Shown here: positions 1 through 40,933 of the stretch, piece after piece | Numbering within the stretch: the first letter of the stretch is position 1 | Layout of the letters: every line of letters starts with the position of its first letter | Source: a virus | UHGV virus genome: UHGV-0179541 | Length of the DNA stretch: 40,933 nt | Strand: one strand, 5' to 3' | Notes under the pieces: model-generated | Told to the model about the DNA's origin: nothing | What the model saw: the letters and a program-made list of their open reading frames with translations, nothing else | Databases searched by the model: none | Position numbers and translations under genes: made by a program

Positions 1-762
1 TTACTACGCCATTGATAATACGCTTTTATATATTGAAGATGTAGAAAATAATAAACCATTAATCTAGCTAAAGTTGGATGCTTAAGAAATGCTTCATAAT
101 TCAGTAAGGCATTAGCATAATGGGAATAAAAGTACAGAGACTATCCCTATGGATGATAAATACTGTCCTTTTATTGCTACCCATAAATAATCACCATGCC
201 AATACTATCAAATTGATATTTGAAATGTGATCACTTGACTTTCTATACGTTATTTTATAACGGTTAATATATTTATAAAAACAACGGGTGTGCCATACGC
301 CCGTTTCAATACTTAACGCACATGTGTTTTGGTTTAGTCATCATCCAGTTATATGTATTTTAGCCAGGAACAGGTTAAACCTTTCCTATATAACTCAAAA
401 ATTGAAACCTTATTCTCATGTCATGCTTATATTCATTATTATCGTTATATAAAAAGGCAACCATAATGTTTAGCAAATTGGCACAAAGTAGCATAAAGGC
501 TATGTTTTAATTACAGGATGTTCAGTCATTTGAATGTATAACATTATAGCTAAACAAATCTAAAACGAAGTGAATAATTTATTGTTTTCACTAAATCTCA
601 TTTTGTTTAACATCCATTGAGATTCCTTGCTTTAAATTTTGTTTTATATAAGCAATCGTTTTAATTAATTTATTTTTTGAAGGGGTAATATACTCATATG
701 CAAAATAAAGAAATGAACATCCAAATGAACTATATTAAATACCGTGGGATAAGACATAACAA

Positions 763-1086
763 ATGAAGTGGATAGTAATTGACACGATAATTCAACCTTC
801 ATGCGGCATATCTTTTTCAGCCATATGGGGTAATATGAAAATGATCATCTGGTATCAATCTACTATATTTCTCCCTCCTGGCAGTATATTTACACCGGTT
901 AAATCTGGAATTATCCTTAAAGATAAAGAATATCCTATTACTATTTATAACATCGCACCATTCAACAAGGATTTATGGAGTCTACTCAAAAGCAGTCAAG
1001 AGTGTCCTCCAGGAGAAAGAAAAATAATAAATAAATGTTTGCATAATAGTTGCATTATAAAAATATGCCCATATGGGCTCAAGTAA
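763..1086 (+). CDS. iraM: IraM-like anti-adaptor protein, chromosomal flank outside the prophage
   Basis: 107-aa ORF in AT-rich flank next to the displaced icd fragment; N-terminus [12 protein letters not shown] recalled as IraM/YcgW, which neighbours e14 in E. coli K-12. Recall only, not searched. Confidence 0.5.
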
Positions 1087-1142
1087 AGGGTTTTATATAA
1101 ATATGCTCGATATGCTATTAATAATACCTACATAAATAAAAC

Positions 1143-1165
1143 AACGGGCGTGTTATACGCCCGTT
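1143..1165. terminator. Hairpin AACGGGCG-N7-CGCCCGTT, terminator-like, shared by iraM and the ancestral icd 3' end
   Basis: Perfect 8-bp stem read directly; T-rich tract follows on the minus strand; near-copy of the hairpin after the functional icd stop. Confidence 0.5.
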
Positions 1166-1188
1166 GCAATATTAAACACATGTAGTGA

Positions 1189-1353
1189 TTACATGTTCTT
1201 GATGATCGCATCACCAAATTCTGAACATTTCAGCAGTTTAGCGCCTTCCATCAGACGCTCGAAGTCATAGGTTACGGTCTTCGCATTGATTGCGCCTTCC
1301 ATACCTTTAACAATCAGGTCTGCGGCTTCAGTCCAGCCCATATGGCGTAACAT
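1189..1353 (-). pseudogene. icdC: icdC: displaced 3' fragment of icd (last 54 codons plus stop) at the prophage/chromosome junction
   Basis: About 165 bp homologous to 40541..40705; translates to [54 protein letters not shown], identical to the C-terminus of the icd ORF at the window end; homology stops at 1353. Confidence 0.85.
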
Positions 1354-1494
1354 TAGATTTAGAAAATTATTATATCCAATTGAATTAAAACAATTTTATA
1401 CTTAACGAACATCTAAACTTGTTTTTTTACCTTCACCATAACTCGCTGATTTTGTATAGTTTACGTAGCGTTTTGATAACCACTTTATGGCAAA

Positions 1495-1824
1495 ATGGAG
1501 GTTCGCTTGAAAACTTCTGTTCTTATCCAGAAATTAATGGAAATTGACAAAACTGTACTATTCGATGCGGACGTAGTGACCGGTGAGGAATGGTGGCCAA
1601 CCCCGATTTCTCGTGTTTATCACAATCCGCCACATACTTATGTAGAATTTTAAACAGGTGAACAATCTCAAAATGAATCTGACGAGCTAAGTGTTTATAG
1701 CGAATTACAAATTTGTGCACATCGAATGATGCAAATTAGAGATTTTGTGCAATCTAACGAGGGACTGAAACCTGAAAAAATTGTTTCGGAAATAAACATT
1801 CAAATTGAACGTATTAAAAAGTGA
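1495..1824 (+). pseudogene. Small reading frame interrupted by one in-frame TAA (1651..1653): 52 codons, stop, 56 codons
   Basis: Hand translation: MEVRLKTSVLIQKLMEIDKTVLFDADVVTGEEWWPTPISRVYHNPPHTYVEF, stop, TGEQSQNESDELSVYSELQICAHRMMQIRDFVQSNEGLKPEKIVSEINIQIERIKK; absent from the ORF track because each half is under 60 aa. Confidence 0.3.
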
Positions 1825-1889
1825 TGGCTGAAGCAATTCTGAAACACTAATTCATATTCTATGTTATTCATACCAATGTGGATTTAACT

Positions 1890-1929
1890 CCCACCAACCC
1901 ACCAACCCACCAACCCACCAACCCACCAA
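1890..1929. repeat. Tandem repeat (CCCACCAA) x5, 8-bp unit
   Basis: Read directly: five perfect head-to-tail copies, about 260 bp upstream of the DUF262 gene start. Confidence 0.9.
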
Positions 1930-2187
1930 CCATGATTGGGCGGCGCAAGAAACTAATATCAATTAAAACAGCAAGTTATCAGTCTAAACAGAACACCAAC
2001 GGGATGGAGGAGAGACAAAAAATATCCAATGAAACCGTAGCGCGTCAGCATTCAAAAGCGGGGTTTCTTATTTTTACTTCACCAGTAACAAATACACTGT
2101 ATCATAACTACATAAAAATGATTGTTCTGACTCAGATGAATTTCTTACTCTTGTGGAATGTCACTTAATGTTATTTATAGGTAAACA

Positions 2188-4077
2188 ATGAAATCCGAAA
2201 CGCTAACCATCCAGCAAATTTTCCAAAATCAACGACAATATCGTGTTCCATTCTATCAACGTGCCTACGTATGGACGCAACGAAACCAATGGTCAGCTTT
2301 GTTGGAGGATATCTTCGAAAAAGCACAGAGCCGACTTTCGGGAACAAAACCAACCCCTCATTTCCTCGGCGCGGTGGTGCTGGAACCTCAACTCAAAAAC
2401 AGCTTGTTAGGTGTAGATACCATACATATTATTGACGGCCAGCAACGTTTAACCACTCTTCAATATATTCTGGCATCCATTCGATTATCATTGCGTGCTA
2501 CAGGCCTTTCTGAACTGGAAGGGTTAGTATTGACTTGCTTGAAAAATACAAACGAAGCAACGATGAGAAATAAAAAGGTAGAATGCTTCAAACTGTGGCC
2601 AACTTTTCGAGATCAAACTCATTTTATTCAAAGTCTTAATGTTGATAATATTGACGATCTCCGTAATGTATTTTCTGATAGCTTCACGCAACATGGTACG
2701 TTACGTAAACATTTCAACCACCCGCCGTCACTAGAGGCATTATGGTTTTTTACTGAAGCCTTTATAAAATGGATTAAAATAGAAAAACACTCACCACAAG
2801 AAAATGCTGTAGCACTAATTGAGGCTGTCTTGACGGATCTGAAACTGGTAAGCATATTTCTCGAAGCTGAAGATGATGCCCAAATAATTTTTGAAACATT
2901 AAATGGGCGAGGAGCGGAACTTCATGCAACGGATCTTATTCGCAACTATATCTTTATGTGCGCTGAGCATGAAAATATTAATGCTATTGAATTATATGAA
3001 AATGAGTGGAAGATCTTTGAAGATAAATACTGGTCGGAAAAGCAACGCCGTGGACGTATTAATAAACCACGCATGGAGTGGCTTGTACATGCGACATTGC
3101 AATCAGAAAGGCAGCGTGAAATTGATCTGTCTCGCCTTTACAATGAGTATCGTGATTATGTAAGTAAGGACTTGCCTTCACAACGAGCAGATCTGCAAGT
3201 AAAGCGCCTCAAACAATATGCATCACAATATAAAGAATTGGTTGGTGGTTTTGGCACAACCCCCATCTCACACTTTAGACATCGCATCGCAGCCTATGAT
3301 GTGACGACACTCTATCCGCTTGCTTTGTTCATTTCGATAGCTAACATCGCCGATGATGAGAAAGCAGCCATGTATAATGATCTTGTCTCCTACGTAGTAC
3401 GAAGATCCGTATGTGGCCTGACGCCAAAGAATTACAACAATGTATTTATGAATGTATTGCGACACTTGTCTAAAACGGAAATTTCCAGTGTTGAGTTACG
3501 TAATATCCTCAATAGCTTAAATGGCGAAGCCTCACGTTGGCCTGGGGACTCAGAATTTCTCAACGCTTGCATCAATGCTCCACTTTATCCTGGCAGGCTC
3601 GACGCACCGAAAATGCGCTCAATGTTAACGGAACTTGAAAGAGAACTTTGTCGCCAAGTGAAGACAGAAAAGCCTGATGTTCCAAATCTTTCTAATCTCG
3701 ATATCGATCATCTTATGCCTCAAAGTTGGTATTCCTGTTGGCCTCTCGAAAATGGTCATATGGTGACAAATTCAGATGCTACGGTAATGAACCAAATTGT
3801 TCTGTCTGGAACCGATCTTACCCCTGAACAGCTACTGGTAAGGAAACGGCAACAAGCGATAGCTACGTTGGGAAATCTAACTTTGCTTAACCTTAGCGTA
3901 AACCGTTCCGTTCAGAATGCTGTATTTCTGAAAAAACGTGATGCTCTCATCGTCCATACCAATCTACGACTGAACATACCACTTATACTTAAGGATAAAT
4001 GGGATGAGAGTGAAATACTGGAGCGAGGTAAAAAGTTGGGGGAAATTGCATTGAAAGTATGGCCAAAATACGATTAA
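2188..4077 (+). CDS. DUF262/DUF1524 two-domain protein, GmrSD-family type IV (modification-dependent) restriction endonuclease-like
   Basis: N-terminal motifs VPFYQRAYVW and IIDGQQRLTTL (DUF262 / ParB-like signature DGQQR); C-terminal DIDHLMPQS region consistent with the DUF1524 His-Me finger; AT-richer than phage core. Confidence 0.75.
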   Translation: MKSETLTIQQIFQNQRQYRVPFYQRAYVWTQRNQWSALLEDIFEKAQSRLSGTKPTPHFLGAVVLEPQLKNSLLGVDTIHIIDGQQRLTTLQYILASIRLSLRATGLSELEGLVLTCLKNTNEATMRNKKVECFKLWPTFRDQTHFIQSLNVDNIDDLRNVFSDSFTQHGTLRKHFNHPPSLEALWFFTEAFIKWIKIEKHSPQENAVALIEAVLTDLKLVSIFLEAEDDAQIIFETLNGRGAELHATDLIRNYIFMCAEHENINAIELYENEWKIFEDKYWSEKQRRGRINKPRMEWLVHATLQSERQREIDLSRLYNEYRDYVSKDLPSQRADLQVKRLKQYASQYKELVGGFGTTPISHFRHRIAAYDVTTLYPLALFISIANIADDEKAAMYNDLVSYVVRRSVCGLTPKNYNNVFMNVLRHLSKTEISSVELRNILNSLNGEASRWPGDSEFLNACINAPLYPGRLDAPKMRSMLTELERELCRQVKTEKPDVPNLSNLDIDHLMPQSWYSCWPLENGHMVTNSDATVMNQIVLSGTDLTPEQLLVRKRQQAIATLGNLTLLNLSVNRSVQNAVFLKKRDALIVHTNLRLNIPLILKDKWDESEILERGKKLGEIALKVWPKYD

Positions 4078-4099
4078 TGCAATTAATAAAATGATTATA

Positions 4100-4123
4100 G
4101 CGGCCTTACATTAGTAAGGCCGC
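4100..4123. terminator. Hairpin GCGGCCTTA-CATTAG-TAAGGCCGC between convergent genes
   Basis: Perfect 9-bp stem immediately after the DUF262 gene stop; the truncated invertase frame terminates inside the loop. Confidence 0.6.
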
Positions 4124-4338
4124 AACTCACTATTAAATCCTTTAATTTGCATCAAGAACAGCACTGTCAGCCCTAGGCTCTCGGACTTTGTACCGCTTAT
4201 CTTGTCTTCAAAAATCAGCTCGCATCCTGCACAGTTAAACGCATTACGTTGTAGATCGATTTTCTGGTCATTTGTTGATACGCAAACATAGCCAATAAGC
4301 ATGGTAGCTCCCTCTGACAAAAGCAGGAATGATGCCAT
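4111..4338 (-). pseudogene. Truncated serine DNA invertase (Pin/Gin/Hin family), N-terminal 75 codons only
   Basis: MLIGYVCVSTNDQKIDLQRNAFNCAGCELIFEDKISGT matches the invertase N-terminus including the catalytic-serine region; frame ends after about 75 aa where a full invertase is about 190 aa. Confidence 0.75.
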
Positions 4339-4718
4339 TTTCTCGTTATTTCTGCATTTTCATAAACGTTGGTTTGGGAGAATTATCTCTGGCTGGCACT
4401 GCATCGGGTGTCATTGGTCTGAATGGGTATGTAACGATTCCGTTAATTATTTCAGGTTCCCGGAGAACACTGATTATTCAGTGGGGGCAGGCGAGATTTG
4501 GTGGGTCTGGTGGTGAAGATGCCGGATATCTTAATGATTTTCCTTTTGCCTTTCCGTCAGCATGTTATGGAATGATAGTTAGTCATGTGGGGCATACACC
4601 TTCAGGCGCAGGAATCCTGTCGGCTTCTGCAATTACATCAAATCAGTTCCGCGGTTTTTCAAGCATAGCGACTGCTGCAAATGCTGTATTAGGTCGTTAT
4701 ATCGCTATAGGGGGTTAA
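4329..4718 (+). CDS. Silent alternative tail-fibre C-terminal cassette (inverted orientation); ORF start not meaningful
   Basis: Shares the LIIQWG junction and 17-bp inverted repeat with the expressed tail-fibre gene; followed by its own Tfa gene. Confidence 0.5.
   Translation: MMPFSRYFCIFINVGLGELSLAGTASGVIGLNGYVTIPLIISGSRRTLIIQWGQARFGGSGGEDAGYLNDFPFAFPSACYGMIVSHVGHTPSGAGILSASAITSNQFRGFSSIATAANAVLGRYIAIGG
4470..4486. repeat. Left inverted repeat CTGATTATTCAGTGGGG of the tail-fibre inversion segment
   Basis: Exact reverse complement of 5768..5784. Confidence 0.8.
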
Positions 4719-4719
4719 T

Positions 4720-5157
4720 ATGTTTTATAGTCCATCATTAAACATTTTTGTGAATCCTGCGCTTAAGGATGATTACATTAATGCAAATTCATGGCCAGAT
4801 GATGCTCTGGCTGTCAGTGATGATGTTTATAATGAATTTGCAATCAATACGCCCCCATATGACAAAATTCGTGTTGCAGGAAAAAATGGATTACCCACAT
4901 GGGCACTAATACCTCCACCATCGCATGAAGAACTTATTCAACAGGCAGAATCAGAAAGGCAATTATTGCTTAATCAGGCCAACGAATACATGAACAGTAA
5001 ACAATGGCCCGGTAAAGCCGCTATTGGTCGTCTGAAAGACGAGGAACTGGCACTATATAATTTGTGGCTGGATTACCTGGACGCACTGGAACTGGTGGAT
5101 ACCTCCAGTGCTCCAGATATTGAATGGCCTACACCTCCGGTAACTCAGGCCAGCTAA
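4720..5157 (+). CDS. Tail fibre assembly protein (alternative cassette)
   Basis: 145 aa, Tfa-like C-terminus (DIEWPTPP), convergent with a second Tfa gene. Confidence 0.7.
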   Translation: MFYSPSLNIFVNPALKDDYINANSWPDDALAVSDDVYNEFAINTPPYDKIRVAGKNGLPTWALIPPPSHEELIQQAESERQLLLNQANEYMNSKQWPGKAAIGRLKDEELALYNLWLDYLDALELVDTSSAPDIEWPTPPVTQAS

Positions 5158-5554
5158 TCTCAGGAGCCGTCGAAGTGTCGACGGCTTTTACTTCTTTTTT
5201 GTAGTCCATCCAGGCGGATAGTTTTTCTTTATCTGTACTGCTGATATCACCAAGCATTAATTCCACTCGCCAGTCAGCTGTGACATTATCGGCATGAGCA
5301 AGTAACTGCATTCGCTGATTTTCAGCACGTGCGACATAATCAATCGCCGGAGATTTCAGTACCGGTAAACCATTTTCATCTGACGTGATTAATTTACCCC
5401 CTTCCTGCTGTCCGGCAATTAATTCATTGTATAAGTCTGTACTTATCTCAACAATGTCAGCAGGCATGTCGCTGTTTATACCATCAAAGAAAAAACCATT
5501 AGTCGATTTTGAGAAATAAATCATAGATATACCTATACACCGATTGCTACCCAA
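5129..5554 (-). CDS. Tail fibre assembly protein (expressed cassette)
   Basis: 141 aa, Tfa-like (EISWPELP), immediately downstream of the tail-fibre gene. Confidence 0.7.
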
Positions 5555-6189
5555 AAACAGGACCTTTCATATTTGACAATTTCTCCCTGAGATATACCGC
5601 CAACAATTATATAGAACTGTGATTTGGTGATATCAGAACAGTTCGCAATGCCCATTGCAGATATACCAGCCAACGACGTTGTATGTGGCACAGCCAACAG
5701 CGCAAGTGAACGATTTGGGAATGTTACCGGGTAAGTCACCGTATAGTTTGATGCTCCACTGACAATACCCCACTGAATAATCAGACCTGAAGGGAGTTTT
5801 TGAAAACCCGTTGATGAAAGTGAACTGGCAAACGCCGCCATATCCGGAATTTGGTTTTGCCCGTTACCTACATTCCGTTTTGCCGCTTCTCCCAAACCAA
5901 GGTTTTGAAGAGCCGTTTTCACCGTGCCGTCCGATTTGATATCGCCAAACGGATTTTTGCGACTTAACAGCAGCGCACGAAGCGCGGTAAGCAGCTGGTC
6001 ATGCCGCCCCTTCTCCAGGCTGGCACCGGATGCCTCCACCACGCTGCAGAGCTCTTCCTGCAACATGTCAAAGTAGTCATCATCCAGATCGGTGGCAGGC
6101 GTGCCGGTCTGGGGGTTACCACGGGTAAAACCGTTCTTACCCGCGCCGAACTTATCCTTCTGCGCGGTTTTCGTGTCTATACGATGCAT
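5533..6189 (-). CDS. Tail fibre protein (short, e14 Stf-like)
   Basis: 218 aa following the baseplate genes; C-terminal half begins at the inverted repeat. Confidence 0.65.
5768..5784. repeat. Right inverted repeat of the tail-fibre inversion segment (inside the tail-fibre gene)
   Basis: CCCCACTGAATAATCAG, reverse complement of 4470..4486; encodes LIIQWG in the tail-fibre frame. Confidence 0.8.
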
Positions 6190-6192
6190 GGA

Positions 6193-6777
6193 TTACTCCG
6201 GATATTTAAAAATTACGTAGGTATGCGACGGGCAGAGTTTGTTAAGCACACATTCGACAACTGTGTCGCCCCAGATACGCAGTGCGGAATCACAGGGATC
6301 GCCACATGTCATCCAGGTGGTGTTGGTGGCGGCTGGCATGTTGACCTGCCAGTAATACCGCCATTCAGGCGCGTTCACAGCGTCAGTACAGGCCGATGAG
6401 CAGGTGAACGTGCTTTTGTCGTATCGCGTGATGGTGGCATCTGGTCTGCCCAGGGCAGCAAGCTGTGCAAGATAAAAATCCTCGTTGATGCCGCCCGCCA
6501 GGTTAACCTTCGCATCCAGCCGTTGCTGACGCTGGCGAAGGGTCTGTGTCCCTGCGGGAATACATTCATCCGGCAGACCGCACAGACGCTCCCAGCGGTT
6601 TATCAGTTCAGTGGTGGTGCGCGGATCCAGCTCCCGCATCAGGGCATCCGCACGCTGATGAACGCGGGATAATGACGGTGCCGCACCGGCAATCGCCGGA
6701 TCGCTGGCTGACCACGCCGGACCGGGGGGCAACAGTGCCGACAACAGACGGATGTAATCATCGTTTGTCACGTCCAT
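6193..6777 (-). CDS. Baseplate protein, Mu gp48 / YmfQ-like (DUF2313)
   Basis: 194 aa; position and sequence consistent with the e14 YmfQ family. Confidence 0.6.
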
Positions 6778-7826
6778 GAAATCGTCCCCAGTACCGCCAG
6801 TTCATTTTTTGCAATGGAGATATTGTCTGCCGGTGCAAGCAACTGATGGCTGTATTCCCCGTTCGCACCGGAAATCGCCTCACTGATACGCGATACCTTC
6901 AGTTCTCCCTGCGGATAACCATCACGCAGCAGGAACGAACGCAACTCCGCGGTGATGGCAGCCCGTATTTCCGGTGTGTCCGGCGTCACACGGATATGAA
7001 AATCCACCGTATGTGCCACCGGCCTGAACACATACAAATCAGAGCCTGCCACCGGGGCCAGTGGCTCGATATGTTGTCTTGCCGCCGTTTCCGTTGATTC
7101 TTCCGGAATGGGATTAATCAGGTCACTGCTGGCTATCATCACACCGACAGTCCCCGTTCCCATCCAGTGTCGGTATGTCCATGCGCGGGTAATGCCGGGC
7201 ACTTCTTTAGCCCAGACGACATAGTCCCCGTCAGCCCCGCCCTGAGGCGTCCAGTAATACCGCTCAATGACGCGGGCGCGCCACGTTTCCAGCTCTTCAA
7301 TATCAAATCCACCTGTCAGGGTATCTGCCTCGCCGGAAGACGGCAGACCATTAACCGGCGTGACCAGGATTAATGACGTACCGTCGTCAGCGTTACCGAC
7401 CGCGCCTGCACTTGAGCAGGCGATCGGCACGCGCAGGACACCACCGGTGCTGGTTGCATCGGCAGTTGCCGTGTACTGAACCAGGTCATCGCGCTGAATA
7501 ACACTTCCGGCGGTCACCTTCAGGCCATCGCTGACACCTTCCCAGCGCATATACCCGCTGGCAGCCGTGGCCCCCTTGCGCGGACACCGTTTCATCGCAG
7601 CATGTCGCGCCAGCCAGGACTCATCGCACAGGTCAGGCAGCATGTTCATTGCCAGATAATCGATGTACCCGTAAACCGTATGCAGCGCCGCCGCATACAC
7701 CTTTGCCCGCACGTCTTCATCCATGCGCCGGAGCGTGTCGCTGACGTCCAGCCTGGCGAATAAATCGTTACGGAGCATACTGATATTTTCTGCCAGCGTC
7801 GGGCGCTGAAATTCACTGTCCGCCAT
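6768..7826 (-). CDS. Baseplate J-like protein (Mu gp47-like)
   Basis: 352 aa, conserved position in the Mu-type baseplate cluster. Confidence 0.65.
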
Positions 7827-8241
7827 GCGTTATCGCACTCCACAGATCATCAAAAGAAATCATTACCGGTCCGTCACGACGCCAGAGAGTGATACTGTTA
7901 CCCAGTTCATTAATCCCGGTGCGGCGGATATCCAGATCAATACGGGACACCACGCCGTCATCAATCATCCATTGCAGGCATTCGCGGATATACCCCCTTA
8001 CCGTCTGCACCAGTTGATTGGTCAGTTTGCTGCGCTGAAGCAGCCACAGTCGGGAGCCGTAACGGTCATTCTGTACCGCAGGCCAGGTATCCCCCCACCA
8101 TCCCATCGGGACGTCGGCATTGTCATCAGGCTCCGCCCGCCGCCAGGTAAACAGGGAAATCACCACGGCGCGGGTCAGCGGATCCAGCGGTGCGCTGGCG
8201 CAGGTGCGTTTACCGTTCACCGTCAGCCACAGTTCCATCAT
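7813..8241 (-). CDS. Baseplate protein, Mu gp46-like
   Basis: 142 aa, position between gp45-like and gp47-like genes. Confidence 0.55.
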   Translation of the reverse strand: MMELWLTVNGKRTCASAPLDPLTRAVVISLFTWRRAEPDDNADVPMGWWGDTWPAVQNDRYGSRLWLLQRSKLTNQLVQTVRGYIRECLQWMIDDGVVSRIDLDIRRTGINELGNSITLWRRDGPVMISFDDLWSAITHGGQ

Positions 8242-8786
8242 GCCTCCATCGCTTTATCAGGTTTGTCGGTGTTACTGCCCTGACCGTTCTCTCTGTGACG
8301 ATGCCCGTTATAGGCAAGCCGCATCGCTGACATGGTGGTGCCGCCGGAGTCGCACAGGTCTTTCACCTGTCCGGTCACTTCAAGGTCCATTTCAAAACGT
8401 GCTTTAGGTGAATTGCGAAACGTGATCGTTTTACCTGCACCGTCCACCACGATCCCCTCCCGGGTCAGCGTCACGGACTGCCCCTGATCGTCATAGACAG
8501 CCACCTCACCCGTCTGCAGCCCTTTCAGGCGGTAGCGCCGGTCCGACACCGTAACAACCACCGCATGAGAACGGTCGCCATCCGGAAACAACACCACCGC
8601 TTCCGCACCGCTGTTTGCCCTTGCGGTAAAACCGTAGGGTTCAAGATGTTCAACCCCGGCTTTGGGTTCACCGGCAATCAGGGACACATCCACGGTCTGA
8701 CATTTCGTGGCGGCACTGATGCTTTTCACCACCGCCCGCCCAATCAGGCCGAGGAGTTGTCGCTGTATGGTTTCAATCGCCTTCAT
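8238..8786 (-). CDS. Baseplate assembly / spike protein (Mu gp45-like)
   Basis: 182 aa, synteny. Confidence 0.55.
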   Translation of the reverse strand: MKAIETIQRQLLGLIGRAVVKSISAATKCQTVDVSLIAGEPKAGVEHLEPYGFTARANSGAEAVVLFPDGDRSHAVVVTVSDRRYRLKGLQTGEVAVYDDQGQSVTLTREGIVVDGAGKTITFRNSPKARFEMDLEVTGQVKDLCDSGGTTMSAMRLAYNGHRHRENGQGSNTDKPDKAMEA

Positions 8787-9865
8787 CAGAACGGGTCCTC
8801 CTGTACTCTGGCTTTTTTCTTTTTCCGCGCGCCGGGGGCTTCGGGTTCAGGCAGATAAGCATCAGGTGGGCCGACACGGATTTCCGTCAGGGTGCCATTC
8901 TGGTCCTGAGTAAACGTGACTTCCGAGACAAGCAGTTCGGTATTGTCGAAACCACAGACCGGATCGAAGACAATCACCCGCTGGTTGGGCTGCCACAGCG
9001 TACCGTTACCCTGTCGCCAGCCCTGCACCACATAGGTGGTTTCATCCGTCCGCGCCGCCCGTTGCCGGGCTTCAAAGTCAGCACGGGCAATACAGCCTGC
9101 CCCCGTGGCCTGCCCTGTCTGCCTGATATACATCGGACGGTAACGGGCAATAAATGCGTCCTCTGTGCGGGCCCGCAGCGCGGTGGTGGTGGCCTCACCG
9201 AAATCATCGTCGTTTCCGGCACGCTGCCCCGCCACCTGGTAAACTGAAAACCGCTCCCGGATACTCTTCTCCGTATCACAGGAAAGGATGTTTTCCCCAA
9301 GTACCAGCGCGGTATGTGCCCGCGTTGAGCCAATACCGCCAATCACCAGCCTGCCGTGCGGGTCGTCATAAGCCAGCGCCTGCTGCTGACCGAGTATTTT
9401 GTTGATTACCTCAATCACCGTTTCACCGTGATCAGGCTGGACATCAGGAATAACACCCGACGGCGCACCGCTGTTCACCACCTCAATGCCGAAAGGCGCA
9501 GCAAGCGCCTGCGCAATCTGTACCAGCGATCGTCCGTTAAACTGTGTCGGTTCGGCTGCACAGTCAATCAGGTCAGCGGTCAGACTGCGTCCGGCAATAC
9601 CGGTGCTGACCGAACGGGCATCGTAACGAACGGGCGTCGCCTCCACCCAGCCGGTGATCACCAGCTCATCACCAATCAGCACCTCCACTTTTGAACCGTT
9701 TTTAATGCGCGGCTGAAGCGTGGTGATACCCTCATCTCCCGGCCACTGGCGGGTGATCTCCACACTGAAATCCCGCGCCAGTCGTTCAACACCGGCACCG
9801 ATGCGCACCGATGTCCAGCCATTCCACTCCCGGCCATTTACCCGTAGCGTGACGTTATCGTTCAT
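8786..9865 (-). CDS. Baseplate hub / tail protein (Mu gp44-like)
   Basis: 359 aa, synteny after the DNA-circularisation-like gene. Confidence 0.55.
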   Translation of the reverse strand: MNDNVTLRVNGREWNGWTSVRIGAGVERLARDFSVEITRQWPGDEGITTLQPRIKNGSKVEVLIGDELVITGWVEATPVRYDARSVSTGIAGRSLTADLIDCAAEPTQFNGRSLVQIAQALAAPFGIEVVNSGAPSGVIPDVQPDHGETVIEVINKILGQQQALAYDDPHGRLVIGGIGSTRAHTALVLGENILSCDTEKSIRERFSVYQVAGQRAGNDDDFGEATTTALRARTEDAFIARYRPMYIRQTGQATGAGCIARADFEARQRAARTDETTYVVQGWRQGNGTLWQPNQRVIVFDPVCGFDNTELLVSEVTFTQDQNGTLTEIRVGPPDAYLPEPEAPGARKKKKARVQEDPF

Positions 9866-11232
9866 TGTACTGGCACCTTCAGAGGGATCACCGGCACAAA
9901 GCCGGGATGCGTAATGGCATTACGCCGGATAATGTCCGCGTCACGCGCCGCGTTATCAAACCAGGTCGCCGCCAGCACCAGCGCGGGTAAAACCTCATCC
10001 GGCGTGCGCTGAATGATCCGTGCAGACTGTTCAAGGCGCGTGTTGATATCCGCATTCAGATCTGCTTTCACCCGGCGCAGCGCCAGAAACAGCGCATCAC
10101 TGGTTGTACGGGACAACTCCTTATCAATTGCCGTATTCAGTGTGTCGCGAATGTCAGTCAGTTCTTCCCACGTCGGCAGATCAACCGTGTTTTTCACCGC
10201 CGGTGCATTGTTCAGTGCCGGATGCGTGACGGAAGGCCAGCCGGTGCTCTGCGCAGCTGTTGTTGCCTGCCCCACTGCGGCATTCTGCATCACCGCGGAA
10301 GTTGTTGGCGCAGGCAATCGGGTGACGGCATACGCCGCTTCGCTGATTGCGGTCGTACGAAGGGTGCTGGCAACCACGTTACGCTGCTGCGTCGCCGTGG
10401 CGGTGGTTTTACTGTCCGTTTTCCAGACGCCGCGCGGTTGCAGATCGCTGCCGAGGCTGACACCGGAAAGCGTTTTGATCATGGTGACCAGGTCGCTGGC
10501 GTTACCATAAAGGCGTTTCCCGGTACGCCACATTTTCTGCACCTGCTCAACGAAATTTTTGCCTGACGATGGCGGCGGCAGAAGTACCGAGATATCCCCC
10601 TGCAACAGCCTGGCGGCATCCGATACGGCAGAATCCACCACTTTCATCGCATCAGAAATATACCCAAGCATTGTGCCGGCATTACCGACGACGTCGTTCT
10701 GCACAAAATCTGCCACGCCATCGATACTGAAACCACTGAAACTGTCACTGATGCAGTCATCCAGTGCAGAACAGGATGACATCAGCGTCTGCGCCGTCGC
10801 CGCACCTGATGTGGGGTAAGAGAGTTCTCCCGCTTCGACAAACTTCAGGTCAAAGCGGACAATACGCCCTTCACTTTTCGATGTGCTGACCCGAACTTCC
10901 CCGTCAACACAGACTTTCAGCTCACCATATGTCGGGTGGACAAGCGTGCCGGGACCGGGTTTATTCAGCGCTTCAATCAGGCGATCGCGCTGGTCAAAGC
11001 AGTCATCTCCCACCACATAAGCTGTGATGGACGGGCGGAAAGTGACTTTTCCCAGATCTTCGGTATAGGGTTTGTCGCGGTTCGGATATTCGTGTGTTTC
11101 CACACGACGGCCGGTTCCCGCACTTTCTTCTTCAACCTTAAACGGCACACCTCGAAATGACGCATCCTGAAGCCTGTCTTTCCACGTCATATAAACTCCG
11201 TACATAAAAAATCCCACCGGAGTGGGACTCAT
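9862..11232 (-). CDS. Mu gp43-like tail protein (DNA circularisation N-terminal domain family)
   Basis: 456 aa; N-terminus W..RL.DASFRGVPF typical of this family; directly after the tape measure gene. Confidence 0.6.
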   Translation of the reverse strand: MSPTPVGFFMYGVYMTWKDRLQDASFRGVPFKVEEESAGTGRRVETHEYPNRDKPYTEDLGKVTFRPSITAYVVGDDCFDQRDRLIEALNKPGPGTLVHPTYGELKVCVDGEVRVSTSKSEGRIVRFDLKFVEAGELSYPTSGAATAQTLMSSCSALDDCISDSFSGFSIDGVADFVQNDVVGNAGTMLGYISDAMKVVDSAVSDAARLLQGDISVLLPPPSSGKNFVEQVQKMWRTGKRLYGNASDLVTMIKTLSGVSLGSDLQPRGVWKTDSKTTATATQQRNVVASTLRTTAISEAAYAVTRLPAPTTSAVMQNAAVGQATTAAQSTGWPSVTHPALNNAPAVKNTVDLPTWEELTDIRDTLNTAIDKELSRTTSDALFLALRRVKADLNADINTRLEQSARIIQRTPDEVLPALVLAATWFDNAARDADIIRRNAITHPGFVPVIPLKVPVQ

Positions 11233-11250
11233 TAACAGATTAATTTTTCA

Positions 11251-13086
11251 TTACCTGCCAAAGCGCGTATAGCCAACATCATGGCTGACATCAAAACCGC
11301 TGGATCGCGTTTCCATAACCCGCATACCCGGAGGCGAATTCACAAAAGAGACCTTGATCTCACCATCAACTTTTGGCGCAGTAGCTTTATTAATCATGAA
11401 GGGATTCGGGCCTGTGGCACCGGAGGCGTTGTTTGACTGAGCCAGATCTACCGCCGGATAAGGTGTGTATCCCCGTGCCGGTATTCCCGTCCCATAAGCA
11501 TCATAAGCACCCGCGCCCCACTGCGCAGAGTTAATGGCATCGACCGTGTCTCCGGAACTGTCGGTAAACCACTCAATAATTGGCTTCAGCTTGTCCCACA
11601 TATCCTGAAACCACTTAACAACCGGCCCCCAGTTATTGATCACCATCCCCAGCGGCGACCAGGCAAAAACTTTCTTAAGGAGTTCCCAGCCAGCCTCAAA
11701 ATAAGGACCAATGGTTTCCCAGAGCTTCTTGAAATAAGGTCCGACAACATCCCAGTTAGTGATAATTAATCCCGCAGCCAGGGCTATCGCCGTCGCAATC
11801 ATGCCAATCGGCGTCATCGACATGATCCTGCTGACAATGCTGATGGCACTGCCCACGCCCATCAATCCCAGTTTCAGAATCGCAAGACCGGCAGCAAGCC
11901 CGACGACGCCGCGAATAACCCAGGGATTTTCATCCGCAAACTTCGTGAATTTTTCCCCCAACTCCCCCAGCCATTGCGTGATATTTTTAGCGTCACCAGA
12001 AAATGCGCCGCCAATAGCTGCAAGACCGTTAGTTGCGGTCCCCGTCATTGCCTCCCACAGGTTGGACAGCGTACCAAGCTGTGCCTGAACACGTTTATTC
12101 AGGCTGGCCTGTTTATGCATCTTCTGCTGGATCTGATCGTAACCATCCTTTCCTTTATCGATCAGAGCATTGACCACCTGAAGGGTTTCGGCATCATCAC
12201 CAAATATTGCCTTAAGTACACCGGTTCGCTTAACGTCGGTCAGTTTTCGCAGCTTTGCCAGTTGCCTGAACATGTTATCAAGACCGCCAAAACTCCCTTT
12301 GCCATCAGTAAAATCGAGCTGTACCCCGAGTTTCTGGCGGGCCATGATTTTATTGACGTCCCTGATTTTCTTAACGCTTAATCCGGACTGGATAACTTTT
12401 CGCAGGGCATTACCTGCCGACTCCCCGTTCATCCCCATCTGATCCATCATGACACTGATGGGGGCAAGACTCTGTGCAGCCTGAAGACCGTCCTTATTCA
12501 CCATCTTCAGAACAGAGCTGGTTTTAGTGAAGAATGACAGCATGTTGGTGTCGTCAACGCCCAGATAAAACGCCTTCTGAATTGTGTCGAACAGCCCCAT
12601 CATGTCTTCTGAGGCCGTTCCGGTAGCATCCTGCATCTTTGCGGCAAACTCGGCAGCCGCTTCCGGTGTTTTTTTCAGTTGTACCGCAAGATAAGCTGTC
12701 GCTTTACCCACACCACCCAGAATGTTTTCTGCCGGGATCCCCTGACGCACCAGCATCTGCATCATGTTCTGGAAATCAGCCGTTGTACCGGGTAGCTGGT
12801 TACCCAGGCCAATAGCCAGTTTATTGATGTCCTGAAAGCTCTTTCCGACCTCACCGTTCGCATCCATCATGGCAACTTTCAGCCCGGTGGCGGCGTTTTC
12901 CTGATCGGCATAAGATTTCAGGGAAAGCGTCAGACCCGCAGCCAGTCCGCCACCAAGCGCCAGCCCACCCTGTGACGCTTCTTCCGCCTGGCGTTTAAAT
13001 CCCCGGATTTTCTTTTGCATTTTCGACAGCGCGGGAGAAAGCCTGTCGACACCGGTGATCAACGCCTTAAGCTCAAATTCAGCCAT
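11251..13086 (-). CDS. Tail tape measure protein
   Basis: 611 aa, Ala/Gly-rich with hydrophobic C-terminal segment, between chaperone and baseplate genes. Confidence 0.75.
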   Translation of the reverse strand: MAEFELKALITGVDRLSPALSKMQKKIRGFKRQAEEASQGGLALGGGLAAGLTLSLKSYADQENAATGLKVAMMDANGEVGKSFQDINKLAIGLGNQLPGTTADFQNMMQMLVRQGIPAENILGGVGKATAYLAVQLKKTPEAAAEFAAKMQDATGTASEDMMGLFDTIQKAFYLGVDDTNMLSFFTKTSSVLKMVNKDGLQAAQSLAPISVMMDQMGMNGESAGNALRKVIQSGLSVKKIRDVNKIMARQKLGVQLDFTDGKGSFGGLDNMFRQLAKLRKLTDVKRTGVLKAIFGDDAETLQVVNALIDKGKDGYDQIQQKMHKQASLNKRVQAQLGTLSNLWEAMTGTATNGLAAIGGAFSGDAKNITQWLGELGEKFTKFADENPWVIRGVVGLAAGLAILKLGLMGVGSAISIVSRIMSMTPIGMIATAIALAAGLIITNWDVVGPYFKKLWETIGPYFEAGWELLKKVFAWSPLGMVINNWGPVVKWFQDMWDKLKPIIEWFTDSSGDTVDAINSAQWGAGAYDAYGTGIPARGYTPYPAVDLAQSNNASGATGPNPFMINKATAPKVDGEIKVSFVNSPPGMRVMETRSSGFDVSHDVGYTRFGR

Positions 13087-13261
13087 GTGTGCGTTTCTCC
13101 TGCTCTATCCTGTTTGCCTGACTGACCAGCAAGGGAATTTCACTGATCGGCATATTCAGCAATTCGAAGGGATTAATGCGCCAGTAACTGGCGCAGTCAA
13201 AGAAGCGATCAGTGAGGTATTCAGCCGTCAGGCCTGGAGGAAAAAACCGGCCACAAGCCAC
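13079..13261 (-). CDS. -1 frame extension of the tail assembly chaperone (GT-like frameshift product)
   Basis: Open in the -1 frame from the U UUU UUC heptamer (plus 13240..13246) to just before the tape measure start; the -1 reading FFPPGLTAEY matches this ORF. Confidence 0.6.
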   Translation of the reverse strand: MACGRFFPPGLTAEYLTDRFFDCASYWRINPFELLNMPISEIPLLVSQANRIEQEKRTHG

Positions 13262-13497
13262 GCCGCTGCATTCAGGTCTGCCGGAGACATCTGGTCGACA
13301 GAGCTTTGCGGCACTTTCGCCAGCCGCACAATGTATTTCGACACCACATGCGCCAGAAGTCTGACGGATTCATCCTGATTCATCTGGTAGGGATACCCCA
13401 GCTCGCGGACATCCTTCCCGGTGGGTTCATCAAACTCCAGTACGGAGAGTGTCTCACCATGAGCGATAATCGGTTTCTTTAACTCAAGCTCTTTCAT
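13228..13497 (-). CDS. Tail assembly chaperone (Mu gp41-like)
   Basis: 89 aa between tube and tape measure genes; ends with slippery heptamer. Confidence 0.6.
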   Translation of the reverse strand: MKELELKKPIIAHGETLSVLEFDEPTGKDVRELGYPYQMNQDESVRLLAHVVSKYIVRLAKVPQSSVDQMSPADLNAAAWLVAGFFLQA

Positions 13498-13853
13498 TAC
13501 TGGTAATCCCCTTCTTCACCGTGGAACTCAAGATCAACCGTGCCTTCTTCGGCATTATGGTTCGCTTCTCCGTGCAGCCAGGCGGACGACAATACATAGA
13601 CCTGACCGTTCGCCAGCTCGGCAGTGATGGTCATCTCATCAGACGAGGTGATTTTGCTCACCGGAAAATTCTTCGGCACCTTGAAGGTCCCTTTGACATA
13701 AGGCGCACGGTGAGTTTCCTTGCGGTCCACTGAACCGTCCAGGCCGATGATGTCATCATTGACCGTCCTGTTCATGGGCACCTCAATGCCGCCGGTCAGC
13801 GATAGCTGCTGACCGTCAATTTTGAAATAACAGGTTCCCCCGATACGGGCCAT
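13497..13853 (-). CDS. Tail tube protein
   Basis: 118 aa directly after the sheath gene. Confidence 0.7.
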   Translation of the reverse strand: MARIGGTCYFKIDGQQLSLTGGIEVPMNRTVNDDIIGLDGSVDRKETHRAPYVKGTFKVPKNFPVSKITSSDEMTITAELANGQVYVLSSAWLHGEANHNAEEGTVDLEFHGEEGDYQ

Positions 13854-15349
13854 TATGCAGACTCCTCTGAATACTGAAGACGGAACTGGTTAACCACGGC
13901 AAAAACACGCAACTGGTTAACATAGTCAGGCGGGAACAGCGTGTTCAGGCGGTTCGGATCGCTGGCATCACGCTCCACAACCAGGTACTGCTTAAACAGT
14001 TCGTAGTTTTCCACGATCCCCGCACGCTCAAGCTGACGGTAGGTTGCCAGCAGTTCCCCTTTGATTACCGCCGGGGTGACAATCGCCTGACCGGGACCAA
14101 AACGGGTACCGTCGCTGGCAAGCTTGTGACGCCCGTACTTACTGGTAATGACGGATTTCAGTTTGCGCAGTACATACGCACTGGTATGCAGCGTCTCGCT
14201 GTCGAGGTAGCTGTTATCCGCAACCCCGTAAGCGTTTTTCCTGTACGTGGTGACATCACGCTGAATGCGCAGCACCCCGCTTTCGACATACGCCGTTGCC
14301 ACGCCATGAGACAGCAGGGTCTGCTGCTCGGTCATCGTGAACCGTTTCCCCTTCGGCGCAGGCAGCATACCCACCAGCTCACCGGTCTGCGTGGGACGTG
14401 CCGGATCGTTGCGGATAAACACCGCTGCGCGGGCGGTACGGCTTGCCGCCAGCTCGTCGGCAGGCGTCTGGGTCTCTTTTTCGTACCCCGCCAGGGTAAT
14501 GTGCTGCTGGTTAAACTGGTCACCTGCGGTCACCAGTTCTGACAGCGTGCCGATCTTTGCCGTATACACATGACCATACAGCTGACGCGCATAGCTCCAG
14601 CGACCGCTGGTATCGTTCATCTCGGTCACCAGCGTGTTAACGGAGGCCGTGTCGTTGAACGGCAGGCCGATATAATCAAACGGCTCATCCGCCATTGCAG
14701 CCACCGCGCCGGTGAGAACAGGAGAGCCCGTTCCGGCGGTCCCCGTCGCCACGGCAATCTGTACGCCCGCAGGCAGCACTTCGCCCCCACCAAAGCCGTA
14801 GTAATTGAGGCTGACAGGAATTTCATTCCCGCAAAGCCCCTTATGACGCGCGGTCAGTGTGACCACGCCAGCCGAAGATGAGGCCGTAAACGGCAGGGCC
14901 GGAACGGCATTGATGGCATCCTGGATACTGCTGGCAATCGTCGTGACGTTATCGCCGTTAGTCACCGGTGCCTGCACGCGGGTACGTCCCACATAAACAT
15001 TCACCGTGCCGGTTTCGGTTGCCGCCCCGGTCACCGTCAGCGTAACTGTTGCCGCCGCGCCCGTGGATTCAGGAACGGCAATTACATACAGTTCACCAAA
15101 CGGGTCGGTCTGGCGATAAGCCTCGACCATACGCGCCAGCTGACTTCCCGCACCACAAATCTGGCGTGCATAGTCTGCCGACGGCATCAGCACCAGACTG
15201 TTGGCAACAATCTCTGCACCGTTATTGGCATGACCAATCAGCAGCGATGCTCCGCTGTCCTGTGCAGTATTCGCCGCCTGGTTATCCATTTCCGCATAAA
15301 ACAGCGGAACCAGCGTATTCGACGGAATGGTGTTAAAGCTTATCGTCAT
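13853..15349 (-). CDS. Contractile tail sheath protein
   Basis: 498 aa, Mu gpL-like, followed by tube gene. Confidence 0.75.
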   Translation of the reverse strand: MTISFNTIPSNTLVPLFYAEMDNQAANTAQDSGASLLIGHANNGAEIVANSLVLMPSADYARQICGAGSQLARMVEAYRQTDPFGELYVIAVPESTGAAATVTLTVTGAATETGTVNVYVGRTRVQAPVTNGDNVTTIASSIQDAINAVPALPFTASSSAGVVTLTARHKGLCGNEIPVSLNYYGFGGGEVLPAGVQIAVATGTAGTGSPVLTGAVAAMADEPFDYIGLPFNDTASVNTLVTEMNDTSGRWSYARQLYGHVYTAKIGTLSELVTAGDQFNQQHITLAGYEKETQTPADELAASRTARAAVFIRNDPARPTQTGELVGMLPAPKGKRFTMTEQQTLLSHGVATAYVESGVLRIQRDVTTYRKNAYGVADNSYLDSETLHTSAYVLRKLKSVITSKYGRHKLASDGTRFGPGQAIVTPAVIKGELLATYRQLERAGIVENYELFKQYLVVERDASDPNRLNTLFPPDYVNQLRVFAVVNQFRLQYSEESA

Positions 15350-15503
15350 CGGTGTTCACCTTTTTATTCACGCGCCGGATATCACCCGCTGCTTCACGGC
15401 GCAGCCAGTAGTTGTTCTCGTCAACATTTCGCCCTTCGGCGGGCAAAAGGTCACCGCGGGCAGGGTCAGGAACTGACCGCCCTTTAACAGGTTTGACAAA
15501 CAT
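15333..15503 (-). CDS. Small protein, possibly Mu gp38-like (DUF2635)
   Basis: Hand-translated 56-aa ORF MFVKPVKGRSVPDPARGDLLPAEGRNVDENNYWLRREAAGDIRRVNKKVNTDDDKL overlapping the sheath start; below the track cutoff. Confidence 0.4.
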   Translation of the reverse strand: MFVKPVKGRSVPDPARGDLLPAEGRNVDENNYWLRREAAGDIRRVNKKVNTDDDKL

Positions 15504-15511
15504 GAGGATCC

Positions 15512-16072
15512 TCAGGAAGGAAGGGTTATTTCGGTGTGATGTTCGATATCGCCGTCAGGCCCGTTACCGGGCTCGAGATAATCAACATCAATCGCCAGCG
15601 TTTGCAGTTCATCCAGACTGTTCAGATCATCCTGCTGGCGGGTATCGTCTTCAGTCAGCTCGCTGATGACCGAAAAATCGAACTGATAAATCAGCTCATG
15701 ACGATTCAGATCCAGCAGCGTGCCGCCGTCATAGGTAATCGGGTTACCGCACGCTTCCGGGTTCCAGCCCAGCAGGGCCTTAAAGAGCATCTGCCGGACA
15801 TCGTCCACCACATCATACGAGGCAAACTGACCGCGCTCATCACGCCCGTTACTCAGTATGACAACCACGGAGAAGCCCTCTTTCAGCTCCTGCCAGTAGT
15901 CGGTCTGGCTTTTGTTTTCTCCCGGAGAGTCATCACCCGGTACCACATACGCCGCCGGGAGTCTCAGCTTTCCGACCTCCGGCAGATTTTTGAACTGTGC
16001 CGCGCCTGCCACCCGATTTTCAAAATACGGGCAGCGGGCACGCAGCGCAGCAATAACAGGCGTCAGTTTCAT
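15512..16072 (-). CDS. Tail completion / neck protein (Mu gp37-like)
   Basis: 186 aa, position between head-closure and sheath genes. Confidence 0.45.
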   Translation of the reverse strand: MKLTPVIAALRARCPYFENRVAGAAQFKNLPEVGKLRLPAAYVVPGDDSPGENKSQTDYWQELKEGFSVVVILSNGRDERGQFASYDVVDDVRQMLFKALLGWNPEACGNPITYDGGTLLDLNRHELIYQFDFSVISELTEDDTRQQDDLNSLDELQTLAIDVDYLEPGNGPDGDIEHHTEITLPS

Positions 16073-16575
16073 CTGTGTCGTCGCTCCGGCTTCAGTGATT
16101 TACGCAATTCCCGCGCCAGAAAATAGCGTGTCCAGCTGCGGTTCTTTTCAAGAGTTTCCACCATAAAGTTATTACGTGGAGCCAGTCGCCAGCCGCTGCC
16201 ACCGGATGCACCACGATGATGGCTGCGACGACGCTTTGCCCCTCGCCTCACGCCATAGAACAGAAAAGCCGGATAAAAATCACCGGTGATACGGCGGTTT
16301 CCCTCTCCATTACGCTGGTTAGGGGCTATACGTGCCATAAAACCAGGGCGATGTTTACTTGCTCTGGGTACCATGTAACCAATCGAACGAGCCAGGCGTC
16401 CGGTCTGATAACCGGGGTTTTCACCCGGTGCCGACCGCGCACGGCGCATCACCAGCCGACGGGCATCACGCATATGACGCTGACCAATCGTGACAAACGC
16501 CCGCCTGACACGGGCGCGGTTAAAGCGCATCTCCGCGGGCTGCTGAAAATCAACGTGCAAAAAGGAAGTCGTCAT
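16069..16575 (-). CDS. Virion morphogenesis / tail attachment protein (HK97 gp10-like)
   Basis: 168 aa, basic, synteny. Confidence 0.4.
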   Translation of the reverse strand: MTTSFLHVDFQQPAEMRFNRARVRRAFVTIGQRHMRDARRLVMRRARSAPGENPGYQTGRLARSIGYMVPRASKHRPGFMARIAPNQRNGEGNRRITGDFYPAFLFYGVRRGAKRRRSHHRGASGGSGWRLAPRNNFMVETLEKNRSWTRYFLARELRKSLKPERRHR

Positions 16576-16960
16576 TGTTGCCTCCGTGACTCTGCCTACA
16601 TTCGCCCAGCTCCGTACACTCCAGCAGCAGAAAGCGCCGCGCCCCGTTCAGATCGCGCTGACGTTTCACCCGGTACACACTGTCACCGCAGACCACCTCA
16701 TAATCAGCGGTGATCCCCCGGCGGTAACGAATGGTGATGTAATGGGTGATGGCGTCCCCGGTCTGCGCGGTTTCCTGCCAGGTGGTGGCACTGGTCTGGA
16801 TAACCTTCGCCCATGTCCGGAACGTAACCGGGTATTGAGGCTCCACGCCAAAGTTATCCGCGGGCATATCCACCCGCAGGCGGATCAGGACGCGTTTATT
16901 CAGTTCACCGGGGTCCGGCAGAATGTAGGTTGCGCTGGTCTGCGCCTGACGAATTTTCAT
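16550..16960 (-). CDS. Head closure / head-tail adaptor protein
   Basis: 136 aa, synteny downstream of the connector gene. Confidence 0.45.
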   Translation of the reverse strand: MKIRQAQTSATYILPDPGELNKRVLIRLRVDMPADNFGVEPQYPVTFRTWAKVIQTSATTWQETAQTGDAITHYITIRYRRGITADYEVVCGDSVYRVKRQRDLNGARRFLLLECTELGECRQSHGGNNDDFLFAR

Positions 16961-17280
16961 TGCGGAAAGTACCTGTACGGGCCGACAAGCCAGCCAAAAC
17001 TCTGCGGCATGTCGAGTTTCTCCACTTCCGTAACCGACGAGCGGTTTTCGTAAAAATGGCTGATAAGCATCAGCATCCCCAGACGAATATCATCCGGCAG
17101 GTGCAGCCCGTCCGGATCGCTGTCCGGAATGGTTTCATCCGGAGCATAGAGCTTCCGGTTCAGATACGTTTCCGTCCGCTTTTGCGCCGCACAGGCCAGC
17201 AGTTGCAGATGGCGGTCATCAGCATCGAAATCCTCATCCAGCCGGAGTTGGGCTTTAATCTCTTCCATTGTCAGAAGCAT
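16957..17280 (-). CDS. Head-tail connector protein (gp6-like)
   Basis: 107 aa directly after capsid-associated genes. Confidence 0.5.
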   Translation of the reverse strand: MLLTMEEIKAQLRLDEDFDADDRHLQLLACAAQKRTETYLNRKLYAPDETIPDSDPDGLHLPDDIRLGMLMLISHFYENRSSVTEVEKLDMPQSFGWLVGPYRYFPQ

Positions 17281-17282
17281 AC

Positions 17283-17483
17283 TCAGCCCTCTTTACTGGT
17301 CGTGGCTTTTTTCTCTTTTGTCGCTTTACTGCTTTTTGCACTGGTTCCGCGCTCTGCTAACCCGGCCTGAAGTGCAATCTCCTGCACCCGGGCAGGAAGC
17401 GCCCCGTCGTCATACTCACCGGCCCGAATGACCTCAACACGCATACCGTCCGGTGACCATTTCAGATCTTGTTTCAGGATCAT
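17283..17483 (-). CDS. Small hypothetical protein downstream of the major capsid gene
   Basis: 66 aa, Lys/Ser-rich tail. Confidence 0.35.
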   Translation of the reverse strand: MILKQDLKWSPDGMRVEVIRAGEYDDGALPARVQEIALQAGLAERGTSAKSSKATKEKKATTSKEG

Positions 17484-17532
17484 GATTCTTCACCCGTCAG
17501 AACAGGGGGCGCGGTTCCACGCCCCTGAGTGA

Positions 17533-18738
17533 TTACGCCGCTGCAATCTTCAGCAGTTTGATGGCCTGCGAATCGACCAGCATCCCGCCGGTGCGCTTGG
17601 TGGTATAAAAACCGACAAACGGTTTATTGGTGTACGGGTCACGCAGAATGCGGGTGCCGATACGGTCAACGATGGTGTAACCCCGTTTGAAGTTACCAAA
17701 TGCAATGGCTTTCGCATCAGCGGCGATATCCGGCATCTGTTCGTTTTCAGCGATACCGTAACCCGCCAGAGAGGACGGCTGCCCCAGTTCCAGCCCCGGA
17801 CGCCACAGATAGTTACCCTCGGTGTCTTTCAGCAGACGGATGGCAAACAGGCTGTTGTTGTTCATCATGAACTTCGCGCCAGTGCGGTGTGCCTTACGCA
17901 GCGTGTAAATCAGTTTGATAATGGCGTCTGCGGTCACCGCGGTCGCTTCGCCGGATACAATATGCTGAAGTTTGCCGAACGCCCGGACCTTGTCGGTTTC
18001 ATCAGTGGATTCATACGCCAGGAACCCTTTCGGCTTCTTGGTGCCATCGCCTGAGGTAAAGGCAATTTCTTCCTGTTCGGCAAATTCGGTTGCCAGCTCG
18101 CTGTTGATCCAGGCCTCCACGTTGAAGAAGGCATCGTCCAGCATTTTCTGGGTAGCCTGCGGGTTGCCGTAAATTTCCCCCATGAGAGGTTCAATCAGCT
18201 CCAGTCTGGAGGTGGCAGTCTGGGATCGCGTATCCGTTTCCCCCACCCATCCGGAAGCCGTACCGCCCAGATTCACCAGTTTTTTGTAGTCGGAACCGCC
18301 AACGGTGATCACCGTGGCTTCCTGACGCATCACCACTTCATCTTTCAGCAGGTTAAGAATGTTGCGATCCAGTTCTTCCGGCACGGCGTAGCCACCGTCT
18401 TCATCGGTACCCACCTGCAATGCCTTACGCTCCAGATCGCGCAGACCGTCTTCACGGCCTTTACGCAGGAAGCCCACAAACGCCTCTTTATGCTCGGTGG
18501 CCAGTTTATTTTGCGCTCCACCAGCCGGACGTTTCAGCTCAAGCAGCTCTTTTTCAAGGTCGCTTTTGAGATTTTCCAGCTCGCTGAGTTTCCCGTTCAG
18601 GGTTTCCACCTGCCCGGCAAGTTTGCCTTTTTCCTGCTCAATCGCATCCACGCGCTTGTCGTTCTTTGCCTTGAAGTCGTCAAACTTCTGCTGCAGCTCC
18701 TGCGCGACCTGTTCCACATCTTTAATATCAACCGCCAT
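17533..18738 (-). CDS. Major capsid protein, HK97 family
   Basis: 401 aa with N-terminal coiled-coil delta-domain-like region; follows the prohead protease. Confidence 0.8.
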   Translation of the reverse strand: MAVDIKDVEQVAQELQQKFDDFKAKNDKRVDAIEQEKGKLAGQVETLNGKLSELENLKSDLEKELLELKRPAGGAQNKLATEHKEAFVGFLRKGREDGLRDLERKALQVGTDEDGGYAVPEELDRNILNLLKDEVVMRQEATVITVGGSDYKKLVNLGGTASGWVGETDTRSQTATSRLELIEPLMGEIYGNPQATQKMLDDAFFNVEAWINSELATEFAEQEEIAFTSGDGTKKPKGFLAYESTDETDKVRAFGKLQHIVSGEATAVTADAIIKLIYTLRKAHRTGAKFMMNNNSLFAIRLLKDTEGNYLWRPGLELGQPSSLAGYGIAENEQMPDIAADAKAIAFGNFKRGYTIVDRIGTRILRDPYTNKPFVGFYTTKRTGGMLVDSQAIKLLKIAAA

Positions 18739-18752
18739 CGTATTTCTCCTGA

Positions 18753-19439
18753 TTAGAAGTTCAGATTTTTCAGTGCATTCAGTGCAGAGCCCACATCCTC
18801 AGCGTCGCGCAGGGACAGTGCGCCATAGCCCCCGGCCATGAATGCTTTGGCCTGGGTACGGGAGAGTCCGACATCACGCAGGACTCTTTCGATTTTTTTC
18901 TGTTCGGGGATTTCCCCGCGGGCCAGCGCGTTCTTGACGTCGCTGATCCGCGCCTCGTCGTTAGACGGAAACGTCACCAGACTGACTTCCCAGAGGTCGA
19001 TTTCTTTCAACAGAAAGGCTTCTTTGCTCCGGTCGTATTCCCAGTCTTTCAGGACGTACCCAATAGAAAGGCCGGTTAACGAACCGGCCTTCATGTGTGC
19101 ATGTGCGCGTTTTGCGAGGGGATCATCATCAATAAGCAACCGTCCCCTGACGTAAAGTCCGACATCGTCTTCCTTCATTTCAGTGTAAACACCGATGGGT
19201 TCATCCATGCGGTGCTGCCAGAGCAGCGCAGGTAACGCTTTTCTGTCACTCCACGCCCGCAGGGAAGCAGCAAATGCCCCGGACATCACCACATCATCGT
19301 GGCTGTCCTTTACACCAAAGACGGAGCCATACCCTTCAAACTCACCGGAGTCACTGACAGATTTCAGACTCAGCGGTACATCAAGACGTTGTTTCGTCTG
19401 CATTGGCGTTATCCTTCTGCTTACCGGCTTTACTGCCAT
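18753..19439 (-). CDS. Prohead protease, HK97 family
   Basis: 228 aa between portal and capsid genes. Confidence 0.75.
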   Translation of the reverse strand: MAVKPVSRRITPMQTKQRLDVPLSLKSVSDSGEFEGYGSVFGVKDSHDDVVMSGAFAASLRAWSDRKALPALLWQHRMDEPIGVYTEMKEDDVGLYVRGRLLIDDDPLAKRAHAHMKAGSLTGLSIGYVLKDWEYDRSKEAFLLKEIDLWEVSLVTFPSNDEARISDVKNALARGEIPEQKKIERVLRDVGLSRTQAKAFMAGGYGALSLRDAEDVGSALNALKNLNF

Positions 19440-20622
19440 CGGAGGGTTTCGTGGTCATGTTCATCGGTGTGAGATAGACATCCCCACCGGGACGCGGATT
19501 CATATCTTCCAGGTCGCGGCAGTCATTGGGAGAGTAAATTCCCCAGTTAATCCCGGTGGCGTAGGCTTCAAAACGGGACTTCATATCCCCGCGCAGTAAC
19601 GCCCCGGCGTTAAATTTGGCGTAATAAACGCCCTGCTTACTTTTTCGTACCAGTCCGGTGTTGATCCGCTGCTCAATGCGGGTCAGATACGGCACCAGTG
19701 AATAGTTGATAAATCCCAGCCCCAGTTCTTCGATATTGTTGAAGGTGGCACGATCGGTGTTCTGCACCATGTGCAATGGCACACGGAACAGACGACAGAT
19801 TTCTTCAAGCTGAAACTTGCGGGTTTCCAGGAACTGGCTGTCCTCGGCGTTCAGCGCCATCGACTTCCAGTCCAGCCCCATCTCAAGGATCATCGGGCGG
19901 TGAGCATTGCCAAGCCCGGTGTGACGCTCCTCAAAATCTTTCTTCAGGCGCTCATAAGCCTGATCTGACAGCGTCTGCTCTGTACGCAACACACCCGACG
20001 TCACCGCGCCATTGCTGAACAGTCTGGCCCCGTGCTCTTCGGTCGCAGCTGCCAGCGATATTGCCTCGCGGGCATAGGCGATGGGATTCAGCCCCACCAG
20101 TCCGTCCAGCGTCAGCGTACGCACATGCCAGATATCCTCCTGGCTCAGTACATCCGTGGAGCCATCCGGGAATGTGACCTGATAGATCGGCTCCCAGCTA
20201 CTGTTAAGCTTCGGTACCACACAGCCGGGATCGACGGGCAGCAGTTCAGCCACTTCGCCAAATGCTTTCACTTTGTAGGCGTAAAAGTTTCCCCGCAGGC
20301 ACAGACAGGTGACCACCAGCTCCCAGAACTCCTGCGGCGTCATATAGCCATTGGGATGCGTGGAGATCAGCTTATGCAGACGTTCGCCAGTGGCTCTCTG
20401 CTTCAGGCTGCCGTTCAGGTGATACAGGTTGCAGGGCAACATCCCGACCGACTCCGCCAGCACCCTGACACAGGAAAAAACCGCCGTCAGTCGCATGGCC
20501 CGCTGGCTGCTGATCTGCTTTCCGGTATAGGTGTCGTAGGACAACCCGATAGCATCCGCCAGCTCTGCTGGCGTGGTCACCGGTGCGTCACTTTTTCGTT
20601 GAAATAATCCCGAAAAGAACAC
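19381..20622 (-). CDS. Portal protein, HK97 family
   Basis: 413 aa after the large terminase. Confidence 0.75.
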   Translation of the reverse strand: MFFSGLFQRKSDAPVTTPAELADAIGLSYDTYTGKQISSQRAMRLTAVFSCVRVLAESVGMLPCNLYHLNGSLKQRATGERLHKLISTHPNGYMTPQEFWELVVTCLCLRGNFYAYKVKAFGEVAELLPVDPGCVVPKLNSSWEPIYQVTFPDGSTDVLSQEDIWHVRTLTLDGLVGLNPIAYAREAISLAAATEEHGARLFSNGAVTSGVLRTEQTLSDQAYERLKKDFEERHTGLGNAHRPMILEMGLDWKSMALNAEDSQFLETRKFQLEEICRLFRVPLHMVQNTDRATFNNIEELGLGFINYSLVPYLTRIEQRINTGLVRKSKQGVYYAKFNAGALLRGDMKSRFEAYATGINWGIYSPNDCRDLEDMNPRPGGDVYLTPMNMTTKPSDGSKAGKQKDNANADETTS

Positions 20623-20804
20623 TATTTACCTCCGCCGACAGACGACTGTGTACGGTCGAGATATCGCGCCACCAGCCACGACCAGAACAGGCACAGCGCC
20701 CCGGCAACAACAAAACCCGCCGGGGGATAAATCAGCCAGGCACCATATGCCAGCAAAAGCGCACCCAGCACGCCCACCAGAGGCGCGAGAATCAGCATGA
20801 TCAT
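20622..20804 (-). CDS. Small hydrophobic protein
   Basis: 60 aa, almost entirely hydrophobic, between terminase and portal. Confidence 0.35.
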
Positions 20805-20815
20805 AATTACCTCAG

Positions 20816-22549
20816 TTAAAGCGAGCGGATCCCGTAGGACTCAATGTGGTCAGACAGCGTGTCTTCTTTCTCGTACAGCATGGCTCTGCCAACCGCCATA
20901 ATCAGCGCAACTGCACCGTCAATTTTGTTTTCCGCCTGCTCTTTGACGGGTTTCACCACATCATCGTTACCCGGCATGTTTTTGCCGACCACGTTGCCGA
21001 TACACCAGGTCATGATGGGATTGCCGTCATGATGAAAACGTCCCGATTCAATCGCTGCTTCCAGCTCTTTCATCGGATCGGACATATTGGTGAAGTTCTG
21101 GACGATAGTGACGGGATTCAGGTCTTCATCAGCAAGGTCATGTGAGAGCCCGGTCGCCCCGAAGGGGTCGATGGGTGACTCGCTGACCGGGCTGATTTTG
21201 TTCGCCGCTTTGGCCTCTTCGAGGATGTAGCGATAATCCACCTCTGCACCATCGGTAACGGTCAGGACGCCCATTTCCACCCATTTCTGAAAGCGTTCGG
21301 CGGTCCGGCGATCTTCATTTTTCTCGACGCTGTACACCGTGTCATACGGTACCCAGAAACGCGGGGCCACACTGTAGTAATGCGTTTTACCGTCAATCTC
21401 GCGGGTATAAAGTCGCGCCATGCTGTTCATATCCAGCTTACGCGCCAGGTCAAAGGCCAGAATGCACGGCTGCCCCTCGAACTGCTCAAGGGTAAGTGAT
21501 TTATCCTCGCAGCTCTGCCAGCTCACCAGGTTGAAATACGCCGAACGCGCCGACACCCAGATATTGAGGTGTTTTGTTTTAAAGACGTTTGCCAGACGGG
21601 CGTTATTTTTCGCACGCTGTTGCTGACTTAACAAAAACTCACGGTAAACCGACACCCCAATATTTGGATTGGCTTTTTCCAGCACCTGCGGGTCGGTCCA
21701 TTCGTCACCTTCGTCAACGGTATAGATGATCCCGAACAGTTCATCGTTGGGTACCGAGCCGTTGAGCATCTCGATAACTTCCCGCCGCTTGTCGTAGCAC
21801 GGCCCCTCAATGTTGTACCCGGCAGTAGTAATGGCCCACATCAGTGGCTGACGTCGCGCCCCCATCCCGGTAAGCATCGTGGTGTAAAGCGCATCGGTGG
21901 CGTGCTCGTGATATTCATCCACCACCGCACAGTGGGGTGATGATCCATCACCGGGGTTACCGATCAGCGGTTCAAACCGCGCGCCATCCTCCGGACGATT
22001 CATGTTTGAGGCGTTAACCTCAATCCCGAACGCTTCCGTAAGCATGGGTGTGCGTTTACACATCAGTCGCGCCGGACGAAAGACTTCCCACGCCTGTTTC
22101 TCTGTCGTGGCACCGGAATACACTTCCGCGCCAAACTCGTTATCACAGGCAAAACAATACAGGGCGACACCGGCAGAGATTGCCGATTTGCCGTTCTTAC
22201 GGGGGATTTCGGTATACACCTCCCGGAAGCGGCGCAGCCGGGACCCTTTATTGACCCAGCCAAACGCACAGCAGATCACAAAGAGCTGCCACGGCTCCAG
22301 CGTGATGGGCATCCTCTTGAATGCCCACTCACCCTTGGTGTGCGGCAACAGCTGAATAAATTTGGCGGCCCGTTCAGCCAGGTCCTTGTCGAAGCGGTAA
22401 CGAAACGACTTACTTTTTTCCGCCATCAGGTCATCAAGATGGCGCTGGCAGGCCTGAATCACAAACTGGCAGGCAACAATCTTTCCGCGCACGACATCCC
22501 GGGCATACTGATTTGCAGCATTTACGTTGGGGTAAGATTTCCGGCTCAT
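20816..22549 (-). CDS. Terminase large subunit
   Basis: 577 aa following the small-subunit gene; size and position. Confidence 0.8.
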
Positions 22550-23049
22550 GATTCGATAATTTTCAGAAACGGGTTAGTGGCTTTCTTCTGCCCCGCCAGG
22601 CCAATCAGACGCTGGCGGCTGCTGGGGTCGAGTCCGAGCATTGCCCCCGTACTGCTCATCTCGGACTCCTGTTCTTTTTTGGCGGTCAGCTCCGGATTTT
22701 TGACCATGCCGCCCATTGCACCGGTGATGGTGTTGCCCTGTCTGGCAATATTTTTCACAGCACGTCGCCAGAACTCATAGGCCACGCACCACCGCTCAAG
22801 CACTGCGAGGTCAGTCACGCACAGCAGGCCCTGACCGCAGAGTTCTTTGGTTGTCAGTTGCCACATGATCGTGGCGAGAGGGAGCTCTTCTTCAGCGAAC
22901 CACTCCGGTGGCTCAACACCTTTGATGGGCGTAAAAACAGGTTCATCTTTATTCAGGGCTCGCTTGCCGGGGTTTCCGGCCAGCGCCTTGCGCGCCGTTG
23001 GCTTGGGGCGACGCCCGGAACGCCCCGCCGTTCCAGCCATATGCGGCAC
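22546..23049 (-). CDS. Terminase small subunit
   Basis: 167 aa, overlaps the large subunit start. Confidence 0.7.
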
Positions 23050-23166
23050 TCCTGGTTAAATTTCATTTTTCGCGGGTATAAAAAAACGATGGGGCGGGCA
23101 GTCCGGAAGGCGCGCGGTTGCAAAGATTCGACCTCCCCCTCCCCTGGCTGATGATGACATCAATTC

Positions 23167-23517
23167 TCACCTGAACCGCTCACGCGCGGTCTTCACTGCG
23201 TGACACGACCAGCACAGACTCTCAAGGTTGCTGTCTTCATCAGTGCCGCCGTGAGCCTTCGCCTTGAGGTGGTCCACGCAGGACGCTTGCTTCACAACTC
23301 CCTGCCGAAGATGGTTCTGACATAACCCTTTGTCGCGCTTTAGTATCCGCTCCCGGATGACTTCCCACTTTGTTCCATATCCGCGCTGCTGCCGTGATTG
23401 ACCTGGCTTGTAGGATTTCCAGCCCTCACCTTTATGATTTTCGCAGTAGCCTGACGGATCTGTAGTGGTAGAACGGCAGCCGCGAACACGGCAGGCTTTT
23501 GGGATTCGTGGCGGCAT
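23167..23517 (-). CDS. HNH endonuclease (terminase-associated)
   Basis: 116 aa with Cys/His clusters (CxxC...HxxxH) upstream of the terminase genes. Confidence 0.7.
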   Translation of the reverse strand: MPPRIPKACRVRGCRSTTTDPSGYCENHKGEGWKSYKPGQSRQQRGYGTKWEVIRERILKRDKGLCQNHLRQGVVKQASCVDHLKAKAHGGTDEDSNLESLCWSCHAVKTARERFR

Positions 23518-23588
23518 ATGGAAAACTCCGGATAGAAATTATGATAGAAACCATGTTATTTAATAGCGTTTCAATCCGTTAAGTAACA

Positions 23589-24005
23589 ATGGTTATGCTC
23601 GTAAAGGACGCCCTGATGACAAATAACTACATGAATGATTTCCTCAAATACTCACAGCCATATGTTCCAAAGGACTACAATCTTGCAAATGAATTTCATA
23701 GACGCCTTATATGCTGGATAAATGATTTTCACCGTGAACTTGAAGAAGAGTATGAGGTAGGAGGACAACTAGCTAGCTTTGGTAAAAACATTGAATTTCA
23801 TTTCACAGACATAAGCTACTGGAATCCATCATTAATTTCTTTCATTGGTACTCTGGAGGATGGCAGTCCTGTAGAACTTGTTCAGCATGTATCTCAAATA
23901 AATGTCCTGCTAATCCGAAAAAAACGCTTATGCTTAGAGACCCCTAAAAGACCGATTGGGTTTGCTGATTGGGGTGAATACGACTCCTTTAAAGGAGATA
24001 ATTGA
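23589..24005 (+). CDS. Hypothetical protein, AT-rich opposite-strand moron
   Basis: 138 aa on the opposite strand to all neighbours, with its own downstream hairpin. Confidence 0.5.
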   Translation: MVMLVKDALMTNNYMNDFLKYSQPYVPKDYNLANEFHRRLICWINDFHRELEEEYEVGGQLASFGKNIEFHFTDISYWNPSLISFIGTLEDGSPVELVQHVSQINVLLIRKKRLCLETPKRPIGFADWGEYDSFKGDN

Positions 24006-24012
24006 TAACTTT

Positions 24013-24037
24013 ATTGCGGGCGATAATTGCCCGCAAT
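24013..24037 (+). terminator. Hairpin ATTGCGGGC-GATAATT-GCCCGCAAT after the moron gene
   Basis: Perfect 9-bp stem read directly. Confidence 0.55.
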
Positions 24038-24047
24038 CTCGTTTGCC

Positions 24048-24266
24048 TCATAACTGGCTAATACAGTTGCGCTGTACTGCTTTGTTATGTGCCAGAATAT
24101 CCCGCTTCGTAAGCTTATCCAGCACTTCAATGTCCTGACCTGTGAGGTAGATGATTCTTACCCAGTCACAGGCCGTGTCCGTTACTTCAGGTTTTGCGGG
24201 TAAAGTTTTCGCGCAACTCACGGTCAACATCGTCATCAGGTAGATGATTAACAGTCTGCTGTACAT
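24048..24266 (-). CDS. o-spanin (Rz1-like outer-membrane lipoprotein)
   Basis: 72 aa with lipobox LTVSC; partly overlaps the i-spanin gene. Confidence 0.6.
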   Translation of the reverse strand: MYSRLLIIYLMTMLTVSCAKTLPAKPEVTDTACDWVRIIYLTGQDIEVLDKLTKRDILAHNKAVQRNCISQL

Positions 24267-24456
24267 CCCAGGCTCCTTTTGTTGTCTCTACCCTACGTTC
24301 TGCAACGGCTTCAGTAGCAGCTGCACGTTCTTCAGTGCGTTGCTGGTCCGCTTTTGTTTCTGCGATACTTGTACCGCGTGATTTACCCAGACCAAAAGCA
24401 CCTGCAATTGCAGCCAGCACAGCAACAACCAGGCCGATAATCATTTCAAGTCCCAT
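24187..24456 (-). CDS. i-spanin (Rz-like)
   Basis: N-terminal TM helix then charged periplasmic domain; start refined to the internal ATG with a GAGG ribosome-binding site. Confidence 0.55.
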   Translation of the reverse strand: MGLEMIIGLVVAVLAAIAGAFGLGKSRGTSIAETKADQQRTEERAAATEAVAERRVETTKGAWDVQQTVNHLPDDDVDRELRENFTRKT

Positions 24457-24463
24457 AGTGACC

Positions 24464-25078
24464 TCATACCAGTGCGGCTTTTGCTTTGGCGTAACGTTCA
24501 CGGCGGTCTTTAATGCCATTCTGTCCGCCGTTAATAATCTGCGTTACACGTTCCACGTCACCCGAATACATCAAGCAACCGCGTAACGTGAAGTACCACG
24601 CCGCCGAACGGGCCGCATGTCGCTCCTGCGTTAGCAATTCTGGTGTACTGACAAGGTCAAGTTTCAGCGCCGCACCACATTTGGTGTAGTTCTCACGGCC
24701 AGTAATTTGAAGCAGGCCACGACCGCGATATTTCCAGCCGTCACCCTGGCTGTTATTCCCCATGCGGTCACCGTAAACCAGATTGGCTATTTGCGGCTGG
24801 TGAGCGACCTGTTTACCATCGACACGCCCCAGCATTTCGCACTGGTACGGCGTCAGACGCTTACCAAAGGTTTTCTTCAGCCCTTCAACCGAGTAGTTAA
24901 AACTCTCTGCCAGCGAAGTAAATCCTGCAGACTCATGCCCGACTTGTGCAATGAACATGGCCTGATCATTAACTGCTGTAATACCAAACTCTTTCATTGC
25001 CGCATCAATGTGCGGAAACCAGCGTGCAGAAACATCGGCGCTGATACCAGCCGCCTGCTGAAATTGTGATTGGTTCAT
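24464..25078 (-). CDS. Endolysin, glycoside hydrolase family 19 (chitinase-like) lysozyme
   Basis: 204 aa with YRGRGLLQITGRENY motif. Confidence 0.75.
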   Translation of the reverse strand: MNQSQFQQAAGISADVSARWFPHIDAAMKEFGITAVNDQAMFIAQVGHESAGFTSLAESFNYSVEGLKKTFGKRLTPYQCEMLGRVDGKQVAHQPQIANLVYGDRMGNNSQGDGWKYRGRGLLQITGRENYTKCGAALKLDLVSTPELLTQERHAARSAAWYFTLRGCLMYSGDVERVTQIINGGQNGIKDRRERYAKAKAALV

Positions 25079-25359
25079 TAGTGCCTCAGATGGTCAACCA
25101 GACGTGCCACATTGCCTCTGACGGCGACCAGCACGGACAGGAAAATAATGTTGGCCACGATAGTGGCCCACGATGAATAAGGGTAGATACCGCACAGATA
25201 CGCCAGCGGTACGGCGCTATAAATGACCGTAAGCAGCCACGCTAAGCGAGATATCCACGGTCGATGTCTGGAGTCGCCACGACGATAAAACATCAGAGTA
25301 ATAACAACACAAGCACATAACAGCGCATTTATAGTTGCTGTCGGGTCATTTAGCTCCAC
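25078..25359 (-). CDS. Small membrane protein in the lysis cassette (holin or antiholin-like)
   Basis: 93 aa, two or three hydrophobic helices, between holin and endolysin. Confidence 0.45.
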   Translation of the reverse strand: MELNDPTATINALLCACVVITLMFYRRGDSRHRPWISRLAWLLTVIYSAVPLAYLCGIYPYSSWATIVANIIFLSVLVAVRGNVARLVDHLRH

Positions 25360-25732
25360 CTGAACCTCCCCGGCGCGTTATGAGCGCCACCAGCGAGCCG
25401 ATATCCTGATTATTCAGGAACGTCAGGATTTTAACGGCTAAAGCAGAGACGATTACGGCACCAATAGCATCCAGAGGTTTATCACTGTATCCGGTCAAGT
25501 TCGCCAGCTTGGAGCCAACCAACCCAGAGCAAAGGATCCCGGCAATATATGACACGATAAAATATGCTAGTCGGCGCGATGCACTCAGATCTGCTGCTGT
25601 TGCTATGTAGAATACAGCCCCTGCAAATGCGCCAAATACAACGCCGTAATCAGTTCCGGTCAGCAGTCCATAAATACTAGCGCCCGTTAGGGCTCCACCA
25701 GCTAACCCTGTGCCGGAAATCGGATCGGACAT
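25346..25732 (-). CDS. Holin
   Basis: Gly/Ala-rich TM helices; start refined to the internal ATG preceded by AGAGGTGG. Confidence 0.55.
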   Translation of the reverse strand: MSDPISGTGLAGGALTGASIYGLLTGTDYGVVFGAFAGAVFYIATAADLSASRRLAYFIVSYIAGILCSGLVGSKLANLTGYSDKPLDAIGAVIVSALAVKILTFLNNQDIGSLVALITRRGGSGGAK

Positions 25733-25840
25733 TAGCCACCTCTTATTGCAGTGAGTCCTCTCAGAAATAGAAATGAGAGGAATAAAAAAGGCCACCATTT
25801 GGCAGCCATAGAATTGATGTAATTATAACTAATTCATTAA

Positions 25841-26647
25841 CTATTTCTTAATGATGCTATTTAACATTTCTAATGCAAAAAGCAACATGGAGCTAATAAA
25901 ATACAATATAACCGCACTGGCAATCGCTCCAATTATAGCCTGGACACTCCAGTGAAAGTAATTTTTACCATTAATAACAAACTTAACACTAGGAAACAAA
26001 AAGTCGATAAGCTTAATTATTAATGGAATAGCAAAGCTCCATAAGTTCGAAAACAAAATAAAGATACAAATAAATGATAAAGCAAATGCACCATCGATTG
26101 ATAGTTTTGGCGCCAGTTTTGAGGCTGTCCATAAGCTAAGCAAAAAGCCAACTGTCACACCTGAAATCTGGATACTTAACATAGTCCAAGCTGTTCTAAA
26201 AAATCTAAATTTATTTTTGCACTTGTTAAGTAAATCCTGAATCGTAATCCATAACGAGTCAACCCACTCATTATCTTCCGATGCTACAATCATTGTGCTG
26301 CTATTTGAATTCCTCTCATCAATTCGTAGCTCCATCCAAGATCCATTCATCCTGTTAGACTGTCGACTTTGATAAGTTTCAATAGTAAAAATTATTTGAT
26401 CAATCCTAGTGGCCTGTCTAAAGTATTTCACAAGCTCACCGATAGAATCAACTTTATACCCCTTACCATCGAACAAAATAAAAAAAACACATTGAGCACA
26501 AACTTCCCTACTTTCCTTTTGAGCTTGCTCATTCATTTTAACGCAGCGTTCGACAATTGCCGTGCTTAAGCTAATCAAGCTATCTTCATTTATAGAAACA
26601 CCTGAAATATTCTTGCTTCTGTAAAAATATGACACTTTCGATTCCAC
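25841..26647 (-). CDS. AT-rich moron: protein with soluble N-terminal domain and C-terminal multi-helix membrane domain
   Basis: 268 aa; hydrophobic helices in the last ~110 residues; low GC versus flanking lysis and Q genes. Confidence 0.55.
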   Translation of the reverse strand: MESKVSYFYRSKNISGVSINEDSLISLSTAIVERCVKMNEQAQKESREVCAQCVFFILFDGKGYKVDSIGELVKYFRQATRIDQIIFTIETYQSRQSNRMNGSWMELRIDERNSNSSTMIVASEDNEWVDSLWITIQDLLNKCKNKFRFFRTAWTMLSIQISGVTVGFLLSLWTASKLAPKLSIDGAFALSFICIFILFSNLWSFAIPLIIKLIDFLFPSVKFVINGKNYFHWSVQAIIGAIASAVILYFISSMLLFALEMLNSIIKK

Positions 26648-26844
26648 TCCGCACCAGTCTCGATTTAGCGCAGGTTAACATAACCACTTCATTGGTAGAA
26701 GAAAAGAACTCTTCTTGTCAGAAAGCTACTGTGATATCCCTAAACCTGCAGATGATACAGAACAAAATTTAAGCATCAATTGTAGGCGATTTTAAATTCA
26801 CTTTACAGTTTAGGCTGCCAATTGGCAGCCGATTGAAGCAGAAA

Positions 26845-27114
26845 TCAATGAGTGCTCATCGATGAATTTTTTTCAGCGCCAATCTCACTCAAAAAAGCAA
26901 AACCTTTTGACGTTATCTCATTAGCAATCAATCCACCTTCGGCAGATTTGCTTCGTATAACATCGATAAAACCTATATCAGCAAGATCTGAAATAGCAAA
27001 GTTAACCTCTTTTGCTGAGAGATGAGGTAATGATGCAGCCTGAATTCTAGAATCCTTTGGCTGCAATTCATTCACTCGACGTAGTATTTCAAGATGGATA
27101 GAGGTCAGTTTCAT
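26845..27114 (-). CDS. AT-rich moron: small soluble protein, possibly DNA-binding
   Basis: 89 aa, strong ribosome-binding site (CAGGAG), first gene after the late terminator. Confidence 0.5.
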   Translation of the reverse strand: MKLTSIHLEILRRVNELQPKDSRIQAASLPHLSAKEVNFAISDLADIGFIDVIRSKSAEGGLIANEITSKGFAFLSEIGAEKNSSMSTH

Positions 27115-27196
27115 AATGTTCTCCTGTTTTTAATGTTGTTTTACAGAAAACATTATAACACATTGATTTTGATGTAGATTGAATAGAAAAAAACCA

Positions 27197-27221
27197 TAAA
27201 AAAACCTCGCAATAGCGAGGT
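27197..27221 (-). terminator. Rho-independent terminator (tR'-like), downstream of the putative late promoter
   Basis: Minus-strand hairpin ACCTCGC-TATT-GCGAGGT followed by a run of 7 T. Confidence 0.75.
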
Positions 27222-27268
27222 CGTAAAAATTCTTCAACGATAGATACACAAGCCCCATCGTTGAGAAA

Positions 27269-27297
27269 ATCTTATCCATATTTTTTGAAAAATACAA
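27269..27297 (-). promoter_or_regulatory. Putative late promoter pR'-like (TTGTAT-17-TAAGAT)
   Basis: Sigma70-like hexamers read on the minus strand between the Q stop and the terminator. Confidence 0.45.
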
Positions 27298-27328
27298 GTA
27301 TTATGTCATTATCTTCGGCGAAAATCGC

Positions 27329-28081
27329 TTATCTCGTCACCCTTCTCAATTGTGCTTCAGCGTAAGCTTCCTCCTGCCAGCACTTTGTAACCAGTTTATC
27401 AATGACATCTGCATATCCTTTGTACCACTGATAATCCGTCAGGTCTGGTACCAGCTTCTGGACATGAAGCCGCGCCAGTGTGGTTGGTAAACGGCTAAAC
27501 CGGTTTCCACTGCAACGCCCACAAATCTTATAAACAGGCGTGCCATGAAGCCGGGTTCTTTTTTCATCCAGGACAATACCTTTACCCTTACACCCTCTGC
27601 ACGCGGTGCTGACTTCTCCCTTACCATGGCAATGCTGACATAGTTCCTTCACCCACTCTTCCTTGATAACAGATTCCCCGCTTCTGGAGTGTTTCACCAC
27701 TTCGCGCAATACATTATGAAATCCAGTACCAGCACAATGCTCACAGCGAGCCTTACTTGCCGCAGACCTGGAATAATCAGCAAAGGCAAAATTCACAAGG
27801 TAAGGGATGATCTGTAACCGGGTTTCTTCACTCAATTTGTTCAATGTCGGGTTATCCAGTGCCATCGCGTAATTGAGCAGACCTTCAATCGCAAACTGAG
27901 GATCCTGAACACCAACTTTTGCCAGGAATAAGGCAAACCCAAGCGGTGCTTTCGACTGCACCATCCCCTGCGCAGCCATCACATCCGTAATCGTTAAACC
28001 ACCTGAGCCTGTCGCCGGTGCGTCATCGCTCAATTTTGGAGATTTTGGGGAGTAATATTTTGGTAAGGCTTCAAGGTTCAT
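27329..28081 (-). CDS. Q: Late antiterminator Q (zinc-finger type)
   Basis: CxxC...CxxC clusters; start refined to the ATG after GGAGAA, just past the upstream gene stop. Confidence 0.65.
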   Translation of the reverse strand: MNLEALPKYYSPKSPKLSDDAPATGSGGLTITDVMAAQGMVQSKAPLGFALFLAKVGVQDPQFAIEGLLNYAMALDNPTLNKLSEETRLQIIPYLVNFAFADYSRSAASKARCEHCAGTGFHNVLREVVKHSRSGESVIKEEWVKELCQHCHGKGEVSTACRGCKGKGIVLDEKRTRLHGTPVYKICGRCSGNRFSRLPTTLARLHVQKLVPDLTDYQWYKGYADVIDKLVTKCWQEEAYAEAQLRRVTR

Positions 28082-28094
28082 GCTCGTTCTCCAC

Positions 28095-29090
28095 TTACGC
28101 CAGCACGCCAATTGCCAGCGCACGATCGATAAAACGAAATATCAGCTCCAACTGGGAGCCATACTTTTCTTCAAATGCCACGGTATCCGCATGCAGATCG
28201 TCGTGATGCTTTCTGCACAAAGGCAACACAAAGAGGTCATGCGCTTTTGTACCCATTCCCCCCTGACCGTGGCCTATCAGGTGGTGGGGATCATCAGCAA
28301 GCTTTCCACAACATGCACACGGCTGTGTCTTAACCCAGCGCGTGTACTTTTCATTAACCCAACGGCGACGTTTGGGGCGTAACATAAAAGACTCCGGCGA
28401 CTCCGGATCCACTTCCAGCGACAGCACCTTTTTCGCTTTATCCTGGATGATGCTGGTGGCAGGAACCGAAGGAACAAGGTCACTTTCCCGGGTGACAGAC
28501 GGCACAATAGGCTTCGGTAATCTCAGTGCCTTACGGGCTGCACTTTCCGGTAAGGCATCCGCCAGGTCATTACGAACCAGCCACCAGCACAGTTCCGGCA
28601 TTGTCACAACGTGACTATCATCAAAACCGAGATCACGGCGCACAACAGACAACACCCAGCGGGCACAGTTATCCGTTGCCATTGATTCCAGCCGTTCCGT
28701 GAACTGATCGCGCAGCTGGTTATCGCAGTGCCAACACAGACGGATTGCGCCCGGAGCGTGTCGCATTGTGGTCATGTTCTCGCTGTGCCAGTCGGAATGA
28801 GGCCACTGACAGCCCTTTTCACGAAGTAACCAGCTTTCAAGACATTCCACGCCACCAGCACGACGGATCACTGCCTCATTGCGGAACACGGCCCGAACGG
28901 CAGGATCATCCGCCAGCGGTTGTGATGCCGCGGGAACGGCACCACTGGCGAAAGATGAATAACGCTCCGGCTCAGGCTCCAGCAGGACACGCCCCTGCAT
29001 AAACAGGGGCATCAGCTCTGAACCGGGCCTGAACAATACGATCCCCATACGCGGGGCAATTTCAGGGGTCAGTAGTGCTCTCACGGTCAC
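28095..29090 (-). CDS. DUF968-like protein (nin-region, YdfU-like)
   Basis: 331 aa, C-terminal CxxC and CRKHHDDLH motif; recall-based family assignment. Confidence 0.45.
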   Translation of the reverse strand: MTVRALLTPEIAPRMGIVLFRPGSELMPLFMQGRVLLEPEPERYSSFASGAVPAASQPLADDPAVRAVFRNEAVIRRAGGVECLESWLLREKGCQWPHSDWHSENMTTMRHAPGAIRLCWHCDNQLRDQFTERLESMATDNCARWVLSVVRRDLGFDDSHVVTMPELCWWLVRNDLADALPESAARKALRLPKPIVPSVTRESDLVPSVPATSIIQDKAKKVLSLEVDPESPESFMLRPKRRRWVNEKYTRWVKTQPCACCGKLADDPHHLIGHGQGGMGTKAHDLFVLPLCRKHHDDLHADTVAFEEKYGSQLELIFRFIDRALAIGVLA

Positions 29091-29091
29091 C

Positions 29092-29889
29092 TCAATGAAC
29101 GGTATCGAGCAGCTTTAACAGCTCAGGGAATCGGGATTCGAAGAAATGCGGCTGCGTCTCGCGCGGATTTGCGGGACTGGTGATGTTCTTGCCGAACATG
29201 CAGCCTTTCGCTGTCAGCGACCAGAATTTTTTGATGTTGTTAATCGCGGTACGGCTGTATCGTTCGCGTTGTTCAACGATCCCCAGCTTCACCATCTGGT
29301 GATATGCCTGATTAGCCGTCAGGCGGATACCATACTGCTTCAGCAGTGCACTCAGTGACAGCGTAGGACGGCTTGAGCCATCGAGTGCATCAGCAGGAGC
29401 ATCAATGGCATAGCGCGGTGCCAGATTCGGTAAGCCAACAGCCTCCTGAAGTTTCTGACAGGCTCCAAGCACTGATGAGTTAGACAGGTTTAATTCCCGG
29501 CGCATAAAGTCCAGCAGAATCACACCAGCCTGCATCTTGTCAGCAGCCTGCCCGGATAATTTTTCCGGTGCGCTGGTTACCATATCGAAAGTACGGATCA
29601 CCTTCAGATGGAATGACGGGCTGATCCACATTGCATAGGCATACACTAGTTCTTTGCAGACATACGTCCCCTGGTTATTTCCGCCACGAATAACGTTAAC
29701 TGGCTCTATATTGGCCGAGTTGCAAATCTGCAACTCGCTTATTAAACGTTCAGTTTGCTCATTGCGGAGCCAGAATGCAGGCTTATGCTTATCCAGAGAA
29801 CCAGCAGCCCTGTGCAGATCGTTCAGGCTGTAACGACCATAAGCATCACGACGAACTTCAATACCATCAATGACCATCAGATTATTCAT
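29092..29889 (-). CDS. KilA-N-type DNA-binding domain protein (putative antirepressor)
   Basis: 265 aa, N-terminal region resembles KilA-N family; recall-based. Confidence 0.45.
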   Translation of the reverse strand: MNNLMVIDGIEVRRDAYGRYSLNDLHRAAGSLDKHKPAFWLRNEQTERLISELQICNSANIEPVNVIRGGNNQGTYVCKELVYAYAMWISPSFHLKVIRTFDMVTSAPEKLSGQAADKMQAGVILLDFMRRELNLSNSSVLGACQKLQEAVGLPNLAPRYAIDAPADALDGSSRPTLSLSALLKQYGIRLTANQAYHQMVKLGIVEQRERYSRTAINNIKKFWSLTAKGCMFGKNITSPANPRETQPHFFESRFPELLKLLDTVH

Positions 29890-29908
29890 ACTTCGTTTCT
29901 CCTCTTAA

Positions 29909-30298
29909 TCAGGCGGCTGCACCCGCCGGTTTCTCGTACTTACTGATAGTGATCTCGACCTTCCCTTCCGGGATAACCGGTCCCCACTCCACCAGCATTC
30001 TTTTCACCTGACTGTCGTCTTCCCACACATCCGCGTGGGTCAGGGCGTCAAACAGCGCCTTGTTATAGTTGTCTAGATCGCGGATCCGGTTATCCGGCGG
30101 AAACAACACGATCTCCACTGAAGCAGGTGCCGACGTTGGTTTTGGCAGACGACGTAACTGCTCAACTATTGCTGCACACGCCGCGCTCTGGAATTTGCGC
30201 CCCGCCGCGCTTATCAGGCTCTTACCTGCAAACGCCCCTTTGTTGGGGTGTCGCCAGTACGTGTTCACGCTGGGCGGAAAAGGCAGAATCAGCTTCAT
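29909..30298 (-). CDS. rusA: RusA-like Holliday junction resolvase
   Basis: 129 aa beginning MKLILPFPPSVNTYW, typical RusA N-terminus. Confidence 0.7.
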   Translation of the reverse strand: MKLILPFPPSVNTYWRHPNKGAFAGKSLISAAGRKFQSAACAAIVEQLRRLPKPTSAPASVEIVLFPPDNRIRDLDNYNKALFDALTHADVWEDDSQVKRMLVEWGPVIPEGKVEITISKYEKPAGAAA

Positions 30299-30621
30299 AC
30301 TTTCATGCCCCTCTCATGTAACCAGTGGGTCGCACGCAGCCTGGCGTTTTCCTCACCGGCAAGCAGTGCGCGGATAATCCCGACCGCCTCGCTGTCGTCG
30401 TCCTTGACCGCGGTATGAAGCGTTATCCCCCGGGCCACGCCACGCTTTATCGTGATGACGCCTTTTTTCTCCAGTGCGCGAAGATGCTCTACCGCTGCAT
30501 TCACCGAACGATATCCCAGCATGGTTGCCACCTCCTGATTGGTTGGCGGGAAGCCCCGTTCTTTCTGGTAAGAAATCAGCATATCCAGCACCTGCTGCTG
30601 GCATTGAGTTAATGTCGTCAT
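30295..30621 (-). CDS. LexA-N-like winged-helix DNA-binding protein
   Basis: 108 aa; helix-turn-helix region resembling the LexA DNA-binding domain; no peptidase domain. Confidence 0.4.
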   Translation of the reverse strand: MTTLTQCQQQVLDMLISYQKERGFPPTNQEVATMLGYRSVNAAVEHLRALEKKGVITIKRGVARGITLHTAVKDDDSEAVGIIRALLAGEENARLRATHWLHERGMKV

Positions 30622-31271
30622 GCCGCCATCTCCATGACCAGTTTTTCCGCCTGCAGGCGAACCTGCGCCAGAAACGCCTCACCACATGCCTCAAGTTCAT
30701 CGCGCCCAATGTAGCTGATTGCCGCTCCCTTCCAGGTCTTGTCGAAAACAGCAATAGCACCAGCGAAGAAAGCGCCTGTCGGCACCTGCTTCTCATCCTT
30801 CGGGATAAACCAGGCAGGCAGTTCAAAACCAATACGCCCGCGAATAAAAGCAATATGGTCCGCATCTTCCGGCCACCACACTTCGCTGGTGGCAGCTTTG
30901 ATCAGGAAAACATAGCGCCCACCCTTATCACGCATGGCACTGGCATGTTTCATGATGTAACGCATGCCGGTGATGTATTGCCCCTCATGCTGACTGGCGC
31001 GGCTGTATGGGGGATTACCAAAGGCAGCACCTTTAAGCTCCGCAAGACGTTCTGACCAGTCATGCGCCAGCGCGTTGTCTTCCGCCGTGTAATACGCAGC
31101 GCATTTGGCGTTATCACCGTCAGTAAACAGATCCAGAACAAACGGGCCAAACAGGGTGTTAATTCCCCAGAAAATGTTGTCCGGTGTGCGCCACTGATCG
31201 CCCACTTCCTTCAGTTCATGGGCTGGTTTGTTCCGCAGTTCCACCAGCGCCTGGCAATATTTATTACTCAT
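30618..31271 (-). CDS. Phage N6-adenine DNA methyltransferase (Dam-like, orphan)
   Basis: NPPY catalytic motif (GNPPYS); start at ATG overlapping the upstream stop (TAATG); no adjacent restriction gene. Confidence 0.7.
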   Translation of the reverse strand: MSNKYCQALVELRNKPAHELKEVGDQWRTPDNIFWGINTLFGPFVLDLFTDGDNAKCAAYYTAEDNALAHDWSERLAELKGAAFGNPPYSRASQHEGQYITGMRYIMKHASAMRDKGGRYVFLIKAATSEVWWPEDADHIAFIRGRIGFELPAWFIPKDEKQVPTGAFFAGAIAVFDKTWKGAAISYIGRDELEACGEAFLAQVRLQAEKLVMEMAA

Positions 31272-31765
31272 TAAGCCCCCACGTAATTCCCTGACAGATA
31301 CCACTCTTCACCCGATGCAGCGCGCTTGCTGCTTTTCCGTAAGCACCGCTCACGACGCGCCAGAAAATTGTTTCGTTCTGGCTGGGAGTGGCTTTCACGG
31401 AATGCCGCCATCCACACCGTTGCAGCACGACGGTATAAGTCCCTGGACTCCAGTTCTTCAGCCTGGCGGATCAGGCACAAAATCACCCGCGGGTCGTTAG
31501 TGCCGACATAGAAATTGCGCACAGGTCTGGTTTCACGAACTGGTTGTGGTTCCGGCTCCTGCGCTCTCTCAGTCAGGCGCGGGAAATGTCTGCGTGTATC
31601 TCCTTCACAACGGTGAGCCACACGCCCACTCTGACGTAACTTGCTTGCTGACTGCAGAACGCGCTGCCGTGAGTAACCGGCAAAAGCATCCGCAATGTCT
31701 CCGGAAGTACAGCCCGGATGGGCTTCAATGAATTTCTGAACGTCATTTAACAGACTCATGATCAC
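31271..31765 (-). CDS. Hypothetical early protein downstream of the replication gene
   Basis: 164 aa, basic, translationally coupled to neighbours. Confidence 0.4.
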   Translation of the reverse strand: MIMSLLNDVQKFIEAHPGCTSGDIADAFAGYSRQRVLQSASKLRQSGRVAHRCEGDTRRHFPRLTERAQEPEPQPVRETRPVRNFYVGTNDPRVILCLIRQAEELESRDLYRRAATVWMAAFRESHSQPERNNFLARRERCLRKSSKRAASGEEWYLSGNYVGA

Positions 31766-32703
31766 CCCCTAAATCCTGCCGGGATCTGGCTGTAGTCCAC
31801 ATTGTCGTAACTGGCTTTGAAGTACGGGTCTTCACGTTTTTCTGTGTGCGTGCTGACGGACGGCGATAAGCGCAGGAAAAGCTCATCCCATTTTTCCCGC
31901 AACTTCGACGGGCTGAGCACGTTACGGCACCAGAACGGATCGCGGCTGACGCGGCTGTACATCTCGCAGATTTGTTTGTGAGTACGACCATCCTGCACAC
32001 ACATCAGGCGAATTTCGTTTGCCCAGGCTGTCCAGTTCGGTTCTTTGGGACGAATCACCTCGCCGTCACATTCGGCGGCCTGCTCGTACAGGGCGATGAT
32101 TTTTTTCCAGAGCCACTGTGCGCAGGTCAAATCATCCTGCGTTCCCCACTGACGCTTTTTAGGGCTGAATACAACCGCATCAGGATGGCGAGTTAAAAAA
32201 TCCTGTTCATCCGTCTGCGTGTCCGGTTGCGAAGCGTCCGGACGAGAAGTTTTTTTATCTGACGGATCATGTTTTGATTTTACTGACGGATCCCCGCCAG
32301 ATTCTGACGGGTGAAAACCCGCTTTTTTGCCAGATTTCGACGCATCAAATTTTGACGGGTCAGATTTTGATGCGTCAGATTTTGACGGGTCAGAATCTGA
32401 CAGTTGAGAAAATGCCGCTGCCTGAAGCTTCGCAACGTTAAGCTGATAAACATTCGACGCATTGCGGTTACCCTGGCGACGCGCCTTACGCGTTAACCAG
32501 CCTTCTGCTTCCAGCCGTGCGATAGCCGTTCTGACGGTACTCATCCCCGCGCCAATCTGGCGGGCAATGGTTTCAATTGATGGCCAGCACACACCTTCGT
32601 CATTACTGAAATCAGCCAGGCGGGCCATAATTGCCACGCTGGATAATTTCATGCCTGACGCAGCGCAACCATCCCATACATAGCCGGTTAATTTAGTGCT
32701 CAT
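31762..32703 (-). CDS. Replication initiation protein (O-like, N-terminal winged HTH, repetitive linker)
   Basis: 313 aa; HTH region; internal DPSKSDASKSDPSKFDASKSG repeats encoded by the iteron array. Confidence 0.6.
   Translation of the reverse strand: MSTKLTGYVWDGCAASGMKLSSVAIMARLADFSNDEGVCWPSIETIARQIGAGMSTVRTAIARLEAEGWLTRKARRQGNRNASNVYQLNVAKLQAAAFSQLSDSDPSKSDASKSDPSKFDASKSGKKAGFHPSESGGDPSVKSKHDPSDKKTSRPDASQPDTQTDEQDFLTRHPDAVVFSPKKRQWGTQDDLTCAQWLWKKIIALYEQAAECDGEVIRPKEPNWTAWANEIRLMCVQDGRTHKQICEMYSRVSRDPFWCRNVLSPSKLREKWDELFLRLSPSVSTHTEKREDPYFKASYDNVDYSQIPAGFRG
32255..32405. repeat. Iteron-like direct repeats (consensus near TCAGATTTTGACGGG) inside the replication gene, putative origin
   Basis: At least six related copies read directly. 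Confidence 0.6.
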
Positions 32704-32712
32704 GACCGACCT

Positions 32713-33051
32713 CTATTTCCCTGAATTTACGACGAAACTGTTCGAGCGGGCTGAAGCACTCATGCTCATAGCCTTCACGGAGGTAGATAACCCGTTGTGT
32801 TTCCGGCTCCCAACGAATGACTCTGACGGGCACTCCGTAGTGATCTTTGAACCAGCGGTTAACTTGTCGCAAAGGACTGTCTCCTTCTGCCGGTTGAAAT
32901 CACCCACAGCCCACTCTGCAAAGCTGTGGGTTACAATTTCCCTGTCACCTGGTACATTCACTGCATAGCAATATTCCACCTTCGCTTTTCCACCCGGTAC
33001 AGGAAGCGCAATCAGTTGCGAGCGACGGTAGTGTGTTGTTAAACTGTTCAT
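32713..33051 (-). CDS. Hypothetical ORF between cII-like and replication genes (may be non-coding)
   Basis: Track ORF only; contains a 9-bp inverted repeat ACCCACAGC-N12-GCTGTGGGT at about 32902..32931. Confidence 0.25.
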
Positions 33052-33617
33052 GCGTTAGTTTCTCCACAACCAGAAGCAATCGACGCCACGACGCCCGGAG
33101 CTGCACACTCGCGGGCGTCATTACTTTCTGAAATGCAAAAAATTTTGTAGACAAGTGCTGCATGCTCCTGCAGCTTCGAAATTGAGAGATACAGCTCGTC
33201 GTTAATTGCTGTCTTCTCATGCGGTTCCACTACACCATCTTCGATTGCTGAACGAATCTGTTTTGAATAACTGCCGATCTGTTCAATGACTTCCAGCAGA
33301 CGCTGGTTAATATCGGCGTTGTCCACATCCTCGACGTCAGGAAGAGACACAAAGACGCCATTTGCAGACTGCGCCACAGCATCAGCAATGAAGTGAGTGC
33401 CACCAGCACGCTGTAAAACCATTGCCCATCCCAGCGGGAAAATCTGATCGCCATCTGCACGAAGGCGGTTGAATAAAGCGTTTTCTGTTACATCGAGCCA
33501 GTCAGCCGCTTCAGCGTAACCACCCGGCAACGCCGCGATAGTTTTTCTGACAGCTTTCACGTACCACTCAGGCTGTTTTTCTATTTTCCAGTGATGCTTA
33601 CCCACGATTAGCCTCAT
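33048..33617 (-). CDS. CII-like regulatory protein (CP76-family-like)
   Basis: 189 aa immediately downstream of cro; recall-based family assignment. Confidence 0.4.
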
Positions 33618-33648
33618 CGTTCTGTGGTTAAAAATTGAAAGTGTTCTG

Positions 33649-33849
33649 CTAATCTTTCGGATAGATATCCGGTCTTAAGTCAGATTTCGTAATTGCACCT
33701 GACGTGCATTGCTCAAGTTTTTTAGCCAGCACAAAACTGGCTTTTTTATAGCCATTGAAAACCAGCCGTAAGTAGCCAGGTGTTGAGCCAACTTTTCCGG
33801 CCAACTCGCCCTGCTGTTCTTTGGTTAAAGAGTCCCAATACGCTTTCAT
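33649..33849 (-). CDS. cro: Cro-like HTH repressor
   Basis: 66-aa frame MKAYWDSLTKEQQGELAGKVGSTPGYLRLVFNGYKK..., divergent from cI; AGGT ribosome-binding site. Confidence 0.6.
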   Translation of the reverse strand: MKAYWDSLTKEQQGELAGKVGSTPGYLRLVFNGYKKASFVLAKKLEQCTSGAITKSDLRPDIYPKD

Positions 33850-33852
33850 ACA

Positions 33853-33924
33853 ATATGTACCTCCGGTGTACATATTACATGATTGAAATGAACCTTCAAG
33901 ATACTTGTACCTTAACGGTACAAG
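33853..33924. promoter_or_regulatory. Immunity operators: ATATGTAC-N7-GTACATAT (33853..33875) and CTTGTACC-TTAAC-GGTACAAG (33904..33924) in the cro/cI intergenic region
   Basis: Two palindromes sharing a TGTAC core, read directly. Confidence 0.6.
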
Positions 33925-33939
33925 GGTTTTAATTTCGTT

Positions 33940-34614
33940 ATGAAAACAATCCATGACATCCGGCGGTCTAACGCCAGAAAACTGAGAGATGGTGTTGGCG
34001 GGAATTCTTCCTTTGCCACTATGATTGATCGCGAGCCAACCCAGACCAGCAGGTTTATGGGAGATGGTGCTACTAAAAATATCGGTGACAGCATGGCACG
34101 ACACATCGAAAAATGTTTCGACCTGCCTGTCGGATGGCTCGATCAAGAACACCAGACAACGAACATCACAAAAAAACCTGATGTTTCAATCACTAATAAA
34201 CAAATCACATTAGTCCCTGTCATATCATGGGTACAGGCCGGAGCATGGAAAGAAGTTGGATATTCTGAGGTTGATTTGAGCACAGCAGAAACGTATCCCT
34301 GCCCTGTCCCCTGTGGGGAAATGACTTATATCTTGCGGGTGATAGGTGATTCAATGATTGATGAGTACCGCCCGGGAGACATGATTTTTGTCGATCCTGA
34401 AGTACCTGCCTGCCACGGTGACGACGTTATTGCATTGATGCACGATACAGGTGAAACCACCTTCAAAAGGTTGATAGAAGATGGGACACAGCGTTATCTC
34501 AAAGCGTTAAACCCAAACTGGCCTGAGCCTTACATTAAGATCAACGGTAATTGCTCTATAATTGGTACAGTGATTTTCTCAGGAAAACCAAGAAGATACA
34601 AAATCAAAGCCTAA
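33940..34614 (+). CDS. cI: CI-type repressor (HTH plus S24 LexA-like peptidase domain)
   Basis: 224 aa; C-terminal S24-like region (GDSM, IGTVIFSGK); divergent from cro. Confidence 0.75.
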   Translation: MKTIHDIRRSNARKLRDGVGGNSSFATMIDREPTQTSRFMGDGATKNIGDSMARHIEKCFDLPVGWLDQEHQTTNITKKPDVSITNKQITLVPVISWVQAGAWKEVGYSEVDLSTAETYPCPVPCGEMTYILRVIGDSMIDEYRPGDMIFVDPEVPACHGDDVIALMHDTGETTFKRLIEDGTQRYLKALNPNWPEPYIKINGNCSIIGTVIFSGKPRRYKIKA

Positions 34615-34626
34615 TCAATGTTTATG

Positions 34627-34650
34627 AACCTGCTTCGGCAGGTTTTTTTA
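34627..34650 (+). terminator. Rho-independent terminator after cI
   Basis: AACCTGC-TTCG-GCAGGTT followed by a T run. Confidence 0.75.
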
Positions 34651-34653
34651 TAC

Positions 34654-34681
34654 TTGACAGTGTACCTTTGAGATACATAAT
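34654..34681 (+). promoter_or_regulatory. Near-consensus sigma70 promoter TTGACA-16-CATAAT with TGTACC operator-like half-sites (pL-like)
   Basis: Hexamers read directly; GTGTACC and ATGTACC flank the -10 element. Confidence 0.55.
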
Positions 34682-34788
34682 GTACCCAAGAGAAACAACA
34701 AACAGGCAGGACGCCCACGAAGTAGCCCGCCCGGTACGTACGAAGACCGGGATGATTCGTTAGCGGATGATTTCAGTGGAGAGAATAG

Positions 34789-35097
34789 ATGAATGAGCAG
34801 GATTTGAAGCATGTGATCGCATTGTTGCTGGAAGACGCTAAACGTTTGCAGCAGATAGAGCCAAATGCAGGCACTGAGGCCCGTATTTTGTTAGCAAAAC
34901 AGGCATTAAAGACTTGCGGGGCGCAAGACCCTGATCGAACCAAGTTCATGAATTTCATGGCTAACACGATCACCCCCCTGCCATGCAATGGAGAGAGGGT
35001 GAGCCGTGTTTATCACGACACAATGGTTAAGGCATTAAGAATCGAGCTTGATGGGCTTAGGCGTAAGATCGTGATGAACAAAATCGTTGCCAACTAA
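34789..35097 (+). CDS. Hypothetical early-left protein
   Basis: 102 aa, GGAG ribosome-binding site, first gene after the pL-like promoter. Confidence 0.5.
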   Translation: MNEQDLKHVIALLLEDAKRLQQIEPNAGTEARILLAKQALKTCGAQDPDRTKFMNFMANTITPLPCNGERVSRVYHDTMVKALRIELDGLRRKIVMNKIVAN

Positions 35098-35412
35098 GGA
35101 AGCAGACGGAAGTAAGCATGCGCTTTGTTCAAATTTGCAGACAAATATATTTGCGTCAACACCAGCACTGTTAGCAATGGAAAAAGTTTGATCAAGGATT
35201 TGTTGGCAGTTCATTGTGCTTTTGAGGATATATCCCTCTGGAATCAGTCTGCAGCAGCTATCGTCAGACTCTTTGATTGTTTTCTGGTACAGAAAGTTAA
35301 GCATTAATTCTTCAAATTTTTTGGTCTGTTCGGCTGTTGCTTCAAACAGACGAACGTGAACATAAAACTGGTTCATTAGGTTTCCTTGCTGGCTGTGTGA
35401 GAACTCCAGCAT
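35035..35412 (-). CDS. Hypothetical AT-rich ORF, start uncertain
   Basis: Track ORF in an AT-rich stretch between the immunity region and xis; no recognisable motif. Confidence 0.3.
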   Translation of the reverse strand: MLEFSHSQQGNLMNQFYVHVRLFEATAEQTKKFEELMLNFLYQKTIKESDDSCCRLIPEGYILKSTMNCQQILDQTFSIANSAGVDANIFVCKFEQSACLLPSASLVGNDFVHHDLTPKPIKLDS

Positions 35413-35680
35413 ACCACCGAGCCTGAAGTGGTGAAAAGACAGGCAATAGTTTCATTGCTGTGTGTAGTCTTGGCGGTACCAGCTTGTACACTTGCTTCCG
35501 GCTGGTACCGTCCTTTTTACAAAACAGAGAAGAGCATCACCGGACGACGGGCTCATAACCCAATCCATCCGGGCGGCAGTCACCGCAGGTGTTCTTCTCT
35601 GTTTTGTGGAGAAACTAACCGACCTTGCAGGGTCGATATGCTGAGACTAAGCAGTTAGTGAAGTAATAAGGTGATCGCAT

Positions 35681-35926
35681 ATGCTTCAAATGTTAACTCT
35701 TGAAGAATGGGCTACTGAAAAATACAGAAGCAATCCTCCAAGCGTGTCCACATTGCGTCGTTATGCTAAGCAGAATTTATTTTGCCCACCGGCCATGAAA
35801 CAAGGTCGGTTATGGCGAGTGCGTGAGGACGCCGAATTAGTTGGGGAGTTGGTAACGCCAATAATTAAGAAAAATGACTCATTACTTTTGCAACGGATTT
35901 TGAGTGATGGCAGCCAGACCGCGTAA
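35681..35926 (+). CDS. xis: Excisionase-like protein
   Basis: 81 aa overlapping the integrase start, the usual xis position. Confidence 0.55.
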   Translation: MLQMLTLEEWATEKYRSNPPSVSTLRRYAKQNLFCPPAMKQGRLWRVREDAELVGELVTPIIKKNDSLLLQRILSDGSQTA

Positions 35927-37034
35927 GAATAATGTTTCAGTCCCTAACTTATATCCGCTTTATAGTAGGAAGGTAAATAAAGTCTATTGGCGGTATAAGC
36001 ATCCAGTAACAGGAAAATTCCATGCTTTGGGAACAAACGAAGCTGAAGCTATCGCTATTGCCACTGAGGCCAACACTCGCCTGGCTGAACAAAGAACCCG
36101 GCAGATTCTGGCTATCAGTGACAGGATCGCAACCAGCAAAGGAAAGGCTATCACAACGTCAACCTGGTTAGATCGCTATCAAGCGATCCAGGATGACAGG
36201 CTTAAAAGTGGTGATATAAGACTCAACACCTATAAGCAAAAAGCTAAACCAGTATCCTTGCTCAGAGAACGAGCAGGAATGAAGTTGATCTCAGCCGTTG
36301 ATGTAAGAGATATAGCACAATTGCTTGACGAGTATATCGCTGCCGGGCAGCCGAGAATGGCGCAAGTCGTAAGGTCTGTATTGATCGATGTATTTAAGGA
36401 AGCACAGCATTATGGCGAAGTTCCGCCAGGGTATAACCCTGCTCTTGCGACGAAGCAACCCAGACGGAAAATTACCCGTCAACGCCTCAGCCTGGAAGAA
36501 TGGCAAAAAATATTCGATATCGCAGACGCCACTCATCGTTATATGGGAAATGCCATGCTCCTAGCTTTGGTCACTGGGCAGCGTTTGGGAGATATATCCA
36601 AAATGAAATTTAGTGATATTTGGGAGGATCATCTTCACGTCATTCAGGAAAAGACTGGAAGCAAAATCGCTATCCCTCTTTCTCTACGTTTGAATGCTAT
36701 CAATTGGAGCCTACGAGATGTAGTAGCTCGCTGCCGTGACTACGCAGTGAGCCCATACTTGGTGCATTTTTTCCGTTCAACCTCACAAGCAGAACGTGGT
36801 GCACAGGTTAAATCCAATACATTGACGATGAATTTTAGTAAAGCAAGGGATTTAGCAGGGATTGACTGGGGGGATGGCTCACCTGCCACATTCCATGAAC
36901 AAAGGTCTTTATCTGAACGCCTGTACAAAGAACAGGGGTTAGATACGCAAAAATTACTTGGTCATAAAACACAACAGCAGACCGATCGTTACCATGATGA
37001 TCGAGGCAAAGGATGGAGCAAAGTAGCATTGTGA
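35904..37034 (+). CDS. int: Tyrosine integrase (phage integrase family, icd-specific e14 / phage-21 type)
   Basis: 376 aa; C-terminal catalytic region ending HKTQQQTDRYHDDRG; prophage sits in icd. Confidence 0.85.
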   Translation: MMAARPRKNNVSVPNLYPLYSRKVNKVYWRYKHPVTGKFHALGTNEAEAIAIATEANTRLAEQRTRQILAISDRIATSKGKAITTSTWLDRYQAIQDDRLKSGDIRLNTYKQKAKPVSLLRERAGMKLISAVDVRDIAQLLDEYIAAGQPRMAQVVRSVLIDVFKEAQHYGEVPPGYNPALATKQPRRKITRQRLSLEEWQKIFDIADATHRYMGNAMLLALVTGQRLGDISKMKFSDIWEDHLHVIQEKTGSKIAIPLSLRLNAINWSLRDVVARCRDYAVSPYLVHFFRSTSQAERGAQVKSNTLTMNFSKARDLAGIDWGDGSPATFHEQRSLSERLYKEQGLDTQKLLGHKTQQQTDRYHDDRGKGWSKVAL

Positions 37035-37390
37035 AAATTTAAGCGTCTCAACGCCCCGTTGAATTTCTCAACATGCTTGAAAAAGAAACAAGCAGCCCGT
37101 TTTAAGTGAAAAAGGGACGCGTTTATATGTCAAAGAAATATGTTGATCAATAAAAGCTAAACTTCCAACTTGAGTGTTAAGTCGTATCAGGCTATAAGTC
37201 AAACGTATCGTAAGTAAATTCAATAACAGCCATTGATTATTGTGATGAACTCCATAATTTTAAAGAACACTCCAACCTCGATGTACTACTATTATTTCTT
37301 GATAATGAAGCGAAAGCTTAATCCTAACGAAACGTCTTGGACAGCTTAGTAGATTCATGATATACATTAAATCTCAAAAAAGGAAACAAT

Positions 37391-38350
37391 ATGGAAAGCT
37401 ATACTTTTGAATTGAAAGGAAATGTATTTGGCTTTTTTCAACGCAATGGTGAGGATTGTTTTTTATACATTAACACTGGTTTATTCCCTAAAGTAACCTA
37501 CTACCAATGGAGTCATTGGCAACGAGGAAAGGATAACTATAATGAAACATATCCTGATGCAATAAAAACAGATGAAATAGCAAAGGCGATTGGTTATTTT
37601 TCTTGGAATCAATGCTTTGATCGTTGTCCATACCAACCTATAGTTATCAGTTTATCTAAAAAAACAGAAGCAGGAATATTCTACCCTAGAATGAATAGAG
37701 GAGAACCAAAACTATATAACCAACAAATAGCGGAGGCACGAATCCTTGATGAAGTAAGGTCTTTTAATAATATATGTGATTCATTAAATGAATTATTTAA
37801 CTATATAGATCCTGATACTGGTAATTTGAGTTGTTTTGGTAATAAAATCAGAGAAATATTAATTATTGCATGTACTGAGGTTGAATACTTACTTCACAAT
37901 TTTCTTACAGATAATGGTTACACTGTTAACAACAATAGATTTAGTACTAACGATTATGTTAAATCTCTTGGTTTGCTGAAATTAGATGGGTATTCTACGA
38001 GGCTCGTTTACTATCCATATTTGCAAGAGTGGTGCCCATTTAGTGGTTGGGATGAATCTAAACCAACTACTAGTTTGACTTGGTATGACGCATATAATGC
38101 AGTTAAGCATAATCGCGGAACAAACAAGCAAAAGGCATCTCTTAACGCTGTAATAAATGCAGTAGCTGCCATTCATATTTTACTCGTAGCTCAATATGGG
38201 AGTGAGATATTTAATAGCCCGATGCACTCTAATTTCTCAAGCATTTTTAATACAACGAAATATCCTTCTTTCTTAGCAAATGATCTTCAGTGCCCAACAA
38301 TGAATCATGATCAAATCCTATGGGATAAAAAGTCATATTTATTTTCATAA
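37391..38350 (+). CDS. Hypothetical cargo protein, 319 aa, Trp/Tyr/Cys-rich, AT-rich (candidate single-gene defence or Abi protein)
   Basis: Strong ribosome-binding site (AAAGGAAACAAT ATG); AT-rich by eye; between int and the att site; no family recognised. Confidence 0.55.
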   Translation: MESYTFELKGNVFGFFQRNGEDCFLYINTGLFPKVTYYQWSHWQRGKDNYNETYPDAIKTDEIAKAIGYFSWNQCFDRCPYQPIVISLSKKTEAGIFYPRMNRGEPKLYNQQIAEARILDEVRSFNNICDSLNELFNYIDPDTGNLSCFGNKIREILIIACTEVEYLLHNFLTDNGYTVNNNRFSTNDYVKSLGLLKLDGYSTRLVYYPYLQEWCPFSGWDESKPTTSLTWYDAYNAVKHNRGTNKQKASLNAVINAVAAIHILLVAQYGSEIFNSPMHSNFSSIFNTTKYPSFLANDLQCPTMNHDQILWDKKSYLFS

Positions 38351-38472
38351 AAAATTGAAAACACCTTAGCCCGCTTCTGGCACGGAGTGGATAGAAAGCA
38401 AGGCATAAGTAAGTTATTAATTTAAGTTCTTCAAGAAAGTGCCCACTCTATATATTTGATGTCTTAACAGAT

Positions 38473-38510
38473 TAATATGTAGGTGTCTTTATAGCGACAC
38501 CTACATATTA
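38473..38510. terminator. Long perfect hairpin (15-bp stem TAATATGTAGGTGTC, 8-nt loop) between convergent cargo genes
   Basis: Read directly; T run follows on the plus strand. Confidence 0.6.
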
Positions 38511-38513
38511 ATT

Positions 38514-39533
38514 TCAATTATTTTTTTTATCAATTATATGACCACTGTTAGTGCCATAATACTTACCAGAAGCAACACCTTGCTTATAAAAATCATTCAA
38601 TACTTTTATTAGCAATCGTGCATCTGATGCATCTTTTATTACTAGCCTACCATTTTTTTCCTCTAACTTAGCACCTTCGAATATATTTAACGTTTCTTGA
38701 TATTTTATTATTATGTCAGGACTTAAATTTTCGTGGTTCTTTTTTTGAGCTATGCTCGCAATAGTTCGCTGAAGTGTTTTATTAGTTAAAATAACCTCTT
38801 CCAGAATTTTTATATTATCTATAATAGAAGCATCAGAAATAACCTTTAACACACTTCTTGCATTTTCCACAAATTCTTTTTCGATCCCGATAATTTGTTC
38901 AAACCCCAATTTCGATACAATATAAATCTTGTTATTTTTAAAGATAAAATCTATTTTTTTGTCAAAACTCACTGTCTGCATCGGAACGACTTTCATTGTA
39001 GCACTATTAACATCAAAGATAGCCTGCATTTTTTGAAAGGTATTCAATGGAGTATCTGTTGCCACCTTAGATTTTGTTAGCTTCCTATAAATGGTAAAAC
39101 CATCATCTTGTGTAGATATTTTTAAACAAAAAGCCAATATATCAGACTTAACTTCCTCTAGACTCTTTAATATATTTATTCCTGAGCCTTTATTTATTTT
39201 TTCTAATACTTTCCTGAATTCAAGGTCTTCAATATTTGCATAACCATAAATAGCGTCAGTCCCATCATCAGAAATCACTGAGTAGTCATGATACTCTAAT
39301 TCGTTGTTGCCTACCATTTTGTTTAATGTATCCAATGACCCAGTTTTAAAAAAATCCACCATTTTTTTGTCAAGACTCACCTTATAGATATCAAATATAA
39401 ATCTGTTTTCTGATGAGACTGAAGAATCTTTATTAATTTTCTTTGTTATCAAATAACATTTCATCGAAAATGTATTCGAGTGATAAAGATTCATTAGTGA
39501 ATTTAAAATACCTTTAATGTCTATTTCCGTCAT
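38514..39533 (-). CDS. Soluble 339-aa cargo protein, second gene of the two-gene operon (Kiwa KwaB-like by layout only)
   Basis: Start ATG overlaps the upstream stop (TAATG); Lys/Asn/Ile-rich, no TM segment; very AT-rich. Confidence 0.55.
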   Translation of the reverse strand: MTEIDIKGILNSLMNLYHSNTFSMKCYLITKKINKDSSVSSENRFIFDIYKVSLDKKMVDFFKTGSLDTLNKMVGNNELEYHDYSVISDDGTDAIYGYANIEDLEFRKVLEKINKGSGINILKSLEEVKSDILAFCLKISTQDDGFTIYRKLTKSKVATDTPLNTFQKMQAIFDVNSATMKVVPMQTVSFDKKIDFIFKNNKIYIVSKLGFEQIIGIEKEFVENARSVLKVISDASIIDNIKILEEVILTNKTLQRTIASIAQKKNHENLSPDIIIKYQETLNIFEGAKLEEKNGRLVIKDASDARLLIKVLNDFYKQGVASGKYYGTNSGHIIDKKNN

Positions 39534-40153
39534 TATTCTAATTCCTGATATTTAGCATAGAAGAGTTTGTAACCAATCTTTTGAATTTTGATACTGTCAT
39601 CTTCGTCCAAATATTTATTCGAACAAATTATCATTCCTTTCTTTTTTTGGCCGCCACTATTTATATACTCAATGCTGTAAAGTGAGTACTTTATAGCTAA
39701 AGTTGGATTTATAAGAATCATTGATGAGTTAGAATAAATAAGAAATGTAACCAGTAGCAGAATAGCTAAAGAAAATACACTCATGGGGTCAGAAAGATCT
39801 TGAAAAAGAAATGGCAGAAGATATGTAAAAAGATAACTTATAGATTCACTGTTTTTATTTTCTATGTCGACTATTTTTACAAAATCCCCATCATTATCAA
39901 TGCGTCTTTCCATATTTGATAATAAGAATATTAAACCAACAATACCAAAAACGACAAGAAGAAATATAATCGTAACCGCACCAAAATTTTCAATGTATAA
40001 TATTAATGCCTTCTTGTTCACCCCCCCCCAGTTGAGGTAATCTTTTTTCTTGTATAGTTGATTTACGGTCATAATTAAAAACAAAGGCATGTAAGACACC
40101 AAAAATAGTGTCAACCTTGCTCCTATTTTTAACTCTTCTTTTCGTGATGACAT
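39533..40153 (-). CDS. Four-helix membrane protein, first gene of the two-gene operon (Kiwa KwaA-like by layout only)
   Basis: Hydrophobic helices at roughly aa 20-37, 63-86, 111-125 and 131-148 of the track ORF; probable ATG start at 40153 after GAGG; contains the G9 tract. Confidence 0.55.
   Translation of the reverse strand: MSSRKEELKIGARLTLFLVSYMPLFLIMTVNQLYKKKDYLNWGGVNKKALILYIENFGAVTIIFLLVVFGIVGLIFLLSNMERRIDNDGDFVKIVDIENKNSESISYLFTYLLPFLFQDLSDPMSVFSLAILLLVTFLIYSNSSMILINPTLAIKYSLYSIEYINSGGQKKKGMIICSNKYLDEDDSIKIQKIGYKLFYAKYQELE
40021..40029. repeat. Homopolymer tract, 9 C on plus strand (G9 in the membrane-protein coding strand)
   Basis: Read directly; encodes WGGV. Confidence 0.9.
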
Positions 40154-40438
40154 AGTTCCAAAACCTCGAATCAACGCTTTCTTAGGTACTGATAACTGTA
40201 CCTAGTTTAACCTATAATATCTATGCAACATATTGATATATTGGTTAAAATTCCTTCTTTGATATCCCCTTACTTTCCCATTGATCAGTATGAAAAAACG
40301 TGAGCAATGTCCGTTATTGGCACTGAACGGACCTAAATATTAACGAGCATCCACCTGAAATGATCATAAAAAACTGAGGTATGCCTAATTGGAACTAGGT
40401 AATAGGGCTACCCTCTGAACATCCAAACTACTAGGGGG

Positions 40439-40471
40439 TTTTGATAACTTGTTTTGATAAAATTTTGATAA
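40439..40471. repeat. Three direct repeats of TTTTGATAA near the att site; candidate integrase arm-type sites
   Basis: Copies at 40439, 40452 and 40463; the same TTTTGATAACC motif recurs at 1471..1481 near the other end. Confidence 0.4.
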
Positions 40472-40494
40472 CCGTTAGCAGCCTAACAAAAAAC

Positions 40495-40517
40495 AACGGG
40501 AGCGTTACGCTCCCGTT
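40495..40517 (-). terminator. Rho-independent terminator of icd (AACGGGAGCG-TTAC-GCTCCCGTT)
   Basis: Hairpin immediately after the icd stop, followed by a T run on the minus strand. Confidence 0.75.
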
Positions 40518-40540
40518 AATAAATTTAACAAACAACGGCA

Positions 40541-40933
40541 TTACATGTTTTTGATGATTGCGTCGCCAAACTCGCTACATTTCAGCAGTTTAGCACCTTC
40601 CATCAGACGTTCAAAATCGTAAGTTACGGTCTTGGCGTTGATCGCGCCTTCCATACCTTTAACAATTAAATCAGCCGCTTCGGTCCAACCCATGTGGCGT
40701 AACATCATCTCAGCGGAGAGAATAATAGAGCCAGGGTTTACTTTGTCCTGACCGGCGTATTTCGGCGCAGTACCGTGGGTGGCTTCAAACAGGGCGCATT
40801 CGTCACCGATGTTTGCTCCAGGGGCGATACCGATACCGCCAACCTGCGCTGCCAGAGCGTCAGAAATGTAGTCACCGTTCAGGTTCATACAGGCGATAAC
40901 ATCATATTCAGCCGGACGCAGCAGGATCTGTTG
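40541..40933 (-). CDS. icd: Isocitrate dehydrogenase, 3' portion (gene continues beyond the window)
   Basis: C-terminal sequence [38 protein letters not shown]; ORF open to the window edge. Confidence 0.9.

Follow-up and report, generated by a model that had tools for sequence, protein, structure and literature searches.

The stretch of DNA analysed here (UHGV virus genome UHGV-0179541; 40,933 nucleotides, called the window throughout) represents the icd locus of E. coli/Shigella in the orientation opposite to the K-12 map, as judged from its open reading frames and the RefSeq annotation of near-identical strains and of K-12. It opens on the plus strand with the 3′ end of ycgX (1-67), which encodes a DUF1398 protein (Pfam E = 1e-47) and is annotated in RefSeq in a strain of 99.9% identity, followed by the small ORF ymgL (120-230, plus strand, 36 aa), present in the ORF list and in the RefSeq annotation. 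Positions 226-277, to which no strand is assigned, contain a degenerate relic resembling the P arm of a phage attP site (TGTGATCAC / TTTCTATAC / TTTTATAAC ... GGTTAA), recognised by in-register alignment. Directly to its right, between ymgL and ymgK and 437 nt upstream of iraM, lies copy A (278-326, minus strand), a decayed paralog of the icd terminator comprising hairpin and spacer, found by repeat search and alignment. The adjoining positions 327-365 (minus strand) possibly hold heavily decayed 3′ codons of icd, not demonstrable from E. coli alone. After ymgK (466-510, plus strand, 14 aa; RefSeq annotation) follows iraM (763-1086, plus strand), coding for an RssB anti-adaptor of 107 aa; the locus is 95-100% identical on the DNA level to E. 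coli records annotated as iraM, including K-12 b1160. IraM gives no Pfam-A model match at E <= 0.001, though it belongs to a characterised family (IraM/IraL/RssC). Only some E. coli carry the gene, through which RpoS stability is controlled when cells are starved of magnesium.

The spacer 3′ of iraM (1087-1137, no strand assigned) ends in ...AAAAC and is, from comparison with the divergent genome G049 described below, a probable deletion joint onto the hairpin of copy B (1138-1185, minus strand, stem 1141-1167). Copy B, identified by terminator scan and RNA folding, is the intrinsic terminator of the icd gene as it was before the resident prophage. It is followed by icdC (1189-1353, minus strand; ORF list and K-12 icdC annotation), i.e. 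the displaced last 54 icd codons on the attR side of the resident prophage, which spans ~39 kb between icdC and copy C. The prophage encodes a lambda-type integrase (35904-37034, plus strand; ORF list) with Pfam matches to the arm-binding domain Arm-DNA-bind_1 (E = 1e-37) and to Phage_integrase. Its P′ arm contains a candidate arm-type integrase site exactly matching TTTTGATAAC (1471-1480, plus strand), its P arm three TTTTGATAA(C/A) sites found by sequence matching (40439-40472, plus strand). All three exact TTTTGATAAC matches in the window are located at the two prophage ends (1471; 40439-40472), and from its sequence and placement this motif is likely the arm-type Int binding site of the resident prophage. 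Copy C (about 40488-40540, minus strand; alignment and fold) is the phage-borne icd terminator now serving the intact icd, the 3′ part of which (40541-40933, minus strand; ORF list) extends to the window end that falls inside the gene.

The earlier note, made from the sequence alone, had reported the icd-terminator hairpin with roughly 50 bp around it recurring in diverged form upstream of iraM, and our repeat search of the window confirms this: a direct repeat of 43 nt at 278-320 and 1138-1180 shows 84% identity with a start spacing of 860. Allowing one 2-nt indel (AACGCACATGT in A versus AACACATGT in B) extends the match to 48 columns (278-325 versus 1138-1185), 40 of them being identical. 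The 28-nt hairpin core AAAACAACGGGCGTGTTATACGCCCGTT occurs at <=3 mismatches in exactly two places of the 40.9-kb window (278 and 1138) and in none of 100 shuffled sequences. The note had named a generic intergenic repeat at many unrelated loci as the case that would refute it; a 61-nt query covering copy A finds a median of two and a maximum of four places per genome in 5411 E. coli genomes, far from the tens to hundreds of copies of dispersed repeat families of the REP/BIME/ERIC type. Suspicion of a chance resemblance, or of copy A being a member of such a family, could arise from a short GC-rich hairpin within AT-rich intergenic DNA. This reading is refuted by the shuffles and the copy counts per genome, and the third copy lying at the far end of the icd prophage in the cases examined (the window and the nearest genome) speaks against it as well, so that we give it practically no credence.

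This third copy, copy C, is more diverged and shows compensatory stem changes (GGGAGCG/CGCTCCC); it adjoins the icd end of the resident prophage. In the nearest genome, G001, the third copy likewise lies ~41 kb away at the opposite end of the icd prophage. The comparison with strains lacking an icd prophage, which the earlier note had proposed, is informative: the prophage-free strain AR436 still carries iraM, copy A and copy B, and strains of this type retaining the pair shows A and B to be independent of the resident prophage. As side observations, 18-24 matches to the terminator element are on records classed as plasmids, and G001 (CP182557.1; completeness 44%) carries an identical ycgX-iraM-icdC stretch twice, at 18682-20042 and 4674464-4675824, near both contig ends, which looks like the untrimmed circular overlap of a noisy assembly and not like a real duplication.

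Copy B is the sole sequence in 1-1500 passing the terminator scan. It has the features of an intrinsic terminator, i.e. an 11-pair stem with 7 GC pairs and the tail TTTATTTATG, lies 3 nt from the icdC stop codon (1189-1191), folds as icd-sense RNA with -22.3 kcal/mol (z = -4.8) and has a stem that is invariant across all E. coli loci compared. Copy C is terminator-like in the same manner (-21.7 kcal/mol, z = -4.1). In prophage-free strains icd relies on copy B for termination, and transcripts of iraM probably end there too; in the window, icd termination is performed by copy C. The icd terminators of other enterobacterial genera have a C-type stem, suggesting the hairpin to be an old feature of icd that was copied by phages. 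Rfam returned only sub-threshold matches (tpke11 with 26 bits against a cut-off of 43).

Copy A has lost this function. Folded in the icd sense, its weakened hairpin reaches -11.4 kcal/mol (z = 0.05); copy A does not have the features of an intrinsic terminator, fails the terminator scan on both strands and has no gene ending upstream on the icd strand. K-12 has lost the hairpin, the stem is unbroken in SMS-3-5 and 042, and the changes that disrupt it elsewhere differ among the window, K-12 and IAI39. Copy A is no longer an icd terminator and decays differently by strain. On the plus strand it still folds with -16.3 kcal/mol (z = -2.7), making use of G-U pairs, and it lies just downstream of ymgL; together with the stem intact in SMS-3-5 and 042, this would fit selection maintaining copy A as terminator or insulator of plus-strand ycgX-ymgL transcripts that shields the iraM promoter, copy A then being no neutral relic. 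We regard this as very unlikely given that the plus-strand stem is followed by TTT only, that the scan fails on this strand too, and that the stem is disrupted in various ways while that of copy B stays invariant.

The origin of copy A is indicated by the structure of the phages using this site. It is established that integration of e14 and phage 21 into icd duplicates the gene end (PMC6379469 with reference to Hill et al. 1989). We found 28 isolated lambdoid phages (phage 21, ev017, 4A7, 1H12 and others) with a stretch 90-97% identical to window positions 1136-1353, consisting of the terminator and the last 53 icd codons. In all phages covering the terminator this homology begins at query position 37-39, corresponding to window positions 1136-1138, which is the left edge of the A/B repeat. 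The annotated genome of phage 21 (OL657228) has the order xis, int, three arm-type Int sites, terminator and ICDH-like pseudogene; the order icd, terminator, int is also present in prophage Sp8 of O157 Sakai, and in the E. albertii type strain a truncated integrase abuts the icd terminator. This truncated e14/phage 21-type integrase (L032, 839-1465; 208 aa of the C-terminal part) ends ~50 nt from the icd terminator, with one phage 21-type arm site (TTTTGGGGAAG) in between. Copy A resembles an attL-type junction in being a terminator copy homologous to the phage module with the homology starting at the A-run before the stem; in the window, no integrase gene is found next to its arm region on the left side, where ymgL and ycgX are located.

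Copy A might also stem from a local duplication of the terminator region by unequal crossing-over or slippage without any phage, iraM having arrived independently, and both the spacing of A and B of just 860 bp and the lack of a surviving phage gene in the interval would agree with this. The coincidence of the left repeat edge with the edge of the phage-borne module argues against it, and so does the sequence left of copy A, which resembles a phage P arm and shows no similarity to the flank left of copy B. The P arms of copy C and of phage 689R6 can both be aligned to this flank in register, and the K-12 and Nissle alleles of the flank appear, at the level of sequence, significantly similar to a TTTTGATAAC-type P arm. 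For the K-12 allele we obtained z = 4.3-4.6 (0-2 of 2000 shuffles scored as high) and a local score of 32, the best of 7000 control windows drawn from real sequence scoring 27. The window allele, carrying two extra substitutions, is weaker (z = 1.5-1.9; its score of 21 is attained in 0.45% of the control windows overall and in 4.2% of the AT-rich ones). In one scan an alternative alignment on the opposite strand scores equally, due to the sequence left of copy A being AT-rich and partly palindromic, and we therefore treat the arm-site evidence as moderate. No similarity was found between this flank and a phage 21-type arm.

The genes around copy A have phage relatives as well. IraM relatives with 64.5% amino acid identity are encoded inside lambdoid phages, and IraM-family genes being phage cargo elsewhere is a further point against a duplication without phage. 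YcgX (DUF1398) shows 44% amino acid identity to an ORF of phage lambda and is related to proteins of other lambdoid phages. In E. albertii, an IraL-like gene adjoins a gene for a prophage-type NanS-like esterase with DUF1737 and SASA domains. On the DNA level phages match only the iraM coding region (71% nucleotide identity) and the terminator, no phage match being found in 326-760. IMG/VR contigs encoding IraM at 91-99% identity were set aside as candidates for phages bearing a true iraM: nearly all of them end ~1.1 kb upstream of iraM, so that they look like prophage calls overrunning the attachment site and provide no independent support.

The most informative comparison is provided by G049 (locus L077), a very divergent Escherichia allele with the same arrangement as the window, i.e. 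ycgX, A′ (its counterpart of copy A), iraM, B and icd. Its full order is bluR, ycgX, A′, a YmgB/AriR-family gene, iraM, a TrkH-like gene, a 458-aa ORF, a TTTTGATAA-type P arm, B and icd. The right flank of A′ reads, in register, AGAGTTAACATATTCTTGAT compared to AGTGATTACATATTCTTGAT in B, matching at 17 of 20 positions with a perfect run of 13 nt and spanning the icd stop and the last four codons; for the whole right flank of A′ we obtained z = 5.5, reached by 0 of 5000 shuffles. The retention of icd stop and codons at A′ implies that the distal copy descends from a unit of terminator plus icd end. In E. coli, no significant icd coding relic is recovered right of copy A by free local alignment, and an anchored alignment of 327-365 to the icd 3′ end is not significant either (z = 0.75-2.2). 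The copied unit in G049 comprising terminator and icd end, and being in this the phage module, is the remaining point against a local duplication, an origin of copy A that we consider improbable.

How far G049 can serve as an outgroup depends on the part of the genome. In the ycgX-ymgL flank, E. coli alleles including that of Nissle are 92.6-98.2% identical to each other and 69-72% identical to G049, and the syntenic iraM ortholog shows 73% amino acid identity. The neighbouring core genes of G049 are close to E. coli (BluR 98% on the amino acid level, icd/rluE 96-100% on the nucleotide level), making G049 an outgroup for this locus and not demonstrably one for the genome. Its homology downstream of iraM runs to ...CAAAAAC, exactly where hairpin B begins in E. 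coli, and beyond this point G049 has a hairpin other than that of B, with 4.8 kb of other sequence separating it from P arm and B; this stop at the hairpin edge makes the joint of iraM and B in E. coli look like a deletion joint. The 86-aa YmgB/AriR-family gene of G049 (L077, 1825-2085) lies between A′ and iraM, at a position where E. coli lacks any gene. The segment between iraM and the P arm and terminator by icd (L077, 3391-7175) contains the TrkH-family cation transporter gene and the 458-aa ORF, the latter without a Pfam match; both may be cargo of a decayed icd prophage. The ymgL frame is broken in G049 by an 18-nt gap and many changes, and the ymgK frame is not conserved, meeting a stop after 10 codons.

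Other candidates for comparison were discarded. ECMA0423, considered as an albertii-like outgroup, is ruled out by icd/rluE being essentially E. coli sequence plus assembly noise, so that it counts only as an E. coli locus truncated by IS1; assembly noise in an E. coli genome also accounts for ECGI0523. In other Escherichia species, genes resembling ycgX neighbour pliG; these loci lack a terminator relic and are uninformative. The GC-richer group returned by a genus search from G001 matched icd alone (83-89% identity) and is not the Escherichia set used here.

The strain distribution gives insight into how iraM is lost. At least 80% of window positions 1-1400 are carried by 3844 of 5426 genomes. 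In about 1037 of the 5426 E. coli genomes iraM is missing exactly between the repeats, and one terminator copy alone links ymgL with the end of icd. Among the named strains in this state are Nissle, ATCC 11775 and NRG 857C, all of phylogroup B2; iraM with both copies is present in K-12 (phylogroup A), 042 (D), IAI39 and SMS-3-5 (both F). Every single copy examined (N) combines an A-type left flank with a right part that, beginning at the loop, is of B type or phage type. The marker ATAC is common to A and A′, and ATAT is found in B, N and C-type copies.

Genomes with exactly one copy, lacking exactly the DNA between the repeats, are what one would also expect if the iraM segment had entered the icd terminator as a small cassette in a site-specific or homology-driven manner and duplicated its target, the iraM-less strains then representing the ancestral empty site; an insertion of this kind would leave direct repeats around a variable segment. 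The structure of the single copy speaks for the opposite direction: its A-left/B-right junction indicates a secondary deletion and not an ancestral empty site. The A marker ATAC occurs also in the far more divergent G049, which is occupied, iraM being located between two copies there too, and the flank of the B2 strains nests inside the E. coli allele cluster; this cluster standing apart from G049 argues for the loss in the iraM-less lineage being derived. In addition, no recombinase gene is present, and the repeats differ by scattered mismatches instead of showing an identical core with unrelated arms. A cassette inserted into an empty site is therefore an unlikely explanation. We favour a crossover between A and B within the shared AAAACAACGGGCGTG stretch that would have removed iraM precisely in the iraM-less (B2-type) lineage.

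The right-hand part of the single copies occurs in three different alleles, and the phage 21 / E. albertii type is matched exactly by one of these. In the single-copy junctions L001 and L050-L053, at least three alleles are found right of the stem and the left flank stays chromosomal. The existence of at least three right-hand alleles indicates that phage alleles have replaced the icd end together with the distal terminator half more than once. A second route to iraM loss is indicated by IS1 truncations of the iraM region in two E. coli strains, at different points (L031, about 1800-2570; L003, 1788-2485); IS1 lies 40 nt from terminator B in ECMA0423 and inside iraM in ATCC 43886. O157 Sakai shows a larger loss by yet another route.

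Taken together, copy A is probably a fossil icd terminator left by an earlier phage insertion, icd carrying stacked and decayed prophage layers. Phages of the phage 21 / e14 type integrate inside icd bringing the last 53 codons and the terminator, by which icd stays intact, and each new integration would push the previous icd end and terminator outward. The window would then contain three stacked layers, read from outside toward icd. Layer 1 would consist of ycgX and ymgL together with terminator A and the remains of an integrase arm region, the icd end after A having eroded. Layer 2 would comprise ymgK, iraM, terminator B and icdC, iraM being cargo from the far end of the second element, the remainder of which would have been deleted up to hairpin B. 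Layer 3 would be the resident 39-kb prophage, including its arm sites, terminator C and the icd end supplied by the phage. Layers 1 and 2 retain neither an integrase nor a structural phage gene; that these elements had been phages, and in which order they arrived, we infer from the homologies and where they end, the number of copies per genome, their distribution over strains and the icd codons kept in G049. The terminator copies would in addition act as short homologies for recombination.

This agrees with the suggestion of the earlier note that serial integration and decay at the icd hotspot produced the arrangement, for which the edge of the phage module, the icd codons of G049, the P-arm-like flank and the phage relatives of IraM and YcgX now speak. 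Its further suggestion of the AT-rich iraM segment being itself an old insertion remnant is supported with respect to the phage cargo and needs modification with respect to base composition, in that the DNA left of copy A is equally AT-rich (28.5% GC for 1-277, 29.3% for 326-1137) and phage-like too. The ycgX/ymgL side having these properties suggests copy A itself to be a phage-type junction and not the pristine chromosomal terminator.

Compared to the attL junction of phage 21 / e14-type icd prophages, copy A has the same terminator hairpin, a left boundary equal to that of the phage-borne module and arm-site-like repeats distal to the hairpin, with icd codons following in G049; B/icdC and C of the window are textbook examples of the two junctions. 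It differs by having no adjacent integrase, by the loss of the 165-bp icd end in E. coli, by its decaying hairpin and by degenerate arm sites, and the relic would be at least one integration older than the normally annotated icdC. Tandem (piggy-back) arrays of prophages or islands at hotspots such as tRNA and tmRNA genes share the row of att-type repeats with remnants in between and the deletion of modules by recombination between repeats; here the repeated unit is the terminator of a protein gene and not a tRNA end, and of the three layers, two are reduced by decay to between one and three small genes. Prophage stacking and decay being well known, we regard the locus as a well-documented example at a known hotspot, of modest interest and ordinary kind, and not as a new mechanism.

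Earlier work reported iraM to be absent from CFT073 and iraL to be located on a genomic island (PMC4045071). The description of iraM, iraL and rssC as horizontally acquired genes given there fits the phage-cargo origin and variable presence observed here; that study does not mention terminator copies flanking the gene or the exact junction of the deletion, and in the literature searched we found no description of the second terminator copy or of this junction either. PMC4045071 places iraM "on the e14 prophage", a statement corrected by the K-12 annotation, in which iraM lies outside e14 and beyond icdC, and by prophage-free strains keeping iraM.

As a summary, we provide a concrete account of the arrival and loss of iraM, according to which the gene lies between two relic phage junctions at icd and would be lost by a clean crossover of two 48-nt terminator copies. 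The terminator of a protein gene can serve as the recurring recombination boundary of an integration hotspot. We put forward only tentatively, as a possibility we hold to be rather less probable than its opposite, that the whole AT-rich, E. coli-specific block distal to icd (iraM, ymgK, ymgL and ycgX, perhaps also bluRF and ycgZ-ymgAB) was built by repeated prophage stacking and pruned by recombination between terminator copies. If this were true, the stress and biofilm regulators IraM and those of the YmgB/AriR type would be domesticated cargo of successive icd phages, and the icd terminator hairpin would be a recurrent breakpoint deciding which of these regulators a lineage keeps.

Follow-up and report, generated by a model that had tools for sequence, protein, structure and literature searches.

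An apparently complete e14-type prophage in icd with exchangeable accessory positions

Introduction

The window (the whole stretch of 40,933 nt analysed here, UHGV virus genome UHGV-0179541) raises the question of whether it holds a working temperate phage or a remnant, and of how its accessory genes came to lie where they do. A first-pass annotation, made from the letters of the DNA, had described a mosaic prophage at 1189-40705 with cargo in three separate places. Our reading, to which we give a probability of about 0.85, is that ~1357-40706 is the complete genome of a temperate phage of the e14/SfV family, placed in the 3' end of icd by an e14-type integrase; this is one joint figure that also covers the life cycle, the slot positions, the exchange of cargo and the protection of the lysogen proposed below. 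The prophage appears to be the familiar E. coli e14 prophage in complete form, and represents a known pattern rather than a new kind of element.

Boundaries of the element

1189-1356, minus strand: displaced 3' end of the host icd (icdC pseudogene); direct repeat, K-12 icdC alignment, RefSeq pseudogene annotation
40330-40706, minus strand: conserved attP-proximal stretch and phage-borne icd 3' end; alignment with the K-12 icd 3' end

A repeat scan of the window showed the icd 3' end to be duplicated as a 216-nt direct repeat (1138-1353 and 40490-40705, 81% identity), and in alignments with K-12 icdC and icd the homology to K-12 ends at ~1356 and ~40706, as in K-12 e14. The annotated prophage is therefore present and bounded by the icd repeat, but its proposed start at 1189 falls in the displaced host gene: 1189-1356 is host DNA, not phage, with the att crossover region at its right edge (~1338-1356), and the prophage proper runs from ~1357 to ~40706. 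Its length, 39.35 kb, falls inside the 37.1-41.5 kb range of SfV, SfI, SfIV and SfII. At the other end, the phage-borne icd 3' end (40528-40706, attR crossover region ~40688-40706) completes a functional icd, a replacement by which the phage would keep the host gene working.

At this same attachment position, unrelated strains of human, poultry, mouse, panda and seawater origin carry near-identical copies (97-98%). The nearest relative differs from the window at 63 positions, 44 of them within a 1.5-kb tract (31801-33309). The closest overall GenBank 'phage' records (vB_EcoM-689R6) contain host flanks; they are prophage cut-outs and no proof of virions.

Integrity of the phage genes

5533-15349, minus strand: Mu-type contractile tail module (stf, gp48, gp47/J, gp46, gp45, P, N, tape measure, chaperone, tube, sheath); Pfam
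15333-23040, minus strand: head-tail joining, HK97-type head (capsid, S78 protease, portal), YmfR, large and small terminase; Pfam
23091-23517, minus strand: cos region and HNH endonuclease; SfI cohesive-end match, phrog_144
24048-25798, minus strand: lysis cassette (two holins, GH19 endolysin, i- and o-spanins); PHROGs 198, 217, 181, 1026 and 1275, transmembrane and signal features
27203-28081, minus strand: Q antiterminator region; Pfam Antiterm, consensus scan
28095-33605, minus strand: early right operon (DUF968, KilA-N, RusA, LexA-like, Dam, PerC, O-like replication protein, YmfM, CII-like YmfL); Pfam
33649-34614, both strands: immunity region with cro (33649-33849, minus), operator region (33850-33939) and cI (33940-34614, plus) of the S24 autopeptidase type
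35681-37034, plus strand: xisE and intE, e14-type excisionase and tyrosine integrase; Pfam Exc, Arm-DNA-bind_1, Phage_integrase

Pfam searches recovered all three modules that the first-pass annotation had named: the HK97-type head and packaging genes (Terminase_4, TerL, Phage_portal, Peptidase_S78, Phage_capsid), the Mu-type contractile tail (sheath, tube, DNA_circ_N, GpP, Gp45, GP46, Baseplate_J, Gp48) and lambdoid control (Peptidase_S24 cI, CII-like YmfL, Q Antiterm, lambda-type Int and Exc). The proposed SfV/e14-type mosaic was also borne out, with a structural module 97-98% identical in DNA to SfII, SfI, SfIV and SfV, cI, cro and Q 99-100% identical to SfV, and cI, operators, int, xis and attachment site of the e14 type.

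The same annotation had called the structural and lysis genes intact, and alignments that sought frameshifts and deletions agreed. From the small terminase through baseplate gp48, each of the 22 virion genes is gapless and of full length, with 94-100% protein identity to the plaque-forming Shigella phage SfII and no frameshift, stop or indel against it. This range applies throughout 15333-23040, where there are likewise no gaps or stops, while the tail genes from gp48 to sheath reach 97-100% and stf 66%; at the DNA level, 5839-23145 matches SfII 21-17327 as a single ungapped megablast piece (97.9% identity). The lysis cassette is complete by its PHROGs matches, and queries with SfV S/R/Rz had no match in the window, the lysis module being different from the SfV/SfII lysis genes. 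The tight stop/start coupling was confirmed, late-gene gaps ranging from -26 to +49 nt with the sole exception of 141 nt before the tape measure gene, a gap that houses a chaperone extension ORF.

The SfI cohesive end, determined by experiment on virion DNA (PMC3636060), is the 10-nt sequence TGCCCGCCCC, which is found without mismatch at one place in the window (23091-23100), between the HNH gene (23167-23517) and the small terminase gene. The early right operon proteins are full length (94-99% identity to SfII), and iterons, found as a repeat family, lie at 32331-32405 in the O-like replication gene. cI matches K-12 YmfK at 100% and SfV cI at 99.6% identity, Cro and SfV Cro are the same protein (100%), the operator region matches K-12 at 90 of 90 positions, and XisE (96.3%) and IntE (97.9%) are full length against their K-12 counterparts. 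Q (gene at 27329-28081) shares 98.8% identity with its SfV counterpart. Downstream of it, consensus matches mark a late-promoter-like site (27309-27280) and, further on, a tR'-like terminator (27222-27203); promoter-like sites are no commoner than in shuffled sequence.

Because these genes are intact, the prophage is possibly inducible. The S24-type repressor, identical to that of K-12 e14, would hold it silent until SOS cleavage of cI allowed expression of Cro, the O-like replication functions and Q, and Int/Xis would excise the element. Q would then antiterminate at the terminator directly downstream of its own gene, giving one long leftward transcript through the moron genes, lysis cassette, HNH/terminase, HK97-type head and Mu-type contractile tail genes, with the SfI/SfV-type cos site as the predicted DNA cutting point.

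Accessory positions and the tail-fibre switch

1364-4166, plus strand: accessory block 1, left end, GC 0.39, unmatched in four comparators
4156-4302, minus strand: Pin-type serine invertase remnant; tblastn with PinE, Pfam Resolvase positions 2-54 of 145, RefSeq 'missing C-terminus'
4364-5905, both strands: invertible tail-fibre segment; inverted repeat, 95% complementary
23589-24005, plus strand, opposite to its neighbours: DUF6173 gene; Pfam
25808-27195, minus strand: late-operon moron slot; flank conservation, terminator and promoter-like sites
37071-40329, both strands: accessory block 3, int-att island, GC 0.32, unmatched in the comparators

Exactly three large blocks (1364-4166, 23529-27197 and 37071-40329) have no match in the icd prophage ON470584, SfII, SfV or K-12 e14, the only other unmatched blocks being variable tail-fibre parts of the invertible segment. 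Their GC contents are 0.39, 0.43 and 0.32, against 0.51-0.59 in the structural region. The three cargo places of the first-pass annotation thus hold as large blocks, but there is at least a fourth place of variation, the interval from the spanins to HNH/cos, which holds DUF6173 here, is empty in SfV, and carries IS911 and a hypothetical gene in SfII, a 168-aa ORF in ON470584 and DUF6236 in ECONIH5. The left-end and int-att slots are separate as the two ends of the prophage, but because both flank attP they become a single continuous stretch of accessory DNA once the genome is excised. Across related icd prophages the int-att cargo differed in all six sampled elements. Among 5426 genomes, the int-att island was found in only 4, at least 80% of 1354-4720 (block 1, pin stump and alternative fibre end) in 54 and the moron pair in 41, while flanks were kept in hundreds to thousands; ~491 genomes share only the 40330-40706 end of the int-att island query.

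At the left end, a GmrSD-family type IV restriction enzyme gene (2188-4077, 629 aa, DGQQR at residues 83-87) scored above the Pfam cut-offs for both GmrSD_N and GmrSD_C and reached 1516 bits with PADLOC mREase_IV; a hairpin lies at 4099-4122. An SfV-like prophage integrated at ssrA has this block too, accompanied by an identically truncated pin stump and by the fibre flank. The cargo does adjoin the pin gene, as had been noted, but the invertase is only a 49-codon remnant: residues 1-49 remain (82% identity to K-12 PinE), followed by unrelated sequence to the stop, and pinE DNA homology stops at 4167. The adjoining segment lies between two inverted crossover sites of 19 nt (4364-4382 and 5887-5905) and contains alternative fibre C-termini and chaperones (4329-4718, plus; 4720-5157, plus; 5129-5518, minus) and the 3' part of stf. 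Strain OkiPb01685 has 4359-5909 in the opposite orientation (99.7% identity) between 100% identical flanks. Because the adjacent gene is cut to 49 codons, fibre switching must presumably rely on an invertase encoded elsewhere; the cis invertase is not essential, but host-range switching would need the enzyme in trans.

The int-att island codes for a 319-aa protein (37391-38350, plus), KwaB (38514-39533, minus) and KwaA (39533-40153/40174, minus). PADLOC gave 404 bits for KwaB and 316 bits for KwaA, and Pfam matched KwaB. Because KwaA and KwaB score under the NCBIfam equivalog cut-offs (86 against 100 and 50 against 200, respectively) and no solved Kiwa chain was detectable for them by sequence search, we treat the pair as a putative divergent Kiwa subtype whose activity is assumed (mechanism of Kiwa: PMC11785009).

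Two proteins are encoded in the late-operon slot, one of 89 aa that is winged-helix-like (26845-27114) and one of 231/264 aa (25841-26536/26647) with a C-terminal multi-TM region, whose family has only 7 clusters; there is a weak Pfam DUF2513 match in this cargo. Predicted terminators lie on both sides, the one at 25807-25790 closing the slot, and its flanks are kept in more than 1100 genomes. The annotated moron cargo does sit at 25808-27195, but the unmatched block is larger, 23529-27197 being a whole-module swap in which the lysis cassette was exchanged along with the morons.

We propose that cargo is placed where essential operons would stay uninterrupted, namely flanking attP (at the two ends of the prophage, with GmrSD towards the tail fibres and the 319-aa protein and Kiwa towards int), in the interval from the Q terminator to the holin gene, where Stx phages carry stx, and between the spanins and HNH/cos. 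Related phages would trade cargo by homologous recombination at the conserved flanks, and the cargo would mostly protect the lysogen against other phages: GmrSD would cut glucosyl-hmC-modified DNA, and Kiwa would detect an infection at the membrane and stop the phage from replicating.

Discussion

The prophage could be intact in looks only, a cryptic ('grounded') element that forms no infectious virions and persists through the host benefit of its defence cargo. Decay has affected many icd prophages of the family: two large stretches are deleted from K-12 e14, an IS3-linked deletion runs from sheath to int in OkiPb01685, which still retains GmrSD and Kiwa, and in ECONIH5 a baseplate gene is frameshifted, an IS lies within the lysis region, int is truncated and mcrA contains a stop. 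In the window itself the invertase is cut short, sequence by itself cannot show activity, and point mutations in promoters, operators, origin or proteins could leave the prophage non-inducible. We nevertheless consider a grounded element unlikely, since no lesion against functional relatives was found in the 22 virion genes, early genes, Q, int, xis, cI, cro, cos site or att sites, none of the ECONIH5 defects occurs in the window, and the 97-98% copies in unrelated strains fit recent spread as a phage. The related SfI has been induced, forms plaques and was imaged as a myovirus (PMC3636060).

It is very improbable that the blocks arose as self-mobile cassettes of transposon, integron or homing type, inserted at three target sites independently of one another. 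Their sharp boundaries and low GC would suit such an origin, as would a weak 20-nt inverted repeat around GmrSD (1727-1746 and 4135-4154, 85%), but the window contains 15 such pairs at chance level, this one included, and the blocks have no transposase, integrase or homing-nuclease gene and no target-site duplications. Homologous exchange better fits block edges that match conserved genes or sites (pin crossover site, int stop, Q terminator, holin), the joint travel of GmrSD block, pin stump and fibre flank in the ssrA-integrated prophage, as flank-mediated recombination predicts, and the clustering of differences at 31801-33309, a signature of recombination patches. For the uncharacterised cargo (the 319-aa, 231-aa, 89-aa and DUF6173 proteins), roles in other lysogenic conversion or inside the phage (virulence, metabolism, lysis timing) in place of an anti-phage one are a tentative possibility. 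None of them had a PADLOC match or an informative Pfam or NCBIfam assignment, the late-operon slot holds a toxin (stx2) in relatives, and the att-proximal slot of Shigella phages holds O-antigen modification genes (PMC3636060). Against this, same-slot neighbours here and in e14 are defence genes (GmrSD, Kiwa, Lit, McrA), and unknowns of satellite P4 hotspots were mostly protective on testing (6/8; bioRxiv 10.64898/2026.02.27.708500). Nearly all sampled contexts of the 319-aa family are variable prophage positions or lie beside conflict-system or toxin-antitoxin genes; being large, unnamed and recurrent in prophage cargo positions, this family is the best lead.

Comparison with known systems

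Returning to the reading of a complete e14/SfV-family phage, K-12 e14 shares with the window the icd attachment site and 3' duplication, intE (98%), xisE (96%), cI (YmfK) and operators (100%), the genes ymfI, ymfJ, ymfL, ymfM, ymfR and ymfQ, and the cargo positions, its int-att island being lit/ymfE/ymfD and its tail-fibre end pinE and mcrA. It lacks window 21953-32466 and 7555-20202, and with them head, tail, lysis and Q genes. Two e14 fusion genes mark these deletions, ymfN joining 32467 to 21952 and beeE joining 20203 to 7554; K-12 e14 is the window element minus two deletions. The window has GmrSD in place of mcrA, Kiwa and the 319-aa protein in place of lit/ymfDE, and a stump in place of the intact pinE.

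With SfII, SfI, SfIV and SfV the window shares the virion module at the identity given above, collinear gene for gene, the cos end, the HNH-terminase arrangement, the early right operon, attP-adjacent cargo and cI/cro/Q of the SfV type. The Sf phages differ in their integrase, with integration at tRNA-thrW, in att-proximal cargo (gtrABC/oac for O-antigen modification, not defence genes), in a different lysis cassette (S/R/Rz/Rz1) and in having no invertible fibre segment. Din-family switches (Mu G/Gin, P1 C/Cin, e14 P/Pin) also have inverted crossover sites inside the fibre gene and two alternative fibre C-termini with a chaperone for each, and both orientations occur in nature; what differs in the window is that the adjacent invertase gene is down to 49 codons. 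Stx2c lambdoid phages share the early region including Q (~95% DNA identity) and likewise place accessory genes in the interval from the Q terminator to the lysis genes, but they have other virion modules and a methyltransferase with stx2A/stx2B in that slot, where the window has the small winged-helix-like protein and the rare membrane protein.

The defence hotspots of P2-like phages and P4 satellites (Rousset et al. 2022, PMC9122126; bioRxiv 10.64898/2026.02.27.708500) show the same fixed positions, rapid swaps of defence genes between near-identical genomes and retention of defence genes in decayed elements, and P2-like prophages, too, carry members of the 319-aa family at variable positions; the phage family and the positions differ, being here the attP flanks and the Q-holin interval. 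The element is a tidy example of a known pattern, an e14-type prophage with swappable positions that hold anti-phage genes (GmrSD, Kiwa) and unknowns.

Integration site and boundaries

The window is E. coli chromosomal sequence that matches CFSAN061769 (NZ_CP042969.1) over its full length at 99.85% identity. The first-pass annotation had read it as a mosaic prophage at 1189-40705, and our results support this reading with corrections to the start, the invertase and the slot layout, and with an extra variable site. The prophage has the host genes ycgX-ymgL-ymgK-iraM on its left and icd on its right, and the 3' end of icd is duplicated as a 216-nt direct repeat of 81% identity, whose copies were assigned by alignment with K-12:

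1138-1353, left repeat copy, the displaced pseudogene icdC
40490-40705, right repeat copy, the functional, phage-supplied icd end

In the same alignment icd homology ends at ~1356 on the left and at ~40706 on the right, and the prophage therefore spans ~1357-40706 (39.35 kb). The prophage is real, but its earlier start at 1189 is the beginning of the displaced host icd fragment. Integration in the 3' end of icd with a phage-borne replacement end is accompanied by an e14-type integrase and excisionase, IntE being 97.9% and XisE 96.3% identical to the K-12 proteins.

A third copy of the icd terminator hairpin lies ~860 bp to the left of the displaced icd fragment (278-325 compared with 1138-1185, 48 nt, 85%), and these two copies bracket iraM. 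An icd coding remnant, sought further left as a sign of repeated integration, was not found, this 48-nt hairpin copy being the only trace; it could be the scar of an older event at the icd site or a terminator conserved by chance. A tRNA scan of the window found none, and the complete window, compared with Rfam at gathering thresholds, gave 0 matches to known RNA families, so a homologue of the e14 small RNA C0293 is absent from the window.

Relationship to e14 and the Shigella phages

Pfam domains bear out each of the modules first proposed, namely an HK97-type head and packaging set, a Mu-type contractile tail and lambdoid cI/cro/Q control. The first comprises Terminase_4, the TerL ATPase and nuclease, Phage_portal, Peptidase_S78 and Phage_capsid; the tail comprises sheath, tube, DNA_circ_N, GpP, Mu Gp45, GP46, Baseplate_J and Mu Gp48; and the control and integration genes code for an S24-type cI, CII-like YmfL, Q (Antiterm), a lambda-type Int with an arm-binding domain, and Exc. 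The head and terminase genes, with HNH and the cohesive-end site cos, are joined to the tail genes in an order collinear with Shigella phages SfV and SfII. SfII 21-17327 aligns with window 5839-23145 as a single equal-length match of 97.9% identity, and SfI, SfIV and SfV match at 97-98%. In the control region, cI is 100% identical to K-12 YmfK and 99.6% to SfV cI, Cro is 100% and Q 98.8% identical to their SfV counterparts, and the 90-bp operator region is identical to that of K-12. With a virion module shared with the Sf phages and cI, operators, int and xis of the e14 type, the description as an SfV and e14-type mosaic was right, and SfI and SfV have been reported as close relatives of e14 and lambda (PMC3636060).

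Two fusion genes of K-12 e14 can be resolved against this element: ymfN is the O-like gene (32467) joined to the large terminase gene (21952), and beeE is the portal gene (20203) joined to gp47 (7554). Since both map as simple deletions, K-12 e14 corresponds to the window element minus ~10.5 kb and ~12.6 kb, with other cargo.

Integrity of the element

From the small terminase to gp48, all 22 virion proteins are full length, with 0 gaps, 0 stops and 94-100% identity to SfII, and the late genes are tightly spaced (-26 to +49 nt), with one gap of 141 nt before the tape measure gene, where a chaperone extension ORF lies. Structural genes were thus correctly described as intact with tight stop/start coupling, and the frameshifts or deletions in essential genes that a careful alignment might have exposed are absent from these 22 genes. 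The tail fibre is full length and 66% identical to that of SfII, and for the early genes (YmfL to DUF968) identity to SfII is 94-99%. The lysis genes are intact as well, the cassette being complete with two holins, a GH19 endolysin and two Rz-like spanins, and it is not the module of SfV and SfII, which have the S/R/Rz/Rz1 set. The 10-nt cohesive end of SfI (TGCCCGCCCC) has been determined on virion DNA (PMC3636060), and the same 10-mer has one exact occurrence here (23091-23100, minus strand), between HNH and the small terminase gene.

The 39.35-kb genome is within the size range of functional relatives. ECONIH5, a decayed prophage at the same site, carries a frameshift in a baseplate gene, an IS within the lysis region, an integrase that is truncated and an mcrA with a stop, and nothing comparable to these lesions was found in the window element. 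SfI, SfII and SfV are inducible (PMC3636060), and, as far as its sequence can tell, there is no reason to doubt that the window element would be. We consider it an apparently intact member of the e14/SfV family that carries defence cargo in accessory positions of known kinds.

The nearest 'phage' record, vB_EcoM-689R6 (ON470584.1), was considered as virion evidence and rejected: it contains the host genes icd, rluE, nudJ, mnmA and hflD, and is therefore a prophage cut-out with flanks and not a virion genome. Within the O-like replication gene, four overlapping 30-nt iteron-like repeats lie at 15-bp spacing (32331-32405). Repeat copies at such spacing are the iteron arrangement expected of a lambdoid origin.

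Variable regions and probable exchange of cargo

When the window was mapped against four full-length comparators (the icd prophage record ON470584, SfII, SfV and K-12 e14), the following were the only unmatched blocks, in an element whose structural region has a GC content of 0.51-0.59:

1364-4166, left-end block, GC 0.39
4383-4989 and 5154-5838, variable parts of the tail fibre
23529-27197, middle block, GC 0.43
37071-40329, int-att island, GC 0.32

Three large low-GC blocks agree with the three variable places first described, but the count is not exactly three, as a further variable site lies between the spanins and HNH/cos. In the window this site holds DUF6173 on the opposite strand, whereas it is empty in SfV and contains IS911 and an ORF in SfII, a 168-aa ORF in ON470584 and DUF6236 in ECONIH5. 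Relatives also differ in the early-left region (ymfI/ymfJ versus yfdP/Q/R) and in the immunity region.

The left-end block codes for a GmrSD-family type IV restriction enzyme of 629 aa (Pfam GmrSD_N 117 bits, GmrSD_C 69 bits; PADLOC mREase_IV 1516 bits), in which a single polypeptide combines an N-terminal DUF262 domain (DGQQR at 83-87) with a C-terminal DUF1524 His-Me nuclease domain, and which has a D-H motif at 507-508. The gene occupies the position of mcrA in e14, and the predicted substrate of its product would be modified (glucosyl-hmC) DNA. An inverted repeat flanking it (1727/4135) was judged to be at chance level. The stretch upstream of GmrSD is AT-rich and non-coding, and here the 8-bp unit CCCACCAA at 1890-1897 is present in one copy more than in NZ_CP042969.1. 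This repeat underlies an ORF (1878-2168) that was considered as cargo and set aside; it has 0 family matches and a low-complexity translation over a tandem repeat that varies between strains, and so is probably not a gene.

The invertase reported at the left end is not a whole gene. PinE homology stops at 4167, where the GmrSD block starts, and only PinE residues 1-49 are left (4302-4156), so that the fibre switch lacks the functional adjacent serine invertase of the Din family. The invertible fibre segment itself is intact, with 19-nt inverted crossover sites of the Din family (4364-4382 and 5887-5905) bracketing alternative fibre ends and full fibre ORFs in both orientations. Both orientations are also observed: in OkiPb01685 (NZ_AP042523.1), another icd prophage, window segment 4359-5909 is flipped (7506-9056 of that locus, 99.7% identity). 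Since the GmrSD and pin-stump flank is 100% identical in the two prophages and the segment lies in opposite orientations, the flip implies either that an invertase from another locus inverted the segment in trans or that the stump-bearing flank recombined into both orientations.

At the other end, cargo differs among icd elements. In the comparison across related icd prophages that the first-pass annotation had proposed, six sampled elements carry six different int-att cargos.

Table. Int-att cargo of six icd elements
K-12: lit/ymfE/ymfD
ON470584: 350-aa DUF262 protein and 216-aa protein
19AR0254: 156-aa and 1040-aa proteins
ECONIH5: 133-aa and 59-aa proteins
2014C-3338: 389-aa protein and TrlF-type ATPase
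Window: 319-aa protein and Kiwa

Of 5426 complete E. coli genomes, 4 contain the int-att island (at least 80%), and ~490 share only its last ~180-200 nt, next to icd; the left-end block is found in 54. These two slots stand at opposite ends only in the prophage. Excision joins them across attP into one ~6-kb accessory region, the counterpart of the gtr/oac region of the Shigella phages.

The middle block is a whole-module replacement of DUF6173, lysis cassette and morons, with the moron slot proper inside it:

27222-27203, tR'-like terminator after a late-promoter-like site; the slot begins directly after it
26845-27114, 89-aa protein with a weak DUF2513 (winged-helix) match
25841-26647, 231/264-aa protein whose N-terminal part is soluble and whose C-terminal region is multi-TM
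25807-25790, terminator at the slot end, just before the holin gene

As in moron or stx-type late-operon slots, the interval runs from Q/tR' to the lysis genes, is variably present, differs in composition (GC 0.36 at 26001-27000) and has its own terminator; its own promoter is putative, being only a consensus match. The moron pair occurs in 41 of the 5426 genomes, whereas more than 1100 of the 5426 conserve the flanks on the holin side (to ~25807) and on the Q side (from ~27196). In an Stx2c-converting phage, whose early region with Q has ~95% DNA identity to that of the window, the corresponding interval is occupied by a methyltransferase and stx2A/stx2B. In a set of 5.8 billion proteins the family of the 231/264-aa membrane protein comprises only 7 clusters, each of them from Enterobacterales, and a role of this protein in superinfection exclusion would be a guess.

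Several observations bear on how this cargo moves. No mobility genes or target duplications were found within the cargo blocks, and block edges coincide with conserved genes or sites. The GmrSD and pin-stump block is also present in an SfV-like prophage integrated at ssrA in strain O18 (NZ_CP007275.1), with the same GmrSD gene and truncated invertase at 92% identity, and further cargo comes after it (a LEM-3-like GIY-YIG protein, a DinI pseudogene and hypothetical genes); the block therefore passes between prophages whose integration modules differ. Furthermore, 44 of the 63 differences between the window and NZ_CP042969.1 fall within a 1.5-kb tract (31801-33309; O-like gene, ymfM and ymfL), which looks like a recent recombination patch between otherwise near-identical prophages. 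From these observations we infer that homologous recombination at conserved flanks may exchange the cargo, in the manner reported for P2/P4 hotspots (PMC9122126; bioRxiv 10.64898/2026.02.27.708500). End cargo is retained in decayed derivatives, Lit and McrA in K-12 e14 and GmrSD and Kiwa in OkiPb01685. The latter is a decayed copy of the window prophage in which IS3 sits in place of a lost stretch running from the N-terminus of the tail sheath to that of the integrase, and it keeps GmrSD at one end and the 319-aa gene with Kiwa at the other, at 99.9-100% identity.

Kiwa and the 319-aa protein family

In the int-att island, a multi-TM KwaA and a DUF4868 KwaB are adjacent and co-oriented, their genes abutting at 39533, as in Kiwa systems. 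PADLOC scores are 316 bits for KwaA and 404 bits for KwaB, KwaB reaches 55 bits in Pfam against a cut-off of 26, and KwaA has three hydrophobic stretches, one of them long enough for two helices. NCBIfam equivalog scores are under their cut-offs (KwaA 86 versus 100, KwaB 50 versus 200), and sequence searches with the window proteins did not find the solved Kiwa chains. On sequence grounds the pair is a divergent Kiwa subtype of putative activity; in the published mechanism, KwaA acts as the sensor at the membrane and KwaB binds DNA, and phage replication is stalled (PMC11785009). The KwaA ORF is intact in the window (206/213 aa). In NZ_CP042969.1 kwaA is frameshifted by one extra C (window 40020) and annotated as a 126-aa hypothetical protein, so that either the gene is truly inactivated in that genome or the record contains a sequencing error.

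37391-38350, plus strand, gene of the 319-aa protein, between int and Kiwa

No model in Pfam, NCBIfam or PADLOC matches the 319-aa protein, and Pfam scans of 45 relatives and 10 distant members gave no family. The protein family is nevertheless large: a word-indexed search returned 625 relatives of ~318 aa, all labelled 'hypothetical', and a profile search of 1.84 billion representatives returned 2982 clusters (50% identity) at E<=1e-3, with 854 at E<=1e-30. The core (~90-310) is conserved and the N-termini vary. Invariant residues include R154, C161, E163, E165, N236, K239, H240, R242 and H262. The AlphaFold model is of high confidence (pLDDT 90, pTM 0.90), and searches with it of the PDB and of viral structures yielded weak HEPN-like matches and one unnamed viral fragment, with 0 significant matches in the PDB. 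Several HEPN toxins are among the weak matches (E ~0.7-1, target TM-scores 0.5-0.6); the invariant stretch Y235-N236-x-x-K239-H240-x-R242 differs from the canonical HEPN Rx4-6H.

Table. Genomic contexts of the 319-aa family (sampled loci L008-L013, L018-L020 and L022-L024 in other genomes)
Yersinia P2-like prophage: beside int and an OLD-family nuclease
Acinetobacter islands: DUF927 primase and SoFic-type Fic protein, adjacent either to CRISPR I-F or to an SNF2/methylase cluster
P2-like prophages of E. coli and Citrobacter: in the interval from tail gene S to tail gene V
P2-like prophage of Serratia: adjacent to the gene for the tail fibre
Lambda-like Citrobacter prophage: icd-proximal end, with SRAP, T5orf172 and UmuDC
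Pseudomonas: DuOB/DUF488/mSLOG cluster
Pseudomonas locus: near a BrnTA toxin-antitoxin pair and a Bro-N gene

At the sampled loci the family is found repeatedly in variable positions of prophages of several unrelated types, and also next to defence or conflict genes. We tentatively suggest that it could act against phages as a new system made of a single gene, possibly with a helical effector core resembling HEPN, a reading we hold to be possible rather than probable; a defence role is argued here from genomic neighbours, by guilt by association.

Conclusions

The window element leaves the current understanding of prophage architecture unchanged. It provides a clean and apparently complete reference for an element whose remnant is the textbook e14 of K-12, with both K-12 deletions readable from it, and it offers one concrete defence candidate in the 319-aa family. 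The slots that carry Lit and McrA in e14, gtr in the Shigella phages and Shiga toxin in Stx2c phages hold GmrSD, Kiwa and other genes here, and they are therefore a practical place to seek new defence genes in a prophage family that is very common in E. coli.

Follow-up and report, generated by a model that had tools for sequence, protein, structure and literature searches.

Variable-number tandem repeats (VNTRs), or minisatellites, of the kind used for E. coli MLVA are built of perfect short units and differ by whole units on identical flanks. In Haemophilus, Neisseria and Helicobacter, phase-variable repeats control restriction-modification genes; these repeats lie inside the open reading frame (ORF) or in the promoter, and they stay with the gene. 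The e14 element of E. coli K-12 is an icd insertion with an iraM-icdC junction that carries a type IV restriction gene beside pin and tail-fibre genes. For the tmRNA gene ssrA, Williams in 2003 reportedly described that integrating elements supply a replacement ssrA end. Elements that integrate at ssrA leave copies of its 3' end (PMC3146451), and the 2003 study by Williams is cited both there and in PMC7545054. The locus that we describe here, an array of an 8-bp unit ahead of a type IV restriction gene in an icd prophage, shares features with each of these systems.

The stretch of DNA under analysis (the window) is UHGV-0179541 with a length of 40,933 nt, and all window coordinates refer to this whole stretch. 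On its plus strand, five perfect units of CCCACCAA follow one another head to tail at 1890..1929, and a partial unit, CC, at 1930..1931 completes the array (1890..1931). Direct reading is matched by TRF, which returns 1890..1931 with a period of 8, 5.2 copies, 100% matches and a score of 84, and even three consecutive units gave 0 matches in 100 dinucleotide-preserving shuffles of the window. The perfect five-fold 8-bp repeat reported in the initial annotation is therefore real, and its placement was right as well: from the array end to the ATG of the DUF262 gene (2188) there are 256 bp, given earlier as about 260 bp, and the small ORF just before the array is indeed interrupted, having an in-frame TAA and a shifted C-terminus (1495..1824). 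A regex scan over 148 kb, comprising the window and eight non-redundant related loci, found no second perfect array of 4-12-bp units with at least four copies.

A coding role was considered and rejected: the two ORFs that touch or follow the array, a 96-aa GTG ORF (1878..2168) and a 78-aa ATG ORF (1932..2168), belong to no family, neither is conserved, and the homologous stretch of the related icd island L003 carries a 2-bp indel. PGAP places no annotation here in any of the genomes with the locus. No known RNA was recognised at the array when 1100..4400 was scanned against Rfam by E-value, and ARAGORN detected no tRNA or tmRNA gene in the window. Neither the repeat sequence itself nor the unit combined with "tandem repeat" and E. 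coli led to a paper, no GenBank phage record matched the module of small ORF and repeat at the DNA or protein level, and a pattern scan of species-representative genomes returned two unrelated chance matches only.

The locus is present in 55 of 5426 complete E. coli genomes (~1%). Copy number, taken from the matched span of a 261-bp query (237, 245, 253, 261, 269, 277 or 309 bp), is two or three in 14 genomes each, four in 7, five in 4, six in 13, seven in 1 and eleven in 2, counts that come from genomes that are not independent samples. One further span, of 243 bp in locus L017, is a three-copy span shortened by a 2-bp flank deletion outside the array. Arrays were also read directly in 17 fetched loci, and all counts agree with the spans; eight IMG/VR contigs hold 2, 3, 3, 3, 4, 4, 4 and 7 copies. 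The array is a true VNTR, with perfect head-to-tail copies and whole-unit variation between near-identical sequences. Strains A42 (four copies) and EC28 (three copies) align over 5653 bp with zero mismatches and one 8-bp gap, and the window (five copies) aligns with CFSAN061769 (four copies) over 4600 bp with six mismatches and, again, one 8-bp gap. Copy numbers of 3, 4, 5 and 6 occur within one flank haplotype group and 2, 4, 5 and 6 within another, where mismatch counts are upper bounds, as the right flank enters a divergent invertible tail-fibre segment. Since alleles differ on near-identical backgrounds, the array must be far more mutable than the bases that surround it. The earlier expectation of a slipped-strand substrate is thus borne out by arrays of 2-11 copies on identical or near-identical flanks in the 55 genomes and eight contigs: the comparison across related genomes that had been proposed shows variation in whole 8-bp units, so copy number is not invariant.

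Variant units give some insight into how these changes came about. The variant CCCATCAA occupies the third position of an 11-copy as well as of a 6-copy allele, which places the difference between the two in the pure tract behind it. In strain H22 it is a variant unit, CCCACTAA, that has been amplified, and one three-copy lineage is recognisable by a variant first unit, CCCACCCA. We infer replication slippage as the mechanism by which the array probably gains and loses 8-bp units. In five apparently near-clonal genome pairs (clonality being judged from names and record lengths) the two members share one allele, and nothing in the genome comparison suggests that copy number switches as rapidly as in classical phase variation. 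Repeats can be miscounted in long-read assemblies, and one might ask whether the copy-number differences are assembly errors; this is next to untenable, as the differences are exact multiples of 8 except for the flank deletion outside the array in L017, the alleles recur in many independent assemblies and in IMG/VR contigs, and variant units are inherited consistently.

The array belongs to a prophage. The chromosomal flank is marked by iraM (763..1086, plus strand), a 107-aa ORF annotated as such in related genomes, in a region 94.5% identical to the iraM/icdC region of K-12. It is followed by the attachment junction, marked by a displaced icd 3' end that resembles icdC (1189..1353, minus strand) and translates into the icd C-terminus; PGAP annotates a partial isocitrate dehydrogenase at this position in all related loci. 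A weak Rfam match to tpke11 (1114..1184, minus strand; 26.4 bits against a gathering score of 43, E 0.01) overlaps a terminator-like hairpin at 1141..1167 after icdC and probably represents the icd terminator rather than an sRNA gene. The other junction is the phage-borne 3' end of the functional icd gene (40490..40705, minus strand), 82.9% identical to K-12 icdC; from here the icd frame runs on to the end of the window. A lambda-type tyrosine integrase at the icd end (35904..37034, plus strand; Pfam Arm-DNA-bind_1 and Phage_integrase) is the sole integrase among the window ORFs scanned. The iraM-icdC and icd junctions together place the repeat in a prophage of ~39 kb integrated at icd, close to the end away from the integrase. 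In H22 (L005 1..5300) and VTB97584v (L010 1..5300), a second lambdoid prophage with gam, bet, exo, xis and int lies against the icdC fragment, in tandem with the GmrSD element, so that the icd site is occupied twice.

Beyond window 1363 no K-12 homology is seen until the tail-fibre genes; the mcrA module of K-12 is thus replaced in the window by the small ORF, the repeat and the GmrSD gene. K-12 e14 was for this reason discarded as a template for the array region, there being no homology between window 1364 and 4166. The right border of this cargo slot is a truncated pin-type invertase (4111..4338, minus strand), of which Pfam recognises the Resolvase N-terminal domain only and which PGAP calls "recombinase family protein, incomplete". 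The same 75-aa N-terminal fragment is found in the window and in all GmrSD-carrying relatives, and with the invertase truncated the tail-fibre inversion switch of the prophage is probably frozen. To the right of it, the tail-fibre segment is oriented differently and differs in content from strain to strain. A Kiwa defence pair is encoded on the minus strand between the integrase and the icd junction, KwaB (38514..39533) and KwaA (39533..40174), both with strong PADLOC matches; with GmrSD at one end and Kiwa at the other, the prophage carries defence genes at both ends. In K-12 e14, Lit and McrA occupy the equivalent places. Two further repeats were observed in the window. A run of nine C at 40021..40029 (G9 on the coding strand) falls inside the KwaA frame; such a homopolymer is slippage-prone and could switch Kiwa off and on. 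A tandem repeat with a 15-bp unit, CAGATTTTGACGGGT, of 4.3 copies (also readable as 30 bp x 2.1) occupies 32331..32394 inside a 313-aa ORF (31762..32703, minus strand) and looks like the iterons of a lambdoid replication origin in an O-type gene.

The ancestry of the array can be traced to ssrA. In a sensitive BLAST search with window 1400..2040 as query, the hits in ~1600 E. coli genomes were confined to window 1914..2022, which matches the ssrA 3' end and the DNA downstream of it (74-77% identity, E 4e-10). The ssrA gene of strain JJ1887, which ends in ...GCGGGTTCAACTCCCGCCAGCTCCACCA followed by ATCATGATTGGACGG..., harbours a 46-kb lambdoid prophage. The 26-nt core GGGTTCAACTCCCGCCAGCTCCACCA is present at both borders of this prophage, and each core precedes a similar trailer of ~150 nt with an intrinsic terminator, AAAGCCCGC...GCGGGCTTTTT, at its end. 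The presence of core, trailer and terminator at both borders implies that the phage supplies a replacement ssrA end together with its trailer and terminator.

The alignment with the window runs through ssrA ...GGGTTCAACTCCCGCCAGCTCCACCA|ATCATGATTGG, and the two sequences can be compared base for base: the window reads GTGGATTTAACT-(CCCACCAA)n-CC-ATGATTGGGCGG..., and ssrA reads GCGGGTTCAACT-CCCGCCAG-CTCCACCAA-TC-ATGATTGGACGG. The first of these blocks (1878..1889, plus strand) is a decayed T-arm part of the ssrA 3'-end copy, GTGGATTTAACT, which aligns with GCGGGTTCAACT in the ssrA of JJ1887 and with GTGGGTTCAACT in related prophages. The array itself has its counterpart in ...CCCGCCAG CTCCACCA(A) of ssrA, and the two-copy allele CCCACCAA-CCCACCAA corresponds directly to CCCGCCAG-CTCCACCAA, from which it is separated by two G-to-A transitions, a T-to-C change and the loss of one base. 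Behind the array, BLAST and alignments identify a diverged copy of the ssrA trailer (1932..2074, plus strand) that ends in the relic of a terminator; the homology reaches as far as AAAGCCCGC..GCGGGCTTTTT, where the window has a 9-nt gap. A module junction exactly at the array was also considered and ruled out, since homology to L003 and ssrA continues for ~90-145 bp past it. Judged from these alignments, the array together with the ~145 bp behind it represents a diverged copy of the 3' end of ssrA with its trailer and terminator. The window core shows ~7 differences from ssrA in 28 positions before the expansion, which interrupts it. Attachment cores at ssrA lie at an element border and have a second copy at the other border; the core of the window lies within a prophage whose limits are icd and icdC, and the window holds no second copy. 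The array thus appears to derive from an ssrA attachment core but no longer to qualify as one, being diverged, internal and devoid of a partner copy.

Related prophages preserve what seem to be the intermediate forms. A search of IMG/VR with the intact small-ORF protein of L003 returned 18 loci, and wherever the upstream DNA is present the order is icdC, ~140 bp, the small ORF, ~45 nt, the ssrA core, trailer, terminator and a variable cargo. The icdC copies of these relatives are only 79-89% identical to that of the window, so these prophages probably come from other enterobacteria. An icd-integrating e14-like family, seemingly of several enterobacterial hosts, has an ssrA end, trailer and terminator following a conserved 113-aa ORF, with the ssrA-like segment at 6479..6700 in L003, at 384..600 in L037 (as an example of L032-L041) and at 1878..2074 in the window. 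The 26-nt core is intact (26/26) in L003, L033 and L037-L040, whereas L032 and L041 have a slightly damaged version. The L034-36 group has CCCGCCAG-CCCACCAA in this place, where the T is already lost and the two 8-mers differ at two positions, and the two-copy allele is seen in L018 and L019. The stretch GGGTTCAACTCCCGC is invariant in nine distinct family members. The segment of these relatives matches in its apparent layout the attP of an ssrA-integrating phage, although the elements sit in icd, and the perfect core in related phages indicates that the ancestral segment is not junk everywhere, a point against neutrality.

When L003 6330..7600 is compared with L032 and with 463..1560 of L022 (JJ1887), its 150 nt ahead of the ssrA core match L032 exactly, but the DNA behind the core does not; the stretch from the core as far as the RnlB gene shares 100% identity with the end of the prophage in the ssrA of JJ1887. 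This places a breakpoint of recombination between an icd and an ssrA prophage at the core, which suggests that cargo is exchanged through the ssrA-like segment. What lies between this segment and pin varies: GmrSD in the window (2188..4077), McrA at the equivalent place in K-12 (L004), RnlAB with a small ORF in L022 (789..2621), a type ISP restriction-modification gene with GmrSD in L021 (1..5583), and DUF4236, an SRAP peptidase and an AAA protein in L032 (688..4339). From its contents, the slot looks like a hotspot for defence and other cargo.

Both the breakpoint at the core in L003 and the perfect 26-nt ssrA core kept by relatives in an attP-like layout could be taken to mean that the array region is a still-functional secondary attachment site, used in trans by an ssrA-specific integrase. 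For the window this is barely credible, given a core that is ~7/28 different from ssrA and interrupted by the expansion, and given that the one integrase found among the scanned ORFs is that of the icd end.

The core has decayed together with its neighbours. The small ORF ahead of it (1495..1824, plus strand) is a pseudogene in the window, with TAA at 1651..1653 where relatives read GAA. This stop and the C-terminal shift recur in every repeat-bearing locus, with a second stop in one haplotype group, and the ORF is intact with 113 aa in all checked relatives that have an unexpanded core (L003 and L034-L041). Its protein has no Pfam, PHROG or PADLOC match, and an NCBIfam match to VC1380_fam is sub-threshold. 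A promoter-like site ahead of it (1432..1460, plus strand; TTCACC-17-TATAGT, 9/12, a consensus match only) keeps its -10 hexamer unchanged in L003. The trailer of the repeat-bearing lineage has only ~75% identity to ssrA trailers, and the 9-nt gap removes the 5' half of its terminator stem. The expanded array is found only in the lineage with the GmrSD gene. Altogether, the diverged core, the broken ORF and the deleted terminator stem amount to a joint decay in the one GmrSD-carrying lineage.

From these observations we propose the following sequence of events. An icd-integrating e14-like family carries the ssrA 3' end, from the T-loop to CCA, with its trailer and terminator beside a cargo slot. 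In the GmrSD lineage this stretch is no longer maintained, in keeping with a core that has diverged about as far as the trailer, and the last ~16 bases of the ssrA copy probably decayed into two perfect units, CCCACCAA-CCCACCAA. Slippage then probably expanded these two units to as many as 11. The array itself is most likely without function, its copy number simply drifting. The ancestral segment may be a fossil attP that stayed behind when integration modules were exchanged, a history that we infer, or it may have been kept ssrA-like by recombination with ssrA-resident prophages. With the polymorphism, the series of homologous forms and the decay around the array all observed, we put at roughly 70% the probability that it is a neutral remnant of an ssrA-type attachment-site core, prone to slippage. 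The initial annotation had offered the array as a scar of the insertion that brought in the restriction gene. This idea holds in part, in that the array appears to mark a decayed ssrA-type attachment core beside the cargo slot; a simple footprint of the GmrSD insertion it does not seem to be.

The other role proposed earlier, modulation of the restriction gene, has to be weighed against this neutral reading. The gene downstream, annotated DUF262, encodes a GmrSD-family type IV restriction enzyme (2188..4077, plus strand; Pfam and PADLOC). Its 629-aa ORF has both domains that characterise the family, DUF262/GmrSD_N (Pfam GmrSD_N, 1.4e-33) and the DUF1524/GmrSD_C nuclease (GmrSD_C, 3.8e-19), and matches PADLOC mREase_IV over its full length with 1516 bits. 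The array is on the strand of this gene and only 256 bp ahead of it, and both points speak against neutrality. Being hypervariable as well, it could be a contingency locus, whose copy number alters GmrSD expression through spacing or helical phase or through a promoter that spans the array; the repeat-controlled restriction-modification genes of Haemophilus, Neisseria and Helicobacter lend general plausibility to this idea, and the two-copy allele does form a very weak promoter-like pair, TTTAAC-18-CATGAT, across the array. We nevertheless regard such control as unlikely. A GmrSD homologue recurs without the array, together with ~200 bp of its upstream DNA, at another chromosomal locus in 28 genomes, so that the repeat does not stay with the gene; window 1988..2300 is ~91% identical to the upstream region there. 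That array-free locus adjoins a type ISP restriction-modification gene and the same pin and tail-fibre module. The best promoter-like site (2078..2105, plus strand; TTCACC-16-TATCAT, a consensus match only) falls inside the ~200-bp region that travels with GmrSD. The array, for its part, overlaps no conserved ORF and no promoter-like site of the scan, nor does it lie between the -35 and -10 hexamers of any scanned promoter, which sets it apart from contingency repeats in an ORF or in or beside a promoter. Every copy-number class, and every class modulo 3, occurs alongside an intact GmrSD gene. In addition, the array seems to have been born from a decaying att relic beside a pseudogene, and the sharing of one allele within near-clonal pairs argues against very high switching rates. 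The position outside ORFs and promoters, the occurrence of all modulo-3 classes and the array-free cassette, to which the decaying surroundings may be added, thus lend no support to control of GmrSD by the array, and the suggested modulation finds no backing in these comparisons.

A subtler influence on GmrSD might act at the level of transcript or template. The terminator between array and gene, an intrinsic terminator that follows in relatives and is damaged in the window, looks broken, so that read-through effects are possible. Two properties of the array count against neutrality in this respect. Its plus strand is composed of 27 C and 15 A with no G and no T, which would give a C-rich, G-free RNA like a Rho loading site, and its minus strand carries a canonical G3N5 quadruplex motif (predicted by four G3 tracts with loops of 1-7 nt on one strand) in alleles with at least four copies and not in those with two or three. 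Untranslated RNA favours Rho entry, the established mechanism of polarity, and the upstream ORF would be untranslated beyond codon 52. The array could on these grounds be a variable-length RNA element for Rho loading, or a DNA element forming a template quadruplex, that tunes read-through into GmrSD. We hold this to be very unlikely: the predicted fold of 1878..2090 is no more stable than that of shuffles (z = 0.93), Rfam has no match, transcription through the array is an assumption, and both the decay and the independent GmrSD cassette also speak against it. The related speculation that array length (2-11) acts as a population-level tuning knob for GmrSD read-through, via the Rho tract or the quadruplex of alleles with at least four copies, appears quite improbable to us.

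The minus strand of the array also invites a comparison with Chi. At every unit junction it reads directly GTTGGTGG, one mismatch away from Chi, 5'-GCTGGTGG-3', so that the junctions are not Chi sites by identity; the activity reported for this variant is weak. Several copies might still attenuate RecBCD and so promote recombination or protection on the prophage side, and a small residual hotspot activity of GTTGGTGG was found in a lambda assay, namely 2.1 as compared with 14.1 for Chi (PMC5041463). In that study Chi was changed to GTTGGTGG in order to demonstrate that hotspot activity depends on the Chi sequence itself; the drop in activity to ~2 counts against such a role (PMC5041463). Two-copy alleles are, moreover, as common as long ones, and we rate a Chi-like function of the array as highly improbable. 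To our knowledge, tandem copies of GTTGGTGG have not been the subject of any such assay.

What the neutral relic may be relevant for lies in its history and its surroundings. The locus provides a worked example of how a tandem repeat could be born, from an unneeded att core through two identical 8-mers to expansion, with intermediates visible in relatives. As a hypervariable marker in a defence-carrying prophage it could serve to sub-type carrier strains, and it could be miscounted in assemblies. Arguably more interesting is the ssrA attP-like segment of the icd prophages, located beside a slot that houses McrA, GmrSD, RnlAB or type ISP restriction-modification genes; the breakpoint at this segment suggests how defence cargo may move between prophages that use different insertion sites. 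Should the array tune GmrSD after all, it would be a rare E. coli example of a defence gene governed by a repeat, a slippage-controlled defence gene built from a recycled fragment of the tmRNA gene.

Seen against the described systems, the array resembles the phase-variable repeats of restriction-modification genes in being a hypermutable short repeat beside a restriction gene. It differs from them in its position, 256 bp upstream and outside ORFs, and in its absence from the other cassette of the gene. The window shares with K-12 e14 the icd insertion, the iraM-icdC junction and a type IV restriction gene beside pin and tail-fibre genes, whereas e14 has no sequence in common with window 1364..4166 and carries mcrA and no repeat. 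With the attachment cores of ssrA, of which the same copy stands on both sides of the JJ1887 prophage, the array locus has in common the segment from the T-loop to the CCA end and the trailer; unlike them it lies inside an icd prophage, is decayed, and seems to owe its repetition to 8-bp slippage and not to successive integrations. The closest likeness in behaviour is to bacterial VNTR loci of the E. coli MLVA kind, with which the array shares its perfect short units, its whole-unit variation on identical flanks and the propagation of variant units within the repeat. In contrast to the usual VNTR, it sits in an accessory prophage (55 of 5426 genomes) and its ancestry is traceable to a fragment of the tmRNA gene. 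What appears to be new is thus a VNTR whose birth from such a fragment is unusually well documented.

Follow-up and report, generated by a model that had tools for sequence, protein, structure and literature searches.

A gmrSD restriction gene joined to a truncated Din-family invertase gene at the icd end of an SfII/e14-like prophage

The window, that is, the whole stretch of 40,933 nucleotides analysed here (UHGV virus genome UHGV-0179541), carries prophage morphogenesis genes 98% identical to those of Shigella phage SfII, a lambda-type integrase gene at 35904-37034 and the icd 3' end at 40541-40888. It appears to be an SfII/e14-like myovirus of ~39 kb integrated in icd, and it looks complete. 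At the opposite end, the region from iraM to icdC is 94% identical to K-12 (PGAP annotates the identical locus in CFSAN061769). The features from this end up to the invertase gene are as follows:

763-1086, plus strand: iraM, placed as in K-12
1189-1353, minus strand: icdC, the duplicated icd 3' end that marks the attR side (Iso_dh profile positions 301-348 of 348)
1364-2070, no strand: spacer from attR to the gmrSD cassette, specific to the icd lineage, with no recognised gene
2071-2187, plus strand: gmrSD upstream region, kept in all lineages and the left homology limit in GZM7-type loci
2188-4077, plus strand: gmrSD, 629 aa (ORF, Pfam and PADLOC), of the CT596/Eco94 allele type
4100-4123, no strand: hairpin with perfect 10-bp GC-rich stems (4100-4109 and 4114-4123) and a 4-nt loop, ATTA (4110-4113)
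4111-4338, minus strand: mechanical ORF of 75 codons, of which 12 lie upstream of the Pin start, ~45 are Pin-homologous and ~18 come from the cassette
4124-4166, no strand: cassette 3' tail, running to the pin junction; pinE homology begins at 4167
4167-4302, minus strand: pin', the remnant (codons 1-45) of a Din-family serine invertase gene, with 90% identity to K-12 pinE nt 1-136

A DUF262/DUF1524 gene had been recognised from the letters alone, and both domains were matched in the ORF at 2188-4077 by Pfam (GmrSD_N/DUF262, PF03235, residues 8-256, E 1.4e-33; GmrSD_C/DUF1524, PF07510, residues 451-619, E 3.8e-19), while PADLOC mREase_IV gave a full-length match of 1516 bits. The DGQQR motif, beginning at residue 83 in the N-terminal DUF262 domain, is intact; D507, H508 and N522 are in place, as are C517, N528 and N535, all at the positions that they hold in Eco94GmrSD, and all 16 residues that He et al. 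2015 mutated are kept at equal positions. The protein would thus combine an N-terminal NTPase/ParB-like domain carrying DGQQR with a C-terminal His-Me finger carrying D507-H508-N522, and by its sequence it is a single-chain type IV, modification-dependent restriction endonuclease, GmrSD proper rather than the "GmrSD-like" protein of the preliminary description.

The closest characterised proteins are EcoCT596GmrSD and Eco94GmrSD, anti-T4 enzymes (Bair & Black 2007; He et al. 2015, PMC4437046), each identical to the window protein at 626 of 629 positions (99.5%; differences K200N, R364G and L611Q from the former, K200N, R316H and R364G from the latter). They cleave glc-5hmC and 5hmC DNA with stimulation by ATP, and the published enzyme restricts T4 delta-ip1 10^6-fold and leaves lambda-vir unrestricted (PMC4437046). 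The mutants D507A, H508A and N522A are inactive (He et al. 2015, PMC4437046). Restriction of T-even phages and inhibition by IPI* of T4 are likewise established for these enzymes. These enzymes resemble the window protein in the 629-aa single chain, in DGQQR and in D507-H508-N522. Given this near-identity, the window enzyme would be expected to cleave incoming glucosyl-5hmC or 5hmC DNA of T-even phages in an NTP-stimulated manner, and the injected IPI* protein of T4 would be expected to counter it. Both published enzymes were described as prophage-borne with tail-fibre genes and a phage invertase as neighbours, and the Eco94 prophage was described as SfII-like (He et al., PMC4437046); an SfII-like prophage host and a position directly after the tail-fibre genes are likewise found in the window. 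The papers on the two enzymes make no mention of a truncated invertase, of the icd integration site or of continuing inversion.

The allele of UTI89 (UTI89_C2960, identical to the S88 allele) is more distant (584 of 629 residues identical, 92.8%), and its differences cluster in the first 200 codons (dS 0.70 vs 0.07). It lies in a related SfII-like prophage with the same gene, hairpin and pin' junction as the window, but in another chromosomal context and with additional upstream cargo. UTI89GmrSD has been reported to be insensitive to IPI* and was inactive in vitro when purified, and T4 escapes restriction in strain UTI89. Because a 93%-identical allele is inactive in vitro and its strain leaves T4 unrestricted, the restriction phenotype of the window allele is not fully certain from identity, and the inactivity of the purified UTI89 protein is also the point in favour of regarding the window copy as a decaying, non-functional passenger. 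We consider such a passenger extremely improbable, since the 629-codon frame is intact, the protein is three residues from two active alleles with none of the three at a known catalytic residue, dN/dS between the window and UTI89 alleles is 0.17, and the exact window protein was found on 359 public contigs. A candidate promoter (TTCACC, 16 nt, TATCAT; 9/12 consensus matches) was picked up by a promoter scan at 2078-2105 upstream of gmrSD, as a consensus match only.

Further along the prophage lies a methyltransferase gene:

30618-31304, minus strand: phage Dam (PF05869, E 6e-45)

E. coli itself is Dam+. The preliminary description had proposed that this orphan Dam-like methyltransferase might be a target of the restriction enzyme or protect against it; the methyltransferase is indeed present, but the proposed interaction finds no support in the published substrates. 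We rejected it on the grounds that these substrates are glc-5hmC and 5hmC, that lambda-vir is unrestricted, and that on Dam+ Dcm+ lambda DNA the published GmrSD displays only Mn2+ star activity.

The hairpin starts 22 nt past the gmrSD stop and is part of the cassette. Its fold is far more stable than that of shuffled sequence (plus strand z -4.7, minus strand z -5.2), and it is kept across all lineages, with single, non-compensated changes in the alignment. It had been taken for gmrSD's own terminator, a doubtful label given that the plus-strand tail (AACTCACTATTAAATCC) has no U-tract; the terminator scan called neither strand, and a role as the rho-independent terminator of gmrSD was rejected. 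The T-richer flank is that of the minus strand, the pin strand (tail TATAATCATTTTATT), and we regard the element as a conserved hairpin that possibly acts on the pin strand. As described earlier, the invertase frame does end inside the loop (TAA stop at 4113-4111). Rfam gave no match in window 1-6500.

The truncation of the invertase was likewise borne out, its length of 75 codons was not: the true Pin start is the ATG at 4302 on the minus strand, so that 12 codons of the mechanical ORF lie upstream of it, and only ~45 codons are Pin-homologous. The ORF matches the Resolvase profile (PF00239) at positions 2-54 of 145 only. Of a full-length Din-family invertase (~184-190 aa, a catalytic domain plus a C-terminal helix-turn-helix) codons 1-45 are left, and PGAP annotates the locus as a partial recombinase with its C-terminus missing. 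Even within this remnant the active-site motif YxRVSTxxQ is broken, the window reading YVCVSTNDQ (Arg to Cys). The remnants of different lineages bear different inactivating changes: the window and 14EC001 share the change of YVRVS to YVCVS, and S88 and GZM7 have a 1-nt deletion that shifts the frame downstream. The interval that holds the cassette tail and pin' (4078-4382) is 5.9% diverged between lineages, and the adjacent part of gmrSD has a dS of 0.07. Because this divergence is about that of neighbouring synonymous sites, there is no sign of selection retaining pin', which on these sequence data is decaying as a pseudogene.

Comparison with K-12 confirmed that e14 has pinE, then mcrA, then icdC in order at the homologous position. 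The two elements are alike in their icd integration site with the flanks iraM and icdC, in homologous pix sites, and in the order of invertible tail-fibre segment, invertase gene, type IV restriction gene and attR. They differ in that e14 is a 15-kb defective remnant in which pinE is intact and McrA, an HNH enzyme, is encoded in the same direction as pin, whereas in the window prophage, ~39 kb long, pin breaks off at codon 45 and converges with gmrSD, a gene unrelated to mcrA; the other end holds lit in e14 and Kiwa in the window prophage. Thus icd integration and icdC beside iraM were found in the window prophage, and the gene content of e14 (lit, intact pinE and mcrA in a 15-kb element) was not. 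K-12 homology covers window 717-1363 (94%) and 4167-4382 (90%), and the alignment against e14, which had been suggested as a way to map the breakpoints, shows K-12 1209821-1211404 replaced by window 1364-4166. Within the replaced interval, the spacer 1364-2070 has no e14 homology and contains a tandem array of the octamer CCCACCAA (1890-1931); its first part (window 1364-1905) is also present in GPEC206-621, where it occupies the same icd attR and adjoins different cargo. The small ORFs in 1364-2187 (52 and 96 aa) had no Pfam or PADLOC match. Alignment to the window starts at 1967 in the S88 lineage, at 1988 in 14EC001 and at 2071 in GZM7. On the other side, GZM7- and S88-type matches end at 4163-4166 (megablast), and the breakpoint between gmrSD and pin' can be resolved only to ~4145-4167.

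Taken by itself, this alignment is what would be expected if an e14-type element at icd had recently lost the 3' end of pinE and mcrA and gained gmrSD in place: the K-12 sequence that is replaced amounts exactly to mcrA and the 3' end of pinE, and the flanks are conserved (icdC on one side, the pin 5' end and pix on the other). Prophages next to paoD and next to tRNA-Pro/yejM, as well as the S88/UTI89 locus, nevertheless share this junction and are 92-96% identical to the window. In addition, the prophage studied here has the full length of an SfII-like phage and is not e14, pin' is only 90% identical to e14 pinE, and no mcrA-carrying intermediate was seen. Such a local swap is largely refuted, and we hold it to be very unlikely. 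Of the earlier proposal that gmrSD replaced the 3' end of the invertase gene, the arrangement therefore stands, and an in-place exchange of mcrA for gmrSD at icd does not, the junction being present in at least four contexts.

The distribution of the junction points to an older origin. Among 5426 complete E. coli genomes, 310 have some match to the cassette and 303 of these have the gmrSD/pin' junction identical base for base. The loci next to icd, paoD and tRNA-Pro/yejM and that of S88 all have it in identical form, as do the four aligned lineages, which are ~7-8% diverged from one another. Because diverged lineages in at least four contexts share one junction, the data speak for one old event that travelled with the SfII/e14-like phage family, not for a recent swap at icd. 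A ~2.1 kb cassette (~2071-4166; promoter region, gmrSD, hairpin and 43 bp) would have become fused to the invertase gene a single time, in a phage ancestor, probably by illegitimate recombination and with loss of pin codons from ~46 to the end; as pin' decayed, the junction would then have passed without change to prophage lineages that occupy at least four chromosomal contexts. The age of the event is uncertain because lateral spread of the tail-fibre/gmrSD module by homologous recombination gives the same picture; such spread between phages is compatible with a single joining event.

Truncation and acquisition could also have been two unrelated events, gmrSD having been inserted downstream of an intact invertase gene and a later deletion having fused the two. 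That other relatives hold cargo convergent with an intact pinE makes cargo without truncation of pin possible. Against this, gmrSD beside an intact invertase gene, the arrangement that would have separated truncation from insertion, was found in none of the complete E. coli genomes (0/303 with the junction, 0/310 with any cassette match). Outside these genomes, two gmrSD loci were found among GTDB species representatives, in Enterobacteriaceae bacterium B14 (80% identical) and in Nitrospira (46%). The B14 homologue gives no intermediate, because it lies in a non-phage island and its homology ends at the stop codon, and neither of the two loci informs on the origin of the hairpin and the cassette tail. 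Megablast against sequenced phages found no phage record with gmrSD; only the pin 5' end and pix were matched. We judge two separate events to be unlikely and favour a single joining.

Beyond pin' lies the invertible tail-fibre segment:

4357-4382, no strand: proximal crossover (pix-type) site TTTTCATAAACGTTGGTTTGGGAGAA, in inverted repeat, conserved in all lineages and e14
4383-5886, no strand: invertible segment (ORFs, annotation of the identical locus, natural inversion)
4329-4718, plus strand, and 5533-5886 of the minus-strand gene 5533-6189: alternative fibre C-termini (ORFs)
4720-5157, plus strand, and 5129-5554, minus strand: tail-fibre assembly genes (ORFs)
5887-5912, no strand: distal crossover site TTCTCCCAAACCAAGGTTTTGAAGAG, in inverted repeat, inside the constant part of the tail-fibre gene

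The proximal site contains the e14 repeat TTGGTTTGGGAGAA (PMC12529663). In OkiPb01685, which carries a 99.7%-identical prophage, the segment is exactly inverted between the crossover sites with 1 mismatch in ~1500 nt, and 4357-4382 is the exact limit of the inversion. Among gmrSD-linked loci, 15 have the orientation of the window and 14 the flipped one, and the sister isolates 22-245 and 22-250 have opposite orientations at identical coordinates (H184 vs H147). The segment is thus still inverting, though the neighbouring invertase is dead. Because near-identical prophages, the two sister isolates included, differ only in segment orientation, the invertase must act in trans. In the genomes of 22-245 and 22-250, megablast located pinE-like loci in only one place. 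A precedent is the P segment of e14, which PinQ and PinR can invert from elsewhere, in trans (PMC12529663), and cross-complementation is known among Din-family invertases.

The layout is that of the Din-family switches (Gin/G of Mu, Cin/C of P1, Pin/P of e14, Hin/H of Salmonella), in which inverted 26-bp sites bracket fibre C-termini and assembly genes and the invertase gene, whose 5' part contains the enhancer region, starts beside one site; the difference is that the cis invertase of the window is dead, so that its switch relies wholly on an invertase encoded elsewhere. The Hin enhancer is a 65-bp element ~100 bp from hix, and pin' keeps, at an enhancer-like distance from the crossover site, a stretch (~4216-4282) with homology to the 5' portions of hin and pin. 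This stretch is a candidate Fis-dependent recombinational enhancer, its position being assumed from homology with hin. With the crossover site and the putative enhancer retained at pin', the 1.5-kb segment would have stayed invertible, an invertase encoded elsewhere in the genome flipping it in trans.

Whether the remnant is there for this reason is another matter. The pin' sequence and the hairpin might be kept as functional elements, as crossover site and enhancer for inversion in trans, or, additionally or alternatively, with the pin promoter and the hairpin forming a convergent-transcription/terminator unit that limits toxic gmrSD expression. Inversion goes on without a cis invertase, the 136 bp retained span the hin-enhancer-homologous region, and the T-richer flank of the hairpin is on the pin strand; moreover, overexpression of gmrSD is toxic and tight native regulation was suggested (He et al., PMC4437046). 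With a single breakpoint, however, retention of the enhancer may be chance, and the 5.9% divergence of 4078-4382, close to the dS of 0.07 nearby, makes no extra constraint visible. Retention for function is possible, and we lean against it.

The single-joining reading as a whole, which we hold with high confidence, is then that gmrSD is an accessory gene acquired in one joining event, at a variable cargo position, next to a pin' that supplies a crossover site and putative enhancer and to a tail-fibre segment flipped in trans.

Relatives with other cargo after pin support the turnover of defence genes that had been suspected at this end of the prophage: a GIY-YIG protein (MIN10), a DUF4145 protein (CFS3292) and a hypothetical protein (strain 48), the cargo being convergent with an intact pinE in MIN10 and strain 48. 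In ON470579 a 281-aa ORF of no assigned family lies beside an invertase gene cut at codon 104, and in TL20 a gene for a 445-aa protein has overwritten the cassette save its last ~145 bp (the gmrSD 3' end and the hairpin), with pin' retained. The interval from the invertase gene to the prophage end would accordingly be a variable cargo position, taken by mcrA in e14, by gmrSD here and by nuclease-like or other genes in relatives. This resembles the defence hotspots of temperate phages, as in P2 (Rousset et al. 2022; iLund4u, bioRxiv 10.1101/2024.10.15.618418), where variable defence cargo lies by tail-fibre and invertase genes; the present position differs from those of P2 in belonging to another phage family (SfII/e14-like) and in that two cargo replacements, gmrSD and the 281-aa ORF of ON470579, ate into the invertase gene. 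A further-reaching interpretation, for and against which we see the chances as evenly balanced, is that capture of gmrSD orphaned the host-range switch of the phage, with pin' serving as a cis element only, the invertases of other resident prophages flipping the segment and receptor choice depending on the mobile elements of the host, and that the interval between the invertase gene and attR is a defence-cargo hotspot with nested, datable scars (mcrA, gmrSD and the 445-aa gene of TL20).

The identity of the gene and its prophage, tail-fibre and invertase neighbourhood had mostly been described already; the new details are minor, and the current understanding of GmrSD and of phage defence hotspots is unchanged by these results. 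What is new is that all copies bear one ancient junction, which is useful as a lineage marker, that a tail-fibre switch flips despite its dead neighbour invertase and so constitutes a natural trans-run phage switch, and that nuclease-type cargo has been repeatedly exchanged at this prophage end. In ~6% of complete E. coli genomes a "DUF262 domain-containing protein" occupies this position; this protein is the classic anti-T-even GmrSD, and its annotation as such is relevant to predicting how susceptible such strains are to T4-like therapeutic phages and whether IPI*-type inhibitors are needed.

The left end of the window matches the iraM-icdC neighbourhood of E. coli K-12 in reversed orientation. 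With icdC at one end and the 3' part of icd and an integrase at the other, the window holds a roughly 39-kb prophage in icd, the integration site it has in common with e14. Across their morphogenesis genes, the prophage and Shigella phage SfII share 98% identity. The features are as follows.

763-1086, plus strand: iraM, K-12 counterpart
1189-1353, minus strand: icdC, 54-codon 3' duplicate of icd
2188-4077, plus strand: gmrSD ORF, 629 aa
4100-4109 and 4114-4123: hairpin stems, loop ATTA
4338-4111, minus strand: 75-codon ORF with part of a resolvase/invertase catalytic domain
30618-31304, minus strand: phage-type Dam methyltransferase (PF05869, E 6e-45), early region
35904-37034: lambda-type integrase
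38514-39533, minus strand: KwaB (PADLOC 1.3e-121; Pfam KwaB)
39533-40174, minus strand: KwaA (PADLOC 2.3e-95)
40541-40888, minus strand: icd 3' part

Where e14 carries lit at its integrase-proximal end, the window prophage has a complete Kiwa system between int and icd (38514-40174, minus strand); with gmrSD at the attR end, defence cargo thus lies at both prophage ends. A 319-aa ORF at 37391-38350 (plus strand) had no Pfam or PADLOC match. The hairpin of the icd terminator, together with the bases that follow it (1137-1179), recurs at 88% identity at 278-320, ~450 bp beyond iraM, so that copies flank iraM on both sides. A search of the K-12 iraM-bluR interval at up to 3 mismatches gave no second copy, and the duplicate may be the scar of an older icd insertion.

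By BLAST against K-12, window 717-1363 (iraM to 8 bp past icdC) was homologous at 94%, and homology restarted at 4167-4382 (90%), comprising nt 1-136 of pinE, its leader and the crossover site. Window 1364-4166 corresponds to K-12 1209821-1211404, placing gmrSD where e14 has the pinE 3' end and mcrA, as the preliminary description had proposed. The right breakpoint can be placed only to about 4145-4167 because of residual similarity. The same description had reported an invertase cut to 75 codons and ending inside a hairpin loop, and this was borne out: the ORF matched profile positions 2-54 of 145 only, and its TAA stop lies in the loop. Pin itself starts at the ATG at 4302; 12 codons of the ORF lie upstream of it, the next 45 encode Pin and the last 18 come from inserted DNA. 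In the YVRVS motif of this pin remnant (pin'), Arg is changed to Cys in the window and 14EC001, and pin' of S88 and GZM7 has a 1-nt deletion; the remnant is decaying along different routes in different lineages.

The 629-aa protein, described initially as GmrSD-like from its DUF262 and DUF1524 domains, matched GmrSD_N (DUF262, E 1.4e-33) and GmrSD_C (DUF1524, E 3.8e-19) in Pfam and, over its full length, the PADLOC model mREase_IV (1516 bits). The family assignment stood, but 'like' understates it. Compared with the alleles that He et al. 2015 (PMC4437046) print in their Fig. S1, the protein is identical at 626/629 positions to the prototype EcoCT596GmrSD and likewise to Eco94GmrSD (626/629), and at 584/629 to UTI89GmrSD, to which the S88 allele is identical throughout (629/629). 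Judged by its sequence, the window gene is GmrSD itself. All residues mutated in that study are present at unchanged positions (D217, E228, D230, D249, E260, E262, E271, E273, E278, K280, D507, H508, C517, N522, N528 and N535), including the His-Me residues D507, H508 and N522, and the DGQQR motif begins at residue 83. The identical protein occurs on 359 public contigs. The prophage setting of the two prototype enzymes, beside tail-fibre genes and a phage invertase, has likewise been published. Published GmrSD cuts glc-5hmC and 5hmC DNA with stimulation by ATP, restricts T4 delta-ip1 about 10^6-fold but leaves lambda-vir unrestricted, is abolished in activity by D507A, H508A or N522A individually, and is toxic on overexpression (PMC4437046).

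Between CT596-type (window) and UTI89-type alleles the gmrSD dN/dS was 0.17; the gene is under purifying selection, in contrast to the decaying pin' remnant. The first 200 codons (2188-2787) had a dS of 0.70 and 30 of the 45 amino-acid differences, versus a dS of 0.07 in the remaining 429 codons (2788-4074). The gene is mosaic between allele types. This suggests that the N-terminal part was swapped by recombination, which may be linked to the differing IPI* sensitivity that has been reported.

The cassette, with a conserved extent of about 2071 to 4166, is present in 310 of 5426 complete E. coli genomes: the whole window-type stretch occurs at icd in 54, and the match is 96% identical in a small set and 92% identical in about 220, S88 and APEC O1 among them. 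Related prophages carry it at icd, beside paoD and a LysR-family pseudogene, beside tRNA-Pro and yejM, and at the S88/UTI89 locus, and the recombinase is annotated as partial at all these annotated loci. When the window, 14EC001, S88 and GZM7 junctions were aligned with K-12 pinE, the cassette/pin' join was the same base for base. A 301-bp junction query was covered at ≥80% in 303 genomes, so essentially all copies of this gmrSD lie beside the truncated invertase; a copy beside an intact invertase was sought and not found among the 310 cassette-bearing complete E. coli genomes. We infer that the join was made once, long ago, and not in place at icd. Only the icd lineage has window 1364-2070, of which the first 542 bp (1364-1905) also occur at the same icd attR in E. 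coli GPEC206-621, with quite different cargo. Between attR and gmrSD the octamer CCCACCAA is repeated perfectly in tandem (1890-1931, 5.2 copies); CFSAN061769, otherwise 99.7% identical at this locus, has 4 copies, so copy number differs among strains. Enterobacteriaceae bacterium B14 has an 80% identical gmrSD homologue in a non-phage island, whose homology ends at the stop codon and so does not show where the hairpin and cassette tail came from.

The hairpin, a perfect 10 bp stem 22 bases 3' of the gmrSD stop codon, folds far more strongly than shuffled sequence and is real and conserved. Its proposed role as gmrSD's own terminator is doubtful, because no U-tract follows on the plus (gmrSD) strand, the more T-rich tail being on the pin strand, and the terminator scan called 4100-4123 on neither strand. 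The Dam methyltransferase, suggested earlier as a possible target or self-protection partner, is a standard phage Dam, and nothing was found linking it to GmrSD. Such an interaction was rejected as a lead: GmrSD acts on hydroxymethylated and glucosylated cytosines, lambda-vir is unrestricted, and Dam+ Dcm+ lambda DNA shows Mn2+ star activity only (PMC4437046).

Other cargo follows the invertase in relatives that share the baseplate, ymfQ and invertible tail-fibre layout; a related prophage in TL20 is listed with them.

e14: mcrA
relative: LEM-3-like GIY-YIG protein, convergent with intact pinE
relative: DUF4145 protein next to frameshifted pin
relative: 215-aa hypothetical protein next to intact pinE
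ON470579 (Escherichia phage vB_EcoM-606R2), 3133-4297: convergent 281-aa ORF that abuts an invertase truncated at codon 104
E. coli TL20, 3643-5283: prophage beside tRNA-Arg and intS, in which pin' and the final ~145 bp of the cassette survive

The ON470579 record also includes the host genes tadA, pgpC and yfhH and is therefore a predicted prophage flanked by host DNA. Its invertase was truncated independently, and its 281-aa ORF had no Pfam or PADLOC match. In TL20 the surviving ~145 bp are the gmrSD 3' end and hairpin, and a 445-aa ORF upstream of the remnant has taken the place of the other gmrSD sequence. This ORF has weak similarity to Lit and PD-Lambda-2_B (E about 6e-4) and may be an unrecognised defence gene; the arrangement is a second replacement on top of the first. 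At the icd attR of GPEC206-621 (5001-9633) are a type II restriction enzyme, a cytosine methyltransferase and a LEM-3-like GIY-YIG protein; unlike the window prophage, this phage has a different tail (S74 peptidase fibre) and no gmrSD. The varied cargo supports the defence-gene turnover envisaged at this prophage end, a process already described for other temperate phages.

The crossover site TTTTCATAAACGTTGGTTTGGGAGAA lies at 4357-4382 with an inverted partner at 5887-5912, and between them are two alternative fibre C-termini and two assembly genes. In the OkiPb01685 prophage (99.7% identical, same icd site, same pin') window 4383-5886 runs in exactly the opposite direction, at one mismatch over about 1500 nt. 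The 1.5-kb segment between the two pix-type sites (window 4357-5912; L007 7225-8830) is thus inverted in near-identical prophages that likewise lack an invertase. Orientation-specific queries found 15 gmrSD-linked copies window-like and 14 flipped, and the sister isolates 22-245 (5,073,334 bp) and 22-250 (5,073,329 bp) have the same match coordinates and differ in orientation alone, which implies that inversion is still going on. The truncation is older than the split of about 7-8% diverged lineages, so these inversions postdate loss of the invertase in cis, and an invertase acting in trans would be the simplest mechanism. Such cross-action is documented for PinQ and PinR, which invert the e14 P segment (PMC12529663). 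In hin, a recombinational enhancer of 65 bp lies about 100 bp from hix (PMC3798978), and by homology the retained 136 bp of pin would span the corresponding region. Window 4078-4382 (cassette tail and pin') is 5.9% diverged between lineages, similar to neighbouring synonymous sites, and thus gives no sign of selection keeping the remnant.

Overall, the original observation was confirmed and the core of its interpretation holds. The gene encodes an enzyme that has been characterised before, and its genomic setting is known too. The single junction in 303 genomes, the dead invertase beside an active switch and the nested cargo replacement appear to be new; these details are modest and compatible with established ideas.

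Follow-up and report, generated by a model that had tools for sequence, protein, structure and literature searches.

An e14-family invertible tail-fibre segment with a truncated invertase gene: a switch that is orphaned, not demonstrably locked

Among the closest described systems are the Mu G segment with its invertase Gin and the C segments of phages P1 and P7 with Cin. Like the locus described here, these combine a constant tail-fibre part with alternative C-termini that have their own chaperones, carry inverted 26-bp sites, and have a recombinational enhancer in the 5' part of the invertase gene (+19..+90 by the P1 annotation). Specifically, the GenBank records place the cin enhancer at +19..+90 in P1 and at +19..+86 in P7, and the 65-bp Hin enhancer lies ~100 bp from hixL (PMC3798978). 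Another is the P segment of the K-12 prophage e14, for which inversion at a published repeat has been shown experimentally, so that this repeat is an established Pin target (PMC12529663). Such segments can also be served from elsewhere: the e14 P segment is a substrate of PinQ and PinR, which are encoded by other prophages, and the Hin segment is one of Fin (PMC12529663).

The window analysed here, which is the whole 40,933-nucleotide stretch of the virus genome UHGV-0179541, is a complete-looking e14/SfV-type prophage in icd. Integrations of the e14 family go into the 3' end of icd and have intE/xisE at one end and the pin region at the other; in line with this, icd stands at the window's right end and a duplicated icd C-terminal pseudogene at 1189-1353. 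According to the RefSeq annotation the prophage also carries intE, xisE, ymfI/K/L/T, ymfQ and ymfR, in the same order as in K-12 e14. The features of the invertible locus and its surroundings are as follows.

2188..4077, plus strand: gene for a GmrSD-family (DUF262/DUF1524) type IV methyl-directed restriction enzyme (Pfam GmrSD_N and GmrSD_C; PADLOC mREase_IV)
4101..4124: GC-rich hairpin (GCGGCCTTAC-ATTA-GTAAGGCCGC), read from the sequence, directly 3' of the restriction-gene stop
4167..4302, minus strand: pin remnant; blastn homology to intact pinE stops at 4167 (RefSeq pseudogene 4159-4302)
4213..4284, minus strand: recombinational (Fis) enhancer homologue, corresponding to invertase-gene nt +19 to +90 and wholly inside the stub
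4332..4718, plus strand: Sv', the silent alternative cassette, a 128-aa pin-side ORF (Pfam Gp53-like_C; RefSeq CDS)
4357..4382: pin-proximal pix, reverse complement TTCTCCCAAACC-AA-CGTTTATGAAAA, central dinucleotide 4369-4370
4470..4486: left arm of a 17-bp repeat, encoding LIIQWG where the gp53-like C-domain of Sv' begins, inside the invertible segment
4720..5157, plus strand: tail-fibre assembly chaperone (Tfa) gene paired with Sv' (Pfam Caudo_TAP 1.8e-33; RefSeq CDS)
5129..5524, minus strand: Tfa gene paired with the expressed Sv (Pfam Caudo_TAP 2.2e-24; RefSeq CDS)
5533..5899, minus strand: Sv, variable C-terminal portion of the 218-aa fibre now expressed (ORF 5533-6189; residues 131-217 match Pfam Gp53-like_C)
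5768..5784: right arm of the 17-bp repeat, LIIQWG of Sv, inside the invertible segment
5887..5912: pin-distal pix, TTCTCCCAAACC-AA-GGTTTTGAAGAG, central dinucleotide 5899-5900
5900..6189, minus strand: Sc, the constant N-terminal fibre part (~97 codons), not moved by inversion and fused to either Sv or Sv'; it comes after ymfQ (Mu gp48-like) and baseplate J

A preliminary description of this stretch had assigned it a G-segment/P-segment architecture with two convergent Tfa genes between the repeat arms. This is borne out by the two Gp53-like_C domains and the two convergent Caudo_TAP genes at 4720-5157 (+) and 5129-5524 (-). Both orientations of the segment give an intact fibre ORF, of 218 aa for Sc plus Sv and of 212 aa for Sc plus Sv'; the latter results when Sv' is fused to the constant part by in-silico inversion, and it is so annotated in strain 22-250. 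Sv' is the counterpart of K-12 stfE, and its invertible part is 4383-4718, the first ~17 codons lying outside or across the crossover site. The arrangement is that of a host-range switch, with a constant part in frame with alternative C-termini that each have their own chaperone gene.

The identification of crossover sites and enhancer rests on K-12 e14, on the P1/P7 annotation and on PMC12529663. The two pix sites have the layout of Din-family sites: they are inverted relative to each other, and each is an imperfect 26-bp palindrome whose conserved half-sites flank a central AA/TT. The proximal site is identical at 26/26 positions to the K-12 e14 site adjoining pinE, and the distal one, which falls within the NLGLGE codons of the fibre gene, at 24/26 positions to the e14 distal site. 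The repeat core reported for e14 inversion, TTGGTTTGGGAGAA, is present in both (PMC12529663). The window holds two pix-type sites and no more, against 0.03 expected by chance. Together they include the inverted repeat 4364-4382 / 5887-5905, which is the constant/variable junction of the fibre gene and has a perfect core of 14 bp.

In the Din family the segment adjoins an intact gene for a serine invertase of ~185 aa, in which a catalytic domain is followed by a helix-turn-helix domain at the C-terminus; no such intact gene is present at this locus. What is left is a resolvase/invertase N-terminal fragment in the minus-strand ORF 4111-4338, which RefSeq lists as a pseudogene missing its C-terminus. 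The preliminary description had counted about 75 codons of a truncated cognate serine invertase. The truncation stands, and the product cannot be active, but the count was too high: the 75-codon ORF consists of the native part, 12 upstream codons and ~18-26 unrelated read-through codons, and only ~45 native codons of the 184-codon Pin are kept (up to 49 by tblastn). The stub is without most of the catalytic domain and the entire DNA-binding domain, and within its GYVRVST active-site motif Arg is changed to Cys. In a tblastn search with Pin, residues 1-49 alone were matched, and no further Pin-like sequence was found anywhere in the 40.9-kb window. Because its own invertase gene is cut at codon ~45, the locus cannot flip itself, and we agree with the earlier point that inversion would require a trans-acting invertase.

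The stub retains the enhancer homologue. Two G-N13-C 15-mers that are candidate Fis sites (4267-4281 and 4218-4232) have their centres 95.5 and 144.5 bp from the centre of the proximal crossover, and are thus 49 bp apart. Both are identical to their counterparts in K-12 pinE, the differences being confined to the spacer. Identity of 4213-4284 to the P1 enhancer is 54/72, compared with 57/72 for the functional K-12 pinE. By homology this agrees with the Din-family enhancer, which has two Fis sites ~48 bp apart and lies natively ~100 bp from one crossover site. Inversion in this family depends on Fis and on negative supercoiling.

Beyond the stub lies the cargo gene. Its product matches PADLOC mREase_IV over the full length (1516 bits), and the GmrSD-type gene is a single-copy gene present in 306 genomes. 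In K-12 e14 the order is pinE-mcrA-icdC at the position where the window has this cargo gene. The hairpin at 4101..4124 sits in the junction between cargo gene and pin stub and, judged by its letters, looks like a terminator.

Of 5426 complete E. coli genomes, 296 (~5%) have the arrangement of DUF262 gene plus stub. Among those with this cassette pair, the window orientation is seen in ~15-16 and the flipped orientation in 17. The two orientations have their breakpoints inside the crossover sites, as in other Din-family segments. The clearest case is formed by the sister isolates 22-245 and 22-250, in which the locus has the same coordinates, the chromosome lengths are 5 bp apart and the pin pseudogene is identical. 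Over 7.5 kb their sole difference is the inversion of 4383-5886, and in-silico inversion of this block leaves 0 mismatches. Natural inversion at exactly the pix sites is therefore observed in genomes with the truncated allele. Many genomes, moreover, match the query (window 4000-6300) only at its positions 360-1910, corresponding to the stretch bounded by the two pix sites. The preliminary description had called the switch probably locked. As a property of the locus this does not hold, since the truncated allele is found in both orientations in about equal numbers, including near-clonal sister isolates.

Orientation differences between assemblies might themselves be artefacts, given that long inverted repeats can make assemblers mis-orient segments. 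We consider this highly improbable here: the repeats are only 19-26 bp and are spanned by any read, and the flipped form is found in 17 independent complete genomes with identical boundaries. Where a culture is mixed, the consensus takes the majority orientation, which would itself imply active inversion.

The preliminary description had placed the constant/variable junction and the crossover site at a perfect 17-bp inverted repeat, 4470-4486 / 5768-5784. This repeat exists, codes for LIIQWG in each of the two gp53-like C-terminal cassettes as stated, and is far above chance expectation (~0.0007 such pairs expected in 5 kb). However, it is unlike Din-family crossover sites and coincides with a conserved motif that opens the Gp53-like_C domain of both cassettes; the true pix sites are ~100 bp outside each arm. 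The inverted block of the sister isolates also reaches ~100 bp past the repeat on each side, and the hybrid junction that inversion at the repeat would create was found in 0/5426 genomes. Inversion at the 17-bp repeat is already refuted by these observations, and we give it practically no credence. The description had itself stated that it would fail if the repeat did not map to a conserved crossover site in related phages. It does not, the sites being elsewhere; with the crossover site misassigned, that part of the proposal therefore falls by its own terms.

The same repeat bears on the question whether a site-specific invertase is involved at all. Breakpoints in identical repeats alone cannot separate mechanisms, and RecA- or replication-associated exchange at short repeats would place them there as well; alternatively, the segment could have been replaced from another e14-like prophage, and some strains (e.g. 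ANT) do have a second e14-like locus with an intact pinE. Yet the pix repeat is perfect over a core of only 14 bp, and a longer perfect repeat nearby, of 17 bp, is left unused; this favours site-specific over homology-driven exchange. Moreover, the sister isolates show no other difference across the locus, megablast reveals no further copy of the segment in either, and the sites are experimentally established Pin targets (PMC12529663). Exchange without a site-specific invertase thus seems very unlikely to us.

We now turn to an invertase acting in trans, and to the genomes that might supply one. Helper loci were scored as counts of DNA-similar places per genome, which carry no information on coordinates or intactness. 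In 22-245 and 22-250, additional loci resembling pinE and pinQ were counted, and at least one candidate helper was present in 11 of the 11 flipped genomes scored. Three genomes with no detectable helper (A8, A42 and S87) are all in the window orientation. Without a helper, 3 genomes thus had the window orientation and 0 the flipped one, and with a helper the numbers were 9 and 11, a difference that is not significant among genomes that are non-independent. Early definitions of a helper gave p=0.07-0.3 for this association, and the two-sided value before addition of the PinL probe was 0.09, again for non-independent genomes.

Strain CFSAN061769 is 100% identical to the window. The preliminary description had suggested searching the rest of the genome for other invertases that could act in trans. 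DNA-level probes, which divergent serine recombinases would escape, detected neither a pinE/gin/cin-like gene body nor a pinQ/R-like gene on its chromosome, and revealed a single candidate helper, a PinL/mEpX1-type gene body. The candidate protein is 53-61% identical to PinE. The three CFSAN061769 plasmids that were screened have serine recombinases of the resolvase type only. A location of the PinL-type gene at the phi80 attachment region near tonB-trp was considered and rejected, as 2,670,001-2,720,000 is without a prophage.

With a lone PinL-type candidate in this genome, a static state in this host is therefore possible. In that case the segment would have frozen after the truncation, in this genome only, with no resident enzyme to act on pix. 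The lack of detectable pinE-like or pinQ/R-like genes in CFSAN061769, its resolvase-type plasmid enzymes and the window orientation of all three helper-less genomes are in agreement with this, as is the report that a K-12 pinE deletion mutant is locked despite the presence of pinQ and pinR (PMC12529663). In our reading, that deletion probably also removes the enhancer. We nevertheless regard a frozen segment as the less likely state, if a real possibility, as a PinL/mEpX1-type gene body is present elsewhere on the chromosome, serine recombinases of greater divergence would have escaped the DNA-level probes, and neither the two pix sites nor the enhancer homologue nor either cassette with its chaperone gene is damaged. 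In addition, the same allele flips in the sister isolates.

We consider it likely, at a probability of roughly 0.8, that the locus is an e14-family invertible P segment that has lost its own invertase and is now an orphan substrate, flippable in trans by the invertases of other prophages, because its own enzyme is lost while all cis elements survive. The switch is orphaned, not demonstrably locked. In this reading, the constant fibre part (6189-5900) is joined at the 26-bp pix to one of two receptor-binding C-terminal cassettes, and inversion of the ~1.53-kb block between 4369/4370 and 5899/5900 swaps these cassettes. Acquisition of the type IV restriction gene, in place of a cargo of the mcrA type, would have cost pin its 3' three-quarters and cut it at codon ~45, whereas both pix sites and the enhancer homologue in the retained 5' stub have survived. 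Related serine invertases of co-resident prophages would then flip the segment in trans, and we infer that they do so together with Fis. A more speculative and rather improbable extension is that the stub persists in 296 genomes as an enhancer carrier, with the segment serving as a client switch, so that co-resident prophages would control the fibre type and, perhaps, an anti-phage effect at the cell surface exerted by the short pin-side ORF in the manner of StfE2.

This is a known system of which the anatomy has been corrected, the crossovers being at the classical pix sites and not at the conspicuous LIIQWG repeat. A pseudogenised invertase does not equal a frozen switch, as the enzyme-less allele is found flipped in near-clonal isolates. 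The locus provides a natural illustration of prophage cross-talk via shared invertases, recently tied to anti-phage defence for PinQ on e14. Its use lies in annotation and in the prediction of phage host range from genomes; no new mechanism is involved.

The K-12 e14 prophage, with its P segment and PinE, is inserted in icd like the prophage of the window, again beside a duplicated C-terminal part of icd, and shares with it the order ymfQ, constant fibre part, pix, Sv-tfa, tfa'-Sv', pix, pin and a restriction-type cargo gene. In contrast to e14, pin in the window is reduced to 45 codons and the cargo is of the GmrSD type, where K-12 has mcrA. The segment is 1.53 kb with other cassettes here, compared with 1797 bp in K-12 e14, and the prophage is a complete-looking one of ~37 kb with an SfV/SfII-like virion module, whereas K-12 e14 is a 15-kb remnant. 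Mu, P1 and P7 differ from the window in being other phages with other cassettes and in having intact invertase genes. The mode of action proposed here, with an invertase encoded elsewhere, is that of PinQ and PinR on the e14 P segment and of Fin (from Fels-2) on the Salmonella H segment (PMC12529663). In those cases the cognate PinE or Hin is also present, whereas here the cognate enzyme is gone and action in trans would be the only route.

The window matches the E. coli CFSAN061769 chromosome at 100% across the region studied and carries a complete-looking prophage of ~37 kb inserted in icd. From icd at the right end of the window to the icd C-terminal pseudogene (1189-1353), it comprises intE/xisE, ymf genes, an HK97-type head module and a Mu-like contractile tail with baseplate. 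Its virion module is 97-98% identical to that of phages SfII, SfI, SfIV and SfV, vB_EcoM-689R6 covers 84% of a 24-kb query at 96.9% identity, and its genes at the pin end follow the K-12 e14 order. The 15-kb K-12 remnant e14 belongs to the family that this prophage represents in intact form. At the end opposite pin, between intE and icd, lies a complete Kiwa anti-phage system (38514-40174, minus strand), adjoined by an unassigned 319-aa ORF (37391-38350):

39533-40174, minus strand, KwaA (PADLOC, 2.3e-95)
38514-39533, minus strand, KwaB (PADLOC, 1.3e-121)

The invertible segment has the G-segment/P-segment architecture recognized in the preliminary description, which had placed the crossover at a 17-bp perfect inverted repeat (4470-4486 / 5768-5784). 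This repeat exists, far exceeds chance (~7e-4 expected per 5 kb), encodes LIIQWG in both cassettes where their Gp53-like_C domains begin, and has two convergent Caudo_TAP chaperone genes between its arms. It is, however, not the site of exchange, as the block inverted in sister isolates is bounded by a second inverted repeat outside it (4364-4382 / 5887-5905), which belongs to two 26-bp sites:

4357-4382, proximal pix site, whose reverse complement reads TTCTCCCAAACC-AA-CGTTTATGAAAA
5887-5912, distal pix site, which reads TTCTCCCAAACC-AA-GGTTTTGAAGAG

Identity to the two sites that border the P segment of K-12 e14 is 26/26 (proximal) and 24/26 (distal), and both window sites include the repeat TTGGTTTGGGAGAA.., where experiments have demonstrated P-segment inversion (PMC12529663). 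Only two pix matches with at most 3 mismatches were present in the window (0.03 expected). They fall in the codons N-L/V-G-L-G-E, which are the true junction of the constant fibre part (6189-5900) with the variable parts. The outer 26-bp sites are thus the real crossover sites.

Natural inversion at these sites was evident from complete genomes. In a megablast search with 4000-6300, many genomes matched query positions 360-1910 only, which correspond precisely to the stretch enclosed by the outer sites. Isolates 22-245 and 22-250, obtained from a single source, have chromosomes of 5,073,334 and 5,073,329 bp with identical locus coordinates, and share the pin pseudogene and the DUF262 restriction gene, while their block orientations are opposite. 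Over 7,551 bp compared, they differed only within window positions 4383-5886, and in-silico inversion of this block left 0 mismatches, which places the exchange within 4369-4382 / 5887-5900; exchange at the central dinucleotides would fit this interval. The hybrid junction expected from inversion at the 17-bp repeat was constructed as a control and searched for in 5426 genomes, where it was never found (0/5426). Since the repeat with the longer perfect stretch (17 bp, versus a 14-bp core in the pix repeat) is unused, the exchange is argued to be site-specific and not homology-driven. The truncated allele with this cassette pair was found in the window orientation in ~15-16 genomes and flipped in 17. 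Together with the sister isolates, these counts show that the allele inverted repeatedly after truncation. The fibre ORF is intact either way (218 aa as found, 212 aa after flipping), and the annotation of 22-250 includes the 212-aa form. In clonal K-12 cultures, e14 inversion is readily observed (PMC4272514).

The invertase itself is even shorter than the ~75 codons proposed earlier. ORF 4111-4338 (minus strand) does match the resolvase N-terminal domain, but homology to intact pinE covers 45 codons, from the native ATG at 4302 to 4167 (49 residues by tblastn); the 75-codon ORF owes its extra length to an upstream ATG and to read-through into unrelated sequence. The stub has GYVCVST in place of the conserved GYVRVST motif. 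No other Pin- or PinQ-like sequence was found within the window. The earlier view that inversion would need a trans-acting enzyme is right. A single-copy restriction gene has taken the place of the 3' portion of pin and occupies the position that mcrA has in K-12, and this cargo swap is what clipped pin:

2188-4077, plus strand, GmrSD-type type IV restriction gene (PADLOC mREase_IV, 1516 bits)
4101-4124, hairpin after the restriction gene

The DUF262-plus-stub arrangement occurs in 296/5426 complete E. coli genomes. The e14-family prophages differ in the nuclease-type cargo carried between pin and the icd duplicate, with the GmrSD-type gene in the window, McrA in K-12 (record L008, 6347-7180) and a LEM-3-like GIY-YIG protein in UPEC-245U (record L003, 1748-2521), and the slot looks like a variable defence-cargo hotspot. 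The spacer separating the icd duplicate from the restriction gene holds a perfect tandem repeat, CCCACCAA x 5.2 (1890-1931). Judged by coordinate offsets, the window apparently differs from CFSAN061769 by one 8-bp unit of this array, and from 22-245 by an indel in or near it.

The stub retains an enhancer homologue. The Cin enhancer is annotated at cin nt +19..+90 and +19..+86 in the GenBank P1 and P7 records, and the homologous stretch (4213-4284) lies entirely within the retained 136 bp. Against the P1 enhancer the stub has 54/72 identical positions; functional K-12 pinE has 57/72 and Mu gin 55/72. Two G-N13-C 15-mers (4267-4281 and 4218-4232), the same as in K-12 pinE, are candidate Fis-binding sequences; their midpoints are 95.5 and 144.5 bp away from that of the proximal pix site. 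For comparison, the 65-bp Hin enhancer begins ~100 bp from hixL (PMC3798978). None of the six differences from the K-12 stretch lies in the 15-mers: five are in the spacer and one (nt 19) is just upstream of the first 15-mer. The Hin spacer can be replaced at a cost of only 2.5- to 5-fold in rate (PMC3798978).

Candidate helper invertases were sought by joining the DUF262 gene, as a ranking booster, to each of four probes (pinE nt 137-400; the last 226 nt of pinE; K-12 pinQ; the PinL/mEpX1-type gene body) and counting matching places per chromosome, where a count of 1 is the booster locus only.

Matching places per chromosome (pinE core / pinE end / pinQ / PinL)
22-245 and 22-250: 2 / 3 / 2 / 1
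CFSAN061769: 1 / 1 / 1 / 2
A8, A42 and S87 (all window orientation): 1 / 1 / 1 / 1
L65 (flipped): pinQ-like locus only

By these counts, 22-245 and 22-250 carry pinE-like and pinQ-like loci. All flipped genomes scored (11/11) had at least one candidate helper locus. With a helper, 9 genomes were in the window orientation and 11 flipped; without one, the numbers were 3 and 0. Such a skew would be expected were flipping dependent on a helper, but it lacks statistical significance, and the genomes are not independent of one another. There is experimental precedent for action in trans (PMC12529663): the e14 P segment can be inverted by PinQ and PinR, which belong to other cryptic prophages, Fin works on the Hin segment, and Salmonella H and Mu G are both inverted by PinE. 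On the other hand, a K-12 pinE deletion was reported as locked though pinQ and pinR were present (PMC12529663); unlike the natural stub, that deletion presumably also lost the enhancer.

In CFSAN061769, the PinL/mEpX1-type gene body, of a family with 53-61% protein identity to PinE, was the only candidate helper locus by the four chromosome probes, and serine recombinases on its three plasmids are resolvase-type only (37.5% and 27% identity to PinE). Invertase-like genes are otherwise very common in E. coli: the booster with the pinE catalytic core matches 4758/5426 complete genomes (the booster itself being in about 300) and with pinQ 3110/5426, while the PinL/mEpX1 type matches only about 217, making CFSAN061769, with the rare type only, unusual. 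The earlier view that the switch is probably locked is not supported for the truncated allele in general, given 15-16 versus 17 genomes and the sister isolates; in this particular host, with a PinL/mEpX1-type locus alone, the switch may be locked.

A short ORF begins next to the stub in either orientation (4332-4718, plus strand; 134 aa once inverted), with its first ~17 codons outside or across the crossover site, followed by whichever receptor-binding cassette is not joined to the fibre gene. It corresponds to K-12 stfE/StfE2, and a recent report describes StfE2 as blocking adsorption of phage T2 (PMC12529663).

The analysis yields a corrected anatomy of the switch, an enhancer homologue kept inside the stub, and genomic evidence that a segment without its own invertase still flips. 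In phi80 (JX871397.1; record L018, 424-1210), pinL encodes 173 aa, without the last ~10 residues relative to mEpX1, and has as neighbours a small inverted repeat and a pseudogene fragment of tail-collar type; decay there seems to have gone the other way, with the invertase retained and the invertible segment lost. The locus studied here is the e14 P segment in an orphaned state, and the system to which it belongs is thoroughly known.

What the first reader, a model, noticed from the sequence alone, without database searches (positions are those of the whole stretch)
13228..13261. Programmed -1 frameshift in the tail assembly chaperone
The chaperone gene ends just after a canonical slippery heptamer U UUU UUC (plus 13240..13246). 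Shifting -1 there opens a frame (FFPPGLTAEY...) that runs for about 55 more codons and stops just before the tape measure start. This is the lambda G/GT arrangement in a Mu-type tail module.
Basis: seen in the sequence. Interest (0 to 1): 0.45.

Follow-up and report, generated by a model that had tools for sequence, protein, structure and literature searches.

The report
Frameshifted tail chaperone, SfV-like prophage
The small tail-assembly chaperone gene of this SfV-like E. coli prophage carries a strongly conserved slippery site from which a few ribosomes shift back one base to make a longer second protein; this is the ordinary lambda G/GT and P2 E/E+E' trick, real here but missing from public annotations.

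Summary
All genes lie on the minus strand. An 89-aa tail assembly chaperone (13497..13228, Pfam Phage_TAC_7) contains U_UUU_UUC (13246..13240) in the correct X_XXY_YYZ register, three codons before its stop. After a -1 slip the frame stays open for 53 codons, giving a 139-aa product. Its UGA (13081..13079) overlaps the tape-measure ATG (ATGGCTGA), so it ends just after that start, not before it.

A bare TTTTTTC means nothing: the window has 23. The case rests on comparison. All 35 distinct homologs with an intact chaperone gene, out to a Derxia prophage and a Methylococcales MAG, keep U_UUU_UU[C/U] at the same Phe-Phe position. The preceding codon always ends in T although its amino acid varies. 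The -1 ORF shows a coding substitution pattern and a conserved YWRINPxEL...RIxxE motif. In 21 of 28 relatives it has no start codon at all.

No stimulatory RNA structure was found. P2 E/E+E' is the closest match (91/142 aa, GGT TTT TTG at the homologous position); Mu itself shifts -2. No record examined annotates the fusion. This is a new member of a well-known kind and of low interest.

The parts
13228..13497 (-). Zero-frame tail assembly chaperone gene (G/E-like), 89 aa, stop TGA at 13230..13228
   Evidence: ORF list and translation. Pfam PF10109 Phage_TAC_7, E=6.8e-15, 55.3 bits against a cutoff of 25. phrog_166 tail protein. RefSeq names it 'phage tail assembly protein'. The AF2 model has pLDDT 93.7, and its best BFVD matches are tape-measure/tail assembly chaperones, including Mu FS-gp41.
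13240..13246 (-). Slippery heptamer U_UUU_UUC in X_XXY_YYZ register (codons GGU UUU UUC), 3 codons before the zero-frame stop
   Evidence: The site is kept as T_TTT_TT[C/T] at the same Phe-Phe position in 35 of 35 distinct homologs. The preceding codon is GGT, CGT, AAT, AGT or GTT, so it always ends in T, and the first Phe codon is TTT in 35 of 35. The T run is 6 long in 80 of 80 near-identical IMG/VR loci.
13079..13240 (-). -1 frame extension (T/E'-like domain): 53 sense codons plus TGA (13081..13079), entered by re-reading C13240
   Evidence: phrog_32181, E=6.6e-41. Variable columns by codon position 1/2/3 are 25/14/39 of 47, and amino-acid identity is highest in this frame. Invariant residues across the family include W106, N109, P110, R130, I131 and E134. 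There is no start codon in this frame in 21 of 28 relatives. Weak but significant profile similarity to P2 E' and to the Mu -2 extension.
13079..13497 (-). Predicted trans-frame product (GT / E+E'-like), 139 aa: join(13497..13240, 13240..13079)
   Evidence: Constructed. It is colinear with P2 E+E' (hhalign E=0.0029 over 119 columns). No database entry annotates it.
11251..13086 (-). Tape measure protein gene, 611 aa; its ATG (13086..13084) overlaps the stop of the -1 product (ATGGCTGA)
   Evidence: Pfam PF10145 and phrog_28/17727; sequence read.
13497..13853 (-). Tail tube gene immediately upstream (its stop overlaps the chaperone start)
   Evidence: Pfam PF10618 Tail_tube, E=2.4e-33.
13853..15349 (-). 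Tail sheath gene (Mu gpL-like)
   Evidence: Pfam Phage_sheath_1, _1C and domII; phrog_165.

Best explanation
This is a programmed -1 ribosomal frameshift of the lambda G/GT and P2 E/E+E' class, in the tail assembly chaperone gene of an SfV-like contractile-tail prophage.

Most ribosomes translate the 89-aa chaperone and stop at UGA 13230..13228. When tRNA-Phe occupies both the P site (UUU) and the A site (UUC) on U_UUU_UUC, a small fraction slip one base 5', re-pair on UUU_UUU, and read 53 further codons in the -1 frame. The result is a 139-aa protein with the same N-terminus plus a C-terminal T/E'-like domain, ending at a UGA that overlaps the tape-measure start codon.

The function is inferred from lambda and P2. 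The short form and the shared N-terminal part bind and keep the tape measure protein soluble. The extra domain recruits tube subunits to start polymerisation. A fixed low ratio of long to short form is needed, and neither form stays in the virion.

Shown here: the gene identity, the site, its register, the open -1 frame, and purifying selection on both. Inferred: that slippage actually occurs, that it is ribosomal, its efficiency (probably between 0.1% and a few percent, with no stimulator detected), and the assembly role.
For: The chaperone is identified by Pfam PF10109 above the gathering score, and the gene order is sheath, tube, chaperone, tape measure. The predicted fold matches viral tape-measure/tail assembly chaperones, including Mu FS-gp41. 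The heptamer is in the correct register, and the -1 frame is open for exactly the interval up to the tape-measure start.

The comparative evidence is as follows. Seven phage records at 71-99% nucleotide identity or with a divergent allele, and a one-genome-per-species scan, all keep T_TTT_TT[C/T] at the same Phe-Phe position. Across 35 distinct sequences the codon before Phe-Phe always ends in T (GGT 26, CGT 3, AAT 3, AGT 2, GTT 1), although the amino acid changes and the adjacent Ala codon uses all four synonymous forms. The first Phe codon is TTT in 35 of 35.

The -1 ORF has a coding substitution pattern: 25/14/39 variable columns of 47 at codon positions 1/2/3. Amino-acid identity is 0.74 in that frame against 0.43 and 0.48 in the others at 71% nucleotide identity. 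Residues conserved across the whole family are shown. In 21 of 28 relatives there is no ATG, GTG or TTG in the -1 frame upstream of the site, and none of the rest has an SD-like sequence.

P2 E/E+E', whose -1 frameshift site is annotated in the P2 RefSeq record and attributed to Christie et al. 2002 and Xu et al. 2004 in PMC3091744, has GGT TTT TTG at the homologous position, products of 91 and 142 aa, and the same stop/ATG overlap. U_UU.U_UU.Y belongs to the frameshift-prone class in E. coli; UUUUUUC measured 0.12% unstimulated and up to 7.6% with a pseudoknot (PMC4066793).
Against: There is no direct evidence that the fusion protein is made. No public protein entry is a genuine fusion: the few full-length hits are indel-ridden singleton contigs. 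No stimulatory element was found. The 50 nt after the heptamer fold no better than shuffles (z=+0.7), there is no SD-like sequence upstream (read directly), and RNAalifold finds no conserved structure near the site in either subgroup. The unstimulated reporter efficiency of UUUUUUC is low at 0.12%. Sequence alone cannot separate ribosomal slippage from RNA polymerase slippage on the T6 run, because both give the same protein. The -1 extension matches no Pfam or NCBIfam family, so its homology to P2 E' rests on weak profile scores.
Confidence: 0.85

Rival explanations
1. The same 139-aa protein is made mainly by transcriptional slippage. RNA polymerase adds one extra U on the T6 run (T7 in the other allele), producing a minority of mRNAs in which the two ORFs are in frame.
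For: The site is a homopolymer run whose length is extended by the conserved T at the preceding wobble position, and a longer run would also favour polymerase slippage. A weak terminator-like stem (13260..13248) lies directly before the run. The protein product would be identical (GFFPPGL), so none of the comparative data separates the two routes.
Against: Six Ts is shorter than the runs (about 8-9 or more) that are usually productive for bacterial RNA polymerase slippage; this rests on general knowledge reviewed in PMC5009743. The upstream stem is weak (5 pairs, two of them G-U). By inspection of the sequences printed it is not kept in SfV, EPP-1 or AH07, and such matches are at chance frequency (2 found against 1.2 expected). 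The homologous P2 site and the analogous lambda site are attributed to ribosomal frameshifting (PMC3091744, PMC5009743). The run is always in the X_XXY_YYZ register with a Z base that lets tRNA-Phe re-pair.
Confidence: 0.08
2. The downstream ORF (13261..13079, 60 aa from a GTG) is an independent small gene with its own initiation, as some records annotate it.
For: A GTG at 13261..13259 opens a 60-aa ORF. One phage record and 10 protein clusters call it a separate hypothetical protein.
Against: There is no SD-like sequence before the GTG. In 21 of 28 relatives the -1 frame has no ATG, GTG or TTG between the upstream stop and the slip site, yet the downstream peptide is conserved. Conservation of the peptide begins exactly at the Phe-Phe slip site.
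Confidence: 0.02
3. Nothing is programmed. The heptamer is a chance Phe-Phe codon pair, the 141-nt interval is a spacer, and the open -1 frame is accidental or reflects a sequencing or pseudogene frameshift.
For: TTTTTTC is common in the window, at 23 copies. In-frame slippery heptamers are frequent, at 70. Annotation pipelines leave the interval empty.
Against: The T run is 6 long in 80 of 80 IMG/VR loci, and the region is present in 919 of 5426 complete E. coli genomes, so it is not a sequencing error. The interval evolves as a protein in the -1 frame, whereas the other two frames contain stops. The site and ORF are conserved down to about 35-40% chaperone identity, including in a beta-proteobacterial Derxia genome.
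Confidence: 0.02

Closest known systems
Bacteriophage P2 E / E+E' (-1 frameshift at TTTTTTG; Christie et al. 2002 and Xu et al. 2004, as cited in PMC3091744)
   Same: Both are in Pfam family PF10109. Both belong to contractile-tail phages, with the gene directly before the tape-measure gene. Product sizes are nearly the same, 91/142 aa against 89/139 aa. The slip site is at the homologous position (...VGF, GGT TTT TTN). The fusion stop overlaps the tape-measure ATG in both. No downstream hairpin is present in either (PMC3091744). The extension aligns colinearly (DVAxxFHWPPSEL... against DCASYWRINPFEL...).
   Different: The last base of the heptamer differs: C here (or U in the sister allele), which keeps Phe-Phe, against G in P2 (Phe-Leu). 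Sequence identity is low (about 24-27%; hhalign E=0.0029). The rest of the tail module is Mu/SfV-type and not P2-type. The P2 frameshift has experimental support; this one does not.
Bacteriophage Mu gp41 / FS-gp41 (-2 frameshift)
   Same: The tail module type and gene order are the same: Mu L, M, gp41, gp42, N-like. The Pfam family name lists gp41. The predicted chaperone fold matches Mu FS-gp41 (E=0.014, probability 0.98). The extension shows weak similarity (7.5 bits, reached by 2 of 5000 shuffles).
   Different: Mu continues in the +1/-2 frame from CGGGGGCGA, and that frame closes within 2 codons here (PMC2628397, PMC5009743). Mu gp41 is longer (144 aa, 188 aa fused). hhalign against the whole Mu fusion is not significant (E=0.38).
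Bacteriophage lambda G / GT (-1 frameshift at G_GGA_AAG)
   Same: The logic is the same: two overlapping ORFs between the major tail gene and the tape-measure gene, a low-level -1 slip near the end of the first, a shared N-terminus, and a fixed product ratio needed for tail assembly (PMC5009743).
   Different: There is no detectable sequence homology. Lambda has a non-contractile tail and a different heptamer. The functional roles (tape-measure binding; T domain binding the tube protein) were shown only for lambda and are assumed here.

Membership tests
Frameshifted tail assembly chaperone pair (lambda G/GT, P2 E/E+E' class; Xu, Hendrix & Duda 2004) | The gene lies between the major tail/tube gene and the tape-measure gene | tested here: met
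   The order is sheath 15349..13853, tube 13853..13497, chaperone 13497..13228, tape measure 13086..11251, all on the minus strand, each with a Pfam identity.
Frameshifted tail assembly chaperone pair (lambda G/GT, P2 E/E+E' class; Xu, Hendrix & Duda 2004) | [quoted passage not shown] | tested here: met
   U_UUU_UUC lies at 13246..13240, in register with GGU UUU UUC, three codons before the stop. The motif is in the shift-prone class in E. coli (PMC4066793).
Frameshifted tail assembly chaperone pair (lambda G/GT, P2 E/E+E' class; Xu, Hendrix & Duda 2004) | An overlapping ORF in the shifted frame that extends to about the tape-measure start and has no initiation signal of its own | tested here: met
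   There are 53 codons in the -1 frame, ending 5 nt past the tape-measure ATG. No SD-like sequence is present, and 21 of 28 relatives have no start codon in that frame.
Frameshifted tail assembly chaperone pair (lambda G/GT, P2 E/E+E' class; Xu, Hendrix & Duda 2004) | The slip site and the shifted ORF are conserved among diverged relatives | tested here: met
   35 of 35 distinct intact homologs keep the heptamer. The shifted ORF has a coding substitution pattern and conserved residues.
Frameshifted tail assembly chaperone pair (lambda G/GT, P2 E/E+E' class; Xu, Hendrix & Duda 2004) | Both products are made in vivo at a fixed ratio and are required for tail assembly | not testable with these tools
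   This needs mass spectrometry or a western blot, plus slip-dead and fused mutants.
Pfam PF10109 Phage_TAC_7 (P2 gpE, Mu gp41, gp14) | The profile HMM match is above the gathering score | tested here: met
   55.3 bits against a cutoff of 25, E=6.8e-15, covering residues 4-86 of the protein and positions 2-78 of the 79-position model. All database homologs carry PF10109.
Pfam PF10109 Phage_TAC_7 (P2 gpE, Mu gp41, gp14) | The fold resembles other tail assembly chaperones | tested here: met
   The AF2 model has pLDDT 93.7. The best BFVD matches are tape-measure/tail assembly chaperones (E=2.5e-4, TM 0.72) and Mu FS-gp41 (probability 0.98). There is no solved-structure match (E at least 0.55), so the comparison is with predicted models only.
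P2 E'-type C-terminal extension | Sequence homology between the shifted-frame domain and P2 E' | tested here: inconclusive
   The extension hits no Pfam or NCBIfam family at E up to 10. hhalign of the whole fusion against P2 E+E' gives E=0.0029, colinear through the extension. The T-part HMM scores 6.3 bits against P2 E', a score reached by 4 of 5000 shuffles.
Mu-type -2 frameshift (gp41 / FS-gp41) | The continuing ORF is in the +1/-2 frame from a G-run site | tested here: not met
   Here the +1/-2 frame closes 2 codons after the chaperone stop, and the continuing frame is -1. Mu continues in +1/-2 at CGGGGGCGA.

The most novel reading that the evidence does not exclude
The long form might not be set by simple unstimulated ribosomal slippage. 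One possibility is that RNA polymerase slippage on the T6/T7 run supplies much of it. Another is that the 8-bp hairpin 44 nt downstream (13195..13177), whose synonymous sites are invariant in 12 of 14 SfV-type sequences, acts as an unusually distal modulator of frameshifting or of tape-measure translation. Either would be an atypical control of the chaperone ratio within the P2 E/E+E' family.
Probability: 0.1. Interest if true: 0.4.

Novelty: new member of a known kind. Interest (0 to 1): 0.2.

Why it matters
The main consequence is for annotation. This prophage type is present in about 17% of complete E. coli genomes (919 of 5426) and in the serotype-converting Shigella phages SfV, SfII, SfI and SfIV. 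Every record examined either leaves a 141-nt gap or calls a spurious 60-aa hypothetical protein there, so a protein likely to be essential for tail assembly is missing from proteomes.

The family also shows cleanly that one homologous chaperone family keeps the two-product logic while changing the recoding event: -1 at U6C or U7 here, -1 at U6G in P2, and -2 at a G run in Mu. Conceptually it adds nothing beyond Xu, Hendrix and Duda (2004).

Tried and rejected
- **Bare motif statistics.** TTTTTTC occurs 23 times in the window, and 70 in-frame heptamers were counted. This says nothing about function, so I did not use it as evidence.
- **Stimulatory RNA.** The 50 nt after the site fold no better than shuffles. 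The 117-nt fold scores z=-3.8, but that comes from an 8-bp hairpin 44 nt downstream and a long-range stem starting 24 nt downstream. RNAalifold keeps only the hairpin, finds no covariation, and shows it broken in L103 and L106. The SfIV-type subgroup has no conserved structure. I rejected it as a canonical stimulator.
- **Rfam.** There were no meaningful matches.
- **Terminator-like stem before the T run.** It is weak, not conserved and at chance frequency.
- **Pfam and NCBIfam on the extension.** Nothing was found.
- **PDB sequence search with the fusion.** It returned only spurious light-harvesting-complex hits. Foldseek against PDB gave nothing with E below 0.5.
- **Full-length fusion proteins in the 5.8-billion-protein collection (P0011-P0016).** These proved to be singleton contigs with scattered indels, so they are assembly errors and not natural fusions.
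- **Structure prediction of the fusion.** A mixed alignment of G and T ORFs misaligned and was dropped.
- **Key papers.** Xu et al. 2004, Christie et al. 2002 and the SfV genome paper are not held in the library. I therefore could not check whether SfV was already listed in Xu et al.'s survey. The SfI paper does not mention a frameshift, and the search counted no occurrence of the word in the SfIV paper.

Full report
**What is in the sequence.** All genes around the finding are on the minus strand. The ORF 13497..13228 encodes an 89-aa protein (MKELELKK...AAWLVAGFFLQA*). Its last codons are GCC GGT TTT TTC CTC CAG GCC TGA. Re-reading from C13240 in the -1 frame gives PPGLTAEYLTDRFFDCASYWRINPFELLNMPISEIPLLVSQANRIEQEKRTHG*, which is 53 sense codons, so the trans-frame product is 139 aa. 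Its stop codon TGA (13081..13079) lies 5 nt past the A of the next gene's ATG (13086..13084), in the overlap ATGGCTGA. The +1/-2 frame closes two codons after the chaperone stop.

**What the genes are.** The 89-aa protein matches Pfam PF10109 (Phage_TAC_7, "tail assembly chaperone proteins E, or 41 or 14") at E=6.8e-15, 55.3 bits against a cutoff of 25. The upstream genes are a tail tube (PF10618) and a tail sheath. The downstream genes are a tape-measure protein (PF10145) and a Mu gpN-like DNA circularisation protein (PHROGs agree). An AlphaFold2 model of the 89-aa protein is confident (pLDDT 93.7). It has no solved-structure relative. Its best matches among predicted viral structures are tape-measure/tail assembly chaperones, including UniProt P0DJY4, "Probable tail assembly protein FS-gp41" of phage Mu.

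**Where the window comes from.** The window is about 99% identical to the Shigella and E. coli temperate myophages SfV, SfII, SfI and vB_EcoM-689R6. It is colinear with a prophage at the icd/e14 site of E. coli CFSAN061769. The region occurs in 919 of 5426 complete E. coli genomes.

**Chance.** The bare motif is uninformative. TTTTTTC occurs 23 times in the window against about 12 expected. ORFs of at least 80 aa contain 70 in-frame slippery heptamers. The case has to rest on position and conservation.

**Comparative evidence.** Three phages, SfV, Edwardsiella EPP-1 (73% nucleotide identity) and Pantoea AH07 (71%), keep TTTTTTC three codons before the stop, with a -1 ORF ending ..G* across the tape-measure ATG. 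Four others, SfIV, phiP27, ST64B and YeP1, carry a divergent chaperone allele (28-41% identity). They have TTTTTTT at the same Phe-Phe position, 8-21 codons before their zero-frame stop, again with a -1 ORF running to the tape-measure start.

A scan of one genome per species returned 38 loci. Every locus with an intact chaperone gene has the site, including a Derxia gummosa locus and a Methylococcales MAG. The only aberrant copies are degraded ones in insect endosymbionts.

Across 35 distinct sequences, the codon before Phe-Phe is GGT (26), CGT (3), AAT (3), AGT (2) or GTT (1). It always ends in T although the amino acid varies, whereas the adjacent Ala codon uses all four synonymous codons. 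The first Phe codon is TTT in 35 of 35, and the second is TTC (21) or TTT (14). This is selection on the nucleotide run itself.

The -1 extension evolves as a protein. Among 12 SfV-type sequences, 25/14/39 of 47 columns vary at codon positions 1/2/3. At 71% nucleotide identity the amino-acid identity is 0.74 in the -1 frame, against 0.43 and 0.48 in the other two frames, which contain stops. Across the whole family the extension keeps invariant residues in a motif (Y/F)W(R/K)(I/L)NP(L/F)E...A.RI..E.

In 21 of 28 relatives the -1 frame has no ATG, GTG or TTG between the upstream stop and the slip site, and no candidate start has an SD-like sequence. The extension can therefore only be reached by a change of frame. 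The T run is 6 long in 80 of 80 near-identical IMG/VR loci, which excludes a sequencing artefact.

**Stimulators.** None was found. The first 50 nt after the heptamer fold no better than shuffles (z=+0.7). The upstream sequence read contains no SD-like element. A 117-nt fold scores z=-3.8, but this comes from an 8-bp hairpin (UGCGCCAG-UUA-CUGGCGCA, 13195..13177) 44 nt downstream and from a long-range stem. RNAalifold retains only the hairpin. It is intact in 12 of 14 SfV-type sequences, shows no compensatory change, is broken in two sequences, and has no counterpart in the SfIV-type subgroup. That is too far away and too narrowly distributed to be a canonical stimulator. PMC3091744 reports that no downstream hairpin is present at the P2 E+E' site, so its absence does not weaken the case here. 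Sharma et al. (PMC4066793, supplementary Table S3) measured the following -1 frameshifting efficiencies in E. coli:

| Heptamer | No stimulator | IS911 stimulators | IS3 pseudoknot |
|---|---|---|---|
| UUUUUUC (this window) | 0.12% | 0.89% | 7.6% |
| UUUUUUU (sister allele) | 0.33% | 0.45% | 10.2% |
| UUUUUUG (P2) | 0.12% | 0.25% | 0.77% |
| GGGAAAG (lambda) | 0.28% | 3.8% | 43% |

The expected efficiency here is therefore low, which fits a chaperone pair that needs a large excess of the short form.

**Comparison with known systems.** P2 E/E+E' is the closest. The P2 RefSeq record annotates the -1 site. Rebuilding it gives E = 91 aa and E+E' = 142 aa, with GGT TTT TTG at the homologous ...VGF position and an E+E' stop overlapping the ATG of gene T (ATGAGTAA), point for point as here. 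hhalign of the family alignment against P2 E+E' is colinear over 119 columns at E=0.0029.

An HMM built from 23 diverse extensions scores P2 E' at 6.3 bits, a score reached by 4 of 5000 shuffles. It scores the Mu extension at 7.5 bits, reached by 2 of 5000 shuffles. Both align at the expected position. The extension hits no Pfam or NCBIfam family, so its homology is probable but weakly supported.

Mu, whose tail module this resembles, continues in the +1/-2 frame from CGGGGGCGA, consistent with the reported -2 frameshift (PMC2628397, PMC5009743). The element therefore works like lambda G/GT and is a homolog of P2 E/E+E', but it does not share Mu's recoding event.

**State of annotation and literature.** No phage or RefSeq record examined has a joined CDS. 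The interval is either left empty or, in one record, called a 60-aa hypothetical protein. In the protein collection the -1 ORF appears in only 10 clusters, all named hypothetical. All curated chaperone entries are the 89-aa form. The few full-length hits are indel-ridden singleton contigs. The SfI genome paper does not mention a frameshift, and the search counted no occurrence of the word in the SfIV paper. Xu et al. 2004 and the SfV genome paper could not be read, so prior mention of SfV cannot be excluded.

**Mechanism and rivals.** The best explanation (confidence 0.85) is tandem -1 ribosomal slippage of two tRNA-Phe on U_UUU_UUC, giving a minor 139-aa GT/E+E'-like product beside the major 89-aa chaperone. 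The assembly roles are inferred from lambda and P2.

Transcriptional slippage on the T run would give the identical protein and cannot be excluded from sequence (0.08). The run is short for that, and the stem before it is weak and not conserved. Independent initiation of the downstream ORF is contradicted. Chance or error is contradicted.

**Verdict.** This is an unannotated new member of a thoroughly known kind, and its interest is low.

Noticed in passing
window 13177..13195 (-): A perfect 8-bp hairpin (UGCGCCAG-UUA-CUGGCGCA) lies inside the -1 extension, where it encodes CASYWR, 44 nt after the heptamer. The stem, including its synonymous positions, is invariant in 12 of 14 SfV-type sequences while the loop varies. 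There is no covariation, it is broken in L103 and L106, and it is absent from the SfIV-type allele. Its function is unknown.
   Followed up: partly
window 13079..13086 (-): The stop of the -1 product overlaps the tape-measure start (ATGGCTGA). The same overlap recurs in most relatives (...HG* or ...NG*) and in P2 (ATGAGTAA). The tape-measure SD (AGGAG) lies inside the conserved RIEQE coding stretch. This suggests translational coupling, which was not tested.
   Followed up: partly
L123, L125, L127 (Ca. Pantoea bathycoeliae and Arsenophonus endosymbiont genomes): The copies of this chaperone locus in insect endosymbionts are broken, with upstream indels or stops, although the T7 run persists. 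These look like decaying prophage remnants.
   Followed up: no
P0011-P0016 (public protein collection): Apparent single-frame chaperone fusions of 107-139 aa are singleton contigs with indels scattered around homopolymers. They are assembly errors that mimic a fused gene.
   Followed up: yes
window 13248..13260 (-): A weak terminator-like stem (UGGCU-UGU-GGCCG) directly precedes the T run. It is not conserved in relatives, and such matches are at chance frequency.
   Followed up: yes
window about 4159..6189 (L131 27332..29362): Two oppositely oriented sets of gp53-like tail fibre tip and tail fibre assembly genes lie next to a truncated recombinase gene. The layout looks like a Mu G-segment or e14 P-segment type invertible host-range cassette whose invertase is now partial.
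   Followed up: no
window about 2188..4077 (L131 29444..31333) and about 1189..1356: A 629-aa DUF262 protein gene sits at the prophage end next to a partial icd duplication. This marks the prophage as integrated at the icd/e14 site, and the DUF262 gene could be a defence-type cargo gene.
   Followed up: no
L006, L007, L008 (SfIV, phiP27, ST64B) and L110-L124: In the sister allele the zero-frame chaperone continues for 21 codons past the slip site (26 in L115, 15 in L116), so that stretch is dual-coding in the 0 and -1 frames. In the window's allele the overlap is only 3 codons.
   Followed up: partly

Follow-up and report, generated by a model that had tools for sequence, protein, structure and literature searches.

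A single-gene moron between the lysis and packaging modules of an E. coli prophage encodes a DUF6173-family protein with a predicted Sm/SH3-like barrel

The segment 23518-24047 of the E. coli prophage analysed here is a horizontally acquired single-gene cargo cassette, or moron, that occupies a slot between the lysis cassette and the HNH/terminase module, and by its profile matches the protein it encodes is a bona fide member of the DUF6173 family. Our working hypothesis, to which we assign a probability of roughly 55%, is that this antisense moron is expressed in the lysogen and encodes a binding protein that would play a part in phage or mobile-element conflict. An antisense moron after the spanins is a textbook feature; the value of the present case lies in the cargo family, which evolves as slowly as core nucleic-acid-binding proteins and has entered prophages, a Tn3-type transposon, small plasmids and Vibrio integron cassettes in independent captures.

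The window (the whole stretch of DNA that was analysed, 40,933 nucleotides) is a complete E. coli prophage at the e14 site, adjoining icd, with an HK97-type head, a Mu-like contractile tail, an HNH-terS(P27)-terL packaging module that begins with the HNH gene, a lysis cassette composed of two holins, a GH19 endolysin and Rz/Rz1, and an immunity region at 33.6-34.6 kb; the tested stretch is 100% identical to prophages of ~10 complete genomes. The initial annotation, made from the letters alone, described an AT-rich 138-aa gene at 23589 that lies between the HNH gene and the spanins and is the only plus-strand gene in a minus-strand operon of ~20 kb. The position holds (Table 1; spanin matches to phrog_1275 at 9.5e-29 and phrog_1026 at 6.5e-32), and so does the isolation on the plus strand, except that in the RefSeq annotation of an identical prophage the minus-strand block spans 28.7 kb, from a tail-fibre assembly gene (window 5129) to a Cro-like gene (window 33843). 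The AT-richness is equally clear: the GC content is 0.39 at 23600-23999, whereas the flanking DNA lies at about 0.55, with 0.51-0.59 towards the HNH and terminase genes and 0.48-0.53 towards the spanins and the endolysin. The 138-aa open frame (23589-24005) exists and is the longest possible one, but its start is probably not the one used. Because ATG 23616 is preceded at 7 nt by AAGGA (23604-23608), is the start chosen in RefSeq WP_000184049.1 and is the point at which the alignment with the closest homologue (P0002) begins, the gene likely starts there and encodes 129 aa plus stop; ATG 23589 has no Shine-Dalgarno sequence. On the minus strand, 23555-24047 contains no open reading frame of 40 aa or more.

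Table 1 Features of the cargo slot and its borders (window coordinates).
Feature	Coordinates	Strand	Evidence or remark
HNH endonuclease, left slot border	23167-23517	-	phrog_144 at 1e-38, RefSeq annotation
Divergent intergenic region and 5' leader of the cargo gene	23518-23615	+	Sequence, hexamer scan
DUF6173-family CDS	23616-24005	+	Pfam, RefSeq WP_000184049.1, alignment A1, AF2 model, dN
Palindromic hairpin	24013-24037	.	Between the convergent DUF6173 and Rz1 stop codons
Rz1-like o-spanin, right slot border	24048-24266 (RefSeq 24048-24230)	-	phrog match
Rz spanin	24187-24519	-	Rz1 embedded in and overlapping Rz

Comparison with related prophages delimits the cassette sharply, as 23518-24060 is exactly the part that is unlike them. 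In more than 1,000 E. coli genomes the HNH/terS side is ~82% identical, and this similarity extends only up to 23517-23520, i.e. the HNH start codon. The flanks are shared with strain M8, where they are 84-89% identical (92% by megablast); homology breaks at ~23469-23517 and resumes at 24061, and the interval contains two unrelated genes on the minus strand, of 187 aa and 76 aa. In phage SfII, the slot is filled by a 206-aa gene and IS911. Because related prophages hold other cargo in the same Rz1-HNH slot, the gene is a moron in the classical sense: it is absent at the same position in related phages and differs in base composition from the surrounding phage genes. The moron status proposed in the initial annotation is thus upheld by the alternative cargo in M8 and SfII, by the foreign GC content and by the finding, detailed below, that in viral contexts members of the family are usually isolated antisense genes.

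The moron concept is said to go back to Juhala and Hendrix in 2000, and lambda bor, reportedly described by Barondess and Beckwith, is a classical moron that lies downstream of Rz/Rz1 and is expressed from the prophage. Under the same concept a moron would also bring its own promoter and terminator and be transcribed from the repressed prophage; our observations on these points are given below. The DUF6173 gene resembles bor in being a single small gene just after the spanins, antisense to the late operon and of foreign composition. Lambda Bor, however, belongs to the outer-membrane lipoproteins and has a signal peptide and a lipobox, whereas the DUF6173 protein has neither, nor any sequence similarity to Bor; its N-terminus (MTNNYMNDFLKYSQPYVPKDY) contains no hydrophobic stretch and no lipobox. 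Temperate phages are also known for cargo hotspots with defence genes, such as P2 old/tin/fun, the P4 hotspots and HK97 gp15. As in these hotspots, the slot is variable with differing cargo in related prophages, and the same prophage holds a Kiwa system and a type IV restriction enzyme in other slots; unlike the hotspot cargo, DUF6173 has no match to a defence model.

Within E. coli the cassette is rare and almost invariant. There are 33 carriers among 5,426 complete genomes, and in 32 of them the 530-bp cassette (23518-24047) is 100% identical. The initial annotation had named disruption of the frame in otherwise identical prophages as an observation that would count against the gene; it is seen in one carrier of the 33, strain TW14425 (L165 355-2970), in which an IS66-family element (ISCro1-like; tnpA, tnpB, transposase) is inserted in the DUF6173 gene at ~23742 and from which most of the stretch separating Rz1 from the early genes is missing as well, while the other 32 copies are intact. 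Strain E3 contains a prophage remnant in which a deletion joins tail-fibre fragments to a truncated HNH gene, such that the structural genes are lost and DUF6173 and the lysis cassette are intact. In about two-thirds of the carriers (APEC O78 and relatives; the number is an estimate), homology begins inside the HNH gene at ~23372-23378, which suggests that they hold the same remnant as E3. Because these remnants probably trace to one clonal event, they are only weak evidence of retention of the gene.

The initial annotation had found no recognisable motif in the protein, which our searches show to be wrong. The protein matches Pfam PF19670 (DUF6173) with 75.8 bits (cut-off 27) and an E-value of 3.8e-21, residues 40-125 aligning with positions 16-101 of the 102-position model; it also matches phrog_3306 at 2.4e-17, and the identical RefSeq entry WP_000184049.1 is already named 'DUF6173 family protein'. 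A profile search covering 1.84 billion representatives returned 1,488 clusters at 50% identity, 1,003 of them with E <=1e-10, and when a single genome of each species was scanned, proteins with 42-60% identity turned up in Firmicutes, Cyanobacteria, Acidobacteria, Planctomycetota, Bacteroidota, Desulfobacterota, Spirochaetes and other groups, with 45-60% for the first three of these phyla. For the core residues 31-125, dN is 0.10-0.13 with a saturated proportion of synonymous differences of 0.67-0.90, giving a dN/dS of at most about 0.07 relative to the closest non-E. coli relatives, on which this ratio rests, the E. coli copies being all identical. By this measure, purifying selection on the family is strong. 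The consensus of the conserved core is NLAxEFHRRLIxWINDFHRxL..E.EVGGQL.SFG...F.F.DI.YWNPSLISF.G...DGSPVELVQHVSQI..LL...KR.....PKRPIGF..W.EY, and the polar positions best preserved across 150 distant representatives are E56, Q99, H100 and Q103.

A scan of the protein with PADLOC 2.0 gave no family at E <=0.1, an NCBIfam scan gave no match, and a literature search found no paper on DUF6173, PF19670, WP_000184049 or phrog_3306, nor did we find a structure or a defence catalogue covering the family. A paper on Gifsy-prophage defence was set aside because its subject is an Avs2-like protein unrelated to DUF6173. Domain fusions are rare: two of the 150 best representatives (P0138 and P0139, the locus of one being L047) combine an XRE-type HTH_3 domain with a C-terminal DUF6173 domain. 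The other N-terminal extensions contain no Pfam domain, may be mis-called starts and were set aside.

The vehicles of the family are diverse. In Klebsiella lambdoid prophages, the order Rz(-), DUF6173(+), terS(-) places the gene at the same lysis-terS junction on other phage backbones, and in Proteus prophages, again at this junction and on other backbones, it lies 34 nt from a Terminase_2 terS; IMG/VR contigs have it next to several other terminase types. Elsewhere, it adjoins the integrase in convergent orientation in the Pseudoalteromonas P2-like phage C5a, stands alone on the opposite strand amid HTH regulators and an antirepressor in the immunity/early region of C. difficile phage phiCDKH02, where it is oriented like the ImmA/XRE genes, lies within the tail module of Clostridia phage contigs and is found beside the integrase of a Paenibacillus phage-plasmid. 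Outside phages, it occurs in a Tn3-type transposon context in marine Gammaproteobacteria, on small plasmids of A. baumannii and, in Vibrio (L176 3033-6996), as a cassette in an array of co-oriented small genes. Repeats of ~125 nt with attC/VCR-like sequence (...AAGAGGGATTC...CCCCTTAAC..GGCGTTAG) flank the Vibrio gene on both sides, and because such repeats lie between small co-oriented genes, this arrangement points to a chromosomal superintegron. As a separate observation, the Klebsiella prophages with DUF6173 contain a second lone antisense gene (L151 1046-1390), downstream of a Mu-F-like head gene, the product of which is of the Rap1a family (T6SS immunity-type).

Orientation differs between these settings. 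Of 40 non-redundant viral contexts, 20 have both neighbours on the opposite strand and four have both co-oriented; in cellular contigs, the corresponding counts are 15 and 29 of 66. Among cultured phages, DUF6173 is found in three of 50,697 records, which represent two distinct phages, none evidently virulent; both look temperate (C5a with an integrase, phiCDKH02 with an ImmA/XRE/antirepressor region).

DUF6173 is an autonomous mobile single gene without an obligatory partner. Clustering of the neighbours at 147 loci by BLAST revealed no neighbour cluster shared beyond close relatives, and no Pfam or PADLOC family occurs in more than three of 129 non-redundant flanking proteins; we therefore rejected a toxin-antitoxin or other two-gene module, which would have a conserved adjacent partner. 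A pair of OLD-TOPRIM and DUF6173 genes was likewise dismissed, as all instances belong to one lineage with 97-100% identity and hence provide no independent evidence: in Methylophaga (L008 3952-5910) a 652-aa OLD-family nuclease (AAA_15 plus TOPRIM, AriA-like in PADLOC) lies directly before DUF6173, and in marine Gammaproteobacteria a 212-aa TOPRIM ORF (L156 5257-5895) that is 97-100% identical to only the C-terminal third of the 652-aa protein, and so is apparently a truncated copy of it, lies between TnpA of a Tn3-family transposase gene and DUF6173. Overlaps with the upstream gene at three loci (L022, L048 and L065) are probably longest-ORF artefacts of gene calling rather than translational coupling.

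Several chromosomal copies lie among defence genes. One is found directly after a SMODS and S_4TM pair (CBASS-like), one is convergent with PycC and PycTM (Pycsar), one follows an OLD-family nuclease and another a SLATT_5 protein, and others adjoin SIR2 and type I or type IIG restriction-modification genes; still others lie beside housekeeping genes such as RecJ, PtsI and IlvD. Overall, the association with defence genes is ~2- to 4-fold by a rough count against a background assumed from general knowledge and without statistics.

To obtain a view of the fold, we used AlphaFold2 with a 32-sequence alignment as input and modelled the monomer only (pLDDT 82, pTM 0.70). In the numbering of the 138-aa frame, residues 1-30, which are variable in the family, are disordered and are followed by a 19-residue helix (32-50), five strands (55-63, 66-78, 82-88, 94-100 and 106-112), of which the fourth and fifth are connected by a 3-10 turn, and then by an extended segment that is conserved and a short helix at the C-terminus. 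The predicted fold, a small beta-barrel of the Sm/SH3-like type preceded by an N-terminal helix, has the Sm-type layout of such a helix and a strongly bent sheet of five strands. With a pI of 5.1 the protein is acidic; it is ~15 kDa and soluble, without a hydrophobic segment, and no recognisable catalytic domain is present in it. The homology and fold search proposed in the initial annotation delivered a family, but no relative of known function: a sequence-profile search of the PDB gave nothing below E 0.6, and Foldseek against BFVD and PDB gave no match at E <=0.001.

Membership in the Hfq/LSm and WYL families was considered and, by sequence, rejected. For Hfq, hhalign against an Hfq alignment gave a probability of 0.1%, and the protein has no Pfam LSM or Hfq match and no Sm1/Sm2-motif or profile similarity; unlike Hfq, LSm and archaeal SmAP proteins, it has a longer helix and is acidic, and it has in addition the conserved C-terminal segment PKRPIGF...W plus helix. 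For WYL, there is no Pfam match, no close structural match and no W-Y-L signature, and DUF6173 is mostly free-standing, unlike the fused WYL domains of DriD and CapW/BrxR. In the model, the patch formed by E56 and Q99-H100-x-x-Q103 sits at the position of the nucleotide-binding Sm2 motif of Hfq, which we regard as a lead.

With respect to expression, the gene is antisense to the Q-dependent late transcript, and because this is the only known transcription through the region, we infer that DUF6173 is transcribed as its own unit. A promoter scan found no site in 23518-23615, and our own hexamer scan found no convincing sigma-70 consensus; the best pair in the latter is TGGAAA (23519-23524) and TATGAT (23540-23545), with a 15-nt spacer and a poor -35. 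In several relatives only ~23-34 nt separate the gene from the divergent terS start, and any promoter there must therefore sit inside terS. Downstream of the gene, the initial annotation had seen a clean hairpin that would be the gene's own terminator. The hairpin is real and strong, with 11 pairs including one G-U, a 3-nt TAA loop, folding energies of -18.0 and -18.1 kcal/mol, and z-scores against shuffles of -3.9 (plus strand) and -4.5 (minus strand). However, it is followed on the plus strand by CUCGUUUGCC, a weak U tract without a U-run, and on the minus strand by AAAGUUAUC. Because there is no U-run and a terminator scan returned no sites and did not call this hairpin, we consider it terminator-like rather than a canonical intrinsic terminator. 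Many other prophage copies have a non-homologous hairpin after the DUF6173 stop codon, and a search of 23000-24600 against Rfam gave no match.

We suggest the following scheme for the cargo gene. As long as the late operon is silent, as in the lysogen, low-level transcription would most likely start in the weak AT-rich region upstream of the gene, and the hairpin would mark or stabilise the 3' end of the mRNA; antiterminated late transcription, which must cross the hairpin to reach the HNH and terminase genes, would not be stopped by it. Because antisense placement recurs in temperate elements and the gene is absent from evidently virulent phages, the protein is expected to be made while lytic genes are silent. 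Given the predicted barrel and the lack of a recognisable catalytic domain, it most likely works by binding and not by catalysis. The partner would be a conserved one, i.e. nucleic acid, a nucleotide-type ligand or a conserved protein, and the candidate binding patch consists of E56 and the turn that links strands 4 and 5 (Q99-H100-x-x-Q103). In view of the many kinds of vehicle and the partial association with defence islands, our best guess is a benefit in mobile-element or phage conflict, for example by protecting the lysogen or tuning defence. A role in virion production is unlikely. Several observations speak against this scheme: the acidic pI is not usual for a general nucleic-acid binder, many chromosomal copies lie beside housekeeping genes and one E. 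coli copy is IS-disrupted, PADLOC, NCBIfam and the Hfq profile comparison are negative, neither a convincing sigma-70 promoter nor a canonical terminator is present, and the enrichment of defence neighbours is modest. A bolder version, which we regard as doubtful, is that across more than ten bacterial phyla, on prophages, transposons, plasmids and integron cassettes, DUF6173 is a self-sufficient single-gene conflict module in which a hitherto unrecognised Sm-like barrel binds a nucleic-acid or nucleotide-type ligand. If so, the barrel would possibly form a ring and would shield its carrier from phages or disarm nucleotide-signalling defence.

Among other explanations, we consider it unlikely, if worth keeping in mind, that the protein acts in counter-defence as a small acidic inhibitor or 'sponge' against host immunity, expressed on entry or constitutively rather than in the lysogen specifically and working, e.g., by sequestration of a nucleotide signal or by blocking an effector. 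The small size and acidity of the protein agree with this idea, as do its presence in all the mobile-element classes that we looked at (phage, plasmid, transposon, integron) and its location beside cyclic-nucleotide systems at three of the loci described above (SMODS with S_4TM, PycC with PycTM, and SLATT_5). The sponge families Tad and Acb are broadly distributed and highly conserved, and DUF6173 shares this profile. Yet an inhibitor of this kind is hard to reconcile with the near absence from cultured phages and from any evidently virulent one among the 50,697 records, with a placement that is usually antisense to the lytic genes, and with stable chromosomal copies beside housekeeping genes that are kept between species (Kurthia, Pseudanabaena). 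Quite improbable, in our estimate, is a regulator or sensor of the lysogeny circuit, in which the barrel would be a ligand-sensing or oligomerisation domain modulating a repressor or antirepressor, as WYL does in HTH-WYL proteins. The two HTH_3-DUF6173 fusions and the setting and orientation of the phiCDKH02 gene are what such a role would lead one to expect, but fusions are confined to two of the 150 best representatives, the gene in the window is distant from the immunity region, integron cassettes, plasmids and transposons carry DUF6173 without a lysogeny switch, and Pfam reports no WYL match.

We rate slightly lower still the idea of an orphan immunity protein against a polymorphic toxin (T6SS, CDI or bacteriocin), acquired as a lysogenic-conversion gene. 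A small, acidic, cytoplasmic protein would suit this role; moreover, the copy on an A. baumannii plasmid follows a gene of the SMI1/KNR4 family, a common immunity family, and the second antisense moron of the Klebsiella prophages is Rap1a. Nevertheless, no gene with a toxin domain (Rhs, LXG, PAAR, CdiA) was seen adjoining any copy, Pfam gave no match to a known Imm family, and identity of 45-60% across phyla is atypical for immunity proteins. Finally, the frame could be a chance ORF or a decaying, functionless passenger, as the IS66-disrupted copy, the small number of E. coli carriers and the lack of a promoter consensus might suggest. We give this very little credence, and it is already contradicted by the conservation data, namely a Pfam match far above threshold, more than 1,000 clusters at E <=1e-10 and the low dN/dS, to which the confident AF2 fold prediction and the 32 intact identical copies add. 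A lysogen-expressed binding protein with a part in phage or mobile-element conflict remains the reading that we prefer. Because the family is broad, mobile, partner-free and conserved, it is an inexpensive and well-defined candidate to screen in phage-challenge, anti-defence or binding assays, and natural test material is available in E. coli with the intact prophage and in E. coli with the remnant that keeps only DUF6173 and the lysis cassette.

The prophage contains further regions that we record here as separate observations. A complete Kiwa system (38514-40174, minus strand) lies between the integrase gene (35904-37034) and the icd end of the prophage and consists of KwaB (38514-39533, PADLOC E 1.3e-121) and KwaA (39533-40174, E 2.3e-95); at the tail-fibre end, a plus-strand gene (2188-4077) encodes a 629-aa DUF262 protein with a full-length match (E 0) to the PADLOC model mREase_IV, a type IV methyl-directed restriction enzyme. 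By these positions, recognised defence cargo is present at both ends of the prophage. Between the integrase and Kiwa lies a plus-strand gene (37391-38350) for a 319-aa hypothetical protein without a PADLOC match. A second AT-rich block (25841-27114, minus strand, GC 0.33-0.38), which has the same orientation as the late operon and is situated between the holins and antiterminator Q, encodes a 268-aa protein (phrog_30208), the C-terminal half of which looks hydrophobic, and an 89-aa protein (phrog_32916) with a weak match to an Lrs14-type HTH (E 0.06); neither has a PADLOC match or a significant NCBIfam match, and the block is probably another moron pair. At 4159-6189, tail-fibre and tail-fibre-assembly genes are inverted and partly duplicated (4329-5157 on the plus strand versus 5129-6189 on the minus strand) and adjoin a truncated recombinase pseudogene (4159-4302), and this region looks like an invertible host-range region of the Mu G-segment type with a broken invertase.
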